Assembly: GCA_024398405.1 (NCBI GenBank)
Contig: JAKSJE010000002.1
Location: 2,474-66,473 of the forward strand
Reading direction: 5' to 3'
Source: Bacteroidaceae bacterium
Lineage (GTDB): Bacteria > Bacteroidota > Bacteroidia > Bacteroidales > Bacteroidaceae
DNA: 64,000 nt
Shown: piece by piece, positions 1 to 64,000 of the stretch
How positions within the stretch are numbered: position 1 is the first letter of the stretch
Layout of the letters: each line of letters opens with the position of its first letter
The notes under the pieces: model-generated
Seen by the model: only the letters and a program-made list of their open reading frames with translations
What the model was told of the DNA's origin: nothing
Databases searched by the model: none
Position numbers and translations under genes: made by a program

Positions 1-408
1 CGATGAACTTGCCAGTGACTCTGAGGCGTGTGTAGTGCTGAGGTGTGTTGTTGATGATGGTGACGAGGTAGCCGAAAGCGCCCCGAGCTTCGGACAACGA
101 GGCATCAACGGTGACGAATATCTTACCTTTCTTGCCAGGTTTGACATTCTTGCGCCTGTAGGTAGCAGTGGTGCAGCCGCAGCTGGTCTCAGCTGATATT
201 ATGCGCAGTGGTGCGTCACCCTTGTTGATGAAGGTGAATGTGACTTTCCGTTTCTCTTTTCGCGACACGCTGAGCTCGCCGATGCCCATGACGGTCTCAG
301 CGAACTCCATCTCAGGTGCCTTTGGTTCTTCGAGACGGGGGTCGGTCTGTTGGGCACTCAGTGTGAGGCTGACAACCAGCGTGAGCGTGGTAAGCAAGAG
401 TCGGATCA
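1..408 (-). CDS. DUF1573 domain-containing secreted protein (partial; 3' end lies beyond the window)
   Basis: Absent from the ORF track because there is no stop in the window. My minus-strand translation from the ATG at 406-408 gives the signal peptide MIRLLLTTLTLVVSLTLSAQ. It continues with ..FTFINKGDAPLRIISAETSCGCTTATY..KPGKKGKIFV, the CGC-containing motif typical of DUF1573. The start lies 22 nt downstream of the preceding gene's stop. Confidence 0.7.
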
Positions 409-429
409 TAGCCAGGAATCATGAGGTTA

Positions 430-2961
430 TCAGTCATGCGAGCCGTTCCTGCCTGCCTGAGCCGCTCCGACCATATCGGATGACTTCTTGAAATTCGCCT
501 TGCTGTCAGGATGGAACTCCAGAATGAGGTATTCGCTCGCCAGTCCATCGACATCCAAAGCACGAGTAATCACGCCGGGCACATTGTGGAACCATACTGA
601 TTTGTCTTTTGTCTTGTAATATGGTTGGACTCCCAACTTTATATGCTCTTCATAGTCGGTGAAGTAGTAGTAATGGAAATAGTATGTCCCATCGCCGTTC
701 AATCCAGGGTTAGCGGGGAAATACGGTTGTGGTATGTCAGAATTCTCCCATGAATATCTGGTCTTTTCCTTGTCGAGGAAGTACCTGAATGACTGATGGT
801 GGAAGTACAGTCCCATCTCGCTCCACTGCTCACTGATCAGTGATGTGTTCTTCATCACCACCTTCGTGATGAAATGGTATTTGTATTTGTTGCCGCCCTT
901 GTCCCTCTCGATCTCGACCAGATAGGTCCCGGCGTTATACATGGAGGCGTACGCCAAGTCGCTCACCGTCATTTTCTTGTCATAGAAGAGCACAGGTTCC
1001 CCACCGTCCTTCCGATAGCCCGGTATCATGTAGTAGTATTTCCCCAGTTCCTCGGTGGTGACATAGGAGAAAATGTAGTTTTTGCCTTGTTCCAGTTTGC
1101 CGGCGTAAGATTTCAGGTTCATCATCACAAAGGATTTGTCATCCTCGCCGATGGTCGATTTCCTGCTGTTGAAGTAATACAACGCCATGACCGGCTCATA
1201 GCGTTTCGGGTTCGCCCTCGCTTCAAGTCCCACGTTGGAGAAAGAGAACGACCCGCTGAAGTTCAGTGACATATTCCCGTGTCCGTCATCCTTGACAATA
1301 TTGTATGAGGCATCGTTGCCCTTCCCTAATGACGGAGTGACCAACAACGTGCCTTCGCCTAAGTTGATACTCTGTCCGATTGGGAAAGGGGGGAGAGTAT
1401 AGCCCATCAATGTCAGTTGCGCTTCTGGGTCGAAATGGATGCTGTATTCGATTTTTGTGTTGGACGAGAACTCAAGACCGTATTCGCCTTTTCCTATGCT
1501 GGTGTCGAAGTTGAGTGTGAGATCGGCCATCAGTGAGCCACCGACTCCAAGACCTAGCAGGCGGGTGCTTTTGCCACCGCTGGGGAGCCCCACCGATGCG
1601 CCGAGATAGCCAGACACCCCACCGCTTATCTTCAGGAACCCCTCCGCCTCGATAGGGTCCCATGTGACATAGGCCCTGCCCGACGTGGCCGGTCCTTCTT
1701 TTCTCGTCACTTTGTTACCCTTGGTGATGACGGTGGTGGTAGATGTGGGTTTATAGATATTGACACCCACCTTGCCCATGAACCCGATGTCGCAACTCAG
1801 CTGAGGTGTAACCTCCAGATACAGGAACAAGGCCGGCATTGAAGGGAAGGGGATATTGATGACGAAACTCCTGTCGTTTCTCCATGCCTCCTTGTCAACC
1901 GAGGATTTCTCGAGCAATGCCTCGATTTTCTTGTGATACTTGGAGTATATGTATTCGAGGTCGAAAGGAGCGCCACCTTCCGAGACGGAATATGATATCT
2001 TGTAGTGCGACTTGTCAACGATGGTCTCCTTGCGCACTGTGTTTTTAGGATTTTTCTTGTCGAGTTGTATATCGACGGTGACATTCTGGTCGATAATCTC
2101 GTTGACTGAGAGCTCGATTTCCAGACCGGCATCAGATAGTTCGGAGAGCGCCTTTGCGAGAGCTGAGCCCGGCAAGAAATATTTAGCCAGTTCGCCCGAC
2201 GATGACGAATTGAACTTGAACAGTTCCGCGGTTTTCGAGGTGTTGTGACCTTTCCGGTTATCGATATCCTCAGTCTCGCCATCGGTCCACACCTCCATTC
2301 CGTCGTCATTCGATTCATAGCAGCATCCACGGGACTTGGCGAGTGCTATGTCGGCAGTCTTTTCCTCTTCCTTCCACATGCGCATCGCCTTGACGCGGGC
2401 AGGAGTGCTGACGCCGTCGAGGATGTCGTAATCGGTAATGAGCGGACATTCAGGGTCAAGTCCCATGGCCACGCACTCCTCGCTATCGGGTATCACGATG
2501 TCATGGGTGAGAATATAGTCGATGTTGAGGCTTACGTCGAGTTCGTCGAACACCTGTTCCATTCCGGCGCGTCGTGTCACCATCCTGTACATACCCGCCT
2601 CATGAGTGAGCGACTCCACGTAGTTGCATAGGCCGGTCGGCAGTATGTGTGAACAAGGTGCTGAGACATAATGCCCCGGACGGATGAGCAAATCCGTCGG
2701 TATATTATCAGAGAAACAGAGTATGGAATCGGCATCGACACTGATGAGATAGTCCATGGCCGCCTGTTTCAGCACCACGGTGCTGTCAGAATACTGGAAA
2801 GTGATGTCGCCGTACTCAGTCTCCTGAGTGTACGGTTCATCAAAACCGACCTCCTCAAGTTCCTCAGCAGACTTGTCTTCGGAAAACAAATCCTCTTCCA
2901 TGGAGAGTGAACAGCCGACGAGGAGCAAGAGCGAAAGCGAGAGTATGTGTGATTTTTGCAT
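430..2961 (-). CDS. large lipoprotein of unknown function (operon member)
   Basis: Corresponds to ORF 430..3090. I prefer the internal ATG at 2961, which gives the lipobox-type signal MQKSHILSLSLLLLVGCS. Contains Gly/Ser-rich beta-type segments (GGVSGYLGASVGLPSGGKS, LGLGVGGSL). No catalytic motif recognised. Confidence 0.8.
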   Translation of the reverse strand: MQKSHILSLSLLLLVGCSLSMEEDLFSEDKSAEELEEVGFDEPYTQETEYGDITFQYSDSTVVLKQAAMDYLISVDADSILCFSDNIPTDLLIRPGHYVSAPCSHILPTGLCNYVESLTHEAGMYRMVTRRAGMEQVFDELDVSLNIDYILTHDIVIPDSEECVAMGLDPECPLITDYDILDGVSTPARVKAMRMWKEEEKTADIALAKSRGCCYESNDDGMEVWTDGETEDIDNRKGHNTSKTAELFKFNSSSSGELAKYFLPGSALAKALSELSDAGLEIELSVNEIIDQNVTVDIQLDKKNPKNTVRKETIVDKSHYKISYSVSEGGAPFDLEYIYSKYHKKIEALLEKSSVDKEAWRNDRSFVINIPFPSMPALFLYLEVTPQLSCDIGFMGKVGVNIYKPTSTTTVITKGNKVTRKEGPATSGRAYVTWDPIEAEGFLKISGGVSGYLGASVGLPSGGKSTRLLGLGVGGSLMADLTLNFDTSIGKGEYGLEFSSNTKIEYSIHFDPEAQLTLMGYTLPPFPIGQSINLGEGTLLVTPSLGKGNDASYNIVKDDGHGNMSLNFSGSFSFSNVGLEARANPKRYEPVMALYYFNSRKSTIGEDDKSFVMMNLKSYAGKLEQGKNYIFSYVTTEELGKYYYMIPGYRKDGGEPVLFYDKKMTVSDLAYASMYNAGTYLVEIERDKGGNKYKYHFITKVVMKNTSLISEQWSEMGLYFHHQSFRYFLDKEKTRYSWENSDIPQPYFPANPGLNGDGTYYFHYYYFTDYEEHIKLGVQPYYKTKDKSVWFHNVPGVITRALDVDGLASEYLILEFHPDSKANFKKSSDMVGAAQAGRNGSHD

Positions 2962-2974
2962 ATTCGAATCGGGA

Positions 2975-3703
2975 TTATGGTGTTTGCAGTGATTCGTTTG
3001 GTGGTAATGGAATGGAGAAAGATAGTTGGACTGGGGCAGACGGAGTGCCGTCGTTGAGACCGGTGAACAATGTGGAGTAACCGAAGTCATAGACTTGCAG
3101 CGTCACAGGATTGTAGGCACGGAGATTGATATAGTCATTCGCCTCCTCGGGATCGCCGATTGTGAATGGGCTCCAGACCCTGAAACAGTAGATGGTCCTG
3201 TCCTCGTCCATCGGCCTGGCCAGTCCGCGAGGCACGCCGTCCGCATCGAAGGCCCCGAAAATCCAGTTTTTCTGAGGTACTTTCCCATCTATCAGTATAT
3301 GTGCATAGATGACCATGTCAGACGGATACTCATATACACTCACTTCCCAGCGTGGCATGACACATACGGTGCAGGTGTCGCTACGGCTGTTGATAAGAGT
3401 GGTGGCCATCACCTTGCTCCACCCTTCCTTGTTGGCGAGGATGGTATCGTTCATGCATTTGACGATGCTGTCCTTCTCAGCCTCCCAGAAGACTGATTTG
3501 GAGCCTACGCTGTCAGGGTAGATGTAAGGAGCAAGGAAGAATGTGTCCTGCACCATGACATAGACAGTGTCATAGGTGAACGTAAGACTCCTCACCTGAT
3601 TGGTCTCGGTGTCGAAGTCCATCTCTATCAGTCCGCAAGAAGTCAGTCCGAGACAAATAAGGACCAATGCCGAATTGCGTATTCTCATGAATGCCCTAAT
3701 CAT
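2975..3703 (-). CDS. small lipoprotein of unknown function (operon member)
   Basis: 242-aa ORF with signal MRIRNSALVLICLGLTSCG (Cys lipobox). An alternative start at 3688 is possible. It overlaps the upstream gene by 8 nt and lies 14 nt from the downstream gene. Confidence 0.75.
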   Translation of the reverse strand: MIRAFMRIRNSALVLICLGLTSCGLIEMDFDTETNQVRSLTFTYDTVYVMVQDTFFLAPYIYPDSVGSKSVFWEAEKDSIVKCMNDTILANKEGWSKVMATTLINSRSDTCTVCVMPRWEVSVYEYPSDMVIYAHILIDGKVPQKNWIFGAFDADGVPRGLARPMDEDRTIYCFRVWSPFTIGDPEEANDYINLRAYNPVTLQVYDFGYSTLFTGLNDGTPSAPVQLSFSIPLPPNESLQTP

Positions 3704-5945
3704 AAGTCTGTGGATTTGTGTTGGAGGCCGGGACAGTTACGGTTACCGAATTGGAGTCGTGAGACTCACGACCGTCTTTGAAACGAAGTTTGACATATAC
3801 GGTCTCGAACGCACCTGGAGCAGAGCGTGGCAGCCGGATTTCCCTCCTCGTAATCGGCTGTGAGATGAGGAACATGCTTTTCCTCATGTCCTGGTTCTGA
3901 TGATATATGCAGATGTAGCAGTCATCGGTTCCTTCACCCCCCTCCATAGGATGATTCCGGTCTTTGATGTCGATAAGGAAAACCATCTCCTCTTTTTCCA
4001 TGTCGTAATGTCCTGACAACACAATCGGGATATCGACGAAACGGGATCCTTCGTAGGCTATGCTCACGACAAGACTCAGACCGCTTCCGACCGACCAGCA
4101 TGAGAAACTCTCCATTGCATACTGGTAATCCTTATGGCGGTTGTAGGCCGGTGTGTCGGTCACCCTGAGAATGTCGTCAGCAGCTTTGATGGAGTCGGCG
4201 TCGTAGATGCCCAGAGTATCCCATCTCTCCTCCCCGTCTGTGCGACGCAACAGGACATGGTGATCCATAATCTGTTCGTTGCTGCAAGACCATTGCATGT
4301 GTATTCCTGATGAATCGACCTCGGAACGTAGCAGATGAGGCGGCATGGGCTTCAGCCGTGTGGGGCGCACCACCTGCAGCCAAGGAGTCAGTTCGCCGAT
4401 ATTGGTTGAATAGTCTATCGCGCGTACCTTATAATATATATATTTCTGGTTCACATCCAGCGCCACGGTATCGACGAACATGCACTCCTTATGCTTTCCC
4501 TTGGTGGCTTGTATGAAAGTGTGAGTGGTGTCGTTCGCTACAAGCACATCGTAGTATTCGATATCGTCATCCACGGAGTCAGGCTCCCATGACAGAGTGA
4601 TGGTTCCATCCTCCAGACTTGCGTCAGCCTTGAAGTTCCTCATCATCGAAGGCGCCTTGACGTCCTTGATGCTGACCATCCGAGGTATGGAATACGACAC
4701 ATTATGAGCGGTGTCGTAGGCAGCCACGACCACCATGCCTGTCGAGAGTCCCGTCATGTCGCAGGTGAAGAGCGAATCGGTAGGAGAGAGCAAGTCAGGC
4801 GAGAGTTCCTTCCATTCCCGTTTTGTGTTTCTTTCGTTGTAGTACATAGGCATGAATCCGACAAAGTCATCCTCCAAAGAGTCTTTCCTGAAATGGAACG
4901 TAGCCATCACCTGCTTTGACAGGTCATATGGGTCCTGACGGTCAATCTCCACGAAGATGACCTCAGGAGCCTTCGGTGCCTCGATGTCCGGCATGACCAC
5001 CGTATGTATAGGCGAGGCCTCTGTCAGTTCTCCGTATGGGTCATGTCCGAAGATGCGGTATTCGTATGTCCCGACATCCCCCACATAGTCATAGTACTGG
5101 CAGTCCATCTTGCCCTCCACCCGATTCACAGGTGTCATGTTGAGATAGGGAATGTCTGTCAGGCGTTTCCATTCAGTCTCGCCTTTCATCCGTCGGTCGA
5201 TCTCATAGCTGGAGTACCCACGGTCTTCCCACCACAGCACCATGCGGTAAGGCTCGGTTATGGAATCACCAATTTCAATGTCGAACTTAGGAGGCACATA
5301 CTTTTCGTTCGTAAGCCTCTTGCTTGCAGAACCAATCTGAAGGGTTCCGCTTTCGTCGAAATACGACGGCATCACCGCATATTCGTACTTACGTCCTTCC
5401 TCCACGTCCTTATCCACCCAACGCATTGCCACATGGTCAGCCAAGTCCTTCCTCCACTCCGCCACAAGCATGGTGAACATAAGATGCTGTTTTTGGTTCT
5501 CGCTCAGTTCAAGCCATGACCCCATAGAGCCCTGTGCCGACCTCGTCTGGTCGGGTCGCATCTCCCTGCCACCGTAGAGCAGTCCGATTGCCATGTTGGC
5601 AAGTGAGTCCTTGGCGGAATATGAGCGTATGAACTGCTCTTTCGTCCAAGGTCGCAGTTCCGTGACAAGCGTGTCTATCCCTCCGGTGTCGTCAAATCTG
5701 ATGATATCAACACCAACTTGGTATAATGCCTGTTGGACAGCCCAGTCCTCGGCAGCCCAACGAAGGACGATACTGTCGCCATAACACCTTGCGTCCATGA
5801 TGATAGCCGCCATCGGAGCCTTCTCCCACCTCTGAGGAACAGAGTCCTCTGCCCCAATCTCCTCCTGAGCACGGACGTGGGCGGTCAGGTATCCCACTGG
5901 CAGGACCAGTACTGTCACCAGCAATGTCATTATAAGTCTGTTCAT
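3696..5945 (-). CDS. secreted multi-FN3-like repeat protein, function unknown
   Basis: 749-aa ORF with signal peptide MNRLIMTLLVTVLVLPVGYLTAHVRAQ. Recurrent FN3-style strand motifs are present (YEYAVMP, YEYRIFGHDPYGELTEAS, YIYYKVRAIDYSTNIGELTPW). These are separated by AP..P linkers. Confidence 0.75.
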   Translation of the reverse strand: MNRLIMTLLVTVLVLPVGYLTAHVRAQEEIGAEDSVPQRWEKAPMAAIIMDARCYGDSIVLRWAAEDWAVQQALYQVGVDIIRFDDTGGIDTLVTELRPWTKEQFIRSYSAKDSLANMAIGLLYGGREMRPDQTRSAQGSMGSWLELSENQKQHLMFTMLVAEWRKDLADHVAMRWVDKDVEEGRKYEYAVMPSYFDESGTLQIGSASKRLTNEKYVPPKFDIEIGDSITEPYRMVLWWEDRGYSSYEIDRRMKGETEWKRLTDIPYLNMTPVNRVEGKMDCQYYDYVGDVGTYEYRIFGHDPYGELTEASPIHTVVMPDIEAPKAPEVIFVEIDRQDPYDLSKQVMATFHFRKDSLEDDFVGFMPMYYNERNTKREWKELSPDLLSPTDSLFTCDMTGLSTGMVVVAAYDTAHNVSYSIPRMVSIKDVKAPSMMRNFKADASLEDGTITLSWEPDSVDDDIEYYDVLVANDTTHTFIQATKGKHKECMFVDTVALDVNQKYIYYKVRAIDYSTNIGELTPWLQVVRPTRLKPMPPHLLRSEVDSSGIHMQWSCSNEQIMDHHVLLRRTDGEERWDTLGIYDADSIKAADDILRVTDTPAYNRHKDYQYAMESFSCWSVGSGLSLVVSIAYEGSRFVDIPIVLSGHYDMEKEEMVFLIDIKDRNHPMEGGEGTDDCYICIYHQNQDMRKSMFLISQPITRREIRLPRSAPGAFETVYVKLRFKDGRESHDSNSVTVTVPASNTNPQTYD

Positions 5946-5969
5946 ATCCTATTCAAATCCGTTCATGTC

Positions 5970-8900
5970 TTATTCTTTCCAATCCTCTAATTCCCTACCT
6001 TTCTTTACGGCAGCATCTCGTTTTGGTTTGATGTCGTTCCTGAAGTCAGCCAGTCTGCTCCGGAAATCGTTCACCCTGCCCTCTCCGAGTCCTACGAACT
6101 CACTCTCATCAATGCCCGCCGCAATAGCGGATTGCTTAACACTTGTCATTCCATTGACGATTAGAAACATTCTGGAGTGAGCATTACCGAAAACAGGGTA
6201 CTGCGACGAGATATAGTTATAAGCGTCGATGCCTGTCTGAAGGAGTGATGCCTTAGGACGTTTGCCTTGCGCCACAGTATTGGCACACTCTTCATACACG
6301 GTTTCAGCGGCATCCCACTTCGATTGCATGGTGTTGTACTTGCTCTGGCAGTCGTAGAATAACGCATTCACCTCACTGACGTTCTCGTTGTAATAGTTCA
6401 TGACGTAGTTCTTTATCCTACTCTTGGAGTTCTTCATGCTCTGATTGATCGCCATGTACGGCATTGAGTTGGCCTCTTCGTACATATTGTTGATTTCAGG
6501 CATGTATTCCGAGACGACAGTAGCGGCATCCTCAATCTGCTTTATCATGGCAGCGTACTCAGTCAGCAAGGCATCGTCCAACTTTCCCTGAAGGTTGGCA
6601 TACGCCTCACGTGCCCCACCTAGTTCATCCACCATGATAGGGAAGATGCCCACCACCCTCCTGGTGCTATCACGCATAACCGTGAAAGTGTCCATGAATG
6701 TCTTGGAATGGCTGAAAATCTGAATGTCCCTGTCAATGTCGCTTGCAGCAGGGTCAGGTTCGGAGAGTGCCGTGAGTTGCGAGTTGTTGTCACGCAGTGT
6801 AGGCATCCACGTCTCGGTGAGGGTCTTGTGGTTTGACTTGACACGTTCCACATAAGTGTCCCTGCCATGATAGACTTTCTTCCCATCCTTTTCCACGAAA
6901 AGGTTCTCAATGGTCTCTCTGAATCTGCCGAGAGCATGGTATTCCTCAAGGAACCGCGCTCGTGCAATGCTGTCATCAGGACTTATGAACGGCTGTCCGT
7001 GCTCAGCTATGTAATTCAGCGCTTCTATAGCCTCTGTCCGGATAGGAAGAAGCACGTCATTCCATGTATGACTGATTTCCCTTGCCTTGGTGGCAATGCC
7101 CTCAATCTGATTGAACGGCGTACCGGTGTAGTATTCCCTCACAGCGTTGTAGCGTCTCAAGAGTATTCCAGCATAAGGATTAGCCACGTCCGGCACTCTG
7201 TTCCTGATGGCCTCGGCCTTGTCAAGGGAGTCAGCGACCATTTCCGCAAGTCTGTTGACCGTTCTGAGCCTGTCACTCAGTTCCTCATAGATTCCGCAGT
7301 ATTCGTTGGCCGCATCGACGACATGGTCAAGGAAATACTTCGGACCGTACCATGTGTCGTTCACGCTCCAATCCCTGACAGCACCGTCACGGTATTCCCT
7401 GATATACTTCAGGATTTCCTCCTCGTATGACTTAAGTCTGTCAGTAGGAACTGACATACCAGCGGTCACTTCGCCTGCGATGGTGTTTATCTCCGTCTTG
7501 CTCTCTTTCCTTGCCGCATAGTACATCGCACTCATGTCTTCTAAGGTTTTCATTCCCGCATCGGCATAGAATCGCTCTGGGTTCTCGGTCTCGGCCAGAA
7601 TCTCGTCAGTAGGCATCCACCATCTTGCCAAGTCTTCCTTTCCTCTGAATTTTGTGTCCGCAAGGGCAAAGAATCTCACATCATTCCCCACAAACCATGC
7701 CCCACCCTTGCCGGAACGAATACTCTCCAAGTTATCCAGTTCTGTCATTATTTCCCTATTATTCAGACTGGCCGCTTGGTTGTTCTTGTCCTTGGCTGTG
7801 ACATACAGTGGACTCGTTTTCCTGAATCCCGCCTGAAGTATCCTTTCAAGGCAGTCAGTCCCACTTATGGATCTGAATTCCTTAACAGCATACTCGTAGG
7901 CACTGCGCATCTCCGTTATGCGGTTTGTGAACAGGGCGCAGTTATCCGCACAATTCCTCAGTGCATCCATGTCTCCACTGTGATAGTTCATCCTGTCGCG
8001 GACAATCGATTCGTAGAGGGCGTACATATCATCCACTCCCTTCATGCCGTCAGGACCGTTGAGGAATCCATTCCAGACATCGTTACGCAACTCATTGATG
8101 CTATCAATCCTCGCGACCATCGCATTGGCAGTGTCCCAGTCACGGTTCTGGTACTGGTCGAGGAACGACTCCAACTGGTACTTGCAGTTCTCAATGCGTT
8201 CTGGTATCTTACTGAATGACTTGACCGTCCAGAGTTGTCTCATCTCCAAGGAGTCATCATGAATGAGCTGCATGGCCTTGTTCGTAGCATCCCAGGCATT
8301 ATTGACAGTCTTGTATTGAGGTGAGTCATCGATAATCAAGAGCTCAAGCACAGATTGACGTATATCCATTATCTTAGTCCCAATGGAGTCAAGCTTATCG
8401 TAATAGAAGTCATATCCATCAAAGACACCGCTTATATCTCTCGCTTCGATCAGTTTCCTGTCGAGTTCATCGAGATAGTCGTTGATGACTTGTTCGTCCT
8501 CCGGAAGTTCATTCTTGTCAATCATCTTCTCAAGTTCCTCGATGACACCAGTGACAGTCTGAAGTTTATTGACATAGTTCGTATGGTAATCCTGAACGTT
8601 CTTCTGCATGACGGCAGCCTTTCTCGCCATGTCCCTGGCTTCATCTGCCAATTCATCGCAGTAACCGACGTTCTCATCCAAAGAAAGGTAGTACTCAGCC
8701 AACTCTGTCATTTGTCTCGCCTGATAAGCCTCACCACTATCGCATGAGTTATCGATGCTGTCACACCACGAGTCCAGATTCATGTAAGCCTCATGCCCAT
8801 CATTGTACAGAGTCTCATAACGCTTGTATTCCTTCGATTTCTGGTCGCTCATCATCCTCAGTTCATCCCATGCATCGCATAGAAGGTCATGGAAACCACC

Positions 8901-11900
8901 TCGATGGTTCTCGTACTCTTGTTTGCCGTTGACTAAGTCACCATATTTGTAATACAGGCCCCACTTCAGATCATCGCTGCTGCTCCGGGTCTTGTCGAAC
9001 AGTTCATAAGCACGGCGTACAGCCTGTTCCGCATTTGTCTTGGTCTTAGCTGAAGTCTTGTCATTCCTATGCTCGCAATAATATCCAAGCGTCTTCTTAG
9101 CATACGAGAGTGCCTCTGCACTTGTTGACTTGAGTTCCTTGAGGTTTTTCACATATTCGTTCCATGAAGGATCCTTGACTTCTTTCAGGCGGTTTGTCAA
9201 TGCGCCACTGTAATCAGTGACCCTCTTTGCCAACATCTCCATCCTGTCGTAATTGAAGGACTCACCGTCTGCCGTCGTCTTGTCAATGCCCGATGGCTCG
9301 GTGTCTTTGGTCTCGCCATCTGAAGTGTTTCCGGTATTACACCCACCCGAAGCGGTTACATCTGACGAGGTCTTGTCTCCGAATGGATCGTTGATATCAG
9401 CCTGGAACACCGCCATTCCGTTGAGGAGTCTGTCTGTCACTCCGTAATGTCCATTGACAAAGTCATAGGCGTTTATACGATAGCAGACCGCTGTCAGTTT
9501 GTTAATATGTTTCAAAGCGCCCTTCGCATCGAAGAATCTCGGAGTCTTGTCGATATGGTTCCATATGGTTTTTGCGTTCTGTGCACGTGGACTGTCATTG
9601 TTGAATCCTTTGAAAGCATCGCTTGCTTTCTCAAATGTAGCAATGGAGAATATGGTAGGCAGCATGTAATATGGTACAGATATTGTGGCATTGTTATAGG
9701 CGTAACTACCATCTTTTCCGATGACCTTGCCATCGGAAGCATAGGATTTATAGTCTTTTCCAGATGTCCCTATGCCGTCTTCGGTTATGTATTCTCCACG
9801 ATGAGCAGCCACAAGGTTGCGGATGTAGTCCTTCGCCCAGTGGTCACTGCTCCAGCTGTCATACCTCGAGCTGACCCATTGAGCCGCCTCTATGATCTCT
9901 CTGTTGAAAGCCTCGACGTCCTGATAGACGGATCGGATAGTGCTTATGATATCCCACACGTTGTGACTGATATCTTTTGAGTTGAATGTACTCGTCCGTC
10001 GGTACTGATACGTTGTAGGTCCTGAATAGACATAGTCCGCACTACCGTTAGTCATCCATTTGTCAGAAGGCTGATTCCAGTTCTCATAGGGTTTTCCGAC
10101 GGTTCTGAACAGCATGCCACGTATATCACCATACTCGCTGGCGGCCTTTTGCGGATTCGCCATTTTGTCATCATACAGTCCCTCGTATTTCCGTCCTCCG
10201 TGCTGGAATATGAGAGACTCGCTTGTGGTGACCTCCAGATTGAAGAAGCCTGACTCTGTGACATTCCATCCAGCCGGGAACACATAGTTGCTGAAATAGC
10301 CTACATACCAGAAAGGGTCGTAAGTATATTTCCCGGTTCCCATGAGCGCCACTTCCGTAGGCAGCGGGCTCATCTGCTCCATTTCGTAATCAACGAGTCT
10401 GCAAGCCACGAACGGTTCGTCGTACGTCACGTCCCTTTTGCTTATACCGGTATTTGTCCTCCAGTCTTTATCCGCGCCTGTAGTCTCTACGAAAAGACGG
10501 AGAAGGCAGGTGTCAACCAACTGGCTGACGTTCGAGCCAGATTCGTTGACTTTAGTTTCCTTGGTGAAGTAGTCCAGTTCAATGATGTACTTCTGGTTTG
10601 GTCTTGCGTTGAGAGGGTGCTCAGGCTCCATGTTCAGACCTACGATATCACCACCGTCCTTGTACTCCACAAACGCATTTCTGGCAATGTCGATTTGCTT
10701 CCCCATCGGGTTGAGCAGACGCCAATAGAGCGAGCCTTCCTTGAACGCCATATCGCGGATGTCATCATTGAGGGCGATGGTAGGTCTCTGTACGTCACCT
10801 AAATATGCTATCATATGCTCAGAAAGGCCGGACTCGGAGTCTTCTTTGATATTCTCGTTAGTAAGCATATTCTGATTGCTTGGATAGGCAACAGCCACAT
10901 AGTCAGACAGCGGAATCTTGTCGTTGAGTGTGTTACTGTTTTCTGTTCTGAAATAGTAACAAACCGTCCGGTTCCAAGGTCGGTAGTCACAGTCGTTGGT
11001 GATGGTATCGCATGTATAAGGGTCCTTATAGACACCGTCATGTAGTTCCTGTGCCTTGCCAGTCAAGACAAGTCGGTAGAATTTACCGTCATGAAGTGCC
11101 GACCTGAGTGCGGGCAGGTTAAGGAAATGGCGTGTGCCAGTGCTGTTTGCATCGAACGGGATGACAGTTTTCCGGCTCTCACCATAACCGACGACTCCGT
11201 CTCGCTTGACTTTCTTAGGCCAAGTGTCATCCTCAGGATCATTGTACTCATACAATACGGCATACTGGTTGTCTGTAGTGAATCGGAATGTACGGCAAGC
11301 CTGCATATAGAGTTTCTGGTGTTCCTTCGAGCCAGGCATTATGCCAGCGTTGTTGGCGATGCGCTCCAGTTCGTTGTTGTCAATAACGCGGAAATGTTCT
11401 TCGAGCGGCGCCTCGGTATCGACATACTGAGGAGTCCTCACGTTTCTGTTCAGCATTTTCGCTCCACCGTCTATACTCTTCTCATCTGATGCCCAACCGT
11501 TTTCCTTTATGGTATCACCGAGTGTGCAGTCACTGAAGAGCATGAAGTCATCGAGAGCGTTGCCTTGGAAGAGCACACACTGCTCACCTACGTCAAAGGT
11601 ATATGACTTGTCAATCTGGAACAGTCCTCCGAGGAGGTTCAGTTTCGCACGCACCTTGCCTTGGAAGTATGTAGGTCTCGGTCCGCCCATTTTCAGCACT
11701 CCACCTACACCTGCTTTCACGAGAGGGATGTCGTAGTTTACGAAACCGAGATCGAACTTTGCTCCGAGTTCCATGCCCATATAGGCATAGAGCTGACCAC
11801 GGGCATACCAGCCGTTGTAGCCAGGCGACCTTCCGAAGTTCGTGCACAGAGCCTTGCCGTAATGGGTCAGTGAGGCGTCGAACCCTGCTATGGCCTCTAT

Positions 11901-14900
11901 CTTTCCGTAGATAAGTCCGAGGTTGATGCCGAGATTGCCGTATGCCTGAGCACCGAGAAGCACACCGAAATCCGTTTTGAAGGAGTTGAGTGCGGCATTG
12001 CGAGCCTCAGTTGCTTGCGACAGATTGTCGCTGATGTATCCATCACCGTGTTCGGCACCATCGAGGAAATCAGAGATTTTCTTAGGAATCGGAGGCAGTT
12101 GGCCATTGTCAGGGAGTTCGTTGCCGAAGCAGAGATAGCAGTTCGCACCAAGTTTGCAGTTGACGAGGTCGCCCTCCTTTCCGAAATCAATGAGTACGAC
12201 CGAGCATCGTTTGTCCTCAGCTGGTTCACCGAGGTAGAAGTGCCAGCGAGGAGATGGGTAATCCACACCGCCTGTCCTCCATGTCACCTTGACATCGAGT
12301 GTGACTGTGGCAGAGCAGGTAGCTGCCATCTTCTTCTGGTCCTCAGTCTTGGCGGCAGACTTGGCATCGTTCTCTTTCGGCTCATTTTTCGGAGCCTCGT
12401 CCTTCTTCGGTTCTTCAGCCTTGGCTCCTATCTTGCTGTCAAGTCCGGTCTCACAGCCCGTGATGATATTGAACTTGCCGCCTGAGATTTCATCCAACTG
12501 TTCCTTCGTACTGCCTAAGTCACTCGCGAAGTCACCTATATAGTCACTGGCATCGTAATCAATTTTGGCATCCGCGGTGATATTGAGTTGAAGGTATTTC
12601 TCCATAGGTGTGCATTCGTACACGAGGCTCATATCCGCATTGATAAGACCGCCCACGGCCTTGACATTACCGGTGAAGATGAATTGCGAGAGACATTTCT
12701 GTGTCTTGTTATAGACTACCGCCAATTCGAGTTCTCCGGTTGCCGCCTTCTCGTCAGGAGAGGCCATTTCCATAGAGACGGACATGCCGATAAGTCCTTT
12801 TTTGTTCCTGATGTCCGCAAGGACGAAATTACCATCCTTGTTCTTCCCGACAGGGGAGCAGTTGAAATAGAACCCTCCACCGAGTTTTGTAATCACCAGC
12901 GGACCGAGTTCTATCTTCGTACCTATCTTCAGGTTGAGATAGCCCCATGTGTAGTCATCCTCGTCGCTGTCTATGTCATAATATGCTCCCGATGCGTGAA
13001 GGGACATCAAGTTACCTGGTAGCGTGACATCCAAGGTCGCCTCGAAGCCCTTACCCTTCTCACTCTTCGCATCATTGCTCATGTATAGATGACCATCGAA
13101 TGTGATGCCTGAGAACGAGGCGTCCAGGGCAATGCTGTCAAGCCGTGCAGAGTCGAGTGAGCATTCTATGTTGGAAAGGTCGCTGAGGCTGAGGTTCTTT
13201 ATGGAGCCGAAGATGGTTACACCTGCCTCCGCCCCTAATTCTATGCCCGACACGACATTGACCCTGCCGCAGAGTCCGAGACCTATGACCAGACTCTCAT
13301 CCTTCGTGACTGAAGTGAAGTCATAGTTGACGAGTGAGAACTCGAACGGGCCGAGTTTCTTCGATGCCGAAGCCAATGACCAGGAGCCTGTATGGAAGTA
13401 GAACGTGGTGTCGGCCTTGTTCTCCGCTCCGTTTGTGAATTCCTTCCCACTGGTATATAGGCTGGCGATGGCTTTGTCCTCCTGAACCTTGCGAAGTGAA
13501 TCCGTATTTGCCTGGAAATCGACATACTTGCTCTTCCATGTCTTGCAGTTGGCTATGCGCATCCCTATGAAATGAATATCGGGCAGAGCGAGTTTAGTGC
13601 CGAGTTTTTCCTCAAGATAGTCCTCTGCTTCTGACTTCCGGCCTATCTCCATACGACCTCCGAGCATCAGTTCGCATCTGGTGACCATCTTGTTGGTCTC
13701 CGACTTCTTCTGCTTCGGGTCTTTCGGTTCTGACTCGAGCAGGAAATATGTCTGGTTGGCATCGAGTACAAGACGAGCGGCATAGAGATCCAGATTGAAG
13801 TCACCACTGAGCTGACGCGTGTTGAAGATAAACGCAAAGTTGTCTGTCTCTTTCTCCTTCTCGTCAATCTGGCGACGCACCTGACATTCATAGTCAAGGC
13901 GCGCCTTGCCGTTATCTTTGTCCTTCAGTAGCGGAACTCCCAAGTCGCCCTTGAGGTAGCAGTTGTCGAAGTTGTTCTGGACCACATTCAGGCTGACCTC
14001 CTTCACAGATACGCCGAACCCGCCGGCATAAGCGTCGAAGACGTTGTCGAACTTTGCATTCAACGTTACTCCTGACTTGTCAATCAGAAAGTCCTTGGCA
14101 GTAATGGCAAGTCTATCCTTGCTGTCGTCTGCCGTCGATGTCAGTCCTTCCGGCAACAACACTGACATGGTCTTGATGTAGAAGCCTTCCCAGCCGTTGT
14201 CACCATATCTGCCGAGATTCTCCTTACCTATGGATTCTTCTTTTTTGTAGTTCTTTGGCCATCTGAATCCGCTCATGGGCGAGGCATTCATGACTCGTGA
14301 ATGGTCATAGCACATCTTATCGACTACGAAGGTGAATCCTGGAAGTGAAGCAATCTCGAATGGTTCCATGCTCACTTCATCCACCATGAACTCATCCCAA
14401 CTCGCAATCTGTGTACGTATGGTAAGTGTCGGAAGTGAGTCCGTCACCTCCTTTGTGTCCATGTCATACTTCTTCAGTTTAGGTATCTTCATATCGACAT
14501 CGATACCCATCACCTCGAATTCATAGTTTTTCCAGCTGACGTAAGTCCCATCGGTAGGCTCCAGAAGGTCTTGAGGAGCTTTGAAAGTGCATTCGTAGCC
14601 TGAGCTCGGTTCGACGACGGTGAACTTATCCAGCAGTGCCAGCTGACCTGACTCCGGCAGAATGTGGTCTGGTGAGATACATAAACGCGGAGCGCCGAAG
14701 ACAAGTATGTCAGACGCCAGGTTCTCGCTCTCCGGCATGGTGAATTCGCCAAGCAGGTCCATGGTGGCGTATGTCGATGCGAACTCCATCTTCGTGATTT
14801 GGATATCAACAGGCAGTTCGCCTACGAGGCTCTCGACACCTTTTGGCATACACAAGGGCATGTAGATATCCGTATGTCCTGACTTTATCAGGTCCCAGAT

Positions 14901-16784
14901 ACTCTTTCCCATGGCCAACATCTGGTAGTAGTCGGCTATTCCGTCCACTTTGTCGGCGATGCTTTTCTTAGTCCCCGTGGTTATGTCTTCCGCATAAGGC
15001 ACTCCCGCATCGGCAAGAAGGTCATTCAGACCTATGTCAGAGAACAGGCTGTTGACGGCTGCGAGTTTGTCACCCGCCTTCGGATCCTCCATTCCCTTCG
15101 CTATGCCATCATACACTACGTCGTCGGTGTTAATCTTCAGTTTCTCGAACCTCACATGCACATTGATGACGCCGAGACCCATTTTCTCAAGTGTCCACCC
15201 CACCTTGCCTGTACCTGTGAATCCATCCTTACCAGTACCGCTGCTGATACTGTCAATCAGCATCTGGTATTTTCCGATAGCGACAGTCTTGCCCTTGAAG
15301 TCCTCCTTCTTCTTGGTGGTCGGGATGGTGTTCTCGACCGCTTTGTCATTGCTGCATCTGAAATAGTCTGCTCCGATGAACTCTCGCATCGAGAAGTCAC
15401 GCACGTTGAGCGAGTCATTTTTGAATATGATGGAATCTACACTTGTCTTGCAGACCGGCTGTACTCTGAGAACCAGATGGTCGTTTGCCTTGACTTTTGA
15501 GGCGATGGAGTCCCATGCTATTGAGTGGGCAGTGGAGTCTTCCGGCAATGCTTTGCTGTATATGAGGTTTTTCTTGTCAAGTATGTCTTTTGCGTTTGGT
15601 GTATCCTTCCCATTATACAGTTCGACGGTATAGCCAATATCAAGTGTCTTAGGGTCTCCGTAACCTTCCTCAAGCCATGCGGGTTCCCATTCGACATCGA
15701 TGTCGAGCATCTGATAGACTTTGCGTGCTGTCCCATTGTCGAAATAAGGTGCTTTGATGTCAGGATTGAGGAATGAATACTGTATCTTGTCCTTTTCCCC
15801 CAAATCACCCTCGCCCATGGAGATATTGAAATCAAATCCCGGAACAGACTCCTTCACACGGAAACAGCAAAGACTACTCTTACCGTTGTTCGCTATCTGA
15901 ACGTAGTTCATCTTGCTGCTGTTCAGAGCTTTTGCGGTGATCTGGGCTACGTATGTCTTGCTCGCGCTGAATTCCTTGATTACGTTGGCTGGAATGGTGA
16001 CAGATGGCATGAGCAGCCCGTCCTTGAAATAGACTGTATTCCCCTCGCTGATAGCCACGTCAGGACTCTGGAAGTCCAGTTTCTCGGCTATGCGAATGGC
16101 ATAGGTGTACTGTTGCGCTGGGTTGCATGTAAGGCTTGGCGAAGACCATGTGAACAAAGGCGCTTTGGGGTCAATCTCCATTGGTTCGCTTTCGTTGCCG
16201 AACATCACCAACGGCTGAATCCACGTAGGAGCCTGGGCATTGTAGCAGACCGTGAACATGCACTGACCGCTTGTCGGTGAACTCAGAAGGTAAGGTGAAT
16301 CCTGATTGTTTCCAGTCCATCGGAATGCAGCGAACTTTATCATATACTCGCCCTCAGGCAACAATCCGAATGATCCGTTGGCATAGCCTTCAATCAGACC
16401 ATCTGGAATCTTCATGGCTGATGATGGTATGTGGTTGAAAAGGTTCTTCATGTCGTTCAGGGTCAAGGAATAGACCCCGTTCGACGGTACTACGAAGGGA
16501 CGTGCAGGTTGGTATCTGTCAGGAGTGGCTGCCAGAAGCCCGTCATCAGGCATCGTATGTGTCATGCAGAGCGACAGATACACTCGCTGCTCCTCGGATG
16601 TGGTGTTGACCAACTGAACGTTGAAGAACTCGCTCGGATCAGAGACGTAGAGCAGGAGTTGAGGTGGAAGTATGTTGCTCTTCGCTGATACGTTCACCAT
16701 GATATCCTGTGCCTTGGCGTTCTGCACCGAGAACGTCAGAACTGCTACTGCCAACAGTATTCTATGTATTTTTTTCATCTGCAT
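5970..16784 (-). CDS. giant (3,604 aa) secreted protein of unknown function
   Basis: Single uninterrupted 10.8-kb ORF with signal peptide MQMKKIHRILLAVAVLTFSVQNAKAQ. The N-terminal ~2,480 aa has beta-rich composition. A K/E/P-rich linker sits near residue 1,460. The C-terminal ~1,100 aa appears helix-rich (D/E/K/R/Y/N). I see no T9SS CTD, lipobox or TM anchor. Confidence 0.9.
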   Translation of the reverse strand: MQMKKIHRILLAVAVLTFSVQNAKAQDIMVNVSAKSNILPPQLLLYVSDPSEFFNVQLVNTTSEEQRVYLSLCMTHTMPDDGLLAATPDRYQPARPFVVPSNGVYSLTLNDMKNLFNHIPSSAMKIPDGLIEGYANGSFGLLPEGEYMIKFAAFRWTGNNQDSPYLLSSPTSGQCMFTVCYNAQAPTWIQPLVMFGNESEPMEIDPKAPLFTWSSPSLTCNPAQQYTYAIRIAEKLDFQSPDVAISEGNTVYFKDGLLMPSVTIPANVIKEFSASKTYVAQITAKALNSSKMNYVQIANNGKSSLCCFRVKESVPGFDFNISMGEGDLGEKDKIQYSFLNPDIKAPYFDNGTARKVYQMLDIDVEWEPAWLEEGYGDPKTLDIGYTVELYNGKDTPNAKDILDKKNLIYSKALPEDSTAHSIAWDSIASKVKANDHLVLRVQPVCKTSVDSIIFKNDSLNVRDFSMREFIGADYFRCSNDKAVENTIPTTKKKEDFKGKTVAIGKYQMLIDSISSGTGKDGFTGTGKVGWTLEKMGLGVINVHVRFEKLKINTDDVVYDGIAKGMEDPKAGDKLAAVNSLFSDIGLNDLLADAGVPYAEDITTGTKKSIADKVDGIADYYQMLAMGKSIWDLIKSGHTDIYMPLCMPKGVESLVGELPVDIQITKMEFASTYATMDLLGEFTMPESENLASDILVFGAPRLCISPDHILPESGQLALLDKFTVVEPSSGYECTFKAPQDLLEPTDGTYVSWKNYEFEVMGIDVDMKIPKLKKYDMDTKEVTDSLPTLTIRTQIASWDEFMVDEVSMEPFEIASLPGFTFVVDKMCYDHSRVMNASPMSGFRWPKNYKKEESIGKENLGRYGDNGWEGFYIKTMSVLLPEGLTSTADDSKDRLAITAKDFLIDKSGVTLNAKFDNVFDAYAGGFGVSVKEVSLNVVQNNFDNCYLKGDLGVPLLKDKDNGKARLDYECQVRRQIDEKEKETDNFAFIFNTRQLSGDFNLDLYAARLVLDANQTYFLLESEPKDPKQKKSETNKMVTRCELMLGGRMEIGRKSEAEDYLEEKLGTKLALPDIHFIGMRIANCKTWKSKYVDFQANTDSLRKVQEDKAIASLYTSGKEFTNGAENKADTTFYFHTGSWSLASASKKLGPFEFSLVNYDFTSVTKDESLVIGLGLCGRVNVVSGIELGAEAGVTIFGSIKNLSLSDLSNIECSLDSARLDSIALDASFSGITFDGHLYMSNDAKSEKGKGFEATLDVTLPGNLMSLHASGAYYDIDSDEDDYTWGYLNLKIGTKIELGPLVITKLGGGFYFNCSPVGKNKDGNFVLADIRNKKGLIGMSVSMEMASPDEKAATGELELAVVYNKTQKCLSQFIFTGNVKAVGGLINADMSLVYECTPMEKYLQLNITADAKIDYDASDYIGDFASDLGSTKEQLDEISGGKFNIITGCETGLDSKIGAKAEEPKKDEAPKNEPKENDAKSAAKTEDQKKMAATCSATVTLDVKVTWRTGGVDYPSPRWHFYLGEPAEDKRCSVVLIDFGKEGDLVNCKLGANCYLCFGNELPDNGQLPPIPKKISDFLDGAEHGDGYISDNLSQATEARNAALNSFKTDFGVLLGAQAYGNLGINLGLIYGKIEAIAGFDASLTHYGKALCTNFGRSPGYNGWYARGQLYAYMGMELGAKFDLGFVNYDIPLVKAGVGGVLKMGGPRPTYFQGKVRAKLNLLGGLFQIDKSYTFDVGEQCVLFQGNALDDFMLFSDCTLGDTIKENGWASDEKSIDGGAKMLNRNVRTPQYVDTEAPLEEHFRVIDNNELERIANNAGIMPGSKEHQKLYMQACRTFRFTTDNQYAVLYEYNDPEDDTWPKKVKRDGVVGYGESRKTVIPFDANSTGTRHFLNLPALRSALHDGKFYRLVLTGKAQELHDGVYKDPYTCDTITNDCDYRPWNRTVCYYFRTENSNTLNDKIPLSDYVAVAYPSNQNMLTNENIKEDSESGLSEHMIAYLGDVQRPTIALNDDIRDMAFKEGSLYWRLLNPMGKQIDIARNAFVEYKDGGDIVGLNMEPEHPLNARPNQKYIIELDYFTKETKVNESGSNVSQLVDTCLLRLFVETTGADKDWRTNTGISKRDVTYDEPFVACRLVDYEMEQMSPLPTEVALMGTGKYTYDPFWYVGYFSNYVFPAGWNVTESGFFNLEVTTSESLIFQHGGRKYEGLYDDKMANPQKAASEYGDIRGMLFRTVGKPYENWNQPSDKWMTNGSADYVYSGPTTYQYRRTSTFNSKDISHNVWDIISTIRSVYQDVEAFNREIIEAAQWVSSRYDSWSSDHWAKDYIRNLVAAHRGEYITEDGIGTSGKDYKSYASDGKVIGKDGSYAYNNATISVPYYMLPTIFSIATFEKASDAFKGFNNDSPRAQNAKTIWNHIDKTPRFFDAKGALKHINKLTAVCYRINAYDFVNGHYGVTDRLLNGMAVFQADINDPFGDKTSSDVTASGGCNTGNTSDGETKDTEPSGIDKTTADGESFNYDRMEMLAKRVTDYSGALTNRLKEVKDPSWNEYVKNLKELKSTSAEALSYAKKTLGYYCEHRNDKTSAKTKTNAEQAVRRAYELFDKTRSSSDDLKWGLYYKYGDLVNGKQEYENHRGGFHDLLCDAWDELRMMSDQKSKEYKRYETLYNDGHEAYMNLDSWCDSIDNSCDSGEAYQARQMTELAEYYLSLDENVGYCDELADEARDMARKAAVMQKNVQDYHTNYVNKLQTVTGVIEELEKMIDKNELPEDEQVINDYLDELDRKLIEARDISGVFDGYDFYYDKLDSIGTKIMDIRQSVLELLIIDDSPQYKTVNNAWDATNKAMQLIHDDSLEMRQLWTVKSFSKIPERIENCKYQLESFLDQYQNRDWDTANAMVARIDSINELRNDVWNGFLNGPDGMKGVDDMYALYESIVRDRMNYHSGDMDALRNCADNCALFTNRITEMRSAYEYAVKEFRSISGTDCLERILQAGFRKTSPLYVTAKDKNNQAASLNNREIMTELDNLESIRSGKGGAWFVGNDVRFFALADTKFRGKEDLARWWMPTDEILAETENPERFYADAGMKTLEDMSAMYYAARKESKTEINTIAGEVTAGMSVPTDRLKSYEEEILKYIREYRDGAVRDWSVNDTWYGPKYFLDHVVDAANEYCGIYEELSDRLRTVNRLAEMVADSLDKAEAIRNRVPDVANPYAGILLRRYNAVREYYTGTPFNQIEGIATKAREISHTWNDVLLPIRTEAIEALNYIAEHGQPFISPDDSIARARFLEEYHALGRFRETIENLFVEKDGKKVYHGRDTYVERVKSNHKTLTETWMPTLRDNNSQLTALSEPDPAASDIDRDIQIFSHSKTFMDTFTVMRDSTRRVVGIFPIMVDELGGAREAYANLQGKLDDALLTEYAAMIKQIEDAATVVSEYMPEINNMYEEANSMPYMAINQSMKNSKSRIKNYVMNYYNENVSEVNALFYDCQSKYNTMQSKWDAAETVYEECANTVAQGKRPKASLLQTGIDAYNYISSQYPVFGNAHSRMFLIVNGMTSVKQSAIAAGIDESEFVGLGEGRVNDFRSRLADFRNDIKPKRDAAVKKGRELEDWKE

Positions 16785-16797
16785 GGGTCATTCCTGG

Positions 16798-18582
16798 TCA
16801 AAGTCGCGTATCCACGTTGTCGTGCAGGGTCTCCATCGCCTCCTGCCTCATTAACTCCTCCGATTTACTCTTCTCTTCCATGCGGTGTTTCCTGCTCTTG
16901 ATTGCCACGATGGAGAAGGTGTATGTATAGTTGAGCGAGCAGGAAATGTCAGTCACGTCGAGGCTGCTACGCTTTTTCGTCATATTCACATCTCCGTATT
17001 TGTTGAAACTGGCTGCGGCACTGAACTGGTGGACTTTCCCCAGCGTGTAGCCAGCGCTGACGCTACCACCGATGGAGAGGTTCTTCGACTGTCTCTTCAC
17101 TTCGTTGTATGCGAGGTTGACCGATGCGCTTATGTTCAGGTTCTTGTCTTCGAGGAACGAACGTCCAGTAGTGAATGTGAGAACGTCGCTACTGTAGCGG
17201 GTGTTATAGCCGTCGGACTGCTGATGACTGTACGATAGGTTGAGATTGACCTCCCAAGGCTTGACATCCATGTTGTAGCTTGCGCCGAGAGCCAGCGTGC
17301 TCACATCGCTCTTGCCGTCAGCATACTTGTTGAGGTCCTTATTCTCCACGTAATTGCCTGACACACCAAACGTGTGGCCGAGTGTGTTGCCGTCGAGGGA
17401 ATAATATGGTGAGATGGAGAAGCTGTTCATCTGTCTGTGGATTCTCGATGAGTCGGTCACTATTGCCGTCCCGTCACCCTGATCCTGTGTGTAGCCATTG
17501 TAGCCTATGGTGACTCCCATGTTGCTTGCCAACGGCACCGATGTGTTCACCGCATAGATATAGCCCTTGGTCGTGTAGAGCTGCTTGTTCGTCAGGTTGT
17601 CCTCCTGACCGTTGAAGGTTCCCGAGAGAGCGATCTTCCGGAACAGAGTGGTGCTTGCGGATATTCCGAGACTGTGGTAGTTGTTGTTGATGCTGTAGAG
17701 TCCGAGCGATGTGTAGTCTGGCTGGATGAACCTGTATGACAGGCTTGTGTTGAAGTTCCTCAGGCTCAGGTTGACGTTCATGTCACCGGCAAAGCGTGCG
17801 AGTGTGCTGTACCTTATATCGAATATCTTGTCGAAGTCGTTCCTTACGTCCACCTTCTCTGCCGTGGCGTCTGTGTTGAAGATGCTCCCTGCTGCATTGG
17901 CGGTGAGACTTAACCATTTCAGTGGGGAGATACAGCCTTTCACCCCCACCACCATGTTCTCCTGAGCCTTCAGCTTGTCACGCCATTCGTCGTTGATGGA
18001 GTTCAAGCAATCATAGGCGCGCAGGAAATAGATGTCAACGTAGTTTCTTCCCGAGCCATAGCCAGCCTTAAATCCCCAGCCCATACGTTTGTACTGAGGA
18101 GAACGAGCCAGTGGGTCAGTAGGGTCATCATTGACGGCTTTCCTGATCCGCCCGTAGAAAGCCGACGCACGCCAGCGTTTACCGTCGTTGTATTCCAGGC
18201 CGGCACCGTTGAATGACATATTCATCACATAGTTGCTGAATGCCATGTTCGACTCGCCGAAGTGGCCTGTCCACTGTTTATACGACGGATTCAGGTTAAA
18301 GGAGAGATGTGGGTAGTTGAAGTCGGTGTTATTGTTCGCATAGTACAAGGAGAACGGCATGGTGAAACCATACACGCTGATGTTAAGGTTGGCGTATATC
18401 GTGTTGCTCAGGGGTGACGCATAGTCTGTCCCTGAGGTATAGTGAAACGTGTTCTGTGTCCCCACAGCGCCAGAGATTATCAGTGGATCACTTTCGGCTA
18501 TCTGTGAGATGTTCTGGGCACGCAGAACGCAAGGTGCCATCCATACGGCGCTCAGCATCAAGGCTGTTGCGAGTTTCCTCAT
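16798..18582 (-). CDS. putative outer-membrane beta-barrel protein
   Basis: 594-aa ORF with signal peptide MRKLATALMLSAVWMAPCVLRAQ. It shows amphipathic alternating Y/N/S/G-rich strands throughout (e.g. SASVNLAYNEVKRQSKNLSIGGSVSAGYTLG). The stop lies 14 nt upstream of the giant gene's start. Confidence 0.65.
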   Translation of the reverse strand: MRKLATALMLSAVWMAPCVLRAQNISQIAESDPLIISGAVGTQNTFHYTSGTDYASPLSNTIYANLNISVYGFTMPFSLYYANNNTDFNYPHLSFNLNPSYKQWTGHFGESNMAFSNYVMNMSFNGAGLEYNDGKRWRASAFYGRIRKAVNDDPTDPLARSPQYKRMGWGFKAGYGSGRNYVDIYFLRAYDCLNSINDEWRDKLKAQENMVVGVKGCISPLKWLSLTANAAGSIFNTDATAEKVDVRNDFDKIFDIRYSTLARFAGDMNVNLSLRNFNTSLSYRFIQPDYTSLGLYSINNNYHSLGISASTTLFRKIALSGTFNGQEDNLTNKQLYTTKGYIYAVNTSVPLASNMGVTIGYNGYTQDQGDGTAIVTDSSRIHRQMNSFSISPYYSLDGNTLGHTFGVSGNYVENKDLNKYADGKSDVSTLALGASYNMDVKPWEVNLNLSYSHQQSDGYNTRYSSDVLTFTTGRSFLEDKNLNISASVNLAYNEVKRQSKNLSIGGSVSAGYTLGKVHQFSAAASFNKYGDVNMTKKRSSLDVTDISCSLNYTYTFSIVAIKSRKHRMEEKSKSEELMRQEAMETLHDNVDTRL

Positions 18583-18641
18583 GTCTGTCCTTCGTGAGAA
18601 TCCGCCGCAGGACTCACGTTCCTACGGCGGATTGCTTGTGG

Positions 18642-21308
18642 TTATTTGCTCAGATACTTCTTGCCGTTCTTGATGACGATGCCGTTGTATGAACTGTTTA
18701 CAATTTGCCCACTTGTGTTGTAAGTCCTCATGCCCGGCTCCTCGCTCTTGAGTCCAGGTTGAGTCTGAATGCCGGTCACGTAAGGTGCACTGAGCATGAC
18801 TGGCTCTCTGAGACTGCCTTTGCGGGTGGTGTAGTTGAGGACCTCATTCATTTCATAGCTCTCACCGCTTTCATAGTCATGGAGCACGAACGTCAGTCGT
18901 TCCCCTGCCTTGCCCGATGCGTTGATGAATGCGATATCGCCGTCAACGAACTCGCCCCGTCCGCGGCATTCATCACCTACGAAGACTCCTATAGAGTAGT
19001 GACTTGCGTTCTGCAGACCTTCCACCTTGGCAATCAAAGCCATGTTGTCGGCAAAGGCATGAGGATTATAGGAGAACACCTCCTTGCGGGCATTTGTCTG
19101 CCTTGACTTTACGCCATTGCCTGGGTCTGCTGGCATGAGGTCTTTGTTAAACGCCCATGTCACCAATTCCTGATTGGTGTAATACACACATCCCTGACCT
19201 TCCCTCAAGGCAAATTCCAGACCTGCGACCCATGTCCCATCTGATGCTTTGTAGGTGGCGAAGTTGTCTTTTGTGATAATCATGTCCCCATCCTCCGGTG
19301 TTACTCCGTTCAGGAAGTCGGCAAGACGGTCAGCCGTGATGTCGAACTCGTATGGGTTGTTGATCCAGTTATAGCCTTTTCTGGCAACTGCATATGCTTC
19401 GTTCAGGTCGAACACGCTCACGTCACCGAGCGTTATGGCCGACGGCTGACTCGTATGCACCTTATACATGCCGTCGGTTGGCTTCAGTATCGTAAGGTCG
19501 CCGAAGAGTCCAAGACCGCCCTTGTCGTTGAATGTCAGTTGTTGCTGTGAGCGTATCTCTATCAGGTCGTCGGTTTTCATGGCCCGTTCGAGGGCGATGC
19601 CCTCCCGTTCACCGGCATTGACGGAAACCCAGTTCCATCCCTGTCTGAGTTCTTGCTGCACCTTGATGTTGACGAACGGCGAGGCGATTGCTCCGTCCAC
19701 CGATGCCATAGGCAGCACATCACCGTCATACACAAGGTCGAACGGAATGCCCTTACCTGCGAACCTCGGTGTGATCATCATGGAGTAGTCCTTGGATGAG
19801 GCATCCGCAGGCGCCTTCACCTCTGACAGTTCCGCATAAGGCTTTCCTGTGTATCTCTCCGGGAACTTCACGCTGACGTCGCCGATATCGAACGGCTCGT
19901 TTGCCGGATTATCAACCGTGATACTTGCAAGCACCGACTCTGAGACGCTGCCGGTCTTCAGGAAGTCGGTCGTCACCTGTCTCCATGTGATTTTCAGCGC
20001 ACTTGTAATGTCGAGGTCTATCTCGACCGATGCGTCACCCGGCTCCGAGCCTGGCATCACCGTGACTCCGTCCGTCAGTGTAACAGTGGCTTTGGCAGTA
20101 CCCTTCTTCACTGCCAGACCCTCTGGGCTGACCGCTTCCTCCGGATCGTAGGTGTAGCTGACCTCATTGGCCGCCCATGCACCGGGGTCTTTATGCTCAG
20201 GCCATGCGAACGACAGTTTCCCCTTTATGAGTTCCTGCGGCTTCTCACCCACCTTCAAGCTGATGCTCTTGGTCTGTGTGCTGATTGACAGCGGGCGGAC
20301 ATACACTTTCACGTTCACTTTCGGGTATTTGTCTGAGGTGAATGACTGGTCGGGGTTCACAGGCGCTATCATCACCGTATATTCCCCACCAGTGGTCGGT
20401 ACTGTCATGTCTGTCGTCACGCCATTTACGGCGCACACGAGCTTGAAATCCTTGTTGTCGGCATCGGCAGGAAGTATGGTGAGATGCGAACTGAGGTAGT
20501 CTTTGAGGTTGTCGTATGCGAAGAATTTGTCAATGGACTCTATGTCGCATGTGATGGATGTGACTCCGACTGTCACGACAATGACCTGGATCGTCGCTGT
20601 TCCGCTGAGACTCTTCTCCGATTCCGTGGCTCCTGGAAGGTAGTAGCTGGCCTTGACATCCAGTGTATAGGCATCGCCATCTTTGCCGGTCTTGATTCTA
20701 ACCTCCGAGCCAGTTGTCTCGATGTTGTCAGAAGAAGTGGCCGCTTGCTGGCTCACCTCATAGGCAAAACGCCCAGCCACACTCGACTCACCCTTCGTAC
20801 CATTGTACTGGAACGTGACGTAATCGGCTATATCGACCGTGTACGGGAATGCGGACGGTTTCTGTTCCACTTTGATTGGATTGTCCTTGACCACGATGCC
20901 TTTCACCTCGTCAAGATACAAGTCGATAGGGATTACCTCGTGGTTGCCGTCGCCAATGAACTTGATGGTCTTCGCGAAATCGTACTCGATTCCGTTGTAG
21001 AAGGCCTTGAAACTGACTGTCTGGTTCAGCTCAGTCTCGGGATTTCCGGCCACACGCATGGTGATGACGTTCTGGGTATTGGCCTCCTTGCTCGTCTTCA
21101 TGGCTCTACACTCTCCGTTGATGAATGCTCCGAGCTCCAACGTCTGTTGCGAGCCGTTACCGATGACTCTGCCGCCCACATACACCCTGATGAACACTGC
21201 TGTCTCTGCGCTGTAGTCCTGATTCCCTTTCGGAGTCCAGTGATTCGTCTGCGCCGCTATTGCCACAAACGGAAGCAACAGGGCGAGTGCTGATAGAAAT
21301 TTTCTCAT
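18642..21308 (-). CDS. T9SS-sorted cell-surface protein with Ig-like repeats (first gene of operon)
   Basis: 888-aa ORF with signal peptide MRKFLSALALLLPFVAIAAQ and a Thr/Val-rich Ig-like middle region. The C-terminus ..YNTSGQIVNSSYNGIVIKNGKKYLSK resembles a type-A Por secretion tail. The N-terminal module (ELGAFINGECRA..) recurs near the C-terminus (IGVFVGDECRGRGEF..). Confidence 0.8.
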   Translation of the reverse strand: MRKFLSALALLLPFVAIAAQTNHWTPKGNQDYSAETAVFIRVYVGGRVIGNGSQQTLELGAFINGECRAMKTSKEANTQNVITMRVAGNPETELNQTVSFKAFYNGIEYDFAKTIKFIGDGNHEVIPIDLYLDEVKGIVVKDNPIKVEQKPSAFPYTVDIADYVTFQYNGTKGESSVAGRFAYEVSQQAATSSDNIETTGSEVRIKTGKDGDAYTLDVKASYYLPGATESEKSLSGTATIQVIVVTVGVTSITCDIESIDKFFAYDNLKDYLSSHLTILPADADNKDFKLVCAVNGVTTDMTVPTTGGEYTVMIAPVNPDQSFTSDKYPKVNVKVYVRPLSISTQTKSISLKVGEKPQELIKGKLSFAWPEHKDPGAWAANEVSYTYDPEEAVSPEGLAVKKGTAKATVTLTDGVTVMPGSEPGDASVEIDLDITSALKITWRQVTTDFLKTGSVSESVLASITVDNPANEPFDIGDVSVKFPERYTGKPYAELSEVKAPADASSKDYSMMITPRFAGKGIPFDLVYDGDVLPMASVDGAIASPFVNIKVQQELRQGWNWVSVNAGEREGIALERAMKTDDLIEIRSQQQLTFNDKGGLGLFGDLTILKPTDGMYKVHTSQPSAITLGDVSVFDLNEAYAVARKGYNWINNPYEFDITADRLADFLNGVTPEDGDMIITKDNFATYKASDGTWVAGLEFALREGQGCVYYTNQELVTWAFNKDLMPADPGNGVKSRQTNARKEVFSYNPHAFADNMALIAKVEGLQNASHYSIGVFVGDECRGRGEFVDGDIAFINASGKAGERLTFVLHDYESGESYEMNEVLNYTTRKGSLREPVMLSAPYVTGIQTQPGLKSEEPGMRTYNTSGQIVNSSYNGIVIKNGKKYLSK

Positions 21309-21336
21309 GTTAATATATGTTTACTATTCAATGACG

Positions 21337-21344
21337 CAAAGGTA
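21337..21344 (-). promoter_or_regulatory. Bacteroidota sigma-A -7 box (TACCTTTG) for the giant-protein operon
   Basis: The minus strand reads TACCTTTG, matching TAnnTTTG. It lies 29-36 nt upstream of the ATG at 21308. Confidence 0.5.
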
Positions 21345-21383
21345 ACGAGTAAGCCCATCATGCAATTGAACTTACTAATCAAA

Positions 21384-21435
21384 AAATTGTACTTTCGACG
21401 CATTTTTTCATGCGGAAATTGTACTTTCGACGCAT
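21384..21435. promoter_or_regulatory. perfect 20-bp direct repeat (AAATTGTACTTTCGACGCAT x2, 32-bp phasing); candidate regulator binding sites
   Basis: Copies at 21384-21403 and 21416-21435 are identical. They lie in the divergent intergenic region between the operon and the AraC-type regulator, roughly -55 to -105 from the predicted operon start site. Confidence 0.55.
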
Positions 21436-21544
21436 GATGCAATAATACCACGTTTGTTATCAACACTTTGCTCAGTCTATTTTGATTTTGCGCCAAAAGA
21501 GGATTTTTTATGGGAAAAACAATTCGGATAAGGTATTTTTTTTG

Positions 21545-21552
21545 TACTTTTG
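21545..21552 (+). promoter_or_regulatory. -7 box (TACTTTTG) for the regulator gene
   Basis: Matches TAnnTTTG, 35 nt upstream of the ATG at 21587. Confidence 0.45.
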
Positions 21553-21586
21553 CAACTCCAAACTATTAAAAATCTCAAATTCAAGG

Positions 21587-23311
21587 ATGAAACATCTTGT
21601 CTTCTCTTTATTGTTTTGTTGTGCGGGAATCAGTATGCAGTCACAGACCATAGACTCGCTCTACGAGTGTGCGCATCGTGATGGAAAGGTTGACATCGAG
21701 CAGGCGAACCGTCTTATCGTCGCCCTTGACGCCCTCGGGTGCGCAGACAGCCTGTATGTGTTCACCAACGACAATGATGAAGAGGAGATCTTATGTGCCA
21801 TGTGCCTGTATATGTCGTACTATTACTATGACAACGCACATTACGTTCCCGCTCTGAAAATGTGTCTCATGGCAGTCCGCAACGCCGAACTCATGGATGA
21901 CCTCGGCATCCGCAGCGATTGCTATTCCATGCTCGGCACTCTCTTCCACCGCATAGGCGATCAGGAACGCGCTTTCGAGACCATGCGCAAATGCATTCAG
22001 ACCGACAGCATCCTCGGCGACAAGAGCAGGCTCAGTTCCTCGTTCAACAACCTCGCCGCCATAGTCATGGCAATGGAGAAGCCAGAGGATGCGGTGCGCT
22101 ACGAGCTCCAGGCCATTGCCTACGAGAAGTCACTGCCATCGCCTGACAGGCTGTCCGTGCGGTACGGCATACTTTCAGAAGCCTACCTCAATGCCGGCAA
22201 AGCGAAAGAGTCAATGCACTACGCCCAACTGGCTTATGACCTTGACAGAAAGGCGGGTAACCAACTCGGCATTGCTCGAAGGCTCTCTCAGATGGCAGAT
22301 GCCTACATGGCCATGGAGGACTTCAAGCAGGCTGAGACGCTTTACCTGAGAGCCGACGAACTGCTGCGCCAGATAGGCGAGAAGAATTCCCTCGCCATCA
22401 ACTGCAAGCAGCTTGGCCAACTCTATACTGCCATCAACAAATACGACGAGGCATACAAATGGCTGCTTGAAGCCGAGTACATATGCGCTGAGACTGGCAA
22501 CAGATACCTGCGAGTCAATGTCAACGAACAGATATCCTTCATCCTGAAAGACAAGGAGCCGGAACGCTCACGCATATTCCTGCTTTACGCCAAGTCACTG
22601 AAAGACAGCATCCAGACAGACAAGTCGCTGCTCATGTCGGCTGAATACAAGGAGATATTCGAGAAAGAGGAAGAGGCCGAGCGCCACCGCCGTGACAGCA
22701 AGCGCCATGCCATCGTCCTATCAATCATCATCGCCGTGACTGTAATCCTTGCTGTCATCGTGCTGATGCTGCTCCGTCAGCGAAACCGGCACTCATCCAG
22801 ACAGTCCAGCACCAACGCCAGCACAAATGAGCAGCAGCCTGACACTGACTCGACAGCCGCCAGCGAAGGGGATGCCGAGACCACCATGGACTGCGAAAGC
22901 GCAGACGTCACCGAGGTCATGCCATCGACGATGCTCCTCAGTCCGGCGACACTGAAACTCGATGAATATGACGAGGAAATCCGCAAGACATTCCTCGGAC
23001 TCATCGACTACGTCAATGCCAATATGCTTTCCGGCAGCATATCCGTCGAGGAGGCGGCCAGCAGTCTGTGCCTGAGCCGCAGCCAGCTCAACCGGCGCAT
23101 CAATGTCGTGATTGGAGGCAAGGGCGGCGCCATGGCACTCATCAACGCCTGCCGGCTTGAGAAGGCTTCACGGCTCCTTAAGACAACCAACAAACGCATC
23201 AATGAGATAAGTACCGAATGCGGTTTCGAAGACCATAGCTACTTCATCCGTGTCTTCCGCACCGCATACAAGATGACACCTAAACAATACAGGAACCTAC
23301 CTGAGATATAA
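21587..23311 (+). CDS. membrane-spanning TPR-domain / AraC-family HTH transcriptional regulator
   Basis: Corresponds to ORF 21482..23311. I prefer the ATG at 21587, which gives the signal-like start MKHLVFSLLFCCAGISMQSQ. About 330 aa of TPR-like repeats follow, then a TM helix (AIVLSIIIAVTVILAVIVLMLL) and a Ser/Thr/Asp-rich linker. The C-terminus is an AraC HTH (..LSRSQLNRRI..ISTECGFEDHSYFIRVFRTAYKMTPKQYR). Confidence 0.85.
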   Translation: MKHLVFSLLFCCAGISMQSQTIDSLYECAHRDGKVDIEQANRLIVALDALGCADSLYVFTNDNDEEEILCAMCLYMSYYYYDNAHYVPALKMCLMAVRNAELMDDLGIRSDCYSMLGTLFHRIGDQERAFETMRKCIQTDSILGDKSRLSSSFNNLAAIVMAMEKPEDAVRYELQAIAYEKSLPSPDRLSVRYGILSEAYLNAGKAKESMHYAQLAYDLDRKAGNQLGIARRLSQMADAYMAMEDFKQAETLYLRADELLRQIGEKNSLAINCKQLGQLYTAINKYDEAYKWLLEAEYICAETGNRYLRVNVNEQISFILKDKEPERSRIFLLYAKSLKDSIQTDKSLLMSAEYKEIFEKEEEAERHRRDSKRHAIVLSIIIAVTVILAVIVLMLLRQRNRHSSRQSSTNASTNEQQPDTDSTAASEGDAETTMDCESADVTEVMPSTMLLSPATLKLDEYDEEIRKTFLGLIDYVNANMLSGSISVEEAASSLCLSRSQLNRRINVVIGGKGGAMALINACRLEKASRLLKTTNKRINEISTECGFEDHSYFIRVFRTAYKMTPKQYRNLPEI

Positions 23312-23485
23312 GCGGGAGCGGCCTCACGCCGTAGCAGCATCACACCCGACCGCCAGAGAGACACGGAGACAACCCCGAGTCTTCTATCGTCATAGCACTA
23401 ACCGACCCGATCCGACCCGGATGCGTTCGCCATCCAGTCCCCGCGCGACCCATCAGCCGAACGCTATCGTCACCACCCCGCGCAG

Positions 23486-23700
23486 ACTACGTTCAGACGC
23501 CGTCCAGCGAGCGCATGGACGCGGCTGATGTAAAACAAGACCACGTCGGCGACTTCGCACAACGAGGCCTGGGAGAGCGCATGACCACACCTCATTGAGC
23601 GTTCTCCCAGGTCTCGTCATGCGCTCTCTCAGACCTGGTCATGCGCTCTCTCAGACCTGGTCATGCGCTCTCTCAGACCTCGTCGTGCGCTCTCACGGAC
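23486..23700 (+). repeat. GC-rich structured intergenic repeat element, copy A, ending in ~4-5 tandem 22-bp units (TCATGCGCTCTCTCAGACCTGG)
   Basis: Tandem units lie at 23617-23638, 23639-23660 and 23661-23682, with degenerate flanking units. The whole element aligns with the reverse complement of 48450-48625. Confidence 0.8.
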
Positions 23701-23748
23701 ACTTCGGACACCTCGCATGTCGCTGATTAACGGGTGTGCCTGTACACA

Positions 23749-23782
23749 CAGAGCCAGCCATCGGGGTTGGTGGCTGGCTCTG
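23749..23782. terminator. 12-bp perfect stem-loop (CAGAGCCAGCCA / TGGCTGGCTCTG) between convergent genes
   Basis: The inverted repeat was read directly and has a 10-nt loop. There is no strong U-tract on either side, so a terminator function is tentative. Confidence 0.35.
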
Positions 23783-23862
23783 CGTGTTGTCTCGCCCGGC
23801 ACGGTTGGCTGTGTGTAAAGTCGTTCAGACAGCCGATGTCGTCGCGCGGATGAGTTTCCGTC

Positions 23863-26800
23863 TTATCTGCTGCGTGTCTTGAACGTCTCGGTGGTCTGGC
23901 CGCTGGTGACACTGACCATCACGACTCCCCATGCGGGGTCGAGCCGAAAGGAAGGGCGGTCGGTGGAGAGAAGGCACACACCTGTAGTGCTATAGACATT
24001 CACCTGTGTGGGGTTACCTGCTACTGTGATGAGTCCGTTGTCGTTCCTGATGGAGAACGCCTCGGCGACTGGCCGGCGGACAGAGGTGGTCTGCTGGCTC
24101 ATGTCGATGGTATATGACTCACCGGCGACGGCATCAATCACGATGCAGTCCTCATTGACATACTTGCACGCCACTTCCTCGCCTTTGGAGTTGACCACGC
24201 GCCGGTCGGCTATGCCCTTGTAGGTGACAGGGCAAGGAAGGGTTAGCACAGCCGTGATGGTGGCGACTGTGAGCCTGCCGTTCTCCCATGCCTGATCGAC
24301 CGTGAAGTTGCCCACTGCCTTCAGGCCCTTGATTTCCCCGTATGGCCAGACGGAAGGTACTGCCGGGAGCAGGCGGAGGGTGTCGGTGTGGCTCTGCAAC
24401 AGCATCTCAGCGATTCCGGAGCACACTCCGAAATTCCCGTCTATCTGGAAAGGCGAATGGGAGTCGTAGAGGTTGTAGTAAATACCTCCGGCGTACTGGT
24501 TGGTACCGTAGGAAGTGGAGTGTTTCAGTGCGTTGTGTATGATGATGTGCGCATGGTCGCCGTCGAGCGCGCGTGCCCAGAGGTTGGTCTTCCAGCCCAT
24601 GGACCATCCTGTGGCTTCGTCGCCACGGAGTTTGAGTGAGTTGACCGCCGGCACGAAATAAGGGCTTGACGGTGAGAGTGTGGACAGAGGATACAGAGCC
24701 ATCAGGTGTGACAGATGCCGGTGGGAAGCGTCGCCGCTGACATCGTAGGGTGAGTATTTCCACTCACGGAGCAGTAGGTCGCCTTTCTTGACGCCGTTGC
24801 GAGGATTCGTCCATGCGCCGTTGAGCGACGATGCGGTGTATTGCTCCGTATGCAGGCCCTGGTCGGTGTCCTGTATGTAGTCGTCGAGTTCAGCCAGTTC
24901 CTCGTCAGTGAGTCCGGCAGAGCTCTGCCCGAGGATGTCAACGGACTTGCGGACATTGGTCAGCAGGTCGTAGATGAGTTGCTGGGCGTGAGCCGTTCCG
25001 TCCTCAGTGGCATGGTCGTTCTGCTCCGGGGAATACTCGTCAGGGGCGACGAACGTGCCGTCGGGCGAGGACTTGTAGGCTGTGCCGCGGTAGTCCTTGT
25101 TGCTGACCTTGGAGTCATATCCGCGGTCACGGATCATTCGCTGCATCCAGAACTGCGCAGCCGACCACATCGCCGGGAACGCACGCCGCAGGTAGTCCTT
25201 GTCGCGGGTGAAGCGGTAGTGGTTGAAGAGGTGAGAGCAATACCATGCGTTGGCTACGAAGTAGTTGCTTCCCCATGTGCTCATACCTCCGTAGATGTTG
25301 CTCTCCGTGAACACCGTCCAGCCCTTCGACACCTTCGCGTAGCTCTTCGCCACCTTCTGCCAGTTGGCGCTCGCCGCATTGGTGATGATGTAGTTGAGGA
25401 ACGGCATGTGCATCTCGCTGAGGTTGGTCACCTCTGACGGCCAGTAGTTCATCTGGACGTTGATATTGGTGTGGATGTCGGAGTTCCACGGTGCGCGGCT
25501 GAGGTTGTTCCATATGCCCTGCAGGTTGCTCGGGACGTCAACGCCGCGGCTTGAGCTGATCTCGAGATAGCGGCCGTAGGAGAAGTAGAGCTGCTCGAGG
25601 AAGAGGACGAACGGCTCGGTCCCCTTCACGTTCTTGGACTTGTCGTTGTAGTAGTCCACGAGTGCGTCCGTAGGCAATGACGTGGGAGCCTCAGCCCCGG
25701 CGAGCTGGAGGCTCACGCGCCCCATCAGGCTACGGAAGTCGGCGACATGCTCGGAGTACACCTCGTCGAAGCCTTTGGCGGCTGTTGACTTGACCAGGTC
25801 GAGAACCGCGGTGCGGAGCTCGGCTGCGGTTCCTGATGACCGCGAGGCGACGGAGCCGTCGAAGTTGGTACGGCCGGTGAGGTATATGACCACCTCAGAC
25901 GCGTTGTCAACCACGAGGCCGTCATCGGCCTTCTCGACTGTGGAGCCCTCGCCGACGGGGACGACCTTCATGCGAGTGTTGTACTCCACGGTGGAGAGGC
26001 TCCCGAGGAACGTGGCGTAAGCGTCACCGGTCTTGCTGACAGAATAGGACAGCCCGCGGGCGTCAATCTCCTCACCCATCTGGTAACTCACCTTCAGGTG
26101 CAGTTTGTCCTTGCCGTCGGCCTTGTAGCGGGCGACTATCATCTGGGCGGGATACGAGGAGAAGTAGAGACGGGAGTATCTCGTGCCACCGTCAGGGCTT
26201 GTGTAGCTCACGCCGGCGGTGGCATTCTCGAGGTCGAGGTAGCGCACATAGTCCTTCGCGGACTTTGACTCTGTATAGCCGAACACATCGGAGAGGTCCT
26301 CCACGATGACTGAGCCGAAGTTCTTGTACTGCCCGTAGCCTCCCAAGTCGTTCGGGCCACCGGTCCAGAGGGTCTTCTCGTTGAACTGTATCTCGTCCTT
26401 ATGGACTCCGCCGAAGAGGCTCGCGCCCAGCTGGCCGTTTCCGATGGGCAGCGAGTATTCCATCCAGATATTGTTGACACCCGTAAGGGTCGCAGGCCGG
26501 TCATACCAAAGGGTCAGCTGGTGCTCCGGACTGAAAGAGGAAGCGCCGGCAACCTTGAAGTCGGGGTACTCGATGTCAGACGGGTCAATGATGACCACAG
26601 GGTTGTTGACGTCGCCCTTGTTCCAAAGGCCGAGTTCCTTGCCGACGCCCGTACCTCCGAACTGGTTGACGTAGGACTTGGAGTCTGAAGCGCCGAGCCA
26701 CTTTATCTCCCACGATGTCTTGTAGGAGGAGTTGGTTGACTGTTCCAGTTTCCATCCGCTCGCATCCTCGGAGACGGAGGTCTGCAGCCGGGAGCCGTTG

Positions 26801-27063
26801 TAGGTGAGGTACTCACCGTCTTTGTTGCGGATCTGGCAACTGAGAGCGCTGCCCGAGAAGCACCACAACTGGGCGGCGTCATCGCTGTTGAGCGACACCG
26901 TCTGCACGTTGGAGCCCGTGCCGGTCCGCGCGACAGTGAGCTTGCTGTTTGAGAACTGGATGACATAAGGGGTAACGCCATCGAACTTAGGTGAGACCTG
27001 AGCGTTGATGAAAGCGATGCAAGTCTGCAATGAGAGGATTGCGATCAATAGACTACGTTTCAT
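23863..27063 (-). CDS. GH95 alpha-L-fucosidase/alpha-L-galactosidase, full length with T9SS C-terminal domain (copy 1)
   Basis: 1,066-aa ORF with signal MKRSLLIAILSLQTCIAFINAQ and a ~160-aa N-terminal lectin-like module. The GH95 N-terminal signature is present (TLWYDRPA..WMEYSLPIGNGQLGASLFGG..EIQFNEKTLWTGGP). The C-terminal ~65 aa (..ITVAGNPTQVNVYSTTGVCLL..GVVMVSVTSGQTTETFKT) resembles a T9SS CTD. Confidence 0.85.
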   Translation of the reverse strand: MKRSLLIAILSLQTCIAFINAQVSPKFDGVTPYVIQFSNSKLTVARTGTGSNVQTVSLNSDDAAQLWCFSGSALSCQIRNKDGEYLTYNGSRLQTSVSEDASGWKLEQSTNSSYKTSWEIKWLGASDSKSYVNQFGGTGVGKELGLWNKGDVNNPVVIIDPSDIEYPDFKVAGASSFSPEHQLTLWYDRPATLTGVNNIWMEYSLPIGNGQLGASLFGGVHKDEIQFNEKTLWTGGPNDLGGYGQYKNFGSVIVEDLSDVFGYTESKSAKDYVRYLDLENATAGVSYTSPDGGTRYSRLYFSSYPAQMIVARYKADGKDKLHLKVSYQMGEEIDARGLSYSVSKTGDAYATFLGSLSTVEYNTRMKVVPVGEGSTVEKADDGLVVDNASEVVIYLTGRTNFDGSVASRSSGTAAELRTAVLDLVKSTAAKGFDEVYSEHVADFRSLMGRVSLQLAGAEAPTSLPTDALVDYYNDKSKNVKGTEPFVLFLEQLYFSYGRYLEISSSRGVDVPSNLQGIWNNLSRAPWNSDIHTNINVQMNYWPSEVTNLSEMHMPFLNYIITNAASANWQKVAKSYAKVSKGWTVFTESNIYGGMSTWGSNYFVANAWYCSHLFNHYRFTRDKDYLRRAFPAMWSAAQFWMQRMIRDRGYDSKVSNKDYRGTAYKSSPDGTFVAPDEYSPEQNDHATEDGTAHAQQLIYDLLTNVRKSVDILGQSSAGLTDEELAELDDYIQDTDQGLHTEQYTASSLNGAWTNPRNGVKKGDLLLREWKYSPYDVSGDASHRHLSHLMALYPLSTLSPSSPYFVPAVNSLKLRGDEATGWSMGWKTNLWARALDGDHAHIIIHNALKHSTSYGTNQYAGGIYYNLYDSHSPFQIDGNFGVCSGIAEMLLQSHTDTLRLLPAVPSVWPYGEIKGLKAVGNFTVDQAWENGRLTVATITAVLTLPCPVTYKGIADRRVVNSKGEEVACKYVNEDCIVIDAVAGESYTIDMSQQTTSVRRPVAEAFSIRNDNGLITVAGNPTQVNVYSTTGVCLLSTDRPSFRLDPAWGVVMVSVTSGQTTETFKTRSR

Positions 27064-27162
27064 AATCGTGATTTTGACTGGTTATTACTATGGTTGTTCT
27101 TTTTCAGTTTTGTCCTGAGTGTCCAGAAGATTCGTTGCTGGAGCATGAAGAGCCAGAACCAT
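27060..27162 (-). pseudogene. duplicated 3' fragment (~100 nt) of the GT2 glycosyltransferase gene
   Basis: Identical to 30211-30313, including the overlapping stop/start ATGA with the downstream GH95 ATG. It has no upstream coding continuation. Confidence 0.8.
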
Positions 27163-27163
27163 C

Positions 27164-30100
27164 TTATGGACATATTGTGATGGGTTCGTCATCGTTCCTG
27201 ATGGAGAGCGCCTCGGCGACTGGCCGGCGGACAGAGGTGGTCTGCTGGCTCATGTCGATGGTATATGACTCACCGGCGACGGCATCAATCACGATGCAGT
27301 CCTCATTGACATACTTGCACGCCACTTCCTCGCCTTTGGAGTTGACCACGCGCCGGTCGGCTATGCCCTTGTAGGTGACAGGGCAAGGAAGGGTTAGCAC
27401 AGCCGTGATGGTGGCGACTGTGAGCCTGCCGTTCTCCCATGCCTGATCGACCGTGAAGTTGCCCACTGCCTTCAGGCCCTTGATTTCCCCGTATGGCCAG
27501 ACGGAAGGTACTGCCGGGAGCAGGCGGAGGGTGTCGGTGTGGCTCTGCAACAGCATCTCAGCGATTCCGGAGCACACTCCGAAATTCCCGTCTATCTGGA
27601 AAGGCGAATGGGAGTCGTAGAGGTTGTAGTAAATACCTCCGGCGTACTGGTTGGTACCGTAGGAAGTGGAGTGTTTCAGTGCGTTGTGTATGATGATGTG
27701 CGCATGGTCGCCGTCGAGCGCGCGTGCCCAGAGGTTGGTCTTCCAGCCCATGGACCATCCTGTGGCTTCGTCGCCACGGAGTTTGAGTGAGTTGACCGCC
27801 GGCACGAAATAAGGGCTTGACGGTGAGAGTGTGGACAGAGGATACAGAGCCATCAGGTGTGACAGATGCCGGTGGGAAGCGTCGCCGCTGACATCGTAGG
27901 GTGAGTATTTCCACTCACGGAGCAGTAGGTCGCCTTTCTTGACGCCGTTGCGAGGATTCGTCCATGCGCCGTTGAGCGACGATGCGGTGTATTGCTCCGT
28001 ATGCAGGCCCTGGTCGGTGTCCTGTATGTAGTCGTCGAGTTCAGCCAGTTCCTCGTCAGTGAGTCCGGCAGAGCTCTGCCCGAGGATGTCAACGGACTTG
28101 CGGACATTGGTCAGCAGGTCGTAGATGAGTTGCTGGGCGTGAGCCGTTCCGTCCTCAGTGGCATGGTCGTTCTGCTCCGGGGAATACTCGTCAGGGGCGA
28201 CGAACGTGCCGTCGGGCGAGGACTTGTAGGCTGTGCCGCGGTAGTCCTTGTTGCTGACCTTGGAGTCATATCCGCGGTCACGGATCATTCGCTGCATCCA
28301 GAACTGCGCAGCCGACCACATCGCCGGGAACGCACGCCGCAGGTAGTCCTTGTCGCGGGTGAAGCGGTAGTGGTTGAAGAGGTGAGAGCAATACCATGCG
28401 TTGGCTACGAAGTAGTTGCTTCCCCATGTGCTCATACCTCCGTAGATGTTGCTCTCCGTGAACACCGTCCAGCCCTTCGACACCTTCGCGTAGCTCTTCG
28501 CCACCTTCTGCCAGTTGGCGCTCGCCGCATTGGTGATGATGTAGTTGAGGAACGGCATGTGCATCTCGCTGAGGTTGGTCACCTCTGACGGCCAGTAGTT
28601 CATCTGGACGTTGATATTGGTGTGGATGTCGGAGTTCCACGGTGCGCGGCTGAGGTTGTTCCATATGCCCTGCAGGTTGCTCGGGACGTCAACGCCGCGG
28701 CTTGAGCTGATCTCGAGATAGCGGCCGTAGGAGAAGTAGAGCTGCTCGAGGAAGAGGACGAACGGCTCGGTCCCCTTCACGTTCTTGGACTTGTCGTTGT
28801 AGTAGTCCACGAGTGCGTCCGTAGGCAATGACGTGGGAGCCTCAGCCCCGGCGAGCTGGAGGCTCACGCGCCCCATCAGGCTACGGAAGTCGGCGACATG
28901 CTCGGAGTACACCTCGTCGAAGCCTTTGGCGGCTGTTGACTTGACCAGGTCGAGAACCGCGGTGCGGAGCTCGGCTGCGGTTCCTGATGACCGCGAGGCG
29001 ACGGAGCCGTCGAAGTTGGTACGGCCGGTGAGGTATATGACCACCTCAGACGCGTTGTCAACCACGAGGCCGTCATCGGCCTTCTCGACTGTGGAGCCCT
29101 CGCCGACGGGGACGACCTTCATGCGAGTGTTGTACTCCACGGTGGAGAGGCTCCCGAGGAACGTGGCGTAAGCGTCACCGGTCTTGCTGACAGAATAGGA
29201 CAGCCCGCGGGCGTCAATCTCCTCACCCATCTGGTAACTCACCTTCAGGTGCAGTTTGTCCTTGCCGTCGGCCTTGTAGCGGGCGACTATCATCTGGGCG
29301 GGATACGAGGAGAAGTAGAGACGGGAGTATCTCGTGCCACCGTCAGGGCTTGTGTAGCTCACGCCGGCGGTGGCATTCTCGAGGTCGAGGTAGCGCACAT
29401 AGTCCTTCGCGGACTTTGACTCTGTATAGCCGAACACATCGGAGAGGTCCTCCACGATGACTGAGCCGAAGTTCTTGTACTGCCCGTAGCCTCCCAAGTC
29501 GTTCGGGCCACCGGTCCAGAGGGTCTTCTCGTTGAACTGTATCTCGTCCTTATGGACTCCGCCGAAGAGGCTCGCGCCCAGCTGGCCGTTTCCGATGGGC
29601 AGCGAGTATTCCATCCAGATATTGTTGACACCCGTAAGGGTCGCAGGCCGGTCATACCAAAGGGTCAGCTGGTGCTCCGGACTGAAAGAGGAAGCGCCGG
29701 CAACCTTGAAGTCGGGGTACTCGATGTCAGACGGGTCAATGATGACCACAGGGTTGTTGACGTCGCCCTTGTTCCAAAGGCCGAGTTCCTTGCCGACGCC
29801 CGTACCTCCGAACTGGTTGACGTAGGACTTGGAGTCTGAAGCGCCGAGCCACTTTATCTCCCACGATGTCTTGTAGGAGGAGTTGGTTGACTGTTCCAGT
29901 TTCCATCCGCTCGCATCCTCGGAGACGGAGGTCTGCAGCCGGGAGCCGTTGTAGGTGAGGTACTCACCGTCTTTGTTGCGGATCTGGCAACTGAGAGCGC
30001 TGCCCGAGAAGCACCACAACTGGGCGGCGTCATCGCTGTTGAGCGACACCGTCTGCACGTTGGAGCCCGTGCCGGTCCGCGCGACAGTGAGCTTGCTGTT

Positions 30101-30214
30101 TGAGAACTGGATGACATAAGGGGTAACGCCATCGAACTTAGGTGAGACCTGAGCGTTGATGAAAGCGATGCAAGTCTGCAATGAGAGGATTGCGATCAAT
30201 AGACTACGTTTCAT
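27164..30214 (-). CDS. GH95 alpha-L-fucosidase/alpha-L-galactosidase lacking the T9SS CTD (copy 2)
   Basis: 1,016-aa ORF, identical to copy 1 over the first ~1,000 residues. It diverges at ..RRPVAEALSIRNDDEPITICP* where copy 1 continues into the CTD. Its start overlaps the GT2 stop (ATGA). Confidence 0.85.
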   Translation of the reverse strand: MKRSLLIAILSLQTCIAFINAQVSPKFDGVTPYVIQFSNSKLTVARTGTGSNVQTVSLNSDDAAQLWCFSGSALSCQIRNKDGEYLTYNGSRLQTSVSEDASGWKLEQSTNSSYKTSWEIKWLGASDSKSYVNQFGGTGVGKELGLWNKGDVNNPVVIIDPSDIEYPDFKVAGASSFSPEHQLTLWYDRPATLTGVNNIWMEYSLPIGNGQLGASLFGGVHKDEIQFNEKTLWTGGPNDLGGYGQYKNFGSVIVEDLSDVFGYTESKSAKDYVRYLDLENATAGVSYTSPDGGTRYSRLYFSSYPAQMIVARYKADGKDKLHLKVSYQMGEEIDARGLSYSVSKTGDAYATFLGSLSTVEYNTRMKVVPVGEGSTVEKADDGLVVDNASEVVIYLTGRTNFDGSVASRSSGTAAELRTAVLDLVKSTAAKGFDEVYSEHVADFRSLMGRVSLQLAGAEAPTSLPTDALVDYYNDKSKNVKGTEPFVLFLEQLYFSYGRYLEISSSRGVDVPSNLQGIWNNLSRAPWNSDIHTNINVQMNYWPSEVTNLSEMHMPFLNYIITNAASANWQKVAKSYAKVSKGWTVFTESNIYGGMSTWGSNYFVANAWYCSHLFNHYRFTRDKDYLRRAFPAMWSAAQFWMQRMIRDRGYDSKVSNKDYRGTAYKSSPDGTFVAPDEYSPEQNDHATEDGTAHAQQLIYDLLTNVRKSVDILGQSSAGLTDEELAELDDYIQDTDQGLHTEQYTASSLNGAWTNPRNGVKKGDLLLREWKYSPYDVSGDASHRHLSHLMALYPLSTLSPSSPYFVPAVNSLKLRGDEATGWSMGWKTNLWARALDGDHAHIIIHNALKHSTSYGTNQYAGGIYYNLYDSHSPFQIDGNFGVCSGIAEMLLQSHTDTLRLLPAVPSVWPYGEIKGLKAVGNFTVDQAWENGRLTVATITAVLTLPCPVTYKGIADRRVVNSKGEEVACKYVNEDCIVIDAVAGESYTIDMSQQTTSVRRPVAEALSIRNDDEPITICP

Positions 30215-31248
30215 AATCGTGATTTTGACTGGTTATTACTATGGTTGTTCTTTTTCAGTTTTGTCCTGAGTGTCCAGAAGATTCGTTGCTGGAGCATGAA
30301 GAGCCAGAACCACCTTATAGGTATATATCCGAAACGCATGGACACCCTGAGTGGCAGACGGAAGAACGAGAATGTGTGTAGTACGTACCTGAGTATCCGT
30401 CGTATCTCACGTTGCTGGTCGGCAGTGAATTCACGGTGGTGGAAATGGTGGATGCGGCAGGCTCCTATGTAATTGTACCATGAGCAGAGTTCCAGACGGT
30501 CTGTGTACTTTCCCGGCAGGTTCTCTTTCGCGAGCGTGTTTCGCATGGAGAGATTGGCGAGGATATGGTCGAACGAACGCATCGAGACCTTGACCGTCCC
30601 GGCGGCGGCATGACGGCGGTAGTGATAGACGGCGTCGGACTGTGCCACAAATGGAGAGCGCAGGTAATGGATGCGAGTGGTGTTGTCATCGCTGTAGTAG
30701 CGTGTCGCGGTGTCGTAGGGATAATCGCGAAAGAGTTCCGACCGCGCCATATAGACACCGTGGAGGGTCCAGTCAATGGAGAGGTACATGGCCTCCTTGC
30801 CTGGTATGGGAGACAACAATCTCCCCACGCTGTCCATCATGGGCGAAGGATGCTCCTCCACCACTCCCTCCGGCTCAAAATGACGGAAAAGACGGAACAC
30901 GGAGCACCACACGTCGGGATTGTCGTCCAGGGGGCGGACAGCCTTCGCCAACGAGTCATCATCGAACCAGTCATCACTGTCAAGAAAACAGATATACTCG
31001 CCGTGACAGTAAGTGATGCCGATATTCCGCGAGCAAGCCTGTCCGATGTTCTCGTCATTGCGGATGACTGTCATCCTGTGATCATCAGCCGCATAGCGTA
31101 TCAGGATATCGGGACTTGAGTCGGTGCTGGCGTCATCGACGCAGACCACCTCTATGTCGGTGAGAGTCTGGCGGAGCAGCGAACGGATGCACTCGTCGAG
31201 GTAGCGTTCGGCATTATAGACGGCTACTAAGACCGAGACTTTCGGCAT
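30211..31248 (-). CDS. family 2 glycosyltransferase
   Basis: 345-aa ORF with the GT2 N-terminal signature: VSVLVAVYNAERYLDECIRSLLRQTL..IEVVCVDDASTDSS..FLDSDDW. Confidence 0.85.
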   Translation of the reverse strand: MPKVSVLVAVYNAERYLDECIRSLLRQTLTDIEVVCVDDASTDSSPDILIRYAADDHRMTVIRNDENIGQACSRNIGITYCHGEYICFLDSDDWFDDDSLAKAVRPLDDNPDVWCSVFRLFRHFEPEGVVEEHPSPMMDSVGRLLSPIPGKEAMYLSIDWTLHGVYMARSELFRDYPYDTATRYYSDDNTTRIHYLRSPFVAQSDAVYHYRRHAAAGTVKVSMRSFDHILANLSMRNTLAKENLPGKYTDRLELCSWYNYIGACRIHHFHHREFTADQQREIRRILRYVLHTFSFFRLPLRVSMRFGYIPIRWFWLFMLQQRIFWTLRTKLKKNNHSNNQSKSRL

Positions 31249-32774
31249 ATCTTCTGTTTTAGGGTCTGTATGACGGTTGTCTCACGGTGGAGTATGCGGA
31301 ATGAAATGAAGACGGACATCAGTACACATATCGGTCCTACGCTCCACTTCAGCATCTTCTCGGTAGTGGTTACACCATGCATCACGGCAAGGATGGTGGT
31401 GAGCAGCAAGATGAACTGGATGACATGGAATATCACATGCCGGGTATGGAAACGGAACCTGTATTTCCACGAATAGAGAGAATAGACGAAGATGGCATTG
31501 AGGAATCCGATGACGGACAAAGCTATGCCGCAGCCCATCAGTCCGTAACGGCTATATGACAGAGGTATCAGCACGGCAATGGCAATGTCGTAACAGAGTT
31601 CCACGAACATGTACATCCTGGAGTCGCCTTTGGCAAGGGCAAGATACTCGACAGGTCCGAAGAACGCCTTGAAGAACATGAGCATGGAGGCACAAACTGC
31701 CATAGGTATGGCATTATGATAGCTCTGGGCATAGAGCAGATGTAGGAGATGAGGCATGAGAAGCACAAGGCATACCAGCAGAGGCGCTATGAGGAGTGCG
31801 CATACTTCAATCTGCTGATTTATTATCCTGTTGCTGCGCGTCATATCATGCGCCGCCGCCGAGAGACGCGGGAAGAAATCCACCTCCATGGCCGTGAATA
31901 TGTAGGATGCGTATGAGACCATTATGGTGTATCCGCTGGTATAAAGTCCCACCTCAACTTCACCTTGCTCCAGACTCGGCGCTTGTTCGAGAATGAAATG
32001 ACGTATGACGAACTCTGCACCCTTGCCGAACACTCCGGCAATGACATAGCCGACTCCTAAGATGAGCATCGGTACTCCGGCACTGAAATGCCGGCTTAGA
32101 AACGGGCGGCCTTCACCAATGAGTGATGAGAAAAGACGATAAGGGTAGCGTCGGGTGGAGAAACGCAGCGTCAGCAGCAATATGGCACAGTGATTCAGGA
32201 GCAGAGCCACGGCTATCCCCATGATTCCGAAGATGAAGTAGATAGGTACGGTGATGACAAGGGTCGCAATGGTGCTGAGAACGGAAATCACGGCGACTGT
32301 CTTGAGTTGCTTGGTGCCCTTGAGTATCGCCTGCTCACCGGCAATGACAGTGAGTGTTCCGATGATAGGGGATATGATGAAGACGTTGAGAGGGTCTGTC
32401 CAGGTGACGAACGGAGCTATGGACATGGAGATGAGCATACCCATCAGACCAGCCATGAGGCACCACAACCGGACAGTCTGGATGAAACGACTGATGCGCT
32501 GCTCGTCACCTGTGCCGAAGAGTTCGGAGACGTGCTTGAGGGATGAGAAGCAAAGACCGAGGTCGGTGGAGTGATGGAGCAGTTCGATGAAGTTGGATAG
32601 GAGGCTGATGACACCAGTCCCGACAGGACCGAGAAGCCATGCCGTAAGTTTGTTCCTGGCAATATTGACAAGCATGTTCAGTCCCTGAACACCACCGAAA
32701 AGACCTGTGTACTTTATCACATGGTCATAAGTGGCATCGTCATCAATCTGTCTGTTTACGTTTCCTTTGTTCAT
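31227..32774 (-). CDS. oligosaccharide flippase (Wzx-like polysaccharide biosynthesis protein)
   Basis: 515-aa polytopic membrane protein. The N-terminus (..VIKYTGLFGGVQGLNMLVNIARNKLTAWLLGPVGTGVISL) is typical of flippase-family proteins. It overlaps the GT2 gene by 22 nt. Confidence 0.7.
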   Translation of the reverse strand: MNKGNVNRQIDDDATYDHVIKYTGLFGGVQGLNMLVNIARNKLTAWLLGPVGTGVISLLSNFIELLHHSTDLGLCFSSLKHVSELFGTGDEQRISRFIQTVRLWCLMAGLMGMLISMSIAPFVTWTDPLNVFIISPIIGTLTVIAGEQAILKGTKQLKTVAVISVLSTIATLVITVPIYFIFGIMGIAVALLLNHCAILLLTLRFSTRRYPYRLFSSLIGEGRPFLSRHFSAGVPMLILGVGYVIAGVFGKGAEFVIRHFILEQAPSLEQGEVEVGLYTSGYTIMVSYASYIFTAMEVDFFPRLSAAAHDMTRSNRIINQQIEVCALLIAPLLVCLVLLMPHLLHLLYAQSYHNAIPMAVCASMLMFFKAFFGPVEYLALAKGDSRMYMFVELCYDIAIAVLIPLSYSRYGLMGCGIALSVIGFLNAIFVYSLYSWKYRFRFHTRHVIFHVIQFILLLTTILAVMHGVTTTEKMLKWSVGPICVLMSVFISFRILHRETTVIQTLKQKICRKSRS

Positions 32775-32818
32775 CTGCCCATGTCAGTGCATACAGAATA
32801 AGTGGTGTATGCGACGCG

Positions 32819-32826
32819 CAAAGATA
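32819..32826 (-). promoter_or_regulatory. -7 box (TATCTTTG) for the flippase-GT2-GH95 operon
   Basis: The minus strand matches TAnnTTTG, 45 nt upstream of the ATG at 32774. Confidence 0.45.
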
Positions 32827-32879
32827 CGAAAAATATACATAATACGGAAAATATTCGCTGGTTCTTATTCTTTTTTGTT

Positions 32880-32887
32880 AACTTTGC
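32880..32887 (+). promoter_or_regulatory. -7 box (TAACTTTG) for the dehydrogenase gene
   Basis: Matches TAnnTTTG, 26 nt upstream of the ATG at 32913. Confidence 0.45.
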
Positions 32888-32912
32888 GCATCAAAAGTAA
32901 ATCAGGACAACA

Positions 32913-33866
32913 ATGAGAGTGGCAATTCTCGACGGTTTTTCCGTCACCGCACAGGATCTCAGCTGGGACTCCATCGTCGGACTTGACGAAATCAAAGTGT
33001 ATGACATGACCTCGCCTGAGGATACTCTGCAAAGATGCAAGGGTTTCGACATGATTTTGACCAACAAGGTCGTAATAGATTCCACCATCATGAGCCAACT
33101 GCCAGAACTGAAATACATCGGTGTTCTGGCGACTGGGTACAACGTGGTTGACATAGCATACGCCAGGGAACATGGCATCGTTGTGACGAACATCCCCGCT
33201 TACAGTACCGACAGCGTGGCACAGATGGTATGGTCTCATATCCTGAACATCTTCAACCACGTTGACCACTACGCCCGGCAGAACCGAGAGGGACGTTGGA
33301 CGAGAAGCCCGCTTTTCTGCTACTGGGACGAACCAGTCCACGAACTCGCCGGCAAAACCATCGGCATCGTCGGACTTGGCAACATAGGCATGAAGGTCGC
33401 AAGGATAGCACTTGCATTCGGGCTGAAGGTCATGGCGGTAACATCAAAAAGGCAAGCGGAACTGGAAAACGGCATTGAGAGTGTTGATCTCCACACCCTT
33501 TTGAGGAATTCCGACATCGTCAGCCTTCATTGTCCATTGACAGCAGGCAACAAGGGAATGATCAATAAGGAATCCCTGAGAATAATGAAACAAGGCTCGG
33601 TGTTAATCAACACAGGCAGAGGTGGGCTTGTCGTAGAAAGCGACTTGGCTGAAGCGCTCGACTCTGGCTGGATAGAGGCATATGGAGCAGATGTCCTGAA
33701 TACAGAGCCTCCTACAGCGGAGAGCCCACTTCTGAAAGCAAAGAACTGCTATCTTACCCCCCACATAGCATGGGCATCAGTGGAATCGCGTAAAAGACTG
33801 ATAAGCATATGCGCTGAGAATATCAATGCGTTTATATGCGGCTCACCCATCAATCAGGTGAACTGA
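32913..33866 (+). CDS. D-isomer-specific 2-hydroxyacid dehydrogenase (glycerate dehydrogenase-like)
   Basis: 317-aa ORF with the NAD-binding motif GKTIGIVGLGNIGMKVARIA. The N-terminal and C-terminal regions are typical of the family (..LTPHIAWAS.E.R). Confidence 0.8.
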   Translation: MRVAILDGFSVTAQDLSWDSIVGLDEIKVYDMTSPEDTLQRCKGFDMILTNKVVIDSTIMSQLPELKYIGVLATGYNVVDIAYAREHGIVVTNIPAYSTDSVAQMVWSHILNIFNHVDHYARQNREGRWTRSPLFCYWDEPVHELAGKTIGIVGLGNIGMKVARIALAFGLKVMAVTSKRQAELENGIESVDLHTLLRNSDIVSLHCPLTAGNKGMINKESLRIMKQGSVLINTGRGGLVVESDLAEALDSGWIEAYGADVLNTEPPTAESPLLKAKNCYLTPHIAWASVESRKRLISICAENINAFICGSPINQVN

Positions 33867-35118
33867 CCCGAATACTGCGATAGTATTCCCATAGACTGCG
33901 GATGGAGCGTACATACTGATAGGTCTCCGAACCTCGCATGTAACCGTACTGCACAACCGGGTCGCGGTACGAGTCAGGGGTCATGAGGGAGAGCACCATC
34001 TCATCTACGTTGCCGTTCCATACGTCAGGATTCCGTCCCTTCTTTCTGGCAAGGCGACGTGCATCGTCGATATGCCCCATACCACCGTTATATGCGGCAA
34101 GTACGAAATTGACACGCTGGTTCCGGTCGCTGATATCGGAGTAATGTCTGTCAATGTTACGGATAATGGACACCGCACCTTTTATATTCGATGATGGCGA
34201 GAACAGGTCCTCCGGATTGATTCCATATCCACGGGCAGTCCGGGGCATAATCTGCATTACGCCCCTTGCCCCCGCCCTTGAGACAGCATGAGAGTCAAAA
34301 CCTGACTCCTGATAAGCCTGAGCCGCAAGCAGACGCCAGTCCCAGTCGCACACAACCGAGGAGGTACGGAAATGGTCGTCATATGGCGATATGATTCCTC
34401 TTGTCGGATCCAAGACTGTCGTCATGGCATTGATTCGCGGTGTATAGTGCCTGTCACCTTTCCTCGTCCGGCCGTCGTCTTTCACCTGACGGCTGATTAT
34501 GTGGAACCGCGGCTGGTTCACCGCGAGATATTCAGAGACTGCTTCCGCCAACATCGGCGACTCCGTCCGTACAGCCCAGGCCATCGAGAGGGAGTCTGTG
34601 GCTGGAGGGATGTCGTCAGTGCCTCGTACTTGCCGGTCAGGCAAGGACAGATGGTTGAGGCTGTCAACAAAAGCGGTGATCTCGTCCTCACCACAATACA
34701 GCAGCCGTTCCTTGAGACTGTCCGTGACATGCAGGTTGTAGGCTATCATATCACCCTCACCCGACAGGAACTTGCCGACGAGCTCTATCTCATCATGCAT
34801 GACTTCTACGCGGATTGACGTTCCGATTTTCTCTGCAAAGTTCTCAGCCAACCTGTATTGATAGCCGAAATCCTCACCATGGAAGTCAAAATAGGAATTT
34901 GCCCCATAGAGAGTGAGTATTATCAGTTCACCTCCATTCTGGATATCCTCAAGATCATACGTACGAGCCTCATCATCCTTGTTATTGAATGGATTATGGT
35001 TGTTTGAATTCAAGCACCCACAAAGAGCCAGAAGCGAACAGAGCAAAAAGAACGCCCTGACATGCGACCTAAAATATATACTTGCCAAATTGTACAACTT
35101 ATGAATAAACCAGTGCAA
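33850..35118 (-). CDS. MltF-like lytic transglycosylase lipoprotein (SBP-like N domain + SLT domain)
   Basis: 422-aa ORF with lipobox LLALCGC. The SLT catalytic motif is AQAYQESGFDSHAVSRAGARGVMQIMP. The start codon is uncertain. It overlaps the convergent upstream gene by 17 nt. Confidence 0.75.
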   Translation of the reverse strand: MHWFIHKLYNLASIYFRSHVRAFFLLCSLLALCGCLNSNNHNPFNNKDDEARTYDLEDIQNGGELIILTLYGANSYFDFHGEDFGYQYRLAENFAEKIGTSIRVEVMHDEIELVGKFLSGEGDMIAYNLHVTDSLKERLLYCGEDEITAFVDSLNHLSLPDRQVRGTDDIPPATDSLSMAWAVRTESPMLAEAVSEYLAVNQPRFHIISRQVKDDGRTRKGDRHYTPRINAMTTVLDPTRGIISPYDDHFRTSSVVCDWDWRLLAAQAYQESGFDSHAVSRAGARGVMQIMPRTARGYGINPEDLFSPSSNIKGAVSIIRNIDRHYSDISDRNQRVNFVLAAYNGGMGHIDDARRLARKKGRNPDVWNGNVDEMVLSLMTPDSYRDPVVQYGYMRGSETYQYVRSIRSLWEYYRSIRVSSPD

Positions 35119-35167
35119 AGTTAGGAAAAAAATCCATTCTTTGTTTTGTTGGTATCGAAAAAATGCT

Positions 35168-35175
35168 TAACTTTG
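35168..35175 (+). promoter_or_regulatory. -7 box (TAACTTTG) for galE
   Basis: Matches TAnnTTTG, 40 nt upstream of the ATG at 35215. Confidence 0.45.
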
Positions 35176-35214
35176 CATTCGCACATTCACTTTTACGTAC
35201 AAACTAACCGACAA

Positions 35215-36255
35215 ATGCGTAATACAATATTAGTTACAGGTGGTACGGGGTTCATAGGCTCCCATACCACGGTTGAGCTTCAGGAGGCTGGGTATGATGT
35301 GGTTATTGTTGATAACCTTTCAAATTCAGACGCAAGTGTCATTGACGGAATTGAGAAGATAACAGGCATACGTCCGGCTTTTGAGAAAGTCGATTGTTGT
35401 GACTTCGAAGCGTTGGAGAACGTTTTCAGGAAACACGAGGGAATCAAGGGCATCATACACTTCGCAGCGAGCAAGGCAGTAGGCGAATCAGTACAGAAAC
35501 CGTTGATGTACTACCGCAACAATCTCAACTCACTGATTAACCTGCTTGAACTGATGCCACGTTACGGAGTTGACGGAATCATCTTCTCCTCTTCTTGCAC
35601 AGTTTACGGACAGCCATCGAAGGAGAACCTTCCGGTCACGGAACTGGCTCCCATACAGAAAGCCGAAAGTCCATACGGCAACACTAAGCAGGTGAATGAG
35701 GAGATCATACAGGATTTCGTACATAGCGGCGCACCTATCAAAAGCATAATACTCCGCTATTTCAACCCTATCGGCTCTCACCCGTCAAGTCACATCGGCG
35801 AACTGCCTAATGGCGTGCCTGCCAACCTCATTCCTTATCTCACACAGACCGCCATCGGCATCCGCGAGTGCCTGACGGTGTTCGGAGATGACTATAGCAC
35901 TCCTGACGGGAGTTGCATCAGAGACTTCATATATGTAGTGGATCTCGCAAAGGCTCACGTGGCAGCAATGGCACGCATTCTCGAAGGCAAGTCTGAAGAA
36001 GCAGTCGAGGTGTTCAATGTCGGTACAGGACATGGATACAGCGTACTTGAGCTCATCAACTCATTCGAAAAGGCGACCGGGGTAGAACTCAACTACAAAA
36101 TCGGTCCTCGCAGAGAAGGTGACATAGAGGCTATCTGGGGAAATGTTGACAAGGCAAACAAGGTGCTCGGCTGGAAGGCTGACACACCTTTGGAACAAAT
36201 ACTTCTGTCAGCCTGGAAATGGCAGAAACATCTAAAGGAAACTGGAATACAGTAA
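35215..36255 (+). CDS. galE: UDP-glucose 4-epimerase
   Basis: Corresponds to ORF 35146..36255. I prefer the ATG at 35215, giving MRNTILVTGGTGFIGSHT (Rossmann GxxGxxG). The S..YGNTK catalytic motif (SPYGNTKQ) is present and the length is ~346 aa. Confidence 0.9.
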   Translation: MRNTILVTGGTGFIGSHTTVELQEAGYDVVIVDNLSNSDASVIDGIEKITGIRPAFEKVDCCDFEALENVFRKHEGIKGIIHFAASKAVGESVQKPLMYYRNNLNSLINLLELMPRYGVDGIIFSSSCTVYGQPSKENLPVTELAPIQKAESPYGNTKQVNEEIIQDFVHSGAPIKSIILRYFNPIGSHPSSHIGELPNGVPANLIPYLTQTAIGIRECLTVFGDDYSTPDGSCIRDFIYVVDLAKAHVAAMARILEGKSEEAVEVFNVGTGHGYSVLELINSFEKATGVELNYKIGPRREGDIEAIWGNVDKANKVLGWKADTPLEQILLSAWKWQKHLKETGIQ

Positions 36256-36382
36256 TTCCACACTTCTGCACGGCAGTGTTATTTGCCTGAATATGTGAAT
36301 ACAAAGGCAAATTTGACATTGATATTTTCACTTGCACTGCTATGAATGTGCAGAAAGTCGTGCTTTATTTTGTGTTTGTGTT

Positions 36383-36418
36383 GGCTGTCTCTTGCGTGAG
36401 TAACGGACAGCCTTTTTT
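36383..36418 (+). terminator. rho-independent terminator candidate after galE
   Basis: Stem GGCTGTC / GACAGCC followed by TTTTTT. Confidence 0.55.
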
Positions 36419-36504
36419 GTATCGGTTTCGTTGATATTACCGTCAAAAACACATAGACCACTCACTTTTTCAATACTGAATGTTGACTATTCATTTTTTT
36501 TTTG

Positions 36505-36512
36505 TAATTTTG
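36505..36512 (+). promoter_or_regulatory. -7 box (TAATTTTG) for uxaB, implying a ~230-nt leader
   Basis: Matches TAnnTTTG. It lies 240 nt upstream of the uxaB ATG and just upstream of the structured element. Confidence 0.4.
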
Positions 36513-36538
36513 TGGGTAATCTGACAGAATCCTATAAA

Positions 36539-36737
36539 GGTGGGTTCTAAAAATTCACCGAAGAAATAATAAATTCACAACTATGGGTGATATGGTCCTT
36601 TTCAGCGCTTTTGGCTTTGTTCCGGCAGGTTGCTGCCCTACAGTCAGTCATTATGCCCGCATGATTCCTTCCTTCCGCACAGCAACCTGCTCGGAACAAA
36701 TCTCAAAATCGCAAGAAATGAATTTATAGAACCCACC
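36539..36737 (+). repeat. 199-bp nested inverted-repeat element (MITE-like or structured leader RNA) immediately upstream of uxaB
   Basis: Outer 19-bp arms are GGTGGGTTCTAAAAATTCA (36539-36557) and TGAATTTATAGAACCCACC (36719-36737), with one mismatch. Inner ~20-bp arms are at 36616-36635 and 36680-36700, with one bulge. The loop is 44 nt. Confidence 0.7.
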
Positions 36738-36751
36738 AAAACAAGTTCAAT

Positions 36752-38221
36752 ATGAAATCACTAAACAAGCGTACAGCACCGAAAAGTAGTGCCCCGGAGA
36801 GAATCATCCAGTTCGGTGAAGGCAATTTCCTTCGTTGTTTCATTGACTGGATTGTATATAAGATGAATCGCAAGACCGACTTCAATTCAAGCGTAGTCAT
36901 CGTACAACCTATCGAGAATGGTATGGTTGACAAGTTAAACGGTCAGGACTGCCTCTACCACGTGAACCTCCAAGGACGGTTGAATGGCGAGAAAGTAGAT
37001 AAGCTCACAAGAATTGATTGTATCAGCCGCGCTTTGAATCCATATACTCAGAATCAGGCGTTCTTGGCATTGGCTGAGCAACCGGAAATCAGATTTGTCA
37101 TTTCCAATACAACGGAAGCGGGTATTGCCTTCGACCCTGCATGCAAGTTCTGCGATACACCTGCAAGCAGTTATCCCGGCAAACTGACACAGTTGCTGTT
37201 CCGTCGGTATGAGACCTTCAACGGAGCGAAAGACAAAGGGCTTATCATCATGCCATGTGAGCTCATATTCCTCAACGGCCACCATCTCAAGGAGTGTATC
37301 TACCAGTACATCGAGCTTTGGAAAGATGACTTTGGCGGCAAGTACGAAGGGTTCAAAAATTGGTTTACAGACTGTTGTTATGTTTGCGCCACTCTCGTTG
37401 ACCGCATCGTACCAGGCTTCCCCCGCAAGGACATACGGGATATCCAGAAGAGGATATGCTACCGTGACGAGATGGTCGTACAAGGAGAGGCTTTCCATCT
37501 CTGGGTAATCGAGAGACCTGAGAACATGAGCATAGAAGACCTGAAGGCTGAGTTTCCGGCTGAGAAAGCAGGGCTGAACGTTCTTATCGCTGAGTCAGAG
37601 AAACCTTATCACGAGCGCAAGGTGACACTGCTCAATGGTCCGCACACAGTCCTCTCGCCTGTGGCGTTCCTGTCAGGAATCAACATCGTCAGGGATGCCT
37701 GCAACCATGAGACAGTCGGAAAGTACATTCATAAGGTTCAGTTCGATGAGCTGATGCAAACCCTCAACCTCCCTATGGACGAACTTGAGAAATTCGCAAG
37801 TGATGTTCTCGAGCGTTTCAACAACCCATACGTTGACCATCAGGTCACGAGCATCATGCTCAACTCATTCCCCAAGTACGAGACACGTGACCTTCCCGGC
37901 TTAAAGACTTACCTCGAAAGAAAAGGACATCTTCCTGAGGGCCTCGTCTTCGGTCTCGCAGCCATCATAACATACTACAAGGGTGGTCAACGTGAGGACG
38001 GAACAGCCATCACGCCTAACGACGCCCCTGAGATAATGCGGCTTCTGAAAGACCTATGGATGACCGATGACACTCAGACGGTGGCGGAGGGCGTGCTTGC
38101 AGCTGAATTCATCTGGCGCGAGAATCTGAACCTCATCCCTGGTCTCACCGCACTCATCAAGAAAGACCTCGACCTCATCCGTGAGAAAGGGATGCTCAAT
38201 GCCCTCAAGACAATACTCTGA
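36752..38221 (+). CDS. uxaB: tagaturonate reductase (altronate oxidoreductase)
   Basis: 489-aa ORF. The N-terminus ..PERIIQFGEGNFLRCFIDWIV is the hallmark UxaB / mannitol dehydrogenase family start. Confidence 0.85.
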   Translation: MKSLNKRTAPKSSAPERIIQFGEGNFLRCFIDWIVYKMNRKTDFNSSVVIVQPIENGMVDKLNGQDCLYHVNLQGRLNGEKVDKLTRIDCISRALNPYTQNQAFLALAEQPEIRFVISNTTEAGIAFDPACKFCDTPASSYPGKLTQLLFRRYETFNGAKDKGLIIMPCELIFLNGHHLKECIYQYIELWKDDFGGKYEGFKNWFTDCCYVCATLVDRIVPGFPRKDIRDIQKRICYRDEMVVQGEAFHLWVIERPENMSIEDLKAEFPAEKAGLNVLIAESEKPYHERKVTLLNGPHTVLSPVAFLSGINIVRDACNHETVGKYIHKVQFDELMQTLNLPMDELEKFASDVLERFNNPYVDHQVTSIMLNSFPKYETRDLPGLKTYLERKGHLPEGLVFGLAAIITYYKGGQREDGTAITPNDAPEIMRLLKDLWMTDDTQTVAEGVLAAEFIWRENLNLIPGLTALIKKDLDLIREKGMLNALKTIL

Positions 38222-38312
38222 GACGGTCACAACACAAAAGATGTTTCATAATAACCTGTTGCCTCATACCGATGCCAGCAGAAAACCAACAAAACCCACC
38301 AATAACAGAACA

Positions 38313-39722
38313 ATGAAAGATTTCAACGATAGTAATTTCCTTCTTCGGACAAAGACCGCCGAGCATCTATACCATGACCACGCATCCAAGTTGCCGATCA
38401 TCGACTATCACTGCCATCTGGTACCTCAGATGGTTGCTGATGACCACAAATTCTCGTCTATCACCGAGCTCTGGCTCGGTGGAGACCATTACAAATGGAG
38501 GGCAATGCGCTCTAACGGAGTTGCAGAGAAGTATTGCACAGGCAAGGACACGACTGACTGGGAGAAGTTTGAGAAATGGGCAGAGACAGTCCCTTACACT
38601 TTCAGGAACCCTCTATATCATTGGACTCATCTGGAACTCCGTACCGCTTTCGGCATCAACAAGCTGCTAAAGCCAGAGACTGCCCATGAGATATTCGAGG
38701 AATGCAACGACAGGCTTCAGAACGACCCTTCATTTACCGCAAGAGGCCTGATGCGCAAATACAACGTCGAGACCGTCTGCACTACTGACGACCCAGTTGA
38801 CGATTTGCGTTTCCACAAACAGACACGGGAAAGTGGATTCGAGGTCAAGATGCTTCCGGCATGGAGACCTGACAAGGCTATGGCTGTGGAGAACCCTAAG
38901 ACCTTCCGGACTTACATCGAACGCCTTTCCGAAGTCAGCGGAACTTCAATATCATCATTCAACGATGTCCTCGACGCCTTACGCAAACGTCACGACTTCT
39001 TTGCGGAGAACGGTTGCAGACTCTCAGACCACGGAATAGAAGAGTTCTATGCCGCAGACTACACCGACTCAGAAATCAACAGCATCTTCGACAAAGTCTA
39101 TTCGGGAAATAACCTCTCATACGATGAGATTCTGAAATTCAAGAGTTGCATGCTCATGCGATTTGCTGAGATGGACGCCGAATCAGGATGGACTCAGCAA
39201 TTCCACTACGGAGCCATCCGTGACAACAACACGAGGATGTTCAATCTTCTCGGTCCTGACACCGGTTTTGACTCCATCGGCCAGTTCAACACGGCAAAGG
39301 CCATGTCGAAGTTCTTCAATCGTCTTGACATCGAAGGCAAACTGACAAAAACCATTATCTACAACCTTAACCCAGCCGACAACGAGATGGTGGCCACCAT
39401 GCTCGGCAATTTCCAGGACGGAACTGTTCCGGGAAAGATACAATGGGGCTCTGGATGGTGGTTCCTCGACCAGAAACGAGGCATGGAGAACCAGATGAAC
39501 ACGCTGTCCCTCCTCGGTCTCCTAAGCCGCTTCGTCGGAATGCTGACGGACTCACGTTCCTTCCTCTCCTATCCGCGTCACGAATACTTCCGCAGGACCC
39601 TCTGCAACCTCATTGGCAACGACATCGAAAACGGAGAGATTCCCGCATCGGAAATCGCCCAGGCAGAGAAGATGGTCGAGGACATCAGCTATTTCAATGC
39701 AAAGAACTATTTCGGGTTCTGA
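38313..39722 (+). CDS. uxaC: glucuronate isomerase
   Basis: Corresponds to ORF 38181..39722. I prefer the ATG at 38313 (MKDFNDSNFLLRTKTAEHLYHDHASKLPIIDYHCHL), the canonical UxaC N-terminus. Length is ~469 aa. Confidence 0.9.
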   Translation: MKDFNDSNFLLRTKTAEHLYHDHASKLPIIDYHCHLVPQMVADDHKFSSITELWLGGDHYKWRAMRSNGVAEKYCTGKDTTDWEKFEKWAETVPYTFRNPLYHWTHLELRTAFGINKLLKPETAHEIFEECNDRLQNDPSFTARGLMRKYNVETVCTTDDPVDDLRFHKQTRESGFEVKMLPAWRPDKAMAVENPKTFRTYIERLSEVSGTSISSFNDVLDALRKRHDFFAENGCRLSDHGIEEFYAADYTDSEINSIFDKVYSGNNLSYDEILKFKSCMLMRFAEMDAESGWTQQFHYGAIRDNNTRMFNLLGPDTGFDSIGQFNTAKAMSKFFNRLDIEGKLTKTIIYNLNPADNEMVATMLGNFQDGTVPGKIQWGSGWWFLDQKRGMENQMNTLSLLGLLSRFVGMLTDSRSFLSYPRHEYFRRTLCNLIGNDIENGEIPASEIAQAEKMVEDISYFNAKNYFGF

Positions 39723-39723
39723 C

Positions 39724-40965
39724 ATGTACTCAAGAGTCCTCCTCCTGATTTTCCTCACACTCCTCAACGTCCCGCTGAGGGCACAGCAGAGTGCGTCTTT
39801 CCTTCAGAGCATCAAGACCGTGCAGGTCATAGTGAACGGAGTGTGGGACGCACCACCTGTCATGGCTATGGGTGGAGGGAACACAGTGCAGATCTCATTC
39901 GACGACCTTCAGCACGACTACGTCAGATACACCTACCGTATCTCTCACTGTGACGCAGACTGGCAGAAGTCCGACATCTTCGAGGGTGACTACATGGATG
40001 GACTGAACGGCGTGAACCGTTTAGAGAACTACACACAGTCCATGAACACAGAGACAGAATACAACCACTACACCCTCACTCTTCCGAACAAGGATGTCAG
40101 ACTCCTCATAAGCGGCAACTATCTCGTCGAGTTTTTCGAGGACGGAGACGAGGAGCCGGTGGCACAGGCTTGTTTCAGCCTACTCGAGCCACGTGTGGGA
40201 ATAGACGTCACAGTCAGCGGTAACACCGACATAGACACCAGGAAAAACCACCAGCAACTGTCGTTCAAGCTCAACTTCCCCAACTACGGAGTGGTCAACC
40301 CGGAGGAGGAATTCAAGCCTGTGGTCATCCAGAACAGGAGATGGGACACTCACGTCTCCGGCATCAAACCCACTTACATCAGGACGAACCAGTTCGAGTA
40401 CAGTTTCAACCGAAAGCTCATCTTCACGGCAGGTAACGAGTACCGCCGTTTTGAGATTATCGACAGAAGAGTTCCGATGATGAACGTGGATCGTATCTAC
40501 CGCGAACGTGGTGACTACCATGCGCAACTCTATCCCGACAAACCACGCAAAAACTATCTCTACGATCAGGATCAGGACGGAAGATATCTCATCCGCAACG
40601 AATACGACGCCGAGATTGACACAGAGAGTGAGTACATCCACACTCATTTCACATTGGTGTCCCCAAGGCTTCCAGGAGGAGAGGTCTATCTCAACGGCAA
40701 CCTGACCGACAACAGCTACGATGCGTATTACCAGATGGAATACAACGACGTAGCCAGGCAATATGAGATAACGCTGCCTCTCAAGCAAGGTTCATACAAC
40801 TATCAGTATCTTGTAGTCGATGAAGACGGCATCGGACACACCGAACTTACCGAGGGGGACTTCTATCAGACAGAGAACGAATATCATGTGTACATTTACC
40901 ATCGTGCATTCGGAGAAAGGTACGACCGATTGGTCGGATTCCAGAAATGCACTCCAAGCAACTGA
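39724..40965 (+). CDS. DUF5103 / T9SS plug-like protein (tentative)
   Basis: Corresponds to ORF 39613..40965. I prefer the ATG at 39724 (MYSRVLLLIFLTLLNVPLRAQQ signal), one nt after the uxaC stop. The motif ..ISFDDLQHDYVRYTYRISHCDADWQKSDIFEGDYMDGLNG matches my recollection of the DUF5103 family. Confidence 0.55.
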   Translation: MYSRVLLLIFLTLLNVPLRAQQSASFLQSIKTVQVIVNGVWDAPPVMAMGGGNTVQISFDDLQHDYVRYTYRISHCDADWQKSDIFEGDYMDGLNGVNRLENYTQSMNTETEYNHYTLTLPNKDVRLLISGNYLVEFFEDGDEEPVAQACFSLLEPRVGIDVTVSGNTDIDTRKNHQQLSFKLNFPNYGVVNPEEEFKPVVIQNRRWDTHVSGIKPTYIRTNQFEYSFNRKLIFTAGNEYRRFEIIDRRVPMMNVDRIYRERGDYHAQLYPDKPRKNYLYDQDQDGRYLIRNEYDAEIDTESEYIHTHFTLVSPRLPGGEVYLNGNLTDNSYDAYYQMEYNDVARQYEITLPLKQGSYNYQYLVVDEDGIGHTELTEGDFYQTENEYHVYIYHRAFGERYDRLVGFQKCTPSN

Positions 40966-40968
40966 CAA

Positions 40969-43857
40969 TTGGCTCACATCAGACTACTCATACTGACATT
41001 GCTGCTTCATTCCCTTGCAGGCGCTGGAGCAGACGCGCAGACGCGCGACTCCATCTACAATTATCTCGCCCAATACAAACATCCGGGACAGAAGCTGAAA
41101 CCTTCCGCCTTGTTGTCTTACAATGTCAGCCTGACGGACAAGACCATCAGCATCGCAGTCGGAGGAGGCTTCAACGAGCAGGCGTTTACCTCCGACATCG
41201 TAGAAGGTATTTACGACCGGGTGCGTTCGTTCCTGCCTGACTCCATCAGCAAATTCAAGATTGAGATATCCACTGCAGGCCGGCTGATTGAGGACATGGT
41301 GCCTAACGGATATCGCAAGAACAATCCAGACAAGTCCCGCATGTGGGATAAAGAGTATTCCGACAACCCCTGGATGAAGAACGAAAGCACGGAGATGACA
41401 TCAGACAAAGGCTTCAAAGGTTCTCATCTCGCGGTATGGCAGAGCCACGGACGGTTCTACAAGGCAGCGAGACACACTTGGGACTGGCAACGCCCACGCC
41501 TCTACTGCACTACCGAAGACCTTTTCACACAGACGTTTGTCATTCCGTACATCATTCCTATGCTGGAGAACGCAGGCGCCGTGGTATATACCCCACGGGA
41601 GCGGGACTGGCAGAACCATGAAGTCATCATCGACAACGACGCTCCCTCACAGGACGGACTCTACAGCGAGAAGACACTCGGCAAGACAAGCTGGCTCCAA
41701 TCCGACAGTGCCGGATTCGCCCAGACACGGGACACATACTCCATTTCAGACAACCCTTTCCGCGAGGGAACGGCACGCCAGACTGAGACTGCTCCGTCAT
41801 CAAAAGAGGTGTCATCAGTCACATGGACACCCTACATACCACAGTCCGGACAATATGCCGTATATGTGTCTTACCAGACACTCCCCAGAAGTGTCTCCGA
41901 CGCTCATTACCAAGTATGGCACAAAGGAGTCATGACAGAGTACATGGTCAATCAGAGAATAGGCGGAAGCACCTGGGTCTATCTCGGCACATTCGATTTT
42001 GACGAAGGGATGAACGACGGCAGTTGTGTGGTGCTAACCAACCAGTCTGGCGAGAAAGGTGTCATCAGCGCTGACGCGGTGCGTTTTGGCTCGGGAATGG
42101 GGAACATTCTCGGTGGAGGAACGGTAAGCGGACTTCCTCGTTGGGCAGAGGCCTCTCGCTACTACACCCAGTGGGCAGGTCTGTCACAGAAAGTATATGA
42201 CCACTATCATGGGACCGACGACTACAAAGACGACCTATACTCACGCCCTCGCGCAGTCAACGAACTGGCGGGCGGCTCCATGTTCGTCCAGGACAGCACC
42301 GGCCGCAATGTGCCTTTCGAGTTGGCGATAGCGTTTCACTCCGATGCCGGATACTCACGCGACGGGACTCTCTCCGGCTCCCTCTCTGCCTGCACCACCA
42401 AGCGCATCAAGTTCCACAAGATAGTCATCACTTCCCCCGACACATCTTTCATCACTTCCCCCGACACTCTCGCCCCTCCCACTCCTCCCGACTCCCTCAC
42501 CTACTACACCGGCATCGACCGCTATGCCTCGCATGACATATCCAGCACCCTGCTCTCCGGGCTGTCTTCCGACCTCTCGGAATATGGCTGGCCTATCCGT
42601 CCCGTCCTGGACAAGGACTACTGCGAGACTCGTGAGCCTACGATTCCCTCCGCGATTCTCGAGATTCTCTCACACGAGAATTTCTTCGACATGTGTCTCG
42701 GCTATGACCCGCAGTTCAAGTTCGATTTCGCCCGCTCCGTCTATAAGTCCCTACTGCGCTACGTCTCCGCCACTCACAAGCGCGAGTACGTAGTGCAGCC
42801 ACTTCCCGTCAAGGACTTCTCCGCCGTTCTGTCAGATGACGAGGAACAGGCGGAACTCTCATGGACTCCCGTGGAGGATCCGCTGGAGCCGACCGCCTCT
42901 CCCCAGTATTACATCGTCTATACCCGAACCGATGACAATGGTTTCGACAACGGCACCAAGGTCAGAGGCACATCATGCAGGCTATCCATCCGGAAGGGAC
43001 ATATCTACTCTTACAAAGTCGTTGCAGGCAACAAGGGTGGAGTCAGTTTCCCTTCCGAGATTCTCTCAGTATATTCAGCGCCTGACAACGAAGGCACGAT
43101 ACTCATCGTCAATGCCTTCACCCGCCTCGAAGGTCCGGCTCGTATCAACACAGGGAACAAACTGGGCTTCGACCTCGACCGTGACCCTGGTGTCCAGTAC
43201 GGCTTGTTTGCCGGGTTCTGCGGACGGCAGAAGGTCTTCAGCACTCAGCACATCGGTTCATCGGGTGGCAATGCCACAGGTCATAGCGGTGACGAACTCG
43301 AAGGTCGCCTCATAATGGGCAACACGTTTGACTACCCGTTTGTCCACGGCAATGCCATCAAGGATGTCGGAGGCCACTCCTTCTGCTCCGTCAGCTCAGG
43401 AGCGGTGTCAGACGGGAGGGTGAGATTGCAGTCGTTCAGCCTTGCAGACGTGATATGCGGTGTCCAGAAGAATTATGACGATGACTTCGTCGCTGCCCTC
43501 GCGCATTATGCTGACAAGGACAGACCGCTCCTCATCACCGGTGCGAACATCGACACTCTCTGGTCTTTCGTTCCTCGGCCATCCAACAGGGTGAGGAAAG
43601 ACGGGTTCGTAACTGATCCTGACTCAGTATATACATACAGTTACTTCAGCGAGATGAACGAACAATCCTACAGCGTCCCTACCCAGTCCGCGTTCTCCGC
43701 CGATGGCACGACCTCGCTGTTGGTCTATCCCGACCACGCCTGTGCGGCCGCCGTCAGGCACAAGACCCTGGTATGCGGAATACCACTTGAGTCATTCAGG
43801 ACCAGGCAGGAGCGCACCAATCTCATGTCACTATTCCTAACATCCCTCAAACCATGA
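40969..43857 (+). CDS. large secreted protein with MurNAc-LAA-type amidase-like fold and golvesin-C-like / FN3-like modules; function unknown
   Basis: 962-aa ORF with signal peptide MAHIRLLILTLLLHSLAGAGADAQ. Amidase_3-like landmarks are present (WQSHG..TEDLFT..ENAGAVVYTPRERD; AFHSDAG; ILEILSHENFFD). A segment YAVYVSYQ..AHYQVWHKG..STWVYLGTFDF..ADAVRFG is also present. Confidence 0.5.
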   Translation: MAHIRLLILTLLLHSLAGAGADAQTRDSIYNYLAQYKHPGQKLKPSALLSYNVSLTDKTISIAVGGGFNEQAFTSDIVEGIYDRVRSFLPDSISKFKIEISTAGRLIEDMVPNGYRKNNPDKSRMWDKEYSDNPWMKNESTEMTSDKGFKGSHLAVWQSHGRFYKAARHTWDWQRPRLYCTTEDLFTQTFVIPYIIPMLENAGAVVYTPRERDWQNHEVIIDNDAPSQDGLYSEKTLGKTSWLQSDSAGFAQTRDTYSISDNPFREGTARQTETAPSSKEVSSVTWTPYIPQSGQYAVYVSYQTLPRSVSDAHYQVWHKGVMTEYMVNQRIGGSTWVYLGTFDFDEGMNDGSCVVLTNQSGEKGVISADAVRFGSGMGNILGGGTVSGLPRWAEASRYYTQWAGLSQKVYDHYHGTDDYKDDLYSRPRAVNELAGGSMFVQDSTGRNVPFELAIAFHSDAGYSRDGTLSGSLSACTTKRIKFHKIVITSPDTSFITSPDTLAPPTPPDSLTYYTGIDRYASHDISSTLLSGLSSDLSEYGWPIRPVLDKDYCETREPTIPSAILEILSHENFFDMCLGYDPQFKFDFARSVYKSLLRYVSATHKREYVVQPLPVKDFSAVLSDDEEQAELSWTPVEDPLEPTASPQYYIVYTRTDDNGFDNGTKVRGTSCRLSIRKGHIYSYKVVAGNKGGVSFPSEILSVYSAPDNEGTILIVNAFTRLEGPARINTGNKLGFDLDRDPGVQYGLFAGFCGRQKVFSTQHIGSSGGNATGHSGDELEGRLIMGNTFDYPFVHGNAIKDVGGHSFCSVSSGAVSDGRVRLQSFSLADVICGVQKNYDDDFVAALAHYADKDRPLLITGANIDTLWSFVPRPSNRVRKDGFVTDPDSVYTYSYFSEMNEQSYSVPTQSAFSADGTTSLLVYPDHACAAAVRHKTLVCGIPLESFRTRQERTNLMSLFLTSLKP

Positions 43858-45584
43858 GTTTCCTACCGACCACACGCAAAGAGATGGAGCGCCTCGGATG
43901 GGATCAGGCCGATATCATCATATTCTCCGGCGACGCCTATGTTGACCATCCGTCCTTTGCCACAGCAGTGATAGGTCGCACCCTCGAGGCTGAAGGCTAC
44001 CGGGTGGCAGTCGTTCCGCAGCCCGACTGGCATGGCGACTTCCGCGACTTCCGCAAACTCGGCAAGCCACGGCTGTTCTTCGCCGTCTCGCCCGGATGCA
44101 TGGACTCCATGGTCAACAAATACACTGCCAACCGGCGTTTGCGTTCCGAAGACGCCTATACCCCCGACGGGCGTTTCGACAAGCGGCCCGAATACCCGAC
44201 CATAGTATATACCCATATCCTCAAGGAACTATACCCCGGCATACCTGTCATCATCGGAGGCATCGAGGCCTCCATGCGCCGACTCACACATTACGACTAC
44301 TGGCAGGACAGACTGCGTCCGTCCATTCTCGTTGACAGCCATGCTGACATCCTCATCTATGGCATGGGCGAGCAACCCATCACCGAGATAGCCCGACTGT
44401 ACCACGAGAGTCCGTCCGACCTCACCGCCCGGCTCCGCTCAGTGCCGCAGACAGCCCACCTGGCTCCCGCCGGCCTGACCCTGAGCCATGAAGCCGTCAT
44501 GCTCCATAGCCATGAGGAATGCGTCGCGAGCAAGCGTTCACAGGCAGAGAACTTCCGGCTGATAGAGGAGCAGTCAAACCGTCTCGACGCCAAGACGCTC
44601 ATCCAGCAGGTCGGCTCACACCTCGTTGTCGTCAACCCACCATTCCCTCCTATGTCGCAAGGTGAGCTCGACCGTAGTTTCGACTTGCCTTACACGCGTC
44701 TGCCCCACCCCCGGTACAAGGGGAAGACCATCCCCGCATACGAGATGATCAAGTTCTCAGTCAATCTACACAGAGGCTGCTTCGGCGGCTGCTCGTTCTG
44801 CACCATATCCGCCCACCAAGGCAAGTTCGTATGCAGCCGGAGCAAGGACAGCATCATGCGCGAGGTCAGGAAAGTCATTGCCATGCCTGACTTCAAAGGC
44901 TATATCAGCGACCTCGGAGGACCCAGTGCCAATATGTACTCCATGTGCGGGAAGGACCGGGGACTGTGTGCCATATGCCGTCGCCCGTCATGCATATTCC
45001 CTAACGTCTGCAAGAACCTCAACAACGACCACGCGCCGCTTCTCGACATCTATCGCAGTGTTGACTCCCTGCCGGGAATAAAGAAGAGCTTCATAGGCAG
45101 CGGAGTACGCTACGACCTTCTCATGAGTGACCGTGAAAGCGGCATGCGCTATGCCCGCGAGCTGATCGTCAATCATGTCAGCGGCCGTCTGAAGGTGGCG
45201 CCCGAACATACTGAGGACAATGTTGTACGAATGATGCGCAAACCTCCGTTCCGGCTCTTTTACGACTTCAAGCGCATCTTCGACGACATCTGCCGTCAGA
45301 ACCGCCTCCGCCAGCAGATAATTCCTTATTTCATAAGCGCACACCCTGGCTGCAAGGAGGAAGACATGAGCAGGTTGGCCGAGAAGACCCGGAAACTGGG
45401 TTTCCGTCTCGAACAGGTCCAGGAATTCACCCCTACGCCCATGACACTCAGCACCGAGATGTACTACACAGGTCTTGACCCCTATACACTCGAGCCAGTG
45501 TTCTCAGCCCATTCCGACAAGGAGAAGCAAGCGCAGCACAAGCACTTCTTCTGGTACAAGCAAAACGACTCCGGCCGGCACTGA
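43854..45584 (+). CDS. ygiQ: YgiQ-family (UPF0313) radical SAM protein
   Basis: 576-aa ORF with the typical N-terminus MSFLPTTRKEMERLGWDQ.DIIIFSGDAYVDHPSF. The radical SAM cluster motif is CFGGCSFC. Its ATG overlaps the upstream stop (ATGA). Confidence 0.85.
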   Translation: MSFLPTTRKEMERLGWDQADIIIFSGDAYVDHPSFATAVIGRTLEAEGYRVAVVPQPDWHGDFRDFRKLGKPRLFFAVSPGCMDSMVNKYTANRRLRSEDAYTPDGRFDKRPEYPTIVYTHILKELYPGIPVIIGGIEASMRRLTHYDYWQDRLRPSILVDSHADILIYGMGEQPITEIARLYHESPSDLTARLRSVPQTAHLAPAGLTLSHEAVMLHSHEECVASKRSQAENFRLIEEQSNRLDAKTLIQQVGSHLVVVNPPFPPMSQGELDRSFDLPYTRLPHPRYKGKTIPAYEMIKFSVNLHRGCFGGCSFCTISAHQGKFVCSRSKDSIMREVRKVIAMPDFKGYISDLGGPSANMYSMCGKDRGLCAICRRPSCIFPNVCKNLNNDHAPLLDIYRSVDSLPGIKKSFIGSGVRYDLLMSDRESGMRYARELIVNHVSGRLKVAPEHTEDNVVRMMRKPPFRLFYDFKRIFDDICRQNRLRQQIIPYFISAHPGCKEEDMSRLAEKTRKLGFRLEQVQEFTPTPMTLSTEMYYTGLDPYTLEPVFSAHSDKEKQAQHKHFFWYKQNDSGRH

Positions 45585-45648
45585 CCGCGATTCCCACTTA
45601 GCGGCCGGCACCCAGTTCCAGTCACACCACACCCACAGAGGAAACATC

Positions 45649-46188
45649 ATGTACAAAGAGATCATCGACAAATACTACCCAGCCACGTCCCCACTCCGCG
45701 ACATCCTCGTCACACACTCACGGAGTGTGGCAGACAAGGCGCTTTCAATCGCCAGATGCCATCCTGAATGGAATCTCGACCTTCAGTTCATCGAAGAAGC
45801 AGCCATGCTCCACGACATCGGGATATTCCGCTGCGATGCGGCCGGCATTCAGTGTCTCGGCACCGAGCCATACATCCGCCATGGCGTCATCGGGGCCGAC
45901 ATCCTCCGTTCCGAAGGCTACCCCCGTCACGCCAGGGTATGTGAACGGCATACAGGAGCCGGACTCACACGCCTCGACATCGAGGAACAAGACCTGCCGC
46001 TTCCTCATAGGGACCTCATTCCCGAGACACACGAGGAGCAGATCATCTGCTTTGCCGACAAGTTCTTCTCGAAGACACGGCTCACAGAGGAGAAGACACT
46101 CGAGCAGGCTCTACACAGCCTGTCCCGTTTCGGGCCACGCACTACCAAACAATTCCTGACATGGACAGAACTCTTCGCTGTCAGATAA
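45649..46188 (+). CDS. HD-domain phosphohydrolase
   Basis: Corresponds to ORF 45475..46188. I prefer the ATG at 45649 (MYKEIIDKYY..). The HD motif is AAMLHDIGIF, followed by ..RHGVIGADIL..ERHTGAGL. Confidence 0.75.
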   Translation: MYKEIIDKYYPATSPLRDILVTHSRSVADKALSIARCHPEWNLDLQFIEEAAMLHDIGIFRCDAAGIQCLGTEPYIRHGVIGADILRSEGYPRHARVCERHTGAGLTRLDIEEQDLPLPHRDLIPETHEEQIICFADKFFSKTRLTEEKTLEQALHSLSRFGPRTTKQFLTWTELFAVR

Positions 46189-46307
46189 GCCCAGACCGGT
46201 CATTGGCGAATCGCCACATGCGATATGTCCGGAAAGTCCTCGCCCTACTTCCCGGTTGTTCCTCATGCCCCAACGACACCTGACGACAGGCAGGAACCTC
46301 GGTGTAA

Positions 46308-46988
46308 TCACCTACACGACAACCAGATAAGGCACTGAAGGACTTGGGGGACATTCTTGATCGTGCGACTTACGACGACGAGGCTTTCCCGTCACTACTC
46401 GATGAGAATGGCAATAGAAAACCGTTCGAACGCTTCTTGAACGACGTTCGGAAAATAGACCGCACATACAACGAGAACTATCTGCGCTCTGAATACAACT
46501 TCGTGCAGGCTTCTGCAGAAATGGCGGCAAAGTGGGAACAGTTCCAGCAGGACGGAGACCGCTACTATCTCCAGTACCGCACACAGCATGACGATAAGGT
46601 GCGACCAGAACATGCAGCCCTCGATTGTGTCACACTACCTATCGATGACCCTTTCTGGGAAGAGTACTATCCTCCTAACGGATGGAACTGCCGCTGCACC
46701 GTCGTACAGGTGCGAAAGTCAAAGTACCAACCGACACCACACGACCAGGCCATGGCTCTCGGCGAACAGGCTACAGGCAAGGACACAAAGGGCATCTTCC
46801 ATTTCAATCCTGGTATCCAGCAGAAGACAGTCCCCGACTACAACCCTTACACCATACGCCGATGCCGTGACTGCGACCTGGGCAAGGAGAAACTCGCCTT
46901 CGTTCCAGATAACGAACTCTGCGCTGCATGTAAACTCATACATCAATTAGAGATAAAGAAATATTGTTGTCCGCTAAACGGTTCTTAG
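46308..46988 (+). pseudogene. phage MuF (SPP1 gp7 / Mu F) head-morphogenesis-domain gene fragment, 5'-truncated and 3'-interrupted by a MITE
   Basis: The MuF core motif is present: DDKVRPEHAALDCVTLPIDDPFWEEYYPPNGWNCRCTV. The frame is open from 46308 with no ATG (the ORF track uses TTG at 46344). The last 9 codons and the stop are read from the MITE terminal repeat. Confidence 0.75.
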
Positions 46989-47228
46989 ACCTTGTTTTTA
47001 CTATTATTAGACAGGTACAAGCCCTATAATCAAGTAAATACAACGGCTGTCCGCTAAACATTTTATTGTTAGTAGCGTTATACGGATTGATAAGATGCCC
47101 AATTTGCCTGATTACGACTCAATAGACGGTTTTTCCCCTTTTAGACGTGTGGATATACATGAATATAGTCGGCTGTCCGACAAATCAACGAATCAAATTT
47201 TGGGTGTGAATGTTTAGCGGACAACAAT
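46963..47228. mobile_element. 266-bp MITE with 17-bp perfect terminal inverted repeats and an 11-bp target-site duplication
   Basis: The left TIR is ATTGTTGTCCGCTAAAC (46963-46979). The right TIR is GTTTAGCGGACAACAAT (47212-47228). The TSD GATAAAGAAAT lies at 46952-46962 and 47229-47239. An internal subterminal copy TGTCCGCTAAACATT starts at 47048. The element has no coding capacity. Confidence 0.8.
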
Positions 47229-47646
47229 GATAAAGAAATTACCTATTCATGCTTCGCGCTCACAAGTCATACGTGCACAAAAGGATTTAGTTGATTGGTA
47301 CAAAAAGGAAATGCCTTCAGTAATGGTTGGAAAATGCAAGGCAAGACGTTTCTACACAAATACAAAAGATGGGTTAGAGGTGATTATCAACAAAAATTTC
47401 TATCAAGAAACAATAAATAAATACCAAGATGACATTCTTTACCCTCTCAAGTTGGCTTACGCAAGGAAGGCTATCGACTTAATCAAAGAAGCCGAATTGG
47501 TAAATCCTGATGAACCAAGTATAGACCACCCGAATGAAATTTTCAAGGTTTATAAATATATTGATGACTGCTATGAGGTTGAAATGAAGTTGAGATGCAA
47601 TAGGGATGGTAATTACTTGCACATAATCAGAATTTACAAAAAATAA
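47227..47646 (+). CDS. AT-rich 139-aa ORF; formerly the C-terminal module of the MuF-domain gene (possible toxin domain)
   Basis: The ATG is formed from the last two bases of the MITE TIR plus the first base of the TSD. Removing the MITE plus one TSD copy fuses it in frame to the MuF ORF (..HQLEIKK|LPIHASR..). GC is visibly ~35%, versus ~52% upstream. Confidence 0.6.
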   Translation: MIKKLPIHASRSQVIRAQKDLVDWYKKEMPSVMVGKCKARRFYTNTKDGLEVIINKNFYQETINKYQDDILYPLKLAYARKAIDLIKEAELVNPDEPSIDHPNEIFKVYKYIDDCYEVEMKLRCNRDGNYLHIIRIYKK

Positions 47647-47744
47647 AAACGCCTTTTCCGTCGCCTCCCTCGTGTGTCTCATGCTTGCATGGACGAAGGG
47701 TAACTTGAAAAGTCGCTTTTATGACCGCAAAGATACAAAAAATT

Positions 47745-47776
47745 CCGTTACTTACAACAAAGTAGCGGTTTTTTTT
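47745..47776 (+). terminator. rho-independent terminator-like hairpin (copy 1 of a 55-bp repeat at 47723-47777)
   Basis: CCGTTACTT-loop-AAGTAGCGG followed by T8. Confidence 0.55.
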
Positions 47777-47896
47777 GCTTTTTTAATAAAAATTTAGCAG
47801 TTCTACGCTATCGTAAAATAGAAAAACCCCTAAGGAACGGCCTTCCATACCGGCATTGTTCCAAAGAGGTTTCCGACCGCAAAATTACAAAAAATT

Positions 47897-47929
47897 CCGT
47901 TACTTCCAAAAAAAGTAGCGGTTTTTTTT
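47897..47929 (+). terminator. rho-independent terminator-like hairpin (copy 2 of the 55-bp repeat at 47875-47930)
   Basis: CCGTTACTT-loop-AAGTAGCGG followed by T8. The 55-bp repeat units are ~85% identical. Confidence 0.55.
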
Positions 47930-48009
47930 GTTTTTACCCTAAAAAAAGCGCCTTGATCCTCACGGACGGCGACACCCAGGGGTAAAAAAACTAATTGAAA
48001 AAAATCATT

Positions 48010-48465
48010 CTAATTTCTATTCTGGTAGGCAGAATTTATTTTTTTAATCACTGCACATTGATAGACCTCGATGTTCTCCAGCAAGTCCTCGTGGTTGTGG
48101 TTAGTCTGGCTCTCTACCAAGTCCAGACCGATATACCGCTCACCACGTTTGCCGGCAAGCAGCTCATGAATGCACTCTAATAGGTCGAACACCTTCAGAC
48201 CGTCTTCCTGGCTCTCGCTGCCATCACTCGTATTCCCGACCCAGTCTGTCACGACATGAAGCTTGATGAACGGCTCCGCCCTGTAGTCACGGCCTGGTAC
48301 CAATGACTCCCATTGGATTGGGCAGAACTCTACGAACACTGCTGGGCGTTCCCAGCCCTCCTCCTGCTCCAGGAACTCCACGTTATGGTTCCACAGGTTC
48401 CCCGCTCCACACAGAGCGCATGACCACGTCTGCCCTTCCGCATCGGTACGTCCGAGAGAGCGCAT
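48010..48465 (-). CDS. hypothetical protein (possible phage structural remnant)
   Basis: 151-aa ORF. Its first ~10 codons lie inside the GC-rich repeat element, so the start is doubtful. No motif recognised. The context is phage-like. Confidence 0.4.
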   Translation of the reverse strand: MRSLGRTDAEGQTWSCALCGAGNLWNHNVEFLEQEEGWERPAVFVEFCPIQWESLVPGRDYRAEPFIKLHVVTDWVGNTSDGSESQEDGLKVFDLLECIHELLAGKRGERYIGLDLVESQTNHNHEDLLENIEVYQCAVIKKINSAYQNRN

Positions 48466-48625
48466 GACCAGGCCTGAGAGAGCGCATGACCAGGCCTGGG
48501 AGAACGCTCACCGAGGCTCCGGCATGCGCTCTCCCAGGCCTCGGTGAGCGAAGTCGCCGACGTGGTCAAGCGTTGTCTCCGCCGCTTCCATGCGATTGCT
48601 CCGCGACGCCTGAGCGTTGTCTGTC
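48450..48625 (-). repeat. GC-rich structured intergenic repeat element, copy B (inverted relative to copy A; two 22-bp tandem units)
   Basis: The reverse complement aligns with 23486-23700. For example, GACCACGTCGGCGACTTCGC..GAGGCCTGGGAGAGCGCATG..GAGCGTTCTCCCAGG..GGTCATGCGCTCTCTCAG is shared. Confidence 0.8.
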
Positions 48626-48692
48626 AGGGACGGTAACGAAAGCGCGCCACTGACGGGTTTCTCAGGGGCTGGACGGCGACCCCATAAAGCCG

Positions 48693-48735
48693 CAGACCGG
48701 TCATTAGCGCATGACTGCCTAATGACCGGTCTGGG
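48693..48735 (-). terminator. 14-bp perfect stem-loop (CAGACCGGTCATTA / TAATGACCGGTCTG) downstream of the 982-aa gene
   Basis: The inverted repeat was read directly and has a 12-nt loop. It lies 52 nt past the stop at 48787 on the minus strand. Confidence 0.5.
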
Positions 48736-48786
48736 ATGGACGGAGGCTCATGGCCTCGTCAATCGTCGGGGGTTACCCGTTGTCCG

Positions 48787-51735
48787 TCACTTACGGATTT
48801 GCTTGCGACCGTTGGATATCACTATGCCACGGAAGCTGTCAGACACCTTCTGTCCCGCAAGGTTGAACATATTGCCGCTGCTGAGAGGCTGTTCGCCACC
48901 GACCGACTCAATCGCGTCTGGTACATCAAGGTTGATGCATTCGAGACGGAAGTTGTCGAGTTTGAACCAACCGAACGAGGCTTGTTCTCTGTTCTCGCCT
49001 GTCGCCGGGTCGATGCGGTCAGTGCGGAAACCAATCCTGACTGGTTCGTTTCCTTCGGTGCCGAAGATGACGCTCGTTGTGTAAGGTATGCTTGAGTAGC
49101 TGTAGCTCGCGTCACGGTAGTTGTTGGCGAAGGTGAGGTACTTCACGTCCTTCTCGCCGTTCCAGATGTCATGCTGCCGTGCAGCCTGAGCGTCTTCAGG
49201 CAGATAGGTCTCATAGTATTCCTCACTGCCGAACATGGTCACGAATCCGTCGGCGAACAAGCGCTGTGTGGAGAGGTTGAACCCGGCCCAGTCGTTCTGT
49301 ACGATGACATCGGCCGACAGTTTGTAAGTACCTGCTGGAAGACCGACCGTCTGCGAGATTTCCACTACTGGAACCGCGCCGCTCCATATACCCCAGAGAT
49401 GGTCGCCGTCGGTATATTGGTGAGTCCATTCATTGCCTTCCTCATCGTATGTGTCCGTCAGTGCGTCCCCGTGGTTGATGGCGCACCAGCCCTGAGTCTG
49501 TGCCTGCACTTCCGCCTGAGTGGCGCAAGCCACACCATTGAGCACGAGGTTCCATCCTGCCGGAGCGGCTTCAACGCCACCGCTCTCGTCCTTACCCTGT
49601 GCAGAGGTGTCCTCGAAACTTGGGTTCTTGATGCGGTTGGTGATGTCCTTGCCTGGCTCCACGACGTTGGATTCGATGCAAGCCTGCAGAGCGTCCTCGA
49701 GTCGCTTGATGGCCTCGGCACACTGTTCGGTGGTGTAAACGCCGCTTGCGTAGCCATCCTCCACTTCGTATATTACGTCTGCGAATTCATCGGCTCCCGG
49801 GTAGTCCTGATAGAGTTCGAACTGCTCCCACGCTCTGGCTATTGCCTCGCTGAGTTTGTTGTATGCCTTCACGTTCTCGCTGACTACAACTATGAGTTCC
49901 CTGACTTCGAAGATGGCTTTGTTGATGGTCTCGATATCCGACTCGGTCGAAATCGCCTTGTATGCCTCCATCTTCTCATCGAGTGAGGCTCTGAGATCCG
50001 CGTTCATGAACTCTGTGTATTCGTAGAGTTCACGGAGTTCCGTGAAGAAGTGCTGGAATATGCCGAATGCATCCTCTGGAATGTAGCCGAGATACTGCAG
50101 CCGGAAGTTGTCGAGTTTGAACCATCCGTCACCGCCGGCGGAGTTCAACGAAGTGCGGTTAGCGGCTGCCACATTGCCGTCGGTGCGGAGTCCGAGGGTG
50201 AGGGTGCCGTCATAGACGTATGCCCTGACCTGCATAGGGAAGAGGGTGCGGTCGGTAACGTAGTATTGGTCGTTGCCCTGGAAACCATATACTTCGGTCT
50301 TGTCGAGTTCGTCGCTGTTGTATTCCTCAGCGAAGCCGAAATATGTGGAGTTCAGATTGGCGAAGATTCTCTGTGTCGTCATGCGGCTGCCACTACCGTT
50401 CGCGCCTGCCATGAGTCCTGCCGAGACGATGTAGGATCCGTTCTCGAGCCCGTCGATCTTCTGGCTGATCTCATAACGTGGGATGCTTCCGTTCCAGATG
50501 CCGAAGATATAGTTTCCGGCCATTGCCTCACCGTCGGCATCGTTGTTGATTCCGTGCCATGCAGTGAGTCCGGCGTTCTTGGCGTCGTCGGCTGTGACAA
50601 TCTGGTTGCCGTTGACATAGACATTCCATCCTGTAGGAGCGCCCTCCACACCAGTGGTCTGGTTGCCGTTCTGAGATGAGAGGTCTTCGAAGCTTGGGTT
50701 CTGGATGGCTGCGGTGAAGTCGCCGGTACCTTCCCTGTAGTTCTTCAGTGCCGCGTTGAGAGCCTTCAGTGCCGACTCCGTTCCCACGAGGTCAGTCACG
50801 CTGTCGAATGCCTTCTTCGCCGCGTCGGTAGCGGACTTGAGCACAGCGTCTTCCGTCACATTGGCGGCGATGGCCTCAAGTATGGTGTTGTAGAGATTCA
50901 CCTTTGCGTTCACGATGGAAATGATCGTTGGATTGTCGAGAGTATAGTCGTACTCTTCGCTCTCATATATGGCAGTGACCGCTTCGAGAGTCGCCGCGAA
51001 ACCATCATGGAAGTCAGGGTTGATGTTCTCGTTGTTTACGAAATTGTTCTCGAATGCAGTGATGGAGGTATATGCGGCAGCCCTGCCCATGTACTCCTGG
51101 TAGTGCTCCACATTCACGAAATTCCAGTGGCATGTGGTGGAGTCGGCGAGGAAGTAGTTGCCTTCATCATCCATGAGACGCTCTCCTGTCTCCGGGTCGG
51201 TGAGGAAACCATGGTAGATGTCGCCACTCTGATAGACGTTGCTGTCATAGAAAGGGCAGATAGGATATGTGTTGCCCGCATTCATGAGGACATCGAAGCC
51301 GATGGTGCCAGCCCAGTTTCCTGCGTCGGCGATGAGACGATAGACACCGTCACTCACATTGACCACCTTGAACCGAGGTGTTGTTTCAGTGTCAGGGCAC
51401 TCACCTATTACCTTGCAGAAAAGATTGACGTAGTTTGGCACTATGACCAGATACTTAGGGTCGCCCTCCACGTTCTGCTCGATGAACGACCAAGTGCCGT
51501 CGTCCTGCTTCACGGACTTGAAGGTGACGAAATTCTCTGATGTACCGAACTCATAACAGATGGCACCATCCCAGGAAGTATGCCCGAGCCACATGCTACG
51601 GGTGTTTACGTTCTGGAGCAGATAGGTCGCACCGTCTTCCAGGTTGTCACCTGCAGGTGGGACGATGGCCGATGCGGAGACGGCAGTCGCGAACATGCAG
51701 ACAGCCATCAGGATTTTGAAATAACGTTTTCTCAT
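48787..51735 (-). CDS. T9SS-sorted secreted protein with two CBM-like (galactose-binding-like) repeats
   Basis: 982-aa ORF with signal MRKRYFKILMAVCMFATAVSASA. It has two paralogous ~200-aa modules, starting IQNPSFEDLSS..GWNVY.. and IKNPSFEDTSA..GWNLV... Each module ends in GWFKLDNFRL. The C-terminus ..FNLAGQKVSDSFRGIVISNGRKQIRK resembles a type-A CTD. Confidence 0.8.
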   Translation of the reverse strand: MRKRYFKILMAVCMFATAVSASAIVPPAGDNLEDGATYLLQNVNTRSMWLGHTSWDGAICYEFGTSENFVTFKSVKQDDGTWSFIEQNVEGDPKYLVIVPNYVNLFCKVIGECPDTETTPRFKVVNVSDGVYRLIADAGNWAGTIGFDVLMNAGNTYPICPFYDSNVYQSGDIYHGFLTDPETGERLMDDEGNYFLADSTTCHWNFVNVEHYQEYMGRAAAYTSITAFENNFVNNENINPDFHDGFAATLEAVTAIYESEEYDYTLDNPTIISIVNAKVNLYNTILEAIAANVTEDAVLKSATDAAKKAFDSVTDLVGTESALKALNAALKNYREGTGDFTAAIQNPSFEDLSSQNGNQTTGVEGAPTGWNVYVNGNQIVTADDAKNAGLTAWHGINNDADGEAMAGNYIFGIWNGSIPRYEISQKIDGLENGSYIVSAGLMAGANGSGSRMTTQRIFANLNSTYFGFAEEYNSDELDKTEVYGFQGNDQYYVTDRTLFPMQVRAYVYDGTLTLGLRTDGNVAAANRTSLNSAGGDGWFKLDNFRLQYLGYIPEDAFGIFQHFFTELRELYEYTEFMNADLRASLDEKMEAYKAISTESDIETINKAIFEVRELIVVVSENVKAYNKLSEAIARAWEQFELYQDYPGADEFADVIYEVEDGYASGVYTTEQCAEAIKRLEDALQACIESNVVEPGKDITNRIKNPSFEDTSAQGKDESGGVEAAPAGWNLVLNGVACATQAEVQAQTQGWCAINHGDALTDTYDEEGNEWTHQYTDGDHLWGIWSGAVPVVEISQTVGLPAGTYKLSADVIVQNDWAGFNLSTQRLFADGFVTMFGSEEYYETYLPEDAQAARQHDIWNGEKDVKYLTFANNYRDASYSYSSIPYTTSVIFGTEGNEPVRIGFRTDRIDPATGENREQASFGWFKLDNFRLECINLDVPDAIESVGGEQPLSSGNMFNLAGQKVSDSFRGIVISNGRKQIRK

Positions 51736-51840
51736 GATTAGTAGATAAATTAAATGTGAGTATATAAAGAGTGGTTACAATAAACAAGCACATGTGACCG
51801 ACGGAGAGAGAGCCGCTGTCTTTCCCCTCATCGGCCGATG

Positions 51841-52797
51841 TCATGCGTCCCAGCCTATGGCTGAAGCTCCGAGCAGGGCTGCATCCGCATCCTTGAGTTG
51901 GCTGACGAGGACTTTGACCTTGCCTTTCCACAGGTGTAGCATTGACGCCTCCATGTATTTCCTGACAGGCTCCATGATGAAGTCGCCGGCTTTGGTCAGT
52001 CCGCCGAACAAGATGAACGCTTCCGGTGTGGAGAAGGCAGTGAAGTCAGCAAGAGCCTCACCAAGTATCTTGCCGGTATAGTCGAAGATTTCTTTCGCGA
52101 TCTTGTCACCTTTGACAGCCGCTTCGAAAACGTCCTTAGACTCAACAGGACGGTCTATGATGGCTCTCAGGAGACTTGGCTCGTCACTCTGTTCCAGACG
52201 TTCCCTGGCCGTCCTTGCCACTCCCGTGGCAGAACAGTAAGTCTCAAGACAACCTCTGCGACCGCATCCACATGGCCTCCCGCCTTTCTCTACGATGACG
52301 TGGCCGAGCTCACCGGCGAAACCATCGTGGCCGTAGATGAGCTGTCCGTTCGCTACGATGCCTGAGCCTACCCCCGTGCCGAGGGTGATTTCGATGAAGT
52401 CTCTCATACCCCGTGCCGCTCCGTACTTCATCTCTCCGATGGCGGCCGCATTGGCGTCATTGGTGAGCGCCGCAGGAACGCCGAGTCTCTCACTGAAGCA
52501 TTTCGCGAGAGGCGCGACCCCCTTTCCCCATTCGAGGTTGGCCGCTCCCTCCACACAGCCTGTATAGTAGTTGGCACAAGGTGCGCCGATTCCGAATCCT
52601 TGTATCTGACTGATGCCGCCGAATTTATCTATAAGCGGTCTCAGTCCGTCACAGACGGCATCAACATACTCGTCAAGTTGTTTGTACTGCTGGGTCTTAA
52701 TGGAATCTGTACACAATATGTTCCCGTCTCTGTCAACGATGCCGAACACGCTGTTCGTACCACCGATGTCCATTCCCGCTACGTATGGCTTGCTCAT
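51841..52797 (-). CDS. ROK-family sugar kinase (glucokinase-like)
   Basis: 318-aa ORF. The ATP-binding start is GMDIGGTNSVFGIV. The ROK zinc motif is GHV...GGRPCGCGRRGCLETYCS. Confidence 0.85.
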   Translation of the reverse strand: MSKPYVAGMDIGGTNSVFGIVDRDGNILCTDSIKTQQYKQLDEYVDAVCDGLRPLIDKFGGISQIQGFGIGAPCANYYTGCVEGAANLEWGKGVAPLAKCFSERLGVPAALTNDANAAAIGEMKYGAARGMRDFIEITLGTGVGSGIVANGQLIYGHDGFAGELGHVIVEKGGRPCGCGRRGCLETYCSATGVARTARERLEQSDEPSLLRAIIDRPVESKDVFEAAVKGDKIAKEIFDYTGKILGEALADFTAFSTPEAFILFGGLTKAGDFIMEPVRKYMEASMLHLWKGKVKVLVSQLKDADAALLGASAIGWDA

Positions 52798-52898
52798 GAT
52801 GATTGGGATTGATAAGTTTTGATGTGCAAAAATAGGATAATTATTTCGATTGACAAAACAATTTGGGGAATAATCATGTCGATTTCAATTATTTTTTC

Positions 52899-52906
52899 TA
52901 ACTTTG
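52899..52906 (+). promoter_or_regulatory. -7 box (TAACTTTG) for the L-galactose cluster
   Basis: Matches TAnnTTTG, 21 nt upstream of the ATG at 52927. A divergent TATTTTTG on the minus strand at 52827-52834 may serve the ROK gene. Confidence 0.45.
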
Positions 52907-52926
52907 CGTCAATTAACGAATGAAAT

Positions 52927-53301
52927 ATGGACGGTTACACACAAAATCAGCATCCGGTCAGGGTTAAGCGCTATTGTCAGACCATGGATCTGAAAGACGA
53001 CCCTGAATTGATAGAGAAGTACAAACAGATTCACAGCAAAGAAGGCGCATGGAAGGAGGTCATCGACGGCATACGAGAGGTGGGCATCCTGGAGATGGAG
53101 GTATATCTCTGCGGTTCGCGTGTCGTCATGATTGTTGACGCCCCCGAGGATTTCGACTGGGGTGCCGCGATGACACAGTTGGCGGGACTGCCTTACCAGC
53201 AGGAATGGGAGGAGCATGTGGCACAATGCCAGGAGTGTCCCGCAGCCGCCACATCGGATGAGAAATGGCAGATGATGGAGAGGATTTTCCACCTATATTG
53301 A
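52927..53301 (+). CDS. RhaM-family aldose mutarotase (L-rhamnose/L-fucose/L-galactose mutarotase-like)
   Basis: 124-aa ORF. The segment ..KRYCQTMDLKDDPELIEKYKQIHSKEGAWKEVIDGIREVGILEMEVY fits the small dimeric alpha-beta-barrel mutarotase family. Confidence 0.65.
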   Translation: MDGYTQNQHPVRVKRYCQTMDLKDDPELIEKYKQIHSKEGAWKEVIDGIREVGILEMEVYLCGSRVVMIVDAPEDFDWGAAMTQLAGLPYQQEWEEHVAQCQECPAAATSDEKWQMMERIFHLY

Positions 53302-53319
53302 ATTACTATACGGCACGCT

Positions 53320-54267
53320 ATGAACAGACATAAAATAGGTAAGACCGGCTTAGAGGTCAGTGCGCTTAGTTTCGGTGCGTCATCGTTGGGCAGTGTCTTC
53401 CATGAGACGAAGGAATCCCTGGCCATTGAAGCCGTACATGCAGCCGTCGATGGCGGGATGGACTTCATCGACGTGTCACCCTACTATGGACATTACAAAG
53501 CCGAGACCGTGTTAGGCAAGGCCTTGAAAGAGATTCCACGTGAGAGCTATCACCTCTCCACGAAGGTGGGCCGGTATGGCAAGGACGGGGTGAACACCTG
53601 GGACTATTCCGGCAAAAAAGCACAGGAGAGTGTCTTCGAAAGCATGGAGCGACTGAACATCGACTATATCGATATCATAAACGTCCATGACATCGAGTTC
53701 CAGGCGTCACTTCCGGGCGGACTGCTCAAGGTGGCAGAGGAAACACTTCCCGCGCTCGTTGAACTCCGTGACAAAGGAGTAGTAGGGCATGTGGGGATTA
53801 CCGACCTGCAGTTGGAGAACCTGAAATGGGTCATCGACCATGTCCCGGAGGGAACCGTGGAGTCAGTGCTGAACTTCTGTCATTTCTGCCTGAACGACGA
53901 CAAACTGACCGAGTTCCTCGATTACTTCGAAGGCAAGGGCATCGGCGTGATCAACGCCTCGCCATTGTCAATGGGTTTGCTCTCCACAAGAGGTGCGCCC
54001 GACTGGCATCCGGCGCCTCAGAGCCTGAAGGACGCCTGCACTAAAGCAGCCCGGCATTGTGCCGCCAAGGGCTATCCAATAGAGAAACTCGCGATGCAGT
54101 ATTCCGTGAGCAATGACAGGATAGCAACCACATTGTTCAGCAGCGCCAATCCGGACAACGTACGCAGGAACATCGAATGGGTGGAAGAGGATATTGACTG
54201 GGCTCTCGTCGAGGAGGTCAAGGAAATCATAGGAAATCAAATGTGTGTGTCATGGAGCAATACATAA
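53320..54267 (+). CDS. aldo/keto reductase; candidate L-galactose (L-fucose-type) 1-dehydrogenase
   Basis: 315-aa ORF with the AKR N-terminus (KIGKTGLEVSALSFGASSLG..) and DVSPYYG. The substrate assignment comes from context. Confidence 0.7.
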   Translation: MNRHKIGKTGLEVSALSFGASSLGSVFHETKESLAIEAVHAAVDGGMDFIDVSPYYGHYKAETVLGKALKEIPRESYHLSTKVGRYGKDGVNTWDYSGKKAQESVFESMERLNIDYIDIINVHDIEFQASLPGGLLKVAEETLPALVELRDKGVVGHVGITDLQLENLKWVIDHVPEGTVESVLNFCHFCLNDDKLTEFLDYFEGKGIGVINASPLSMGLLSTRGAPDWHPAPQSLKDACTKAARHCAAKGYPIEKLAMQYSVSNDRIATTLFSSANPDNVRRNIEWVEEDIDWALVEEVKEIIGNQMCVSWSNT

Positions 54268-55148
54268 GGATCGTTGATGCCCACAGCCACTTGTGGCTTC
54301 GTCAGGACACGTTGGTTGACGGAGCTCCGGTCAGGACCCTCGACGGAAACTCCAGCCGCAGCAACTTCCTTGGCACCGAGGTCCAGATGCTGCCACCGTT
54401 CATGACGGACGGAAGGAACTCGGCAGAGGTGTTTCTCTCGAACATGGACTACGCCCAGGTGTCGGCGGCAGTGGTGGTGCAGGAAATCATCGACGGCAAT
54501 CAAGATGGTTATCTTGCAGAAGTGCAGGGCAAGTACCCGGACCGGTTCCTATGTTGCGGATTGATTGACGGTCAGGCGACACGCCCCCGGCCGGACAGAC
54601 GTTTCAAGGCCTTTGCCATGCCTGGTCACAGAATCAGAAAGAGTCTCTTGGATTTCATCCCGCTTTTCAAAGAGATGGAAAGCAGAGGCCAGATACTGTC
54701 GATGTGTCTGGCAGACGACGAGAGACAGATCGGTGAGATGCAGGAGGTGGTGGATGAATGCCCCGGCCTGAAGATAGCCATAGGCCATTTCGGGATGGTC
54801 ACCACACCGAGCTGGAAGTCACAGATACTGTTGGCTCGTAACGACAATGTCATGGTGGAGTCAGGCGGAATCACATGGCTATACAACAGTGAATTCTATC
54901 CCTACCCTTCCGCCGTGAGGTCAATACGAGAGGCTGCAGACATGGTGGGAATGGACAAACTGATGTGGGGGTCTGACTATCCGAGGACAATAACAGCCAT
55001 AACATACAGGATGTCGTACGATTTCATTCTGAAGTCAGACCAGCTGACACCTGAGGAAAAAGAGAAGTTCCTATCAGACAATGCAAGGAATTTCTATGGT
55101 TTCAAGGAACTGAAAACATTACCTTATATAAAAAACATGAGCGAATAA
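54243..55148 (+). CDS. amidohydrolase-2 family lactonase; candidate L-galactono-1,5-lactonase
   Basis: 301-aa ORF; an alternative start lies at 54252. The metal-binding HxH is at the N-terminus (IVDAHSHLW) and ..WGSDYP is at the C-terminus. It overlaps the AKR gene's end. Confidence 0.7.
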   Translation: MCVMEQYIRIVDAHSHLWLRQDTLVDGAPVRTLDGNSSRSNFLGTEVQMLPPFMTDGRNSAEVFLSNMDYAQVSAAVVVQEIIDGNQDGYLAEVQGKYPDRFLCCGLIDGQATRPRPDRRFKAFAMPGHRIRKSLLDFIPLFKEMESRGQILSMCLADDERQIGEMQEVVDECPGLKIAIGHFGMVTTPSWKSQILLARNDNVMVESGGITWLYNSEFYPYPSAVRSIREAADMVGMDKLMWGSDYPRTITAITYRMSYDFILKSDQLTPEEKEKFLSDNARNFYGFKELKTLPYIKNMSE

Positions 55149-56140
55149 TGAATGCCATACAAATCACAAAACCTTTTGATATGGGAACCACCGTGCTCCC
55201 ATACCCTGAGGTGCAATCGGGAGAGATACTGCTAAGAACGAGATATGTTGGTTTCTGCGGCAGTGACCTCAACACATTCCGTGGAGGCAACTCCATGGTT
55301 ACCTACCCACGCATTCCGGGTCATGAGATAGGGGCTGTCATTGAGGACATCGGAGAGAATGTCCCGGATAGTTTCCTCAAAGGCCAGATCGTGACCGTCA
55401 ATCCCTACACGAACTGTGGGCACTGTGCGTCATGCAGGAACGGCCGCGTGAACGCCTGCGAGAACAATGAGACACTCGGAGTGCAGCGTGACGGTGCGAT
55501 GTGCGAGTTCATCTCGCTCCCATGGCAGAAAGTCATACCTGCTGACTCCGTCTCATGCAGGGCTGCCGCCTTGGTAGAGCCCCTGAGCGTGGGATTCCAT
55601 GCCGTTGACAGGGGAGGTGTGACGGACTCAGACATAGTCATGGTCATCGGTTGCGGCATGGTAGGTCTTGGCTCAGTGATAAGGAGCGTCGCACGTGGCG
55701 CAACAGTGATTGCAGCCGACGTGGATGACGAGAAACTGTCAGTGGCGAAGGAGCTTGGCGCTAACCACACATACAACACCCTGAAAGAATGGGGTTCGCT
55801 TCCTGACCCTGATGTGGTTATCGAGGCGGTAGGCGCCACCCCCACCTACCAGTTGGCAATCAACAAGGTAGCATTCACAGGGAGGGTCGTATGTATAGGT
55901 TACGCCAAGAGCGACATCGCACTGACCACCTCGCTCATCGTCAAGAAGGAGTTGGACATCCGCGGTTCACGTAACGCCAACCCAAAAGACTTCGAAGCCG
56001 CCATCAAGTATGTGGAGAAGCATCCTGACATGATAGACCGATTCGTATCCGCCGAGACGACACCCGAGCATGCACTCGAAGCCATGAGGCAATGGCATGA
56101 CAATCCAGGCAAGGTGTTTAGAATACTTGTGAGGTTCTGA
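55148..56140 (+). CDS. zinc-dependent MDR alcohol dehydrogenase; candidate L-galactonate 5-dehydrogenase
   Basis: 330-aa ORF with GFCGSDL, PGHEIGAVIE and the structural zinc motif CGHCASCRNGRVNAC. The nucleotide-binding motif is VIGCGMVGLG. Its start overlaps the upstream stop (TAATG). Confidence 0.75.
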   Translation: MNAIQITKPFDMGTTVLPYPEVQSGEILLRTRYVGFCGSDLNTFRGGNSMVTYPRIPGHEIGAVIEDIGENVPDSFLKGQIVTVNPYTNCGHCASCRNGRVNACENNETLGVQRDGAMCEFISLPWQKVIPADSVSCRAAALVEPLSVGFHAVDRGGVTDSDIVMVIGCGMVGLGSVIRSVARGATVIAADVDDEKLSVAKELGANHTYNTLKEWGSLPDPDVVIEAVGATPTYQLAINKVAFTGRVVCIGYAKSDIALTTSLIVKKELDIRGSRNANPKDFEAAIKYVEKHPDMIDRFVSAETTPEHALEAMRQWHDNPGKVFRILVRF

Positions 56141-56156
56141 GGAAACACAACCTATA

Positions 56157-56180
56157 GGTGGGTTCTATAAATTCACCGAA
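56157..56180 (+). promoter_or_regulatory. 24-nt motif GGTGGGTTCTATAAATTCACCGAA shared (23/24) with the uxaB leader; partial second copy TGGGTTCTATAAA at 56201-56213
   Basis: Direct comparison with 36539-36562. Both copies are preceded by CCTATA. It lies in the 82-nt gap between the Zn-ADH stop and the fucP ATG. Confidence 0.6.
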
Positions 56181-56222
56181 TAATACAAATTTATCAAACA
56201 TGGGTTCTATAAACAATAAGTT

Positions 56223-57569
56223 ATGAACAAGACAATCGACAAGAAGTACCTTATCCCCTTCATTCTGATTACCGCATGTTTTGCGTTGTGGGGATTTGCG
56301 AATGACATTACCAATCCGATGGTGAAGGCCTTTTCCAAAATTTTCCGAATGAGCGTGACCGAAGGGTCATTGGTTCAGTTGGCTTTCTATGGAGGCTATT
56401 TCGCGATGGCTTTTCCTGCCGCCATCTTCATCCGTAAGTATTCCTATCGGGCAGGCGTACTCGTGGGGCTTGGACTGTATGCCTTCGGCGCATTGCTTTT
56501 CTGGCCCGCCAAGGAGATAGGAATCTATGCTTTTTTCCTTGTCGCCTATTTCATCCTGACCTGTGGGCTCTCGTTCCTCGAGACGAGTTGTAATCCATAC
56601 ATCATCGCTATGGGAGATGAGGAAAGTGGCACACGCCGACTTAATTTCGCCCAGTGCTTCAATCCGTGCGGCTCCATCATAGGTATGTTCGTGGCCATGA
56701 ACTTCATCCAGGCGAAGCTCAGTCCGATGACCACTGAGGAGCGCGCCCTCCTTGACGACTCACAGTTCGAGGCGCTGAAGCAGTCAGACCTCAGTGTGCT
56801 GGTCACACCTTATTTGTTAATAGCGGTGGCTATTGCCGTGATAGTGGTGCTTATATGCATCGTCAGAATGCCTAATAAAGGAGAGGAAAACCATGACATC
56901 CGTTTCCTTGAGACACTTGGTCGCATTTTCTCGCTCAAATACTACCGTGAGGGTGTGATAGCACAGTTCTTCTATGTAGGAGCGCAGATTATGTGCTGGA
57001 CTTTCATCATCCAGTACGGCACGCCAGTGCTTCAGGGACAGGTGCCCAACGAGTTTGAGCAATGGCTTCTGTCCATCCTCCACTACGATACGCCCGCCGT
57101 CCTCGATGAACGTGCGGCCGAAGTGCTGTCCCAGGGTTACAACATTCTTGCGATGGCTTTCTTCATCGTAAGCCGTTTCATCTGTACGTACCTCATGAAG
57201 TTCCTCAATCCAGGCTTGATGCTCACGCTTTTCGGTTCGATAGCAATGGTGCTTATATGTGGTGTGATCTTCTTCCAGGGAAGGTCTGGTGTCTATTGCC
57301 TTGTTGGTGTCAGCGGATGTATGAGCCTTATGTTCCCGACAATATACGGCATAGCCCTGAAGGGGCTGGGCGATGACGCCAAGTTCGGAGCAGCAGGTCT
57401 CATCATGGCCATCCTCGGAGGGTCTGTACTCCCACCCGCTCAGGCCGCAATCATAGACATGAAGGAGATATCGGGTTTCCCTGCAGTGAATCTTTCCTTC
57501 TTTCTTCCGTTCATCTGTTTCGTCGTAGTGGCGACCTACGGCTGGCGGATGGCAAAGGCAAGGCGCTGA
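56223..57569 (+). CDS. fucP: L-fucose:H+ symporter-family MFS permease (probable L-galactose/L-fucose transporter)
   Basis: 448-aa ORF with 12 predicted TM segments. The FucP-type N-terminus is ..FALWGFANDITNPMVKAF. Confidence 0.8.
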   Translation: MNKTIDKKYLIPFILITACFALWGFANDITNPMVKAFSKIFRMSVTEGSLVQLAFYGGYFAMAFPAAIFIRKYSYRAGVLVGLGLYAFGALLFWPAKEIGIYAFFLVAYFILTCGLSFLETSCNPYIIAMGDEESGTRRLNFAQCFNPCGSIIGMFVAMNFIQAKLSPMTTEERALLDDSQFEALKQSDLSVLVTPYLLIAVAIAVIVVLICIVRMPNKGEENHDIRFLETLGRIFSLKYYREGVIAQFFYVGAQIMCWTFIIQYGTPVLQGQVPNEFEQWLLSILHYDTPAVLDERAAEVLSQGYNILAMAFFIVSRFICTYLMKFLNPGLMLTLFGSIAMVLICGVIFFQGRSGVYCLVGVSGCMSLMFPTIYGIALKGLGDDAKFGAAGLIMAILGGSVLPPAQAAIIDMKEISGFPAVNLSFFLPFICFVVVATYGWRMAKARR

Positions 57570-59401
57570 CCCGGCTCAGGAGGTTGGTTGTAGGCAACGT
57601 TCTCACTCGCGATGCTGAGACGATATGGAATATCCTGCATGAGAGTCGGCATGCTGTATGCAGTCGGCATGGTGGTAGTGTAAATTCGCAGTTCGTTGTT
57701 GGAACGTGTACGCACTATCACCTCCTCTCTCCAGTCTCCCAGAATATCACCAGATAGACAAGGGTTGCTCTTGCTACCGTTGTTGAAGACACAGTCACGT
57801 GTGAAGTCCATAAGGATCTCACACGTGTTTCGTTCCCAACGGAACTTGCTGACACGTCCTCCGTCAAGAAGCTCACGCAAGGAGTCACCGTCCCACCATA
57901 CTGCTGAGTTGACGGACACCCTGCCTTGATTGTTTGTCAGTCCGCCTTTCACGTTACGGATTCCGCCACTTGCAGATGACCATAATTCAGTTCCGGGACT
58001 GGTTGGGTCAATGTCAGCGGCCATTCCCCTGCCGACATCATCGTGTGCCGGGATGGAGAACAGTACCTCGCCGGTCGCCGCATCATGAAGTTCGGAACAA
58101 GGATGTCCCTCGTGAACATTCCATATGTACAGTCTGTCAGACTCTGGTAGGAAAGTTCCCAGATGCATTGCATCGCCATGACCTAAATGTGTGTTATAGA
58201 GCATGCTGCCATCGTGGTCAACACACATGGCACCATAGAGTATCTCGTCTTTTCCGTCACCATCCACGTCAGCGACACGGATGTTATGGAATCCCTGACC
58301 TGCACCATTGTGCTCTGGCTGCATGTCACTGTCGAAAATCCATCGACGGCAGAGGGATTCACCATCCCAGTCCCATGCGACGAGCACACTCCTGGTGTAA
58401 TAGCCTCTGCACATGACGACACTTGGCCGCATTCCGTCAAGATAGGCGACACACGCAAGATATCTGTCGCTTCTGTTTGCCCTGTTGTCGCCCCAGTCCA
58501 TCATGTTTCCCCTTTCCGGCTGATATGCTACGGTCTGCAGTTCTTCTCCTGTCTCACCTCTGAAAACGCTGAGATATTCCGGTCCACTCAGGATTCGTCC
58601 GTTTCCCGCTCTGTGATCGGCAGATGGGTCACCGATGACTTTCCCATTTCCATCAGTAGTGCCATCACCTGTCTTCATCACCACTTCCGCCTTACCATCG
58701 CAGTCCAGATCATAGACCATGAACTGAGTATAGTGGGCACCAGCGCGGATATTCTTTCCCAAATCAATCCGCCAGAGTTTCTGCCCATCAATGGTGTAAC
58801 AATCAAAGAGCACACTGCCCGTATATCCGTCATGAGCATTGTCTTTTGCATTCGAAGGTTCCCATTTCAGTATAATCTCATATTCCCCATCACCATTGAC
58901 ATCACCTACGGAACAGTCATTCGCATTGTAATAGAATGACCTGCCGTCGGGCGTGACACCAGGTGCGGGTTGGTCAAGTGGAATGCGAATGTACTCATTC
59001 AAGACATTGTCGCTGAGACGGAAGACTCCACGATCCGTTTTGCTCTCACACCCATTGACAACGGTCTTGACCTCAAATGTCGGATGTCCCTCTCCCCGTC
59101 TTGCGACTTTCAAGAAAGTCGGACCGACGATGGGTCTATCGTTAATCCTCTTTCCGTCTTCGTAGAGATTGAATGCCGTATTCCGGTCATCTTCCCTGAG
59201 CAGTCTCCATGACACGGCAACGGAGTCGCCTGTTTTCGTAGGAACGGCAATCAAACCACGTCCCAGTTTCTCCATGTGGATTTTCGAGAAATCATATCGG
59301 GGTTGTGCTGGCAGGGCAGCAATCAGAAGAAAAAAAGAGAAGAACACGATTCCTCTCTTGATTAACTCCGCATATCCGGAAATACGTACAATATGGTTCA
59401 T
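57536..59401 (-). CDS. PL11 rhamnogalacturonan lyase (YesW/YesX-like beta-propeller)
   Basis: 621-aa ORF. The segment DVNGDGEYEIILKWEPSNAKDNAHDGYTGSVLFDCYTIDGQKLWRIDLGKNIRAGAHYTQFMVYDLDCDGKAEV closely follows the PL11 signature. It overlaps the convergent fucP by 34 nt. Confidence 0.85.
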   Translation of the reverse strand: MNHIVRISGYAELIKRGIVFFSFFLLIAALPAQPRYDFSKIHMEKLGRGLIAVPTKTGDSVAVSWRLLREDDRNTAFNLYEDGKRINDRPIVGPTFLKVARRGEGHPTFEVKTVVNGCESKTDRGVFRLSDNVLNEYIRIPLDQPAPGVTPDGRSFYYNANDCSVGDVNGDGEYEIILKWEPSNAKDNAHDGYTGSVLFDCYTIDGQKLWRIDLGKNIRAGAHYTQFMVYDLDCDGKAEVVMKTGDGTTDGNGKVIGDPSADHRAGNGRILSGPEYLSVFRGETGEELQTVAYQPERGNMMDWGDNRANRSDRYLACVAYLDGMRPSVVMCRGYYTRSVLVAWDWDGESLCRRWIFDSDMQPEHNGAGQGFHNIRVADVDGDGKDEILYGAMCVDHDGSMLYNTHLGHGDAMHLGTFLPESDRLYIWNVHEGHPCSELHDAATGEVLFSIPAHDDVGRGMAADIDPTSPGTELWSSASGGIRNVKGGLTNNQGRVSVNSAVWWDGDSLRELLDGGRVSKFRWERNTCEILMDFTRDCVFNNGSKSNPCLSGDILGDWREEVIVRTRSNNELRIYTTTMPTAYSMPTLMQDIPYRLSIASENVAYNQPPEPGQRLAFAIRQP

Positions 59402-59403
59402 AA

Positions 59404-59898
59404 TCAGAATTGCCTACTGAACACACCAGCGACAATCAAATCCGGTGACGAAAAAGCATACAATAGACTCAGCCTGACTGAGAAAGCGTCAAGGCTGTCA
59501 ACAGGCAGTGGCGCAGGAGTCTTAGCCACCTGGATATGTCGAAGCAGTACATCTCTTGTCGCACCGTCAATCCTTGTCTTATAGGTGCTGTTCGCCTGCT
59601 CGACTGCTTTAGCCACAGCATAAGGGATGGAGTTGACATCAACCTTGGCGTACTCCTTGAACAGAATGCTCGGCACTCCTGAGTAGTGTTTGCTCAGCAA
59701 ACCCATCTCCTGAAGCGCTGTGTCGATAGCACAGATGAAAACAGAGTCTGCTGGATCGCTGAGGTAAATGCTGTCCATTCTTGCACCGAAATCAACTGTA
59801 GCATCCGCACTGTTGCCGTCATCATCAATACACGAAATGAAACTGATGATACTGATAGACAGCATGGCTATAAATCTGAAGGACTTTTTCATTTGCAT
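59404..59898 (-). CDS. small lipoprotein of unknown function
   Basis: 164-aa ORF with signal MQMKKSFRFIAMLSISIISFISC (lipobox). Its stop lies 2 nt before the PL11 start. Confidence 0.7.
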   Translation of the reverse strand: MQMKKSFRFIAMLSISIISFISCIDDDGNSADATVDFGARMDSIYLSDPADSVFICAIDTALQEMGLLSKHYSGVPSILFKEYAKVDVNSIPYAVAKAVEQANSTYKTRIDGATRDVLLRHIQVAKTPAPLPVDSLDAFSVRLSLLYAFSSPDLIVAGVFSRQF

Positions 59899-59914
59899 CC
59901 GTATTTTTACGTTG

Positions 59915-59922
59915 CAAAGTTA
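59915..59922 (-). promoter_or_regulatory. -7 box (TAACTTTG) for the lipoprotein-PL11 unit
   Basis: The minus strand matches TAnnTTTG, 17 nt upstream of the ATG at 59898. Confidence 0.45.
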
Positions 59923-60217
59923 AATAAATACTTTTGAACACACAAATCATATAGTGAAAATCACCACAAAAAAAGTTAAAAAACGGAGGTGATGGGGCTA
60001 TCTGCCACTGGATACACTCGATTTTTTTTGTTTTTCCCGATATGTTTGACTAATTTTGCGACATGAATCAAAAGCGAAAGTATATAAGTCCGATGATTTG
60101 TAATGAACTATTAAATTGTTCGCAGATTATCTCCTCAAGCCCGTCTGTCGATGACACACCGAGAATCGACGGTGACTCATCAGAAGGAGGAGCTGGTCTC
60201 GTTAGCAGCAGAGAAGG

Positions 60218-62788
60218 ATGGGACGACTTATGGTAAGGAATAACTATGTTATATGTGTGGTAGTGACAATGCTGCTTGCGTTTGTCCCCTACACTCTCCA
60301 AGCTCAGACTATATCTCAGAATGACGCAGCTGACAAAGCATTGTCGTTCTTCAATTCCATGTTGCGCAGTCAAGGAAGAAAGATGGCAGTGAAGCAGAAT
60401 CTCACACTATCCCATACGGCGAGAAAAAATCAAGAGACGTATTTCTACGTATTCAATAAGGAAGACGGTGGTTGGGTGATAGTTGGTGGCGACGAGGTAT
60501 GTCAGGGGATTCTCGCTTATTCGGGGTCAGGTTCGTTCAGTTATGACGACCTTCCCGCAAACGTCGTCAACTGGCTCAATGGCTATGAAAAGGAAATATC
60601 ACATTCCATTGCCGCCACGACCTCAGCCAATGGCAGCCGTAACGTCAGGAAATCAGCTCACGCCTCGGCAATCGGAGGTCAAGATGTCAATCCGATGATA
60701 AAGACAGCATGGGACCAAACCGCACCATACTGGAACATGACTCCAAAGAAGGACGGAGAGCATTGTCTTACGGGTTGTGTCGCTACGGCTATGGCACAAG
60801 TCATGAATTACTGGCAATGGCCTGAGGTAGGTGTCGGGAGTAAGTCGTACTACGACTGGGATGCTGAATATCAATACGGTTGTAAGCAGACCGTATCATC
60901 CAAATTCTTTAGCCACCATTATGACTGGGTTAATATGAAAGACAGGTACGGGAGTTCGGGAAGTACAAACGAACAGCAAGCCGCCGTAGCGCAATTGATG
61001 TATGACTGCGGAGTCGCTGTCAGCATGAACTATGGAACGAGTTCTGAAGGAGGTTCGGCTGCATGGACTGAAGATGTCGAAACCGCATTGATTGACTATT
61101 TCTCATATGACCCTCAGACCGTGAAGTATGTGTCCTTGTATGATTACTCCAATCGCAAAAAACACACTGATGAGGAATGGGCTCGCATGATGTACAAGGA
61201 GGTGTCCGAGTTACGACCTGTAATAATGGGTGCGAATGATAGCAACGTCAAGTATGGTCATGAATTCATAATTGACGGCTATGCGTATCGGGATGGGAAA
61301 GACTATTTTCACTTCAATTTCGGTTGGTCTGGAGATTACGACGCATTCTGGACTCTCACGTCCGTGCAGACGGGCTCTGGTAACAATATATACAAATGGA
61401 CCATGTATCAGGATGCAGTCATCGGAATTCAGCCTAAAGAATCAAAGATATATACGGTCACGCTGGCTGATGACGGCTCTGAACTGCGACCGTCCTTTGC
61501 TGGCGGCTCCGTCAGTCTGCCGAACCGCTCGCTTCCTGGTTACACGTTTGAAGGATGGAATGCCGACTTGATGGGAATTGACGAACCCACCACAGACAAA
61601 CCATCCATTCTCCCTGTCAGTTATGTCCCTAATCGTGATGTGGAACTATACCCAATCTTTTCCTATGTGAAAAACGGCAATGTCGGAGGCAACTTGACAG
61701 AAGTCTTCAGCGAGGACTTTGCCGACACCGAGAGTTTCGGCAACAATACGACGACAACTGGCAGCAGCACGACTTGGAACGGCAATGACAACTTCGCCAT
61801 AGTGACCGCAGGTTATAAAGCAGGAGGTGCGTTACGTCTTGGGGCAAGTAAGAAAATCGGCTCAGTAACCACGAGATCCATCGGAGTCCCACCAGGCGCA
61901 AAACTGACAGTGTCGGTTGATGTGAAAGGCTGGACCACAGTAGAGGGGAGACTCTGCATCGGCGTCACAGACTGTGAAGAACAGGTGTTATCATATTCCG
62001 AGACGATGAGCGGCAGATTCGAGACCTTGACCGCCACATTCGTCACAACCACTGCCAATCCTCAGGTGACGATATCCACGACCAGTAAGCGGGCATTCAT
62101 TGACAATATCGTTGTTACTACCGGCTCAGGAACACCAGACAAGACGTTTTACTGTTCTTACCTCACCATGTCGAACGCACGTTTGGAGGTAACACCTGCC
62201 AAATGGGCTACATTCTACGCACCGGATGACGTGGAGCTTGAGGCAGGGACTTATGCCTACGCAGTCACAAGTGGCGGAACTGATATTCAGAGAGTGCTGG
62301 TTGCCTATGGTGATGCACCTACCCAGTACGAACGTACAATTCCAGCCCATACTCCTGTGATTGTGTACAAGGATGTAACTGATACTTACACTAAGAATTA
62401 CGATACGTTCTTCTCCGTTACGCCATCAGCGGTTGATGGCAATTGCCTCGTTGGCACATTGGTTGATATTCCGCGCGTCAAACCAACCACAGACAACCGT
62501 ACAAACTACGTACTCCAACTCAATCCACAGAACAGACCCGCATGGTTTTCGGTTGTCTATGATGACAAGGCCGGGAAATACAATACCCTGGCAGCCAACC
62601 ACGCATATCTCAGCGTCCTGCCCGATTTGTCTGTCAAGGATATATTCTCAGAAGTGGTCACAGAGATTATTACTGAAAAGCAAGAATCAGATATCAAGAG
62701 ACTGTCACACAATTTGCAAGGACAAACCATAAATGACACATATAAAGGTATCATCATCAGGAATAGGCAAAAGATTCTGCAAAAATAG
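60218..62788 (+). CDS. C10-family (streptopain/interpain-like) cysteine peptidase with C-terminal extension and T9SS CTD
   Basis: 856-aa ORF with a Spi-like prodomain. The catalytic Cys context is WDQTAPYWNMTP..LTGCVATAMAQVMNYWQWPE. The His context is GHEFIIDGY. A Listeria-Bacteroides-type repeat (GYTFEGWN) is present. The C-terminus is ..NLQGQTINDTYKGIIIRNRQKILQK. Confidence 0.85.
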   Translation: MGRLMVRNNYVICVVVTMLLAFVPYTLQAQTISQNDAADKALSFFNSMLRSQGRKMAVKQNLTLSHTARKNQETYFYVFNKEDGGWVIVGGDEVCQGILAYSGSGSFSYDDLPANVVNWLNGYEKEISHSIAATTSANGSRNVRKSAHASAIGGQDVNPMIKTAWDQTAPYWNMTPKKDGEHCLTGCVATAMAQVMNYWQWPEVGVGSKSYYDWDAEYQYGCKQTVSSKFFSHHYDWVNMKDRYGSSGSTNEQQAAVAQLMYDCGVAVSMNYGTSSEGGSAAWTEDVETALIDYFSYDPQTVKYVSLYDYSNRKKHTDEEWARMMYKEVSELRPVIMGANDSNVKYGHEFIIDGYAYRDGKDYFHFNFGWSGDYDAFWTLTSVQTGSGNNIYKWTMYQDAVIGIQPKESKIYTVTLADDGSELRPSFAGGSVSLPNRSLPGYTFEGWNADLMGIDEPTTDKPSILPVSYVPNRDVELYPIFSYVKNGNVGGNLTEVFSEDFADTESFGNNTTTTGSSTTWNGNDNFAIVTAGYKAGGALRLGASKKIGSVTTRSIGVPPGAKLTVSVDVKGWTTVEGRLCIGVTDCEEQVLSYSETMSGRFETLTATFVTTTANPQVTISTTSKRAFIDNIVVTTGSGTPDKTFYCSYLTMSNARLEVTPAKWATFYAPDDVELEAGTYAYAVTSGGTDIQRVLVAYGDAPTQYERTIPAHTPVIVYKDVTDTYTKNYDTFFSVTPSAVDGNCLVGTLVDIPRVKPTTDNRTNYVLQLNPQNRPAWFSVVYDDKAGKYNTLAANHAYLSVLPDLSVKDIFSEVVTEIITEKQESDIKRLSHNLQGQTINDTYKGIIIRNRQKILQK

Positions 62789-62815
62789 ACAATAAAAACA
62801 ACAAAATCCAAAAAA

Positions 62816-62850
62816 ATCACATGCAAATACTTTGTATGTGATTTTTTTTT
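62816..62850 (+). terminator. rho-independent terminator after the peptidase gene (A-tract/stem/T-tract, potentially bidirectional)
   Basis: ATCACAT-13 nt loop-ATGTGAT, flanked by A7 and T9. Confidence 0.6.
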
Positions 62851-62926
62851 ACTACCTTTGCACTCGCTTTTCAGAAAGAGACAGGTCAAAACCTCCTCTC
62901 GTTATAATCTGCCAAGCCATTAGGTG

Positions 62927-62999
62927 GACTCGCTAGCTCAGTAGGTAGAGCATCACACTTTTAATGTGGGGGTCTTGGGTTCGAGCCCCAAGCGGGTCA
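62927..62999 (+). tRNA. tRNA-Lys (anticodon UUU)
   Basis: Folded by hand. The acceptor stem is GACTCGC/GCGGGTC (one G-U pair). The D arm is GCTC-AGTAGGTA-GAGC. The anticodon arm is TCACA-CTTTTAA-TGTGG, reading anticodon TTT. The T arm is TTGGG-TTCGAGC-CCCAA. A TACCTTTG -7 box lies at 62853-62860. Confidence 0.9.
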
Positions 63000-63216
63000 C
63001 AAATGACATCCAAACGGGTCACAAAAAAAATCGGGCAAACCGAAAGAATAATTCCTCGACAAGCCATCGGGGAATTTTCTATTCAAAGTAGAAAATACTT
63101 CATCTTCAACAACTTACGCGCCTTTTTTGTCAATCGCCAGCAGTTAAATTTAATGTTGAACCTGCGGGTGACCAGATGTTGTATGGATTAGGCATTTTGG
63201 ACATGTTTGGACATTT

Positions 63217-63307
63217 GTGCTACCACTTGTGCTACCAAATCGCCCCAAAAGTGTGCTACCACTTACTACAAAAGTGTGCTACCACTTACTACAAAAGTGT
63301 GCTACCA
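63217..63307 (+). repeat. five copies of GTGCTACCA, the last three within a 23-bp tandem repeat; candidate integrase arm-type sites
   Basis: Copies are at 63217, 63229, 63253, 63276 and 63299. TTTGGACAT x2 lies just upstream (63196-63214). The array is located between the tRNA and the integrase ATG. Confidence 0.7.
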
Positions 63308-63347
63308 GTCCAAAAACATCTGCTCTTCGCAAAAAAAATGTGAAAAG

Positions 63348-64000
63348 ATGGCAAAAGAATCTATCAAAGTTATCTATGACAGAAAGAAGAGAGTCGAGAC
63401 AAAAGGAAAAGGCAAGGTTGAATTGAGTATTTATCTTGCAAAAGGAGAACGGAAGTATGTAACCATTAAAGAATGTACTCCTGTAGAATGGCGAACTTAT
63501 CGCCAAAGTAGAGAACTTCATGTGGAGGTTTTGGTCTATAAAAGCATCGCCGAGAACATGCATAAGTGTGGCGAGGAGATGACCATTGAGAACTACAACA
63601 GACATCTCGGCATCACCCCAAAGAAGGAGACCAAGAAGCAGGAGGAACGACGCAAGCGCATGTCCTCTCCCAGAGGATTTCTCGACTTCATTGAGGAGGA
63701 GATGGCAAAAGAGAATCTTCATGAAGGCACATTGAAGCGTCGCAGGGTTGTGGTATCTGCCCTTGAACGATACGACAATCTGAATCGCTTTGCCGATGTC
63801 ACGCCAGAGAATGTGAAAGGCTTTGACCAGTTCCTTCGCGACGAAGACAAGAGCCGTACCGATGTAGCCCTGAACAACTACCACAAAGTAGTGAAGAAGT
63901 ATGCACGCCTTGCCTACCAGCTTGACTACATCCCGAAGAACCCATACGAGAGTCCTCTCTGCAAGTTCAAGCGTGGCGAGTGCAAGGAACGCAAGCCACT
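63348..64000 (+). CDS. tyrosine-type site-specific integrase (partial; N-terminal arm-binding and SAM-like domains)
   Basis: Absent from the ORF track because there is no stop in the window. My translation from the ATG at 63348 is open to the window end. It reads MAKESIKVIYDRKKRVETKGKGKVELSIYLAKGERKYVTIKEC..FLDFIEEEMAK..GTLKRRRVVVSALERY..VTPENVKGFDQFLRDE..ALNNYHKVVKKYARLAYQLDYIPKNPYE. This layout is typical of Bacteroidota integrase N-halves. Confidence 0.75.
   Translation, partial: MAKESIKVIYDRKKRVETKGKGKVELSIYLAKGERKYVTIKECTPVEWRTYRQSRELHVEVLVYKSIAENMHKCGEEMTIENYNRHLGITPKKETKKQEERRKRMSSPRGFLDFIEEEMAKENLHEGTLKRRRVVVSALERYDNLNRFADVTPENVKGFDQFLRDEDKSRTDVALNNYHKVVKKYARLAYQLDYIPKNPYESPLCKFKRGECKERKP

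Follow-up and report, generated by a model that had tools for sequence, protein, structure and literature searches.

A conserved Bacteroidales gene cluster built around a giant exported protein: a putative outer-membrane-anchored surface-display complex

Comparison with described systems

Inverse autotransporters (intimin/invasin, type Ve) combine a beta-rich membrane anchor with Ig-like domains and a variable C-terminal tip, and a similar arrangement was seen in g3, the giant protein of a seven-gene cluster (g1 to g7) that we analysed in a 64,000-nt stretch of Bacteroidaceae DNA (the window). However, their anchor is a 12-strand barrel, whereas the beta region of g3 has ~40 strands over ~1,250 residues. 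Moreover, g3 adds a long N-terminal FN3 array, a separate predicted barrel of 594 aa and an FN3 protein are obligatory, and IAT_beta, Big_1 and LysM were not found in the cluster. In chaperone-usher systems (FimD/PapC), sandwich domains likewise flank a large beta region and Ig-fold proteins are encoded alongside. These ushers were the best Foldseek matches of the g3 centre (E 4.6e-4 and 6.8e-4), but with TM-scores of only 0.12-0.19; the cluster has no Usher or PapD-type chaperone domain, g3 is four to five times larger, and the subunit genes encode lipoproteins or T9SS substrates, not pilins.

The SprA/Sov-PorV and SprB/SprF systems share with the cluster the phylum, a giant of at least ~2,400 aa beside a dedicated barrel, and a T9SS substrate within the operon. 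No SprA, PorV, PorP/SprF or SprB-repeat model matched, however, and g3 lacks a T9SS C-terminal sorting domain (CTD). BspA-type leucine-rich repeats (LRR) and DUF285 arrays are surface adhesin modules in Tannerella BspA, which is itself exported by the T9SS and is not known to share any part of the conserved g3 core. Giants paralogous to g3 bear LRR_5 and DUF285 arrays and go under the NCBI name 'BspA family', but these repeats are a C-terminal add-on in some giants and are absent from g3 of the window. Four g3 relatives matched the first 150-200 model positions of DUF6603 (PF20248) at ~res 1130-1305 or equivalent with 23-26 bits; all of these matches fall below the 27-bit cut-off, g3 itself gave no match, and, as DUF6603 is an uncharacterised Pfam family, it adds no mechanism.

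Searches of Pfam and NCBIfam with the cluster proteins gave one match above a curated threshold, DUF1573 in g7 (3.4e-22), and every match of g1-g6 stayed under the curated cut-offs. The sole PHROGs match was g5, to a Big_2-type Ig-like domain, PADLOC returned nothing for the cluster proteins, and at sequence level we detected no domain typical of TamB/AsmA, SprB, Sus, Fim/Mfa, ushers or two-partner secretion. Membership of the TamB/AsmA, SprB, two-partner-secretion, usher and Sus groups was tested for each and rejected. The initial annotation had reported that the cluster belongs to no recognisable family and matches none of the usual Bacteroidota templates (Sus, Mfa/Fim, TamAB, SprB), and the domain searches bear out both statements. 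No experimental or proteomic record on the cluster was found.

Layout and conservation of the cluster

The seven genes are co-directional (Table 1), and their ORF calls leave successive gaps, from g1 to g7, of 59, 13, 24, -8, 13 and 20 nt, in agreement with the single operon with gaps of -8 to +60 nt proposed at first. The N-terminal sequences confirmed the further claim that every product carries a signal peptide or lipobox (7/7). Signal-peptidase-I-type signal peptides were present in g1, g2, g3, g4 and g7, and the two lipoproteins, as first annotated, have lipoboxes (g5, LTSC/G; g6, LVGC/S). Orthologues retain the same signals.

Table 1. Features of the cluster and its upstream region (coordinates are window positions; residue numbers are protein positions)
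Feature	Position	Strand	Description
g1	18642-21308	-	888 aa; predicted exported Ig-repeat T9SS substrate
g1, domains	18642..21308	-	sandwich res 23-119, Big_2-type Ig repeats, conserved central domain
g1, C-terminal part	18642..21308	-	second sandwich copy ~res 746-793, T9SS type-A C-terminal sorting domain
g2	16798-18582	-	594 aa; predicted large outer-membrane beta-barrel
g3	5970-16784	-	3,604 aa; giant
g3, res 27 to ~470	15375..16706	-	several small FN3/Ig-like beta-sandwich domains
g3, res ~500-1735	11580..15287	-	~40 long amphipathic antiparallel beta-strands, 10-20 aa each
g3, res ~1750-2470	9375..11537	-	small beta and alpha/beta domains, including Ig-like sandwiches
g3, res 2471-3604	5973..9374	-	fast-evolving C-terminal module, ~1,130 residues
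g4	3696-5945	-	749 aa; exported FN3-like multidomain protein
g5	2975-3703	-	242 aa; lipoprotein
g5, domains	2975..3703	-	Big_2-type Ig ~res 33-114; g1-type sandwich res 116-242
g6	430-2961	-	843 aa; lipoprotein
g7	1-409	-	DUF1573 Ig-like protein; start at 409, cut by left window edge
Divergent intergenic region	21309..21586	.	candidate promoter and operator, inferred from sequence
TPR-AraC gene	21482..23311	+	divergent from cluster; candidate cluster regulator

Among species-representative genomes we found ~590 matches, most of them in gut and rumen MAGs assigned to Prevotella, Bacteroidaceae and Muribaculaceae. Conserved synteny outside this genome had been named beforehand as a test of the unit, and it was found in a set of 83 related loci searched by tblastn with the window proteins as queries. 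The g3 gene was present in 83/83 loci, g2 in 79/83, g1 in 77/83, g4 in 72/83, g5 in 68/83, g6 in 48/83 and g7 in 28/83. Wherever the contig permits, the order and strand of the cluster genes are unchanged, with the order g1-g6 retained in essentially all 83 loci and median intergenic gaps of 10-102 nt; this clustering is far above chance expectation. Four distant loci (L084-L087) keep only a trio made up of g2 (predicted barrel, ~580 aa), the giant g3 and g4 (FN3-like, ~750 aa), and their accessory genes differ from those around the trio of the window. The gene order of the seven-gene unit first described is therefore conserved, but its members are unequal: the unit is an invariant core, g2-g3-g4, with lineage-specific accessories g1, g5, g6 and g7.

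Identity to relatives by tblastn was highest for g2 (50-64%) and lowest for g1 (25-38%) and g6 (23-40%); the faster change of g1, g6 and the g3 tail would fit surface exposure. Three MAGs contain two loci each, with giants of unequal length (L006 and L081, L010 and L047, L015 and L061). In L084, an unrelated T9SS substrate (MAM, fn3 and Por_Secre_tail) occupies the g1 position, and in L085 and L086 the gene upstream of the barrel is not recognisable as a T9SS substrate.

Architecture of the cluster products

The giant g3 has a signal peptide with cleavage at AKA/QD and 172 close relatives of 2,400-4,600 aa. At E <= 1e-3, a profile of res 1125-1760 matched 1,701 cluster representatives; among the best 150 listed, almost every protein was 2,000-5,000 aa long. 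BLAST and the conservation profile delimited a conserved core from res 1 to ~2470, with its best-conserved block at res 26-1760, followed by the variable C-terminal module. Parts of g3 were represented by two AlphaFold models (m2d08f4f3a97f and m43e77b1c0fad) with mean pLDDT of 68-74 and pTM of 0.40-0.44. The N-terminal array, with pLDDT mostly 75-90 in m2d08f4f3a97f, gave tandem FN3 domains as best Foldseek matches (CNTN6 FN1-3, 1e-7; titin FnIII, 1.1e-7; cytokine receptors). In the N-terminal half, the top 50 fold matches of res 27-1146 were FN3 arrays, with no TamB/AsmA or LptD-N-type jellyroll among them.

DSSP analysis of both models placed the long strands in a ~1,250-residue region with alternating hydrophobic and polar faces, broken at ~568-633 by a helical insert and at 1413-1485 by a charged linker of low complexity. 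The top PDB matches of these strands were FimD (4.6e-4), PapC (6.8e-4) and BcsC (8.2e-4), accompanied by LptD and porins, and these barrel matches are weak (E 5e-4 to 1e-2, TM 0.1-0.33, rmsd 13-34 A); SlpA and the open lipid-binding sheets of ApoB100 and vitellogenin also matched. The models point to either a barrel-like structure or a large membrane-facing sheet, and because the fold matches are weak and pTM is 0.40-0.44, a closed transmembrane barrel in g3 stays a candidate only.

The next region gave Ig-like (NFAT RHR) fold matches (model m43e77b1c0fad, res 631-1200), and the core stops at the motif YRxNAYDF, where the 2,400-aa family members terminate. The tail of the window protein is ~30% identical to its closest relative (50% overall), has no internal repeats by BLAST, and is low in Gly (5.2%) and Pro (2.3%), with Ala, Glu and Arg raised relative to the core. 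It gave only coiled-coil-type noise matches in the PDB and has no recognisable binding domain; its composition suggests that it is probably helical. In the same position, paralogue P0088 has 11 DUF285 units and BspA-type LRR_5 repeats (mapped units ~res 2900-3741), and the 2,400-aa versions have no such module. Across the family, the variable C-terminal parts span 1,100-2,100 residues. No known autotransporter or two-partner-secretion signature was detected in g3. The giant, first described as lacking a catalytic, transport or adhesin signature, indeed belongs to no curated family, but its architecture is readable: an FN3/Ig array is followed by a barrel-like region of long strands, then by Ig-like domains, and the C-terminal module is swappable.

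The best-conserved member is g2, in which the signal peptide is followed by an all-beta-type sequence in which 21 conserved segments (res 64-558) alternate between hydrophobic and polar residues. Its orthologues are conserved over the whole length with few indels, a motif NYxYTF near the C-terminus was found in 25/25 aligned orthologues, and the g2 HMM matched all four distant loci (6e-85 to 7e-139). No sequence relatives in Pfam or the PDB and no POTRA or Omp85 signature were found. The earlier assignment as an outer-membrane beta-barrel fits this sequence pattern and stays a prediction from the strand alternation. Directly after g3 always comes g4, whose HMM found complete copies in L084-L086 (2e-93 to 6e-120) and two contig-end fragments in L087 (9e-44 and 7e-27). 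FN3-like matches are present in g4, as the label 'multi-FN3' had implied, but all are sub-threshold: the fn3 match scored 21.2 bits where 25 is the cut-off, and the orthologue profile matched FN3 domains of PTPR-delta, -F and -S in the PDB at 3e-4 to 6e-4.

A profile of 23 g1 orthologues matched a Big_2-type Ig domain (PDB 7quz, 1.8e-7) and gingipain CTD structures (5hfs and 7pq4, at 0.014), and Por_Secre_tail was found in 4/23 orthologues. The tail consensus of 74 orthologues reads '...vYDLsGRRV....GvYIVr..nGK..tkKVxk', and the corresponding HMM also matched the extreme C-termini of two further window proteins. By these sequence signs g1 is a T9SS substrate, in support of its annotation as a T9SS-CTD Ig-repeat protein. 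Since g1 bears this sorting domain, one or more components rely on the T9SS of the cell, which contradicts the idea of a 'self-contained' system. The g5 profile also matched 7quz (1.5e-9), the Big_2 domain of lambda gpV (2.5e-5) and the PHROG major-tail-protein Big_2 (1.4e-7), and its sandwich is common to the g1 N-terminus (hhalign probability 98.9%, E 3.1e-17).

The g6 ORF reaches 3090, with the lipobox Met at 2961. The protein is poorly conserved (17-25% identity to aligned orthologues), has a Gly-rich beta region at its centre, gave no PDB or Pfam matches and is not found in L084-L087. Conserved acidic motifs follow the lipidated Cys in both lipoproteins (CGLIDMEFD in g5; CTLSMEE[WYF] in 40/41 g6 orthologues). 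Both motifs are similar to the export signal of Bacteroidota lipoproteins, although they deviate from its canonical form, C-x-K-(D/E)2 or SDDDD (PMC5080379). In g7, a HYDIN/VesB-like Ig match (1.1e-12) stands beside DUF1573; its identity as a DUF1573 member is confirmed, but it is an accessory, found in about one-third of loci. A full-length 127-aa g7 orthologue lies after g6 in L072.

Possible function and regulation

The cluster is real and widespread in Bacteroidales, its core proteins lie outside any described family, and it most likely forms a cell-surface structure of gut and rumen bacteria. The earlier suggestion of a surface machine or a secretion/assembly module is reasonable as a candidate. 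We tentatively favour, at somewhat less than even confidence, a Bacteroidota-specific surface-display complex anchored in the outer membrane, because the g2-g3-g4 trio persists in distant relatives with other accessories, because the g3 C-terminus is swapped between family members, including BspA-type LRR/DUF285 arrays, and because g1 has a T9SS CTD and an unrelated T9SS substrate takes the same place in L084. The tightly spaced and conserved gene order, the export signals of every product, the segment pattern of g2, the architecture of g3, the MAGs with two loci, the fast change of g1, g6 and the g3 tail, and the acidic motifs of the lipoproteins also speak for this reading. The membrane embedding, topology, association and adhesive or display function of the products are what we infer from this. 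Sec would carry all cluster products out of the cytoplasm; the g2 barrel and the long-strand region of g3 would form an anchor that is inserted into the outer membrane or lies against it, and the FN3/Ig-like domains of g3, with the adjacent g4, a rigid scaffold. The C-terminal module of g3, which varies among lineages and between paralogous loci of single genomes, would be the working end, touching the host, food particles or other cells. In this lineage, T9SS-secreted g1 and the lipoproteins g5 and g6 may join the complex, and the sandwich common to g1 and g5 could dock both on one partner. The surface-display reading is weakened by g3 having no T9SS CTD or other known signature for moving a 1,100-2,100-residue module across the outer membrane. 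The weak barrel matches of the long strands, the low pTM of the models, the departure of the post-Cys motifs from the canonical export signal and the lack of a recognisable binding domain in the window's g3 tail also count against it.

Alternatively, g2-g3-g4 could be a translocation or assembly platform, in which the long strands of g3, with or without g2, form a very large barrel, a new outer-membrane conduit for the export or assembly of g4, the C-terminal part of g3 itself or the adjacent T9SS substrate once released. Such a platform would be comparable in principle with ushers, LptD/E or the SprA-PorV translocon. We consider this reading unlikely. FimD/PapC, BcsC and LptD are the best fold matches of g3, but the TM-scores are well under the level expected of a common barrel fold. 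The g3 layout, in which sandwiches flank a big, insert-bearing beta region on both sides, mirrors the usher NTD-barrel(plug)-CTD order, and the smallest giants, of ~2,400 aa, equal the SprA/Sov size class, yet sequence kinship with Usher, SprA (Pfam, NCBIfam), LptD, Omp85 and PorV is absent, and the cluster lacks signatures of an energy source or a periplasmic chaperone. In two sublineages, a T9SS substrate gene directly precedes the barrel gene, with unrelated substrates, but none is recognisable at this place in L085 and L086. The whole-length conservation of g2 would fit a partner-engaged barrel rather than free loops, whereas the variable LRR or helical C-terminus of g3 suggests a displayed product, not a channel.

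It is improbable that g3 is an envelope-spanning lipid or glycolipid handler or structural tether, like TamB/AsmA, LptD or Deinococcus SlpA, with amphipathic sheets binding lipid, g2 as outer-membrane partner and the helical C-terminus as a periplasmic stalk. The long amphipathic strands and the matches to LptD, SlpA, ApoB100 and vitellogenin favour it, but AsmA, DUF490 and TamB domains are absent, the N-terminal fold matches are FN3 arrays, POTRA and Omp85 signatures are missing from g2, and the g3 N-terminus resembles a cleavable signal peptide, not a signal anchor. Downstream of the cluster, L072 encodes an LpxL-type acyltransferase and Glf, but these neighbours are conserved in no other locus, and the LRR/BspA C-termini of paralogues are better suited to a surface role. 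A polymorphic toxin or contact-dependent competition protein, in which the conserved N-terminal part of g3 delivers a variable effector, would agree with the conserved core, variable C-terminus and several possible loci per genome, but is very improbable, as toxin, PAAR, RHS and TPS domains were not found, the long LRR or probably helical variable parts are not short enzymatic tips, the gene after g3 is always g4 and never a small immunity-type gene, and the 2,400-aa members lack any C-terminal module.

Under the surface-display reading, the divergent TPR-AraC regulator would probably control expression through direct repeats upstream of g1. An exact 20-nt direct repeat lies in the intergenic region (21384-21403 and 21416-21435; spacing 32), together with a TAnnTTTG-type box (TACCTTTG) that precedes the g1 ATG by ~30 nt, and L072 has a repeat containing TACAATTT at the equivalent position. 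The TPR-AraC gene probably starts at the Met at 21587, and its product combines a signal-like N-terminus with TPR repeats, a hydrophobic segment and an AraC-type HTH at the C-terminus (HTH_18, 5.7e-17; HTH_AraC, 3.5e-12; TPR_12, 2.3e-14). The evidence tying it to the cluster is circumstantial: an AraC-type HTH match was found in the flank of 45/83 loci, two AraC genes lie upstream in L086, and L084 has a TPR histidine kinase and a response regulator.

The seven-gene cluster and its distribution

We read seven minus-strand ORFs in the cluster, g1 to g7, separated successively from g1 to g7 by 59, 13, 24, -8, 13 and 20 nt, which agrees with the co-directional, nearly gapless arrangement described in the initial annotation. 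A signal peptide or lipobox had also been proposed for every product, and we found signal-peptidase-I-type signal peptides on g1, g2, g3, g4 and g7 and lipoboxes on g5 and g6, all kept in orthologues. The further claim that no product except a DUF1573 protein has a recognisable family likewise held. The only product of the seven recognised by Pfam or NCBIfam was g7 (DUF1573, 3.4e-22), where PF07610 scored 78.7 bits against a cut-off of 26.1 (68.1 bits in the orthologue from L072, a related locus with 43% identity); all matches of g1 to g6 fell under the curated cut-offs of both databases. Scans of all products with PHROGs and PADLOC returned nothing beyond a Big_2-type PHROG match for g5, and the database annotation of the cluster products is hypothetical throughout (Bacteroidaceae MAG GCA_024500545.1, tags MJY59_00420 to MJY59_00430). 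Assignment to a known family is possible for g1 (T9SS substrate) and g7 (DUF1573) only.

Genes of the cluster, with positions in the window
Gene	Position	Strand	Product
g1	18642-21308	-	888 aa ORF
g2	16798-18582	-	594 aa ORF
g3	5970-16784	-	3,604 aa ORF
g4	3696-5945	-	749 aa ORF
g5	2975-3703	-	242 aa ORF
g6	430-2961	-	843 aa; ORF reaches 3090, lipoprotein start is the Met at 2961
g7	start 409, cut by window edge	-	

For the giant protein g3 we found 172 close relatives, 2,400-4,600 aa long, all of them named hypothetical or 'BspA family'. Using the alignment of g3 as query against one genome per GTDB species, we obtained at least 590 confirmed giant matches among species-representative genomes. 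The best 79 loci came nearly all from Prevotella, Prevotellaceae, 'Bacteroidaceae', Muribaculaceae and Bacteroidales MAGs of rumen and gut, with a single isolate among them, Prevotella sp. 885, whose locus L019 lies on NZ_NOVE01000010.1. When the window proteins were compared with 83 loci by tblastn, g3 was found in 83, g2 in 79, g1 in 77, g4 in 72, g5 in 68, g6 in 48 and g7 in 28. In the 83 loci, the genes always kept one strand and the order g1-g2-g3-g4-g5-g6(-g7); a lack of such synteny outside this genome had been named in the initial annotation as an argument against its proposal. Median intergenic gaps over related loci were 10-102 nt. Identity to relatives by tblastn was highest for g2 (50-64%) and lowest for g1 (25-38%) and g6 (23-40%). 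The locus reaches up to 30 kb, and some genomes hold two; in three MAGs, the two loci encode giants of unequal length.

At E <= 1e-3, a profile of g3 residues 1125-1760 matched 1,701 cluster representatives at the 50%-identity level. Among the 150 best matches listed, almost every one was 2,000-5,000 aa long, and the few named entries were from Bacteroidota. In four distant relatives of the locus (L084 to L087), the g2 HMM matched the gene flanking the giant at 6e-85 to 7e-139, and the g4 HMM found complete copies in L084-L086 (2e-93 to 6e-120) and two contig-end fragments in L087 (9e-44 and 7e-27). The HMMs of g1, g5 and g6 gave no match in these four loci. These findings therefore indicate that the invariant unit is the trio g2-g3-g4, and the genes outside it are lineage-specific.

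Anatomy of the giant and its partners

BLAST and the conservation profile divided g3 into a conserved core, residues 1 to ~2470, and a variable tail. Two pieces were modelled with AlphaFold, each from a 30-sequence alignment: residues 27-1146 (mean pLDDT 74, pTM 0.44) and residues 1120-2319 (mean pLDDT 68, pTM 0.40). The models and fold searches revealed that the first ~440 residues are small sandwich domains, with tandem FN3 arrays as best PDB matches (1e-7), and that residues ~500-1735 are mostly long antiparallel strands of 10-20 residues each. The models contain ~40 long amphipathic strands in all, ~25 of them in 1142-1733 alone, with hydrophobic and polar strand faces in alternation. Two elements break this long-strand region, a helical insert and, at 1413-1485, a charged low-complexity linker. 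Its nearest Foldseek matches were the outer-membrane barrels FimD, PapC, BcsC, LptD, the Occ and OmpF porins and SlpA; these matches were weak (E 5e-4 to 1e-2, TM-scores 0.1-0.33) and came from models of moderate confidence. ApoB and vitellogenin, which are open lipid-binding sheets, also appeared among the matches of residues 1120-2319, at low probability. As far as this evidence goes, residues ~500-1735 may form a barrel-like structure or a large membrane-facing sheet. DUF6603 was detected below threshold in four relatives of the giant, at ~residues 1130-1305 or the equivalent. Sequence-profile searches of the PDB returned nothing for the central module and, for the giant, only coiled-coil-type noise in the tail. 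The viral fold library gave only weak tail-fibre-like matches, because of beta-rich repeats.

Residues 1750-2470 comprise small domains of beta and alpha/beta type, some of them with Ig-like folds. The tail (2471-3604) is Gly/Pro-poor and Ala/Glu/Arg-rich, and is only ~30% identical to that of the closest relative; BLAST detected no internal repeats in it. The paralogue P0088 (4,534 aa) has a core that ends near residue 2615 and is followed by eleven DUF285 units and BspA-type LRRs, with mapped units between ~2900 and 3741. Family members of 2,400 aa end at the last motif of the core, and we found no motif shared by the C-termini of the family. Some relatives end in a domain that matches the ribosomal L7/L12 C-terminal domain (PF00542, 3.7e-11; P0336 residues 4909-4971, P0016 C-terminus), an unexpected ending for a protein that is exported.

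Mature g2 leads straight into conserved strand-like sequence after its signal peptide. Counting by conservation pattern gave 21 conserved alternating segments in residues 64-558, and an 'NYxYTF' motif near the C-terminus was conserved in 25 of 25 aligned orthologues. This pattern fits a large outer-membrane barrel with a predicted ~20 strands or more. No sequence relatives of g2 were found in Pfam or the PDB. Homology of g2 or g6 to the beta module of the giant was rejected (hhalign probability <1% for both), and g6 had no match at all in Pfam, in PDB profiles or by hhalign against that module.

PDB profile searches with g4, g1 and g5 yielded only generic FN3, Big_2 and CTD matches. The window's g1 alone had no match in Pfam. 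It carries Big_2-type Ig repeats, and its tail, as an orthologue profile, matched the solved gingipain T9SS CTDs (0.014). Por_Secre_tail was present in 4 of 23 g1 orthologues (best 2.6e-5), and the tail consensus of 74 orthologues, YDLsGRRV...GvYIV...K, is the usual type-A pattern. These features place a predicted T9SS C-terminal sorting domain (Por_Secre_tail type A) in g1, and the earlier description of g1 as a T9SS-CTD Ig-repeat protein is borne out by the orthologue profile and HMM. For g4, which had been called a multi-FN3 protein, only weak FN3 matches were obtained. A homologue search with g1 gave only 3 proteins, because g1 evolves fast. A different T9SS substrate (2,073 aa, with MAM, fn3 and Por_Secre_tail) stands in place of g1 upstream of the barrel gene in the distant locus L084. 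The g1-type tail HMM also found the extreme C-termini of two large window ORFs, at 48790-51774 (-) and 60206-62785 (+), with E values of 1.4e-4 and 2.3e-3, which suggests that this genome encodes additional T9SS substrates.

The lipoprotein g5 contains a Big_2-type Ig domain and a sandwich domain, and the latter recurs in g1 at the N-terminus and near the C-terminus (hhalign 98.9%, E 3e-17). Conserved acidic motifs follow the lipidated Cys in g5 (CGLIDMEFD) and g6 (CTLSMEEW), with at least two acidic residues after this Cys in 60 of 66 g5 and 40 of 41 g6 orthologues. The lipoprotein export signals defined experimentally in Bacteroidota are C-x-K-(D/E)2, SDDDD or SDDFE (PMC5080379); the g5 and g6 motifs resemble these and do not equal them, differing in spacing and in hydrophobic residues at +2 to +4. 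The two lipoproteins are otherwise unrelated, and the hydrophobic-then-acidic motif that they have in common is present in almost every orthologue and may serve specifically in docking or sorting.

Proposed function and known envelope systems

The best-supported reading, which we put forward tentatively, is that the cluster encodes an outer-membrane-anchored surface-display complex. In such a complex, g2 and the long-strand region of the giant would form the anchor, the FN3 and Ig domains of g3, g4 and g5 would serve as scaffold, and the swappable C-terminal module of the giant would be the working end. In this lineage, T9SS-delivered g1 and the lipoproteins would decorate it. Surface display is supported by the export of all products, the barrel-like fold matches, the adhesin-type LRR modules at paralogue C-termini, the paralogous loci within single genomes, the faster evolution of the presumed outer parts and the T9SS link of the cluster. 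The main gap is that no known route accounts for passage across the outer membrane of the C-terminal part of the giant, which spans 1,100-2,100 residues and lacks a T9SS signal. Because of this gap, we retain a rival reading that we regard as unlikely, in which the trio g2-g3-g4 would itself be a new platform for translocation or assembly.

A TamB/AsmA- or LptD-like lipid or tether role of the giant is improbable, and membership tests argued against it at three levels. Pfam and NCBIfam found no AsmA, TamB or DUF490 in the window protein and 15 relatives. A continuous beta-taco fold was not recovered, as residues 27-1146 matched FN3/Ig arrays and residues 1120-2319 outer-membrane barrels in models of moderate confidence, and no match to an Omp85-type TamA/TamL partner with POTRA was obtained in g2 and 24 orthologues. 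The tests likewise disfavoured a polymorphic-toxin role of the giant, which is very improbable.

We also compared the products with other envelope systems. Neither g3 nor its relatives matched Por_Secre_tail, CHU_C or SprB (SprB-type gliding adhesin), g2 had no PorP_SprF match (PorP/SprF-family barrel), and nothing was returned at E <= 0.1 with Pfam SprA_N and the NCBIfam SprA model (SprA/Sov translocon); SprA was absent from the top 50 fold matches of residues 1120-2319. Searches for two-partner secretion (TpsA/TpsB) gave no Haemagg_act, ShlB or POTRA_2 matches. Those for chaperone-usher systems gave no Usher or PapD-type Pfam match, and the fold resemblance to FimD/PapC was weak. None of the seven products contained Plug, TonB_dep_Rec or SusD (SusC/SusD PUL), and Pfam and NCBIfam found no FimA/Mfa-type pilin match for g5, g6 or the others (type V Fim/Mfa pili). 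Judged by defining sequence signatures, TamB/AsmA, SprB/SprF, SprA, two-partner secretion, usher, Sus and type V pili all fail, and the mismatch with Sus, Mfa/Fim, TamAB and SprB templates noted in the initial annotation is upheld.

The nearest analogues by function are inverse autotransporters and usher-like platforms, and BspA-type surface proteins are nearest by domain content. We class the cluster with systems in which giant surface proteins have outer-membrane partners of their own, and its parts are unrelated to any described system. A full-text literature search for the cluster, DUF6603 and giant Prevotella envelope proteins found no description. It is possible, if somewhat doubtful, that the trio (a ~580-aa barrel, a 2,000-5,000-aa protein with ~40 long membrane-type strands and a ~750-aa FN3 protein) is an undescribed Bacteroidota outer-membrane machine. 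It would provide a new assembly or export route for very large surface structures, cooperating with T9SS, whose substrates are encoded directly upstream, and mechanistically distinct from it.

Prevotella and related Bacteroidales dominate the rumen and many human gut communities. To our knowledge, apart from Sus systems, type V pili and T9SS cargo, little has been described of how these bacteria build their surface. The cluster is both common and large, and its conserved proteins all lack a described family. Display of swappable LRR or helical modules, if it occurs, would make the cluster a candidate determinant of attachment to host, particles and other cells and of variation at strain level; a trio that proved to be a new outer-membrane assembly route would extend the set of diderm secretion and assembly systems known so far. 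At least one carrier, the Prevotella isolate, is cultured, and these questions are therefore testable.

Neighbouring genes and the upstream region

Two tandem GH95 genes at 23863-27063 and 27164-30214 (-) are 99.8% identical over 3,146 nt, and the copy at 23863-27063 retains a longer C-terminal tail. The pair reflects either a duplication of very recent date or an artefact of the assembly. Beyond it lie a GT2 glycosyltransferase and a polysaccharide-biosynthesis or flippase-type gene (30211-32774, -), which indicate a putative surface-polysaccharide locus near the cluster. In L072, two sulfatase-family genes precede the cluster, and an LpxL-type lipid A acyltransferase and a UDP-galactopyranose mutase follow it (26869-29170). 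None of these acyltransferase, mutase and sulfatase neighbours was found beside the cluster in any other locus. A link to envelope lipids through the LpxL-like and Glf genes was rejected, as neither occurs in the other loci or in the window.

The divergent gene beside g1 encodes a TPR and AraC-HTH protein, and AraC-type or TPR-sensor regulators are often found upstream in related loci. The case for regulation of the cluster by the TPR-AraC gene is circumstantial. A scan for sigma-70 promoters and terminators, ill-suited to Bacteroidota promoters, gave the same result as shuffled sequence. Between g1 and the TPR-AraC gene, we observed an exact 20-nt direct repeat, AAATTGTACTTTCGACGCAT, at 21384-21403 and 21416-21435 with a spacing of 32 nt, and a TAnnTTTG-type box, TACCTTTG, lies ~30 nt upstream of the g1 ATG. 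The equivalent position in L072 contains a repeat with the same TACAATTT core.

Follow-up and report, generated by a model that had tools for sequence, protein, structure and literature searches.

A short element with IS4-family termini, very probably a MITE, in the remnant of a Mu-like head-morphogenesis gene

A divided Mu F gene and the element between its parts

The window, by which we mean the whole 64,000-nucleotide stretch of Bacteroidaceae DNA that was analysed, contains two open reading frames (ORFs) on the plus strand that correspond to the two parts of one Mu F (SPP1 gp7-like) head-morphogenesis gene. Between them lies a short segment with inverted termini, flanked on both sides by a direct repeat. 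The features of the locus are listed below by their positions in the window.

46344 to 46988, plus strand: upstream ORF as called mechanically, 214 aa, TTG start, ending in YCCPLNGS and a stop, which are read from the element
46378 to 46962, plus strand: first part of the divided head-morphogenesis gene, of the Mu F (SPP1 gp7-like) type (PF04233, TIGR01641), 95.3% DNA identity to locus L119
46952 to 46962, no strand: left copy of the 11-bp repeat GATAAAGAAAT; the true duplication is probably ATAAAGAAA (46953-46961), with T46962 as the element's terminal base
46963 to 47228, minus strand: putative MITE, 266 bp long as bounded by its 17-bp termini and 268 bp (46962-47229) if the 18-bp termini of the family are taken
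46963 to 46979, plus strand: left inverted terminus ATTGTTGTCCGCTAAAC, the transposase-distal end, the same as the termini of L004, L046, L106 and L112
47017 to 47062, minus strand: 5' coding remnant of a transposase, ATG TTT AGC GGA CAG CCG.. = MFSGQPLYLLDY..., containing the motif at 47043-47059
47170 to 47184, plus strand: second, degenerate copy (CGGCTGTCCGACAAA) of the GGACAGCC/terminus-core motif
47212 to 47228, minus strand: right inverted terminus, the transposase-proximal end, from the repeat search
47227 to 47646, plus strand: downstream ORF, 139 aa, C-terminal domain of the split gene, with an apparently fortuitous ATG
47229 to 47239, no strand: right copy of the 11-bp repeat, with G47229 where 16 of 16 other elements have A

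Direct reading and a repeat search agree on a segment of 266 bp and 38% GC bounded by 17-bp inverted termini, 46963-46979 being ATTGTTGTCCGCTAAAC and 47212-47228 its exact reverse complement (17/17). The longest reading frames inside it reach 40-41 aa and none is a transposase ORF, in keeping with the perfect termini around a non-coding segment described in the initial annotation. Allowing up to three mismatches, we count three occurrences of the 17-mer in the window, where shuffled sequence would give 0.12; the third is an internal copy at 47043-47059 that matches at 14 of 17 positions. We assign the element to the minus strand, since this is the strand that encodes the transposase-gene remnant. 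Neither transposase similarity nor a second copy of the MITE was found elsewhere within the 64-kb window. Folding of the element as a single strand gives z = -4.2, a value that reflects mostly the pairing of the termini with each other and is uninformative. A reading as an intron or riboswitch was also considered and dropped, as an Rfam scan of 45000-49000 at E<=1 gave only sub-threshold noise.

Taking out the element together with one copy of the repeat joins 46962 to 47240 in frame, as had been predicted, and restores an open frame of 341 codons (..CKLIHQLEIKK/LPIHASRSQV..). The reconstructed protein matches Phage_Mu_F (PF04233, E=1.6e-16, 61.5 bits versus a threshold of 29.6) and TIGR01641 (52.8 bits versus 39.65). 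When it was searched against a large protein collection, 5727 matches were returned, the top ~100 of which were considered: these are single proteins of ~399 aa, with 97% query coverage and at most 77% identity, and the few that are named are minor capsid or head-morphogenesis proteins of Prevotella or Muribaculaceae. The junction ..CAACKLIHQLEIKK/LPIHASRSQV.. aligns without gaps with ..CAACRLIHQMEKDKEPSPSTRSRV.. in the homologues. On both flanks, the window is collinear with the genes for two of them, P0001 and P0002 (loci L122 and L123); the unaligned gap between the flanking matches measures 33 nt in L122 versus 310 nt in the window, and the surplus DNA of the window relative to L122 and L123 is 277 bp, that is, 266 + 11. 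Every homologue has both parts of the gene in a single ORF, even where the C-terminus is a different one, and the nearest uninterrupted homologue has 77% identity. The earlier proposal that an insertion has split one gene is thus upheld by a restored frame that aligns gaplessly with ~100 single-ORF homologues and by exactly 277 extra bp; homologues that are naturally two genes, or that naturally contain the segment, were not encountered among these ~100, which are all single uninterrupted ORFs. For the exact empty site, a 24-mer covering the junction and right flank had 0 matches in JGI metagenomes and IMG/VR. The window's own ORFs are otherwise present in two short contigs only, both from run SRR17543913 and both breaking inside the MITE.

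The element also shapes the ends of the two ORFs. The mechanically called upstream ORF has no in-frame ATG before residue 60, and its tail is element-derived, consisting of 8 residues (YCCPLNGS, the first base of the Y codon coming from the repeat) followed by TAG. The initial annotation was right that the upstream ORF borrows its end and its stop from the element, but the borrowed residues number 8 and not 9, and the TAG at 46986-88 lies just internal to the 17-bp terminus and not within it. The downstream ATG was found where it had been placed, at 47227-47229, where the final A and T of the element are followed by G47229 of the repeat.

The gene itself is incomplete. The first ~67 N-terminal codons are missing in all three frames, and homology begins at EAFPSLL, at about codon 68 of the homologues. 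The window matches L119 (8203-8758) with 95.3% DNA identity from 46378 to 46933, where the identity stops. The homologue P0107, whose Mu F part is 96% identical, is encoded behind Portal_Mu, and the Mu-like prophage in which its gene lies further contains terminase, Gam and AAA_22 genes; the gene for P0002 has the same prophage setting, after Portal_Mu. The prophage of P0107 matches the window in three places only: 46378-46933 (95.3%), 47874-48398 (82.6%) and 47723-47793. The head-morphogenesis module is incomplete in the window, with the neighbouring phage genes all absent except one 151-aa ORF, and the flanking genes are chromosomal, encoding a YgiQ-type radical SAM protein, an HD protein and a ROK protein. 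Judged by these sequence comparisons, the split gene is a 5'-truncated piece of a ~2.5-kb decayed Mu-like prophage fragment that lies among housekeeping genes, and it is left with no plausible start codon. Unrelated C-terminal domains follow the same Mu F domain in P0106-P0110, and the GC content of the C-terminal module is low in all homologues (0.35-0.41 versus 0.53-0.56). The drop in GC at ~46900 had been a candidate mark of the insertion; because the module is low in GC in all homologues, this drop is a property of the gene and not an effect of the insertion.

Several repeats were observed in and around the prophage fragment. An imperfect direct repeat of 20-27 bp, at 46182-46211 and 48683-48735 (..ATAAGCC-CAGACCGGTCATTGGCGAAT / ..ATAAAGCCGCAGACCGGTCATTAGCGCAT), flanks the whole ~2.5-kb fragment and has no other occurrence in the window. 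Its right copy forms one arm of a perfect 15-bp hairpin (48693-48707 / 48719-48733) just 3' of a 982-aa gene. This flanking repeat has the look of an attachment or terminator sequence that has been duplicated; such a feature would be odd for a Mu-like (transposing) phage. An AT-rich segment of 66 nt is present twice, at 47718-47783 and 47870-47935 (77% identity, 152 bp apart, ending in AAAGTAGCGGTTTTTTTTG); since the intact prophage has a single counterpart of both copies, 3' of its Mu F gene (L119 9309-9380), the segment is duplicated in the window. At the right edge of the fragment, in a region (48413-48546) that overlaps the start of the 151-aa ORF, AGAGCGCATGACC(A/-)GGCCTG occurs three times, at 48413, 48457 and 48479, and a long GC-rich palindrome comes next; the palindrome at 48464-48546 gives weak microRNA-like Rfam noise on both strands. 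Elsewhere, the window holds a 3604-aa ORF on the minus strand (5970-16784) and two adjacent minus-strand ORFs of ~1000 aa (23863-27063 / 27164-30214) that look like tandem paralogues, the sign of this being identical weak tblastn matches at 25015 and 28166.

The IS4-family partner and the origin of the element

Contigs from one genome per species, 596 Gb in total, were scanned for exact matches to the 17-mer, and at least 114 stretches were found. Among the matches listed, nearly all are in gut and rumen metagenome-assembled genomes (MAGs) assigned to Prevotellaceae or other Bacteroidales. Of the 83 in this listing, at least 30 have a contig end no more than ~170 nt away, as is usual for dispersed repeats. 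About a dozen of those listed fall in unrelated phyla, which is consistent with the ~70 chance 17-mer matches expected in 596 Gb. Complete elements of 1521-1528 bp with the 17-mer at both ends are present at L004 (1341-2868), L046, L106 and L112. The element at L004 has a single 420-aa ORF that scores 188.2 bits with the IS4 model NF033592 (cut-off 115) and combines a DUF4372 domain with DDE_Tnp_1 (PF01609, 94.9 bits). Its transposase contains the Y(2)R(3)E(6)K motif (YRARWAIELLFKQIK) that defines the IS4 family (PMC2266710). Related transposases, 45-99% identical, are encoded at about 20 further loci. The insertion sequence (IS) family to which these elements belong is widespread in Prevotellaceae and other Bacteroidales. 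The initial annotation had guessed at an IS4-like transposase and had suggested a search for the autonomous IS; such an IS was found at L004, L046, L106 and L112, and the 1.52-kb elements with identical 17-bp termini bear out the guess, as they encode an IS4-family transposase. A search of the PLSDB plasmids with the MITE and the full IS as queries gave no match, and a scan of IMG/VR for the 17-mer gave three single ends only. Copies of the IS with ~76-82% transposase identity were also seen in a Sphaerochaetaceae locus (L025) and in an 'archaeon' MAG from horse faeces (L019), and reflect either horizontal transfer or mis-binned Bacteroidales contigs.

Comparison with these relatives bears on where the element ends and on how much of the flanking repeat is target duplication. 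In the window, the repeat GATAAAGAAAT is identical in 11 of 11 positions (46952-46962 and 47229-47239) and abuts both termini, an arrangement with a chance of ~2e-7. Sixteen other elements were examined, and in each of them the 17-mer has T on its outer side at the left end and A at the right end. Outside these T...A bases a 9-bp flanking repeat is found, perfect (9/9) in L039, L083 and L084 and with 8/9 matches in L004, L024 and L097. Because the T and A are constant outside the 17-mer and the repeat lies beyond them, the terminus is 18 bp family-wide (T...A; 5'-TATTG...) and the duplication 9 bp. The window has T on the left, as in the family, and G instead of A on the right, which would be either a mutated terminus or the sign of an atypical duplication. 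Its 11-bp repeat is probably a 9-bp duplication, ATAAAGAAA, of a 268-bp element plus two chance matches (1/16), and a genuine 10- or 11-bp duplication is possible. What had been read as an 11-bp target duplication is therefore real as a repeat, identical throughout and abutting the termini, but the duplication of the family is 9 bp and the extra 2 bases are probably coincident. The reconstructed empty site is identical whichever length holds. IS4-family target duplications measure 8-13 bp, about one helical turn, and the ends of the family are 5'-NA (PMC2266710 Table 1); the 9-bp duplication of the partner family lies within this range, and its ends are likewise 5'-NA.

The interior of the element suggests how it arose. 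The motif GGACAGCC encodes the G-Q-P of F[LT]GQP at the N-terminus of the transposase, and its distance from the transposase-proximal end is 174-177 nt in four full-length IS copies; in L108, which is more divergent, it is 130 nt. The MITE has this motif at nt 178 of its minus strand, where it has an ATG ahead of it and reads MFSGQPLYLLDY; the transposase N-termini compared with it are HFLGQPILNQLL in L004 and YFTGQPVYSQV in L108. Because the 5' motif of the transposase is kept at a matching distance from the proximal end, the MITE is an internal-deletion derivative of the IS, made up of ~215 nt from the transposase-proximal end and ~50 nt from the distal one. The motif also accounts for the subterminal copies of the terminus core that the initial annotation had reported. 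Both are present (47043-47059 and 47170-47184), but they are copies of the conserved coding motif of the transposase, which itself resembles the terminus. As a side observation, all transposases of this IS family have terminus-like first codons (F-[LT]-G-Q-P), as at L004 2683-2702, L108 3780-3800 and window 47043-47062 (TTTnnCGGACAGCCG versus TTTAGCGGACAACAAT), which may be a candidate internal transposase-binding site.

Short relatives of the element are found elsewhere. The same termini enclose elements of 89, 267-318 and ~395 bp that lack a transposase and have unrelated interiors. L015 and L026, which belong to the same MAG and have different flanks, share 90% identity with the right 130 nt of the MITE, and L105, from another MAG, shares 84% identity with its left 94 nt, including the region of the transposase remnant. 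All three copies are partial, as the contig or block ends inside them. The suggested search for further copies of the element itself thus yielded three partial ones, at different sites in two other genomes. A conserved 22-mer internal to the MITE had 0 matches in JGI metagenomes and IMG/VR. In a Prevotellaceae MAG, we also observed four tandem copies of the terminal repeat with adjacent sequence, ~55 bp apart (L096 3533-3716); here one end of a related MITE has expanded in the manner of a minisatellite.

Insertion into the linker, alternatives and consequences

The anatomy of the element, the uninterrupted homologues, the IS with identical termini and the further MITE copies carry the interpretation that we favour. 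We are highly confident that the segment is a MITE of an IS4-family IS, presumably mobilised in trans, that has inserted into the linker of the remnant of a Mu-like head-morphogenesis gene. We propose that the event would have proceeded as follows: (i) Formation of the element. Internal deletion of an IS4-family IS would have produced a non-autonomous MITE of 266-268 bp. (ii) Mobilisation. A transposase encoded elsewhere would have moved the MITE in trans by cut-and-paste. (iii) Choice of target. The insertion would have taken place where an AT-rich linker joins the Mu F domain to the C-terminal LPD3-like domain, and an AT-rich C-terminal module suits the AT-rich target preference of the element. 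(iv) Repair. Repair of the staggered target cut would have left a direct repeat, with a length of 9 bp by the rule of the family and of 11 bp as read here. (v) Effect on the frames. The upstream frame would since have stopped 8 codons into the element, and the in-frame ATG before the C-terminal domain would have arisen by chance. The 5' truncation of the gene may have come before the insertion or after it.

It is conceivable that a full-length IS inserted at this site and decayed in place to 266 bp, leaving a dead stump that was never mobile as a MITE; a recognisable 5' remnant of the transposase in the element would agree with such a history, as would the lack of another copy in the window. 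Yet the same short architecture is found at different sites (the left 94 nt in L105 and the right 130 nt in L015 and L026), and both 17-bp termini are still perfect, which makes decay in place very unlikely.

Invertons bounded by inverted repeats are common in Bacteroidales, and ~230 bp between perfect 17-bp inverted repeats directly 5' of an ORF resemble such an inverton in size and shape, in this case one that would switch expression of the downstream ORF. The repeats are, however, the termini of an IS4-family IS, a target duplication flanks the segment, and the segment breaks an otherwise continuous ORF. A good Bacteroides-type promoter is also lacking inside the element, where our search found one 7/8 match to the -7 box (TAnnTTTG), at the right end, and no -33 element, and a recombinase gene was not found nearby. 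We therefore regard a switch of this kind as highly improbable.

That the two ORFs are naturally separate genes, with repeats that are coincidental or a regulatory intergenic feature, could appeal to the modular C-terminus seen in P0106-P0110, where different domains follow the same Mu F domain, but it is hardly credible and effectively already refuted by the fusion of the parts in every homologue, other C-termini included, and by extra DNA that equals the element plus one repeat exactly (277 bp), the chance of the abutting 11/11 repeat being ~2e-7.

If the segment is a MITE insertion, as we favour, the question arises of what it did to the gene. The C-terminal third of the reconstructed protein matches LPD3 (PF18798) below the cut-off (E=0.004, 17.9 bits versus a gathering score of 27). 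The product of the downstream ORF is confidently modelled as a compact alpha/beta domain (pLDDT 90, pTM 0.82), whose fold matches in BFVD are domains within phage proteins of 1000-1385 aa (TMq 0.62, probability 1.0); sequence and fold searches against the PDB gave nothing significant. The predicted fold is consistent with an LPD-type (LPD3-like) domain, as in phage polyvalent proteins. We consider it very unlikely that the MITE freed this C-terminal polyvalent-protein domain as a host protein (exaptation), or that GGACAGCC, of which the MITE has two copies, serves as an internal transposase-binding site for autoregulation or titration. Were exaptation to hold, the cut exactly at the linker and the in-frame ATG, perhaps with a weak outward promoter at 47195-47202, would make the insertion non-neutral. 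Since ~67 first codons are gone and the gene lies in a dead prophage fragment, it was probably already non-functional, and it is very probably a pseudogene, either from before the insertion or since. As the host gene is a 5'-truncated remnant, the insertion most likely had no phenotypic consequence.

The locus provides a clean case of a MITE insertion in a coding sequence of an uncultured Prevotella-like gut or rumen bacterium, for which an IS4-family partner and a deletion origin have been identified. For annotation, the two ORFs become one pseudogene and a mobile element, and the element explains why assemblies of such genomes break at MITE sequence. The insertion is an ordinary, well-understood kind of event, and what is known of transposition, phages and Bacteroidales biology is unchanged by it.

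Comparison with known systems

Bacterial IS-derived MITEs have been catalogued across prokaryotes and phages, and this catalogue already reports MITEs of Prevotella genomes and Prevotella phages in bulk (PMC11602168); MITEs of Porphyromonas gingivalis have also been described (PMC4596501). Like bacterial MITEs, the window element is short, lacks a transposase, has inverted termini in common with an autonomous IS, is flanked by a target duplication and has several copies at different sites. It lies inside a coding sequence, unlike most MITEs, which are intergenic (PMC11602168), and, unlike the bacterial MITEs compared, it has retained the transposase gene's first codons.

The partner IS resembles the IS4 family as described by De Palmenaer et al. 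2008 (PMC2266710) in its length of 1.52 kb, its single DDE ORF and its YREK motif, and also in its 17-18-bp termini with 5'-NA ends, its 9-bp duplication and its AT-rich target preference. By the descriptions in PMC2266710, its ends are nearest to those of subgroup IS4 ('-AATR', with the first base relaxed), and by Table 1 of that paper its duplication length is nearest to IS4Sa/IS10 (8-10 and 9 bp). It differs from the family in the N-terminal DUF4372 of its transposase and in ends that read TATTG instead of NAATR.

The split gene is like those of the Mu gpF / SPP1 gp7 proteins (PF04233 + PF18798 LPD3) in having a Mu F domain, in that its relatives follow Portal_Mu, and in its swappable low-GC C-terminal module, the fold of which recurs within giant phage proteins. 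It is unlike them in that ~67 N-terminal codons and the neighbouring morphogenesis genes are missing, and in that its LPD3 match falls below threshold.
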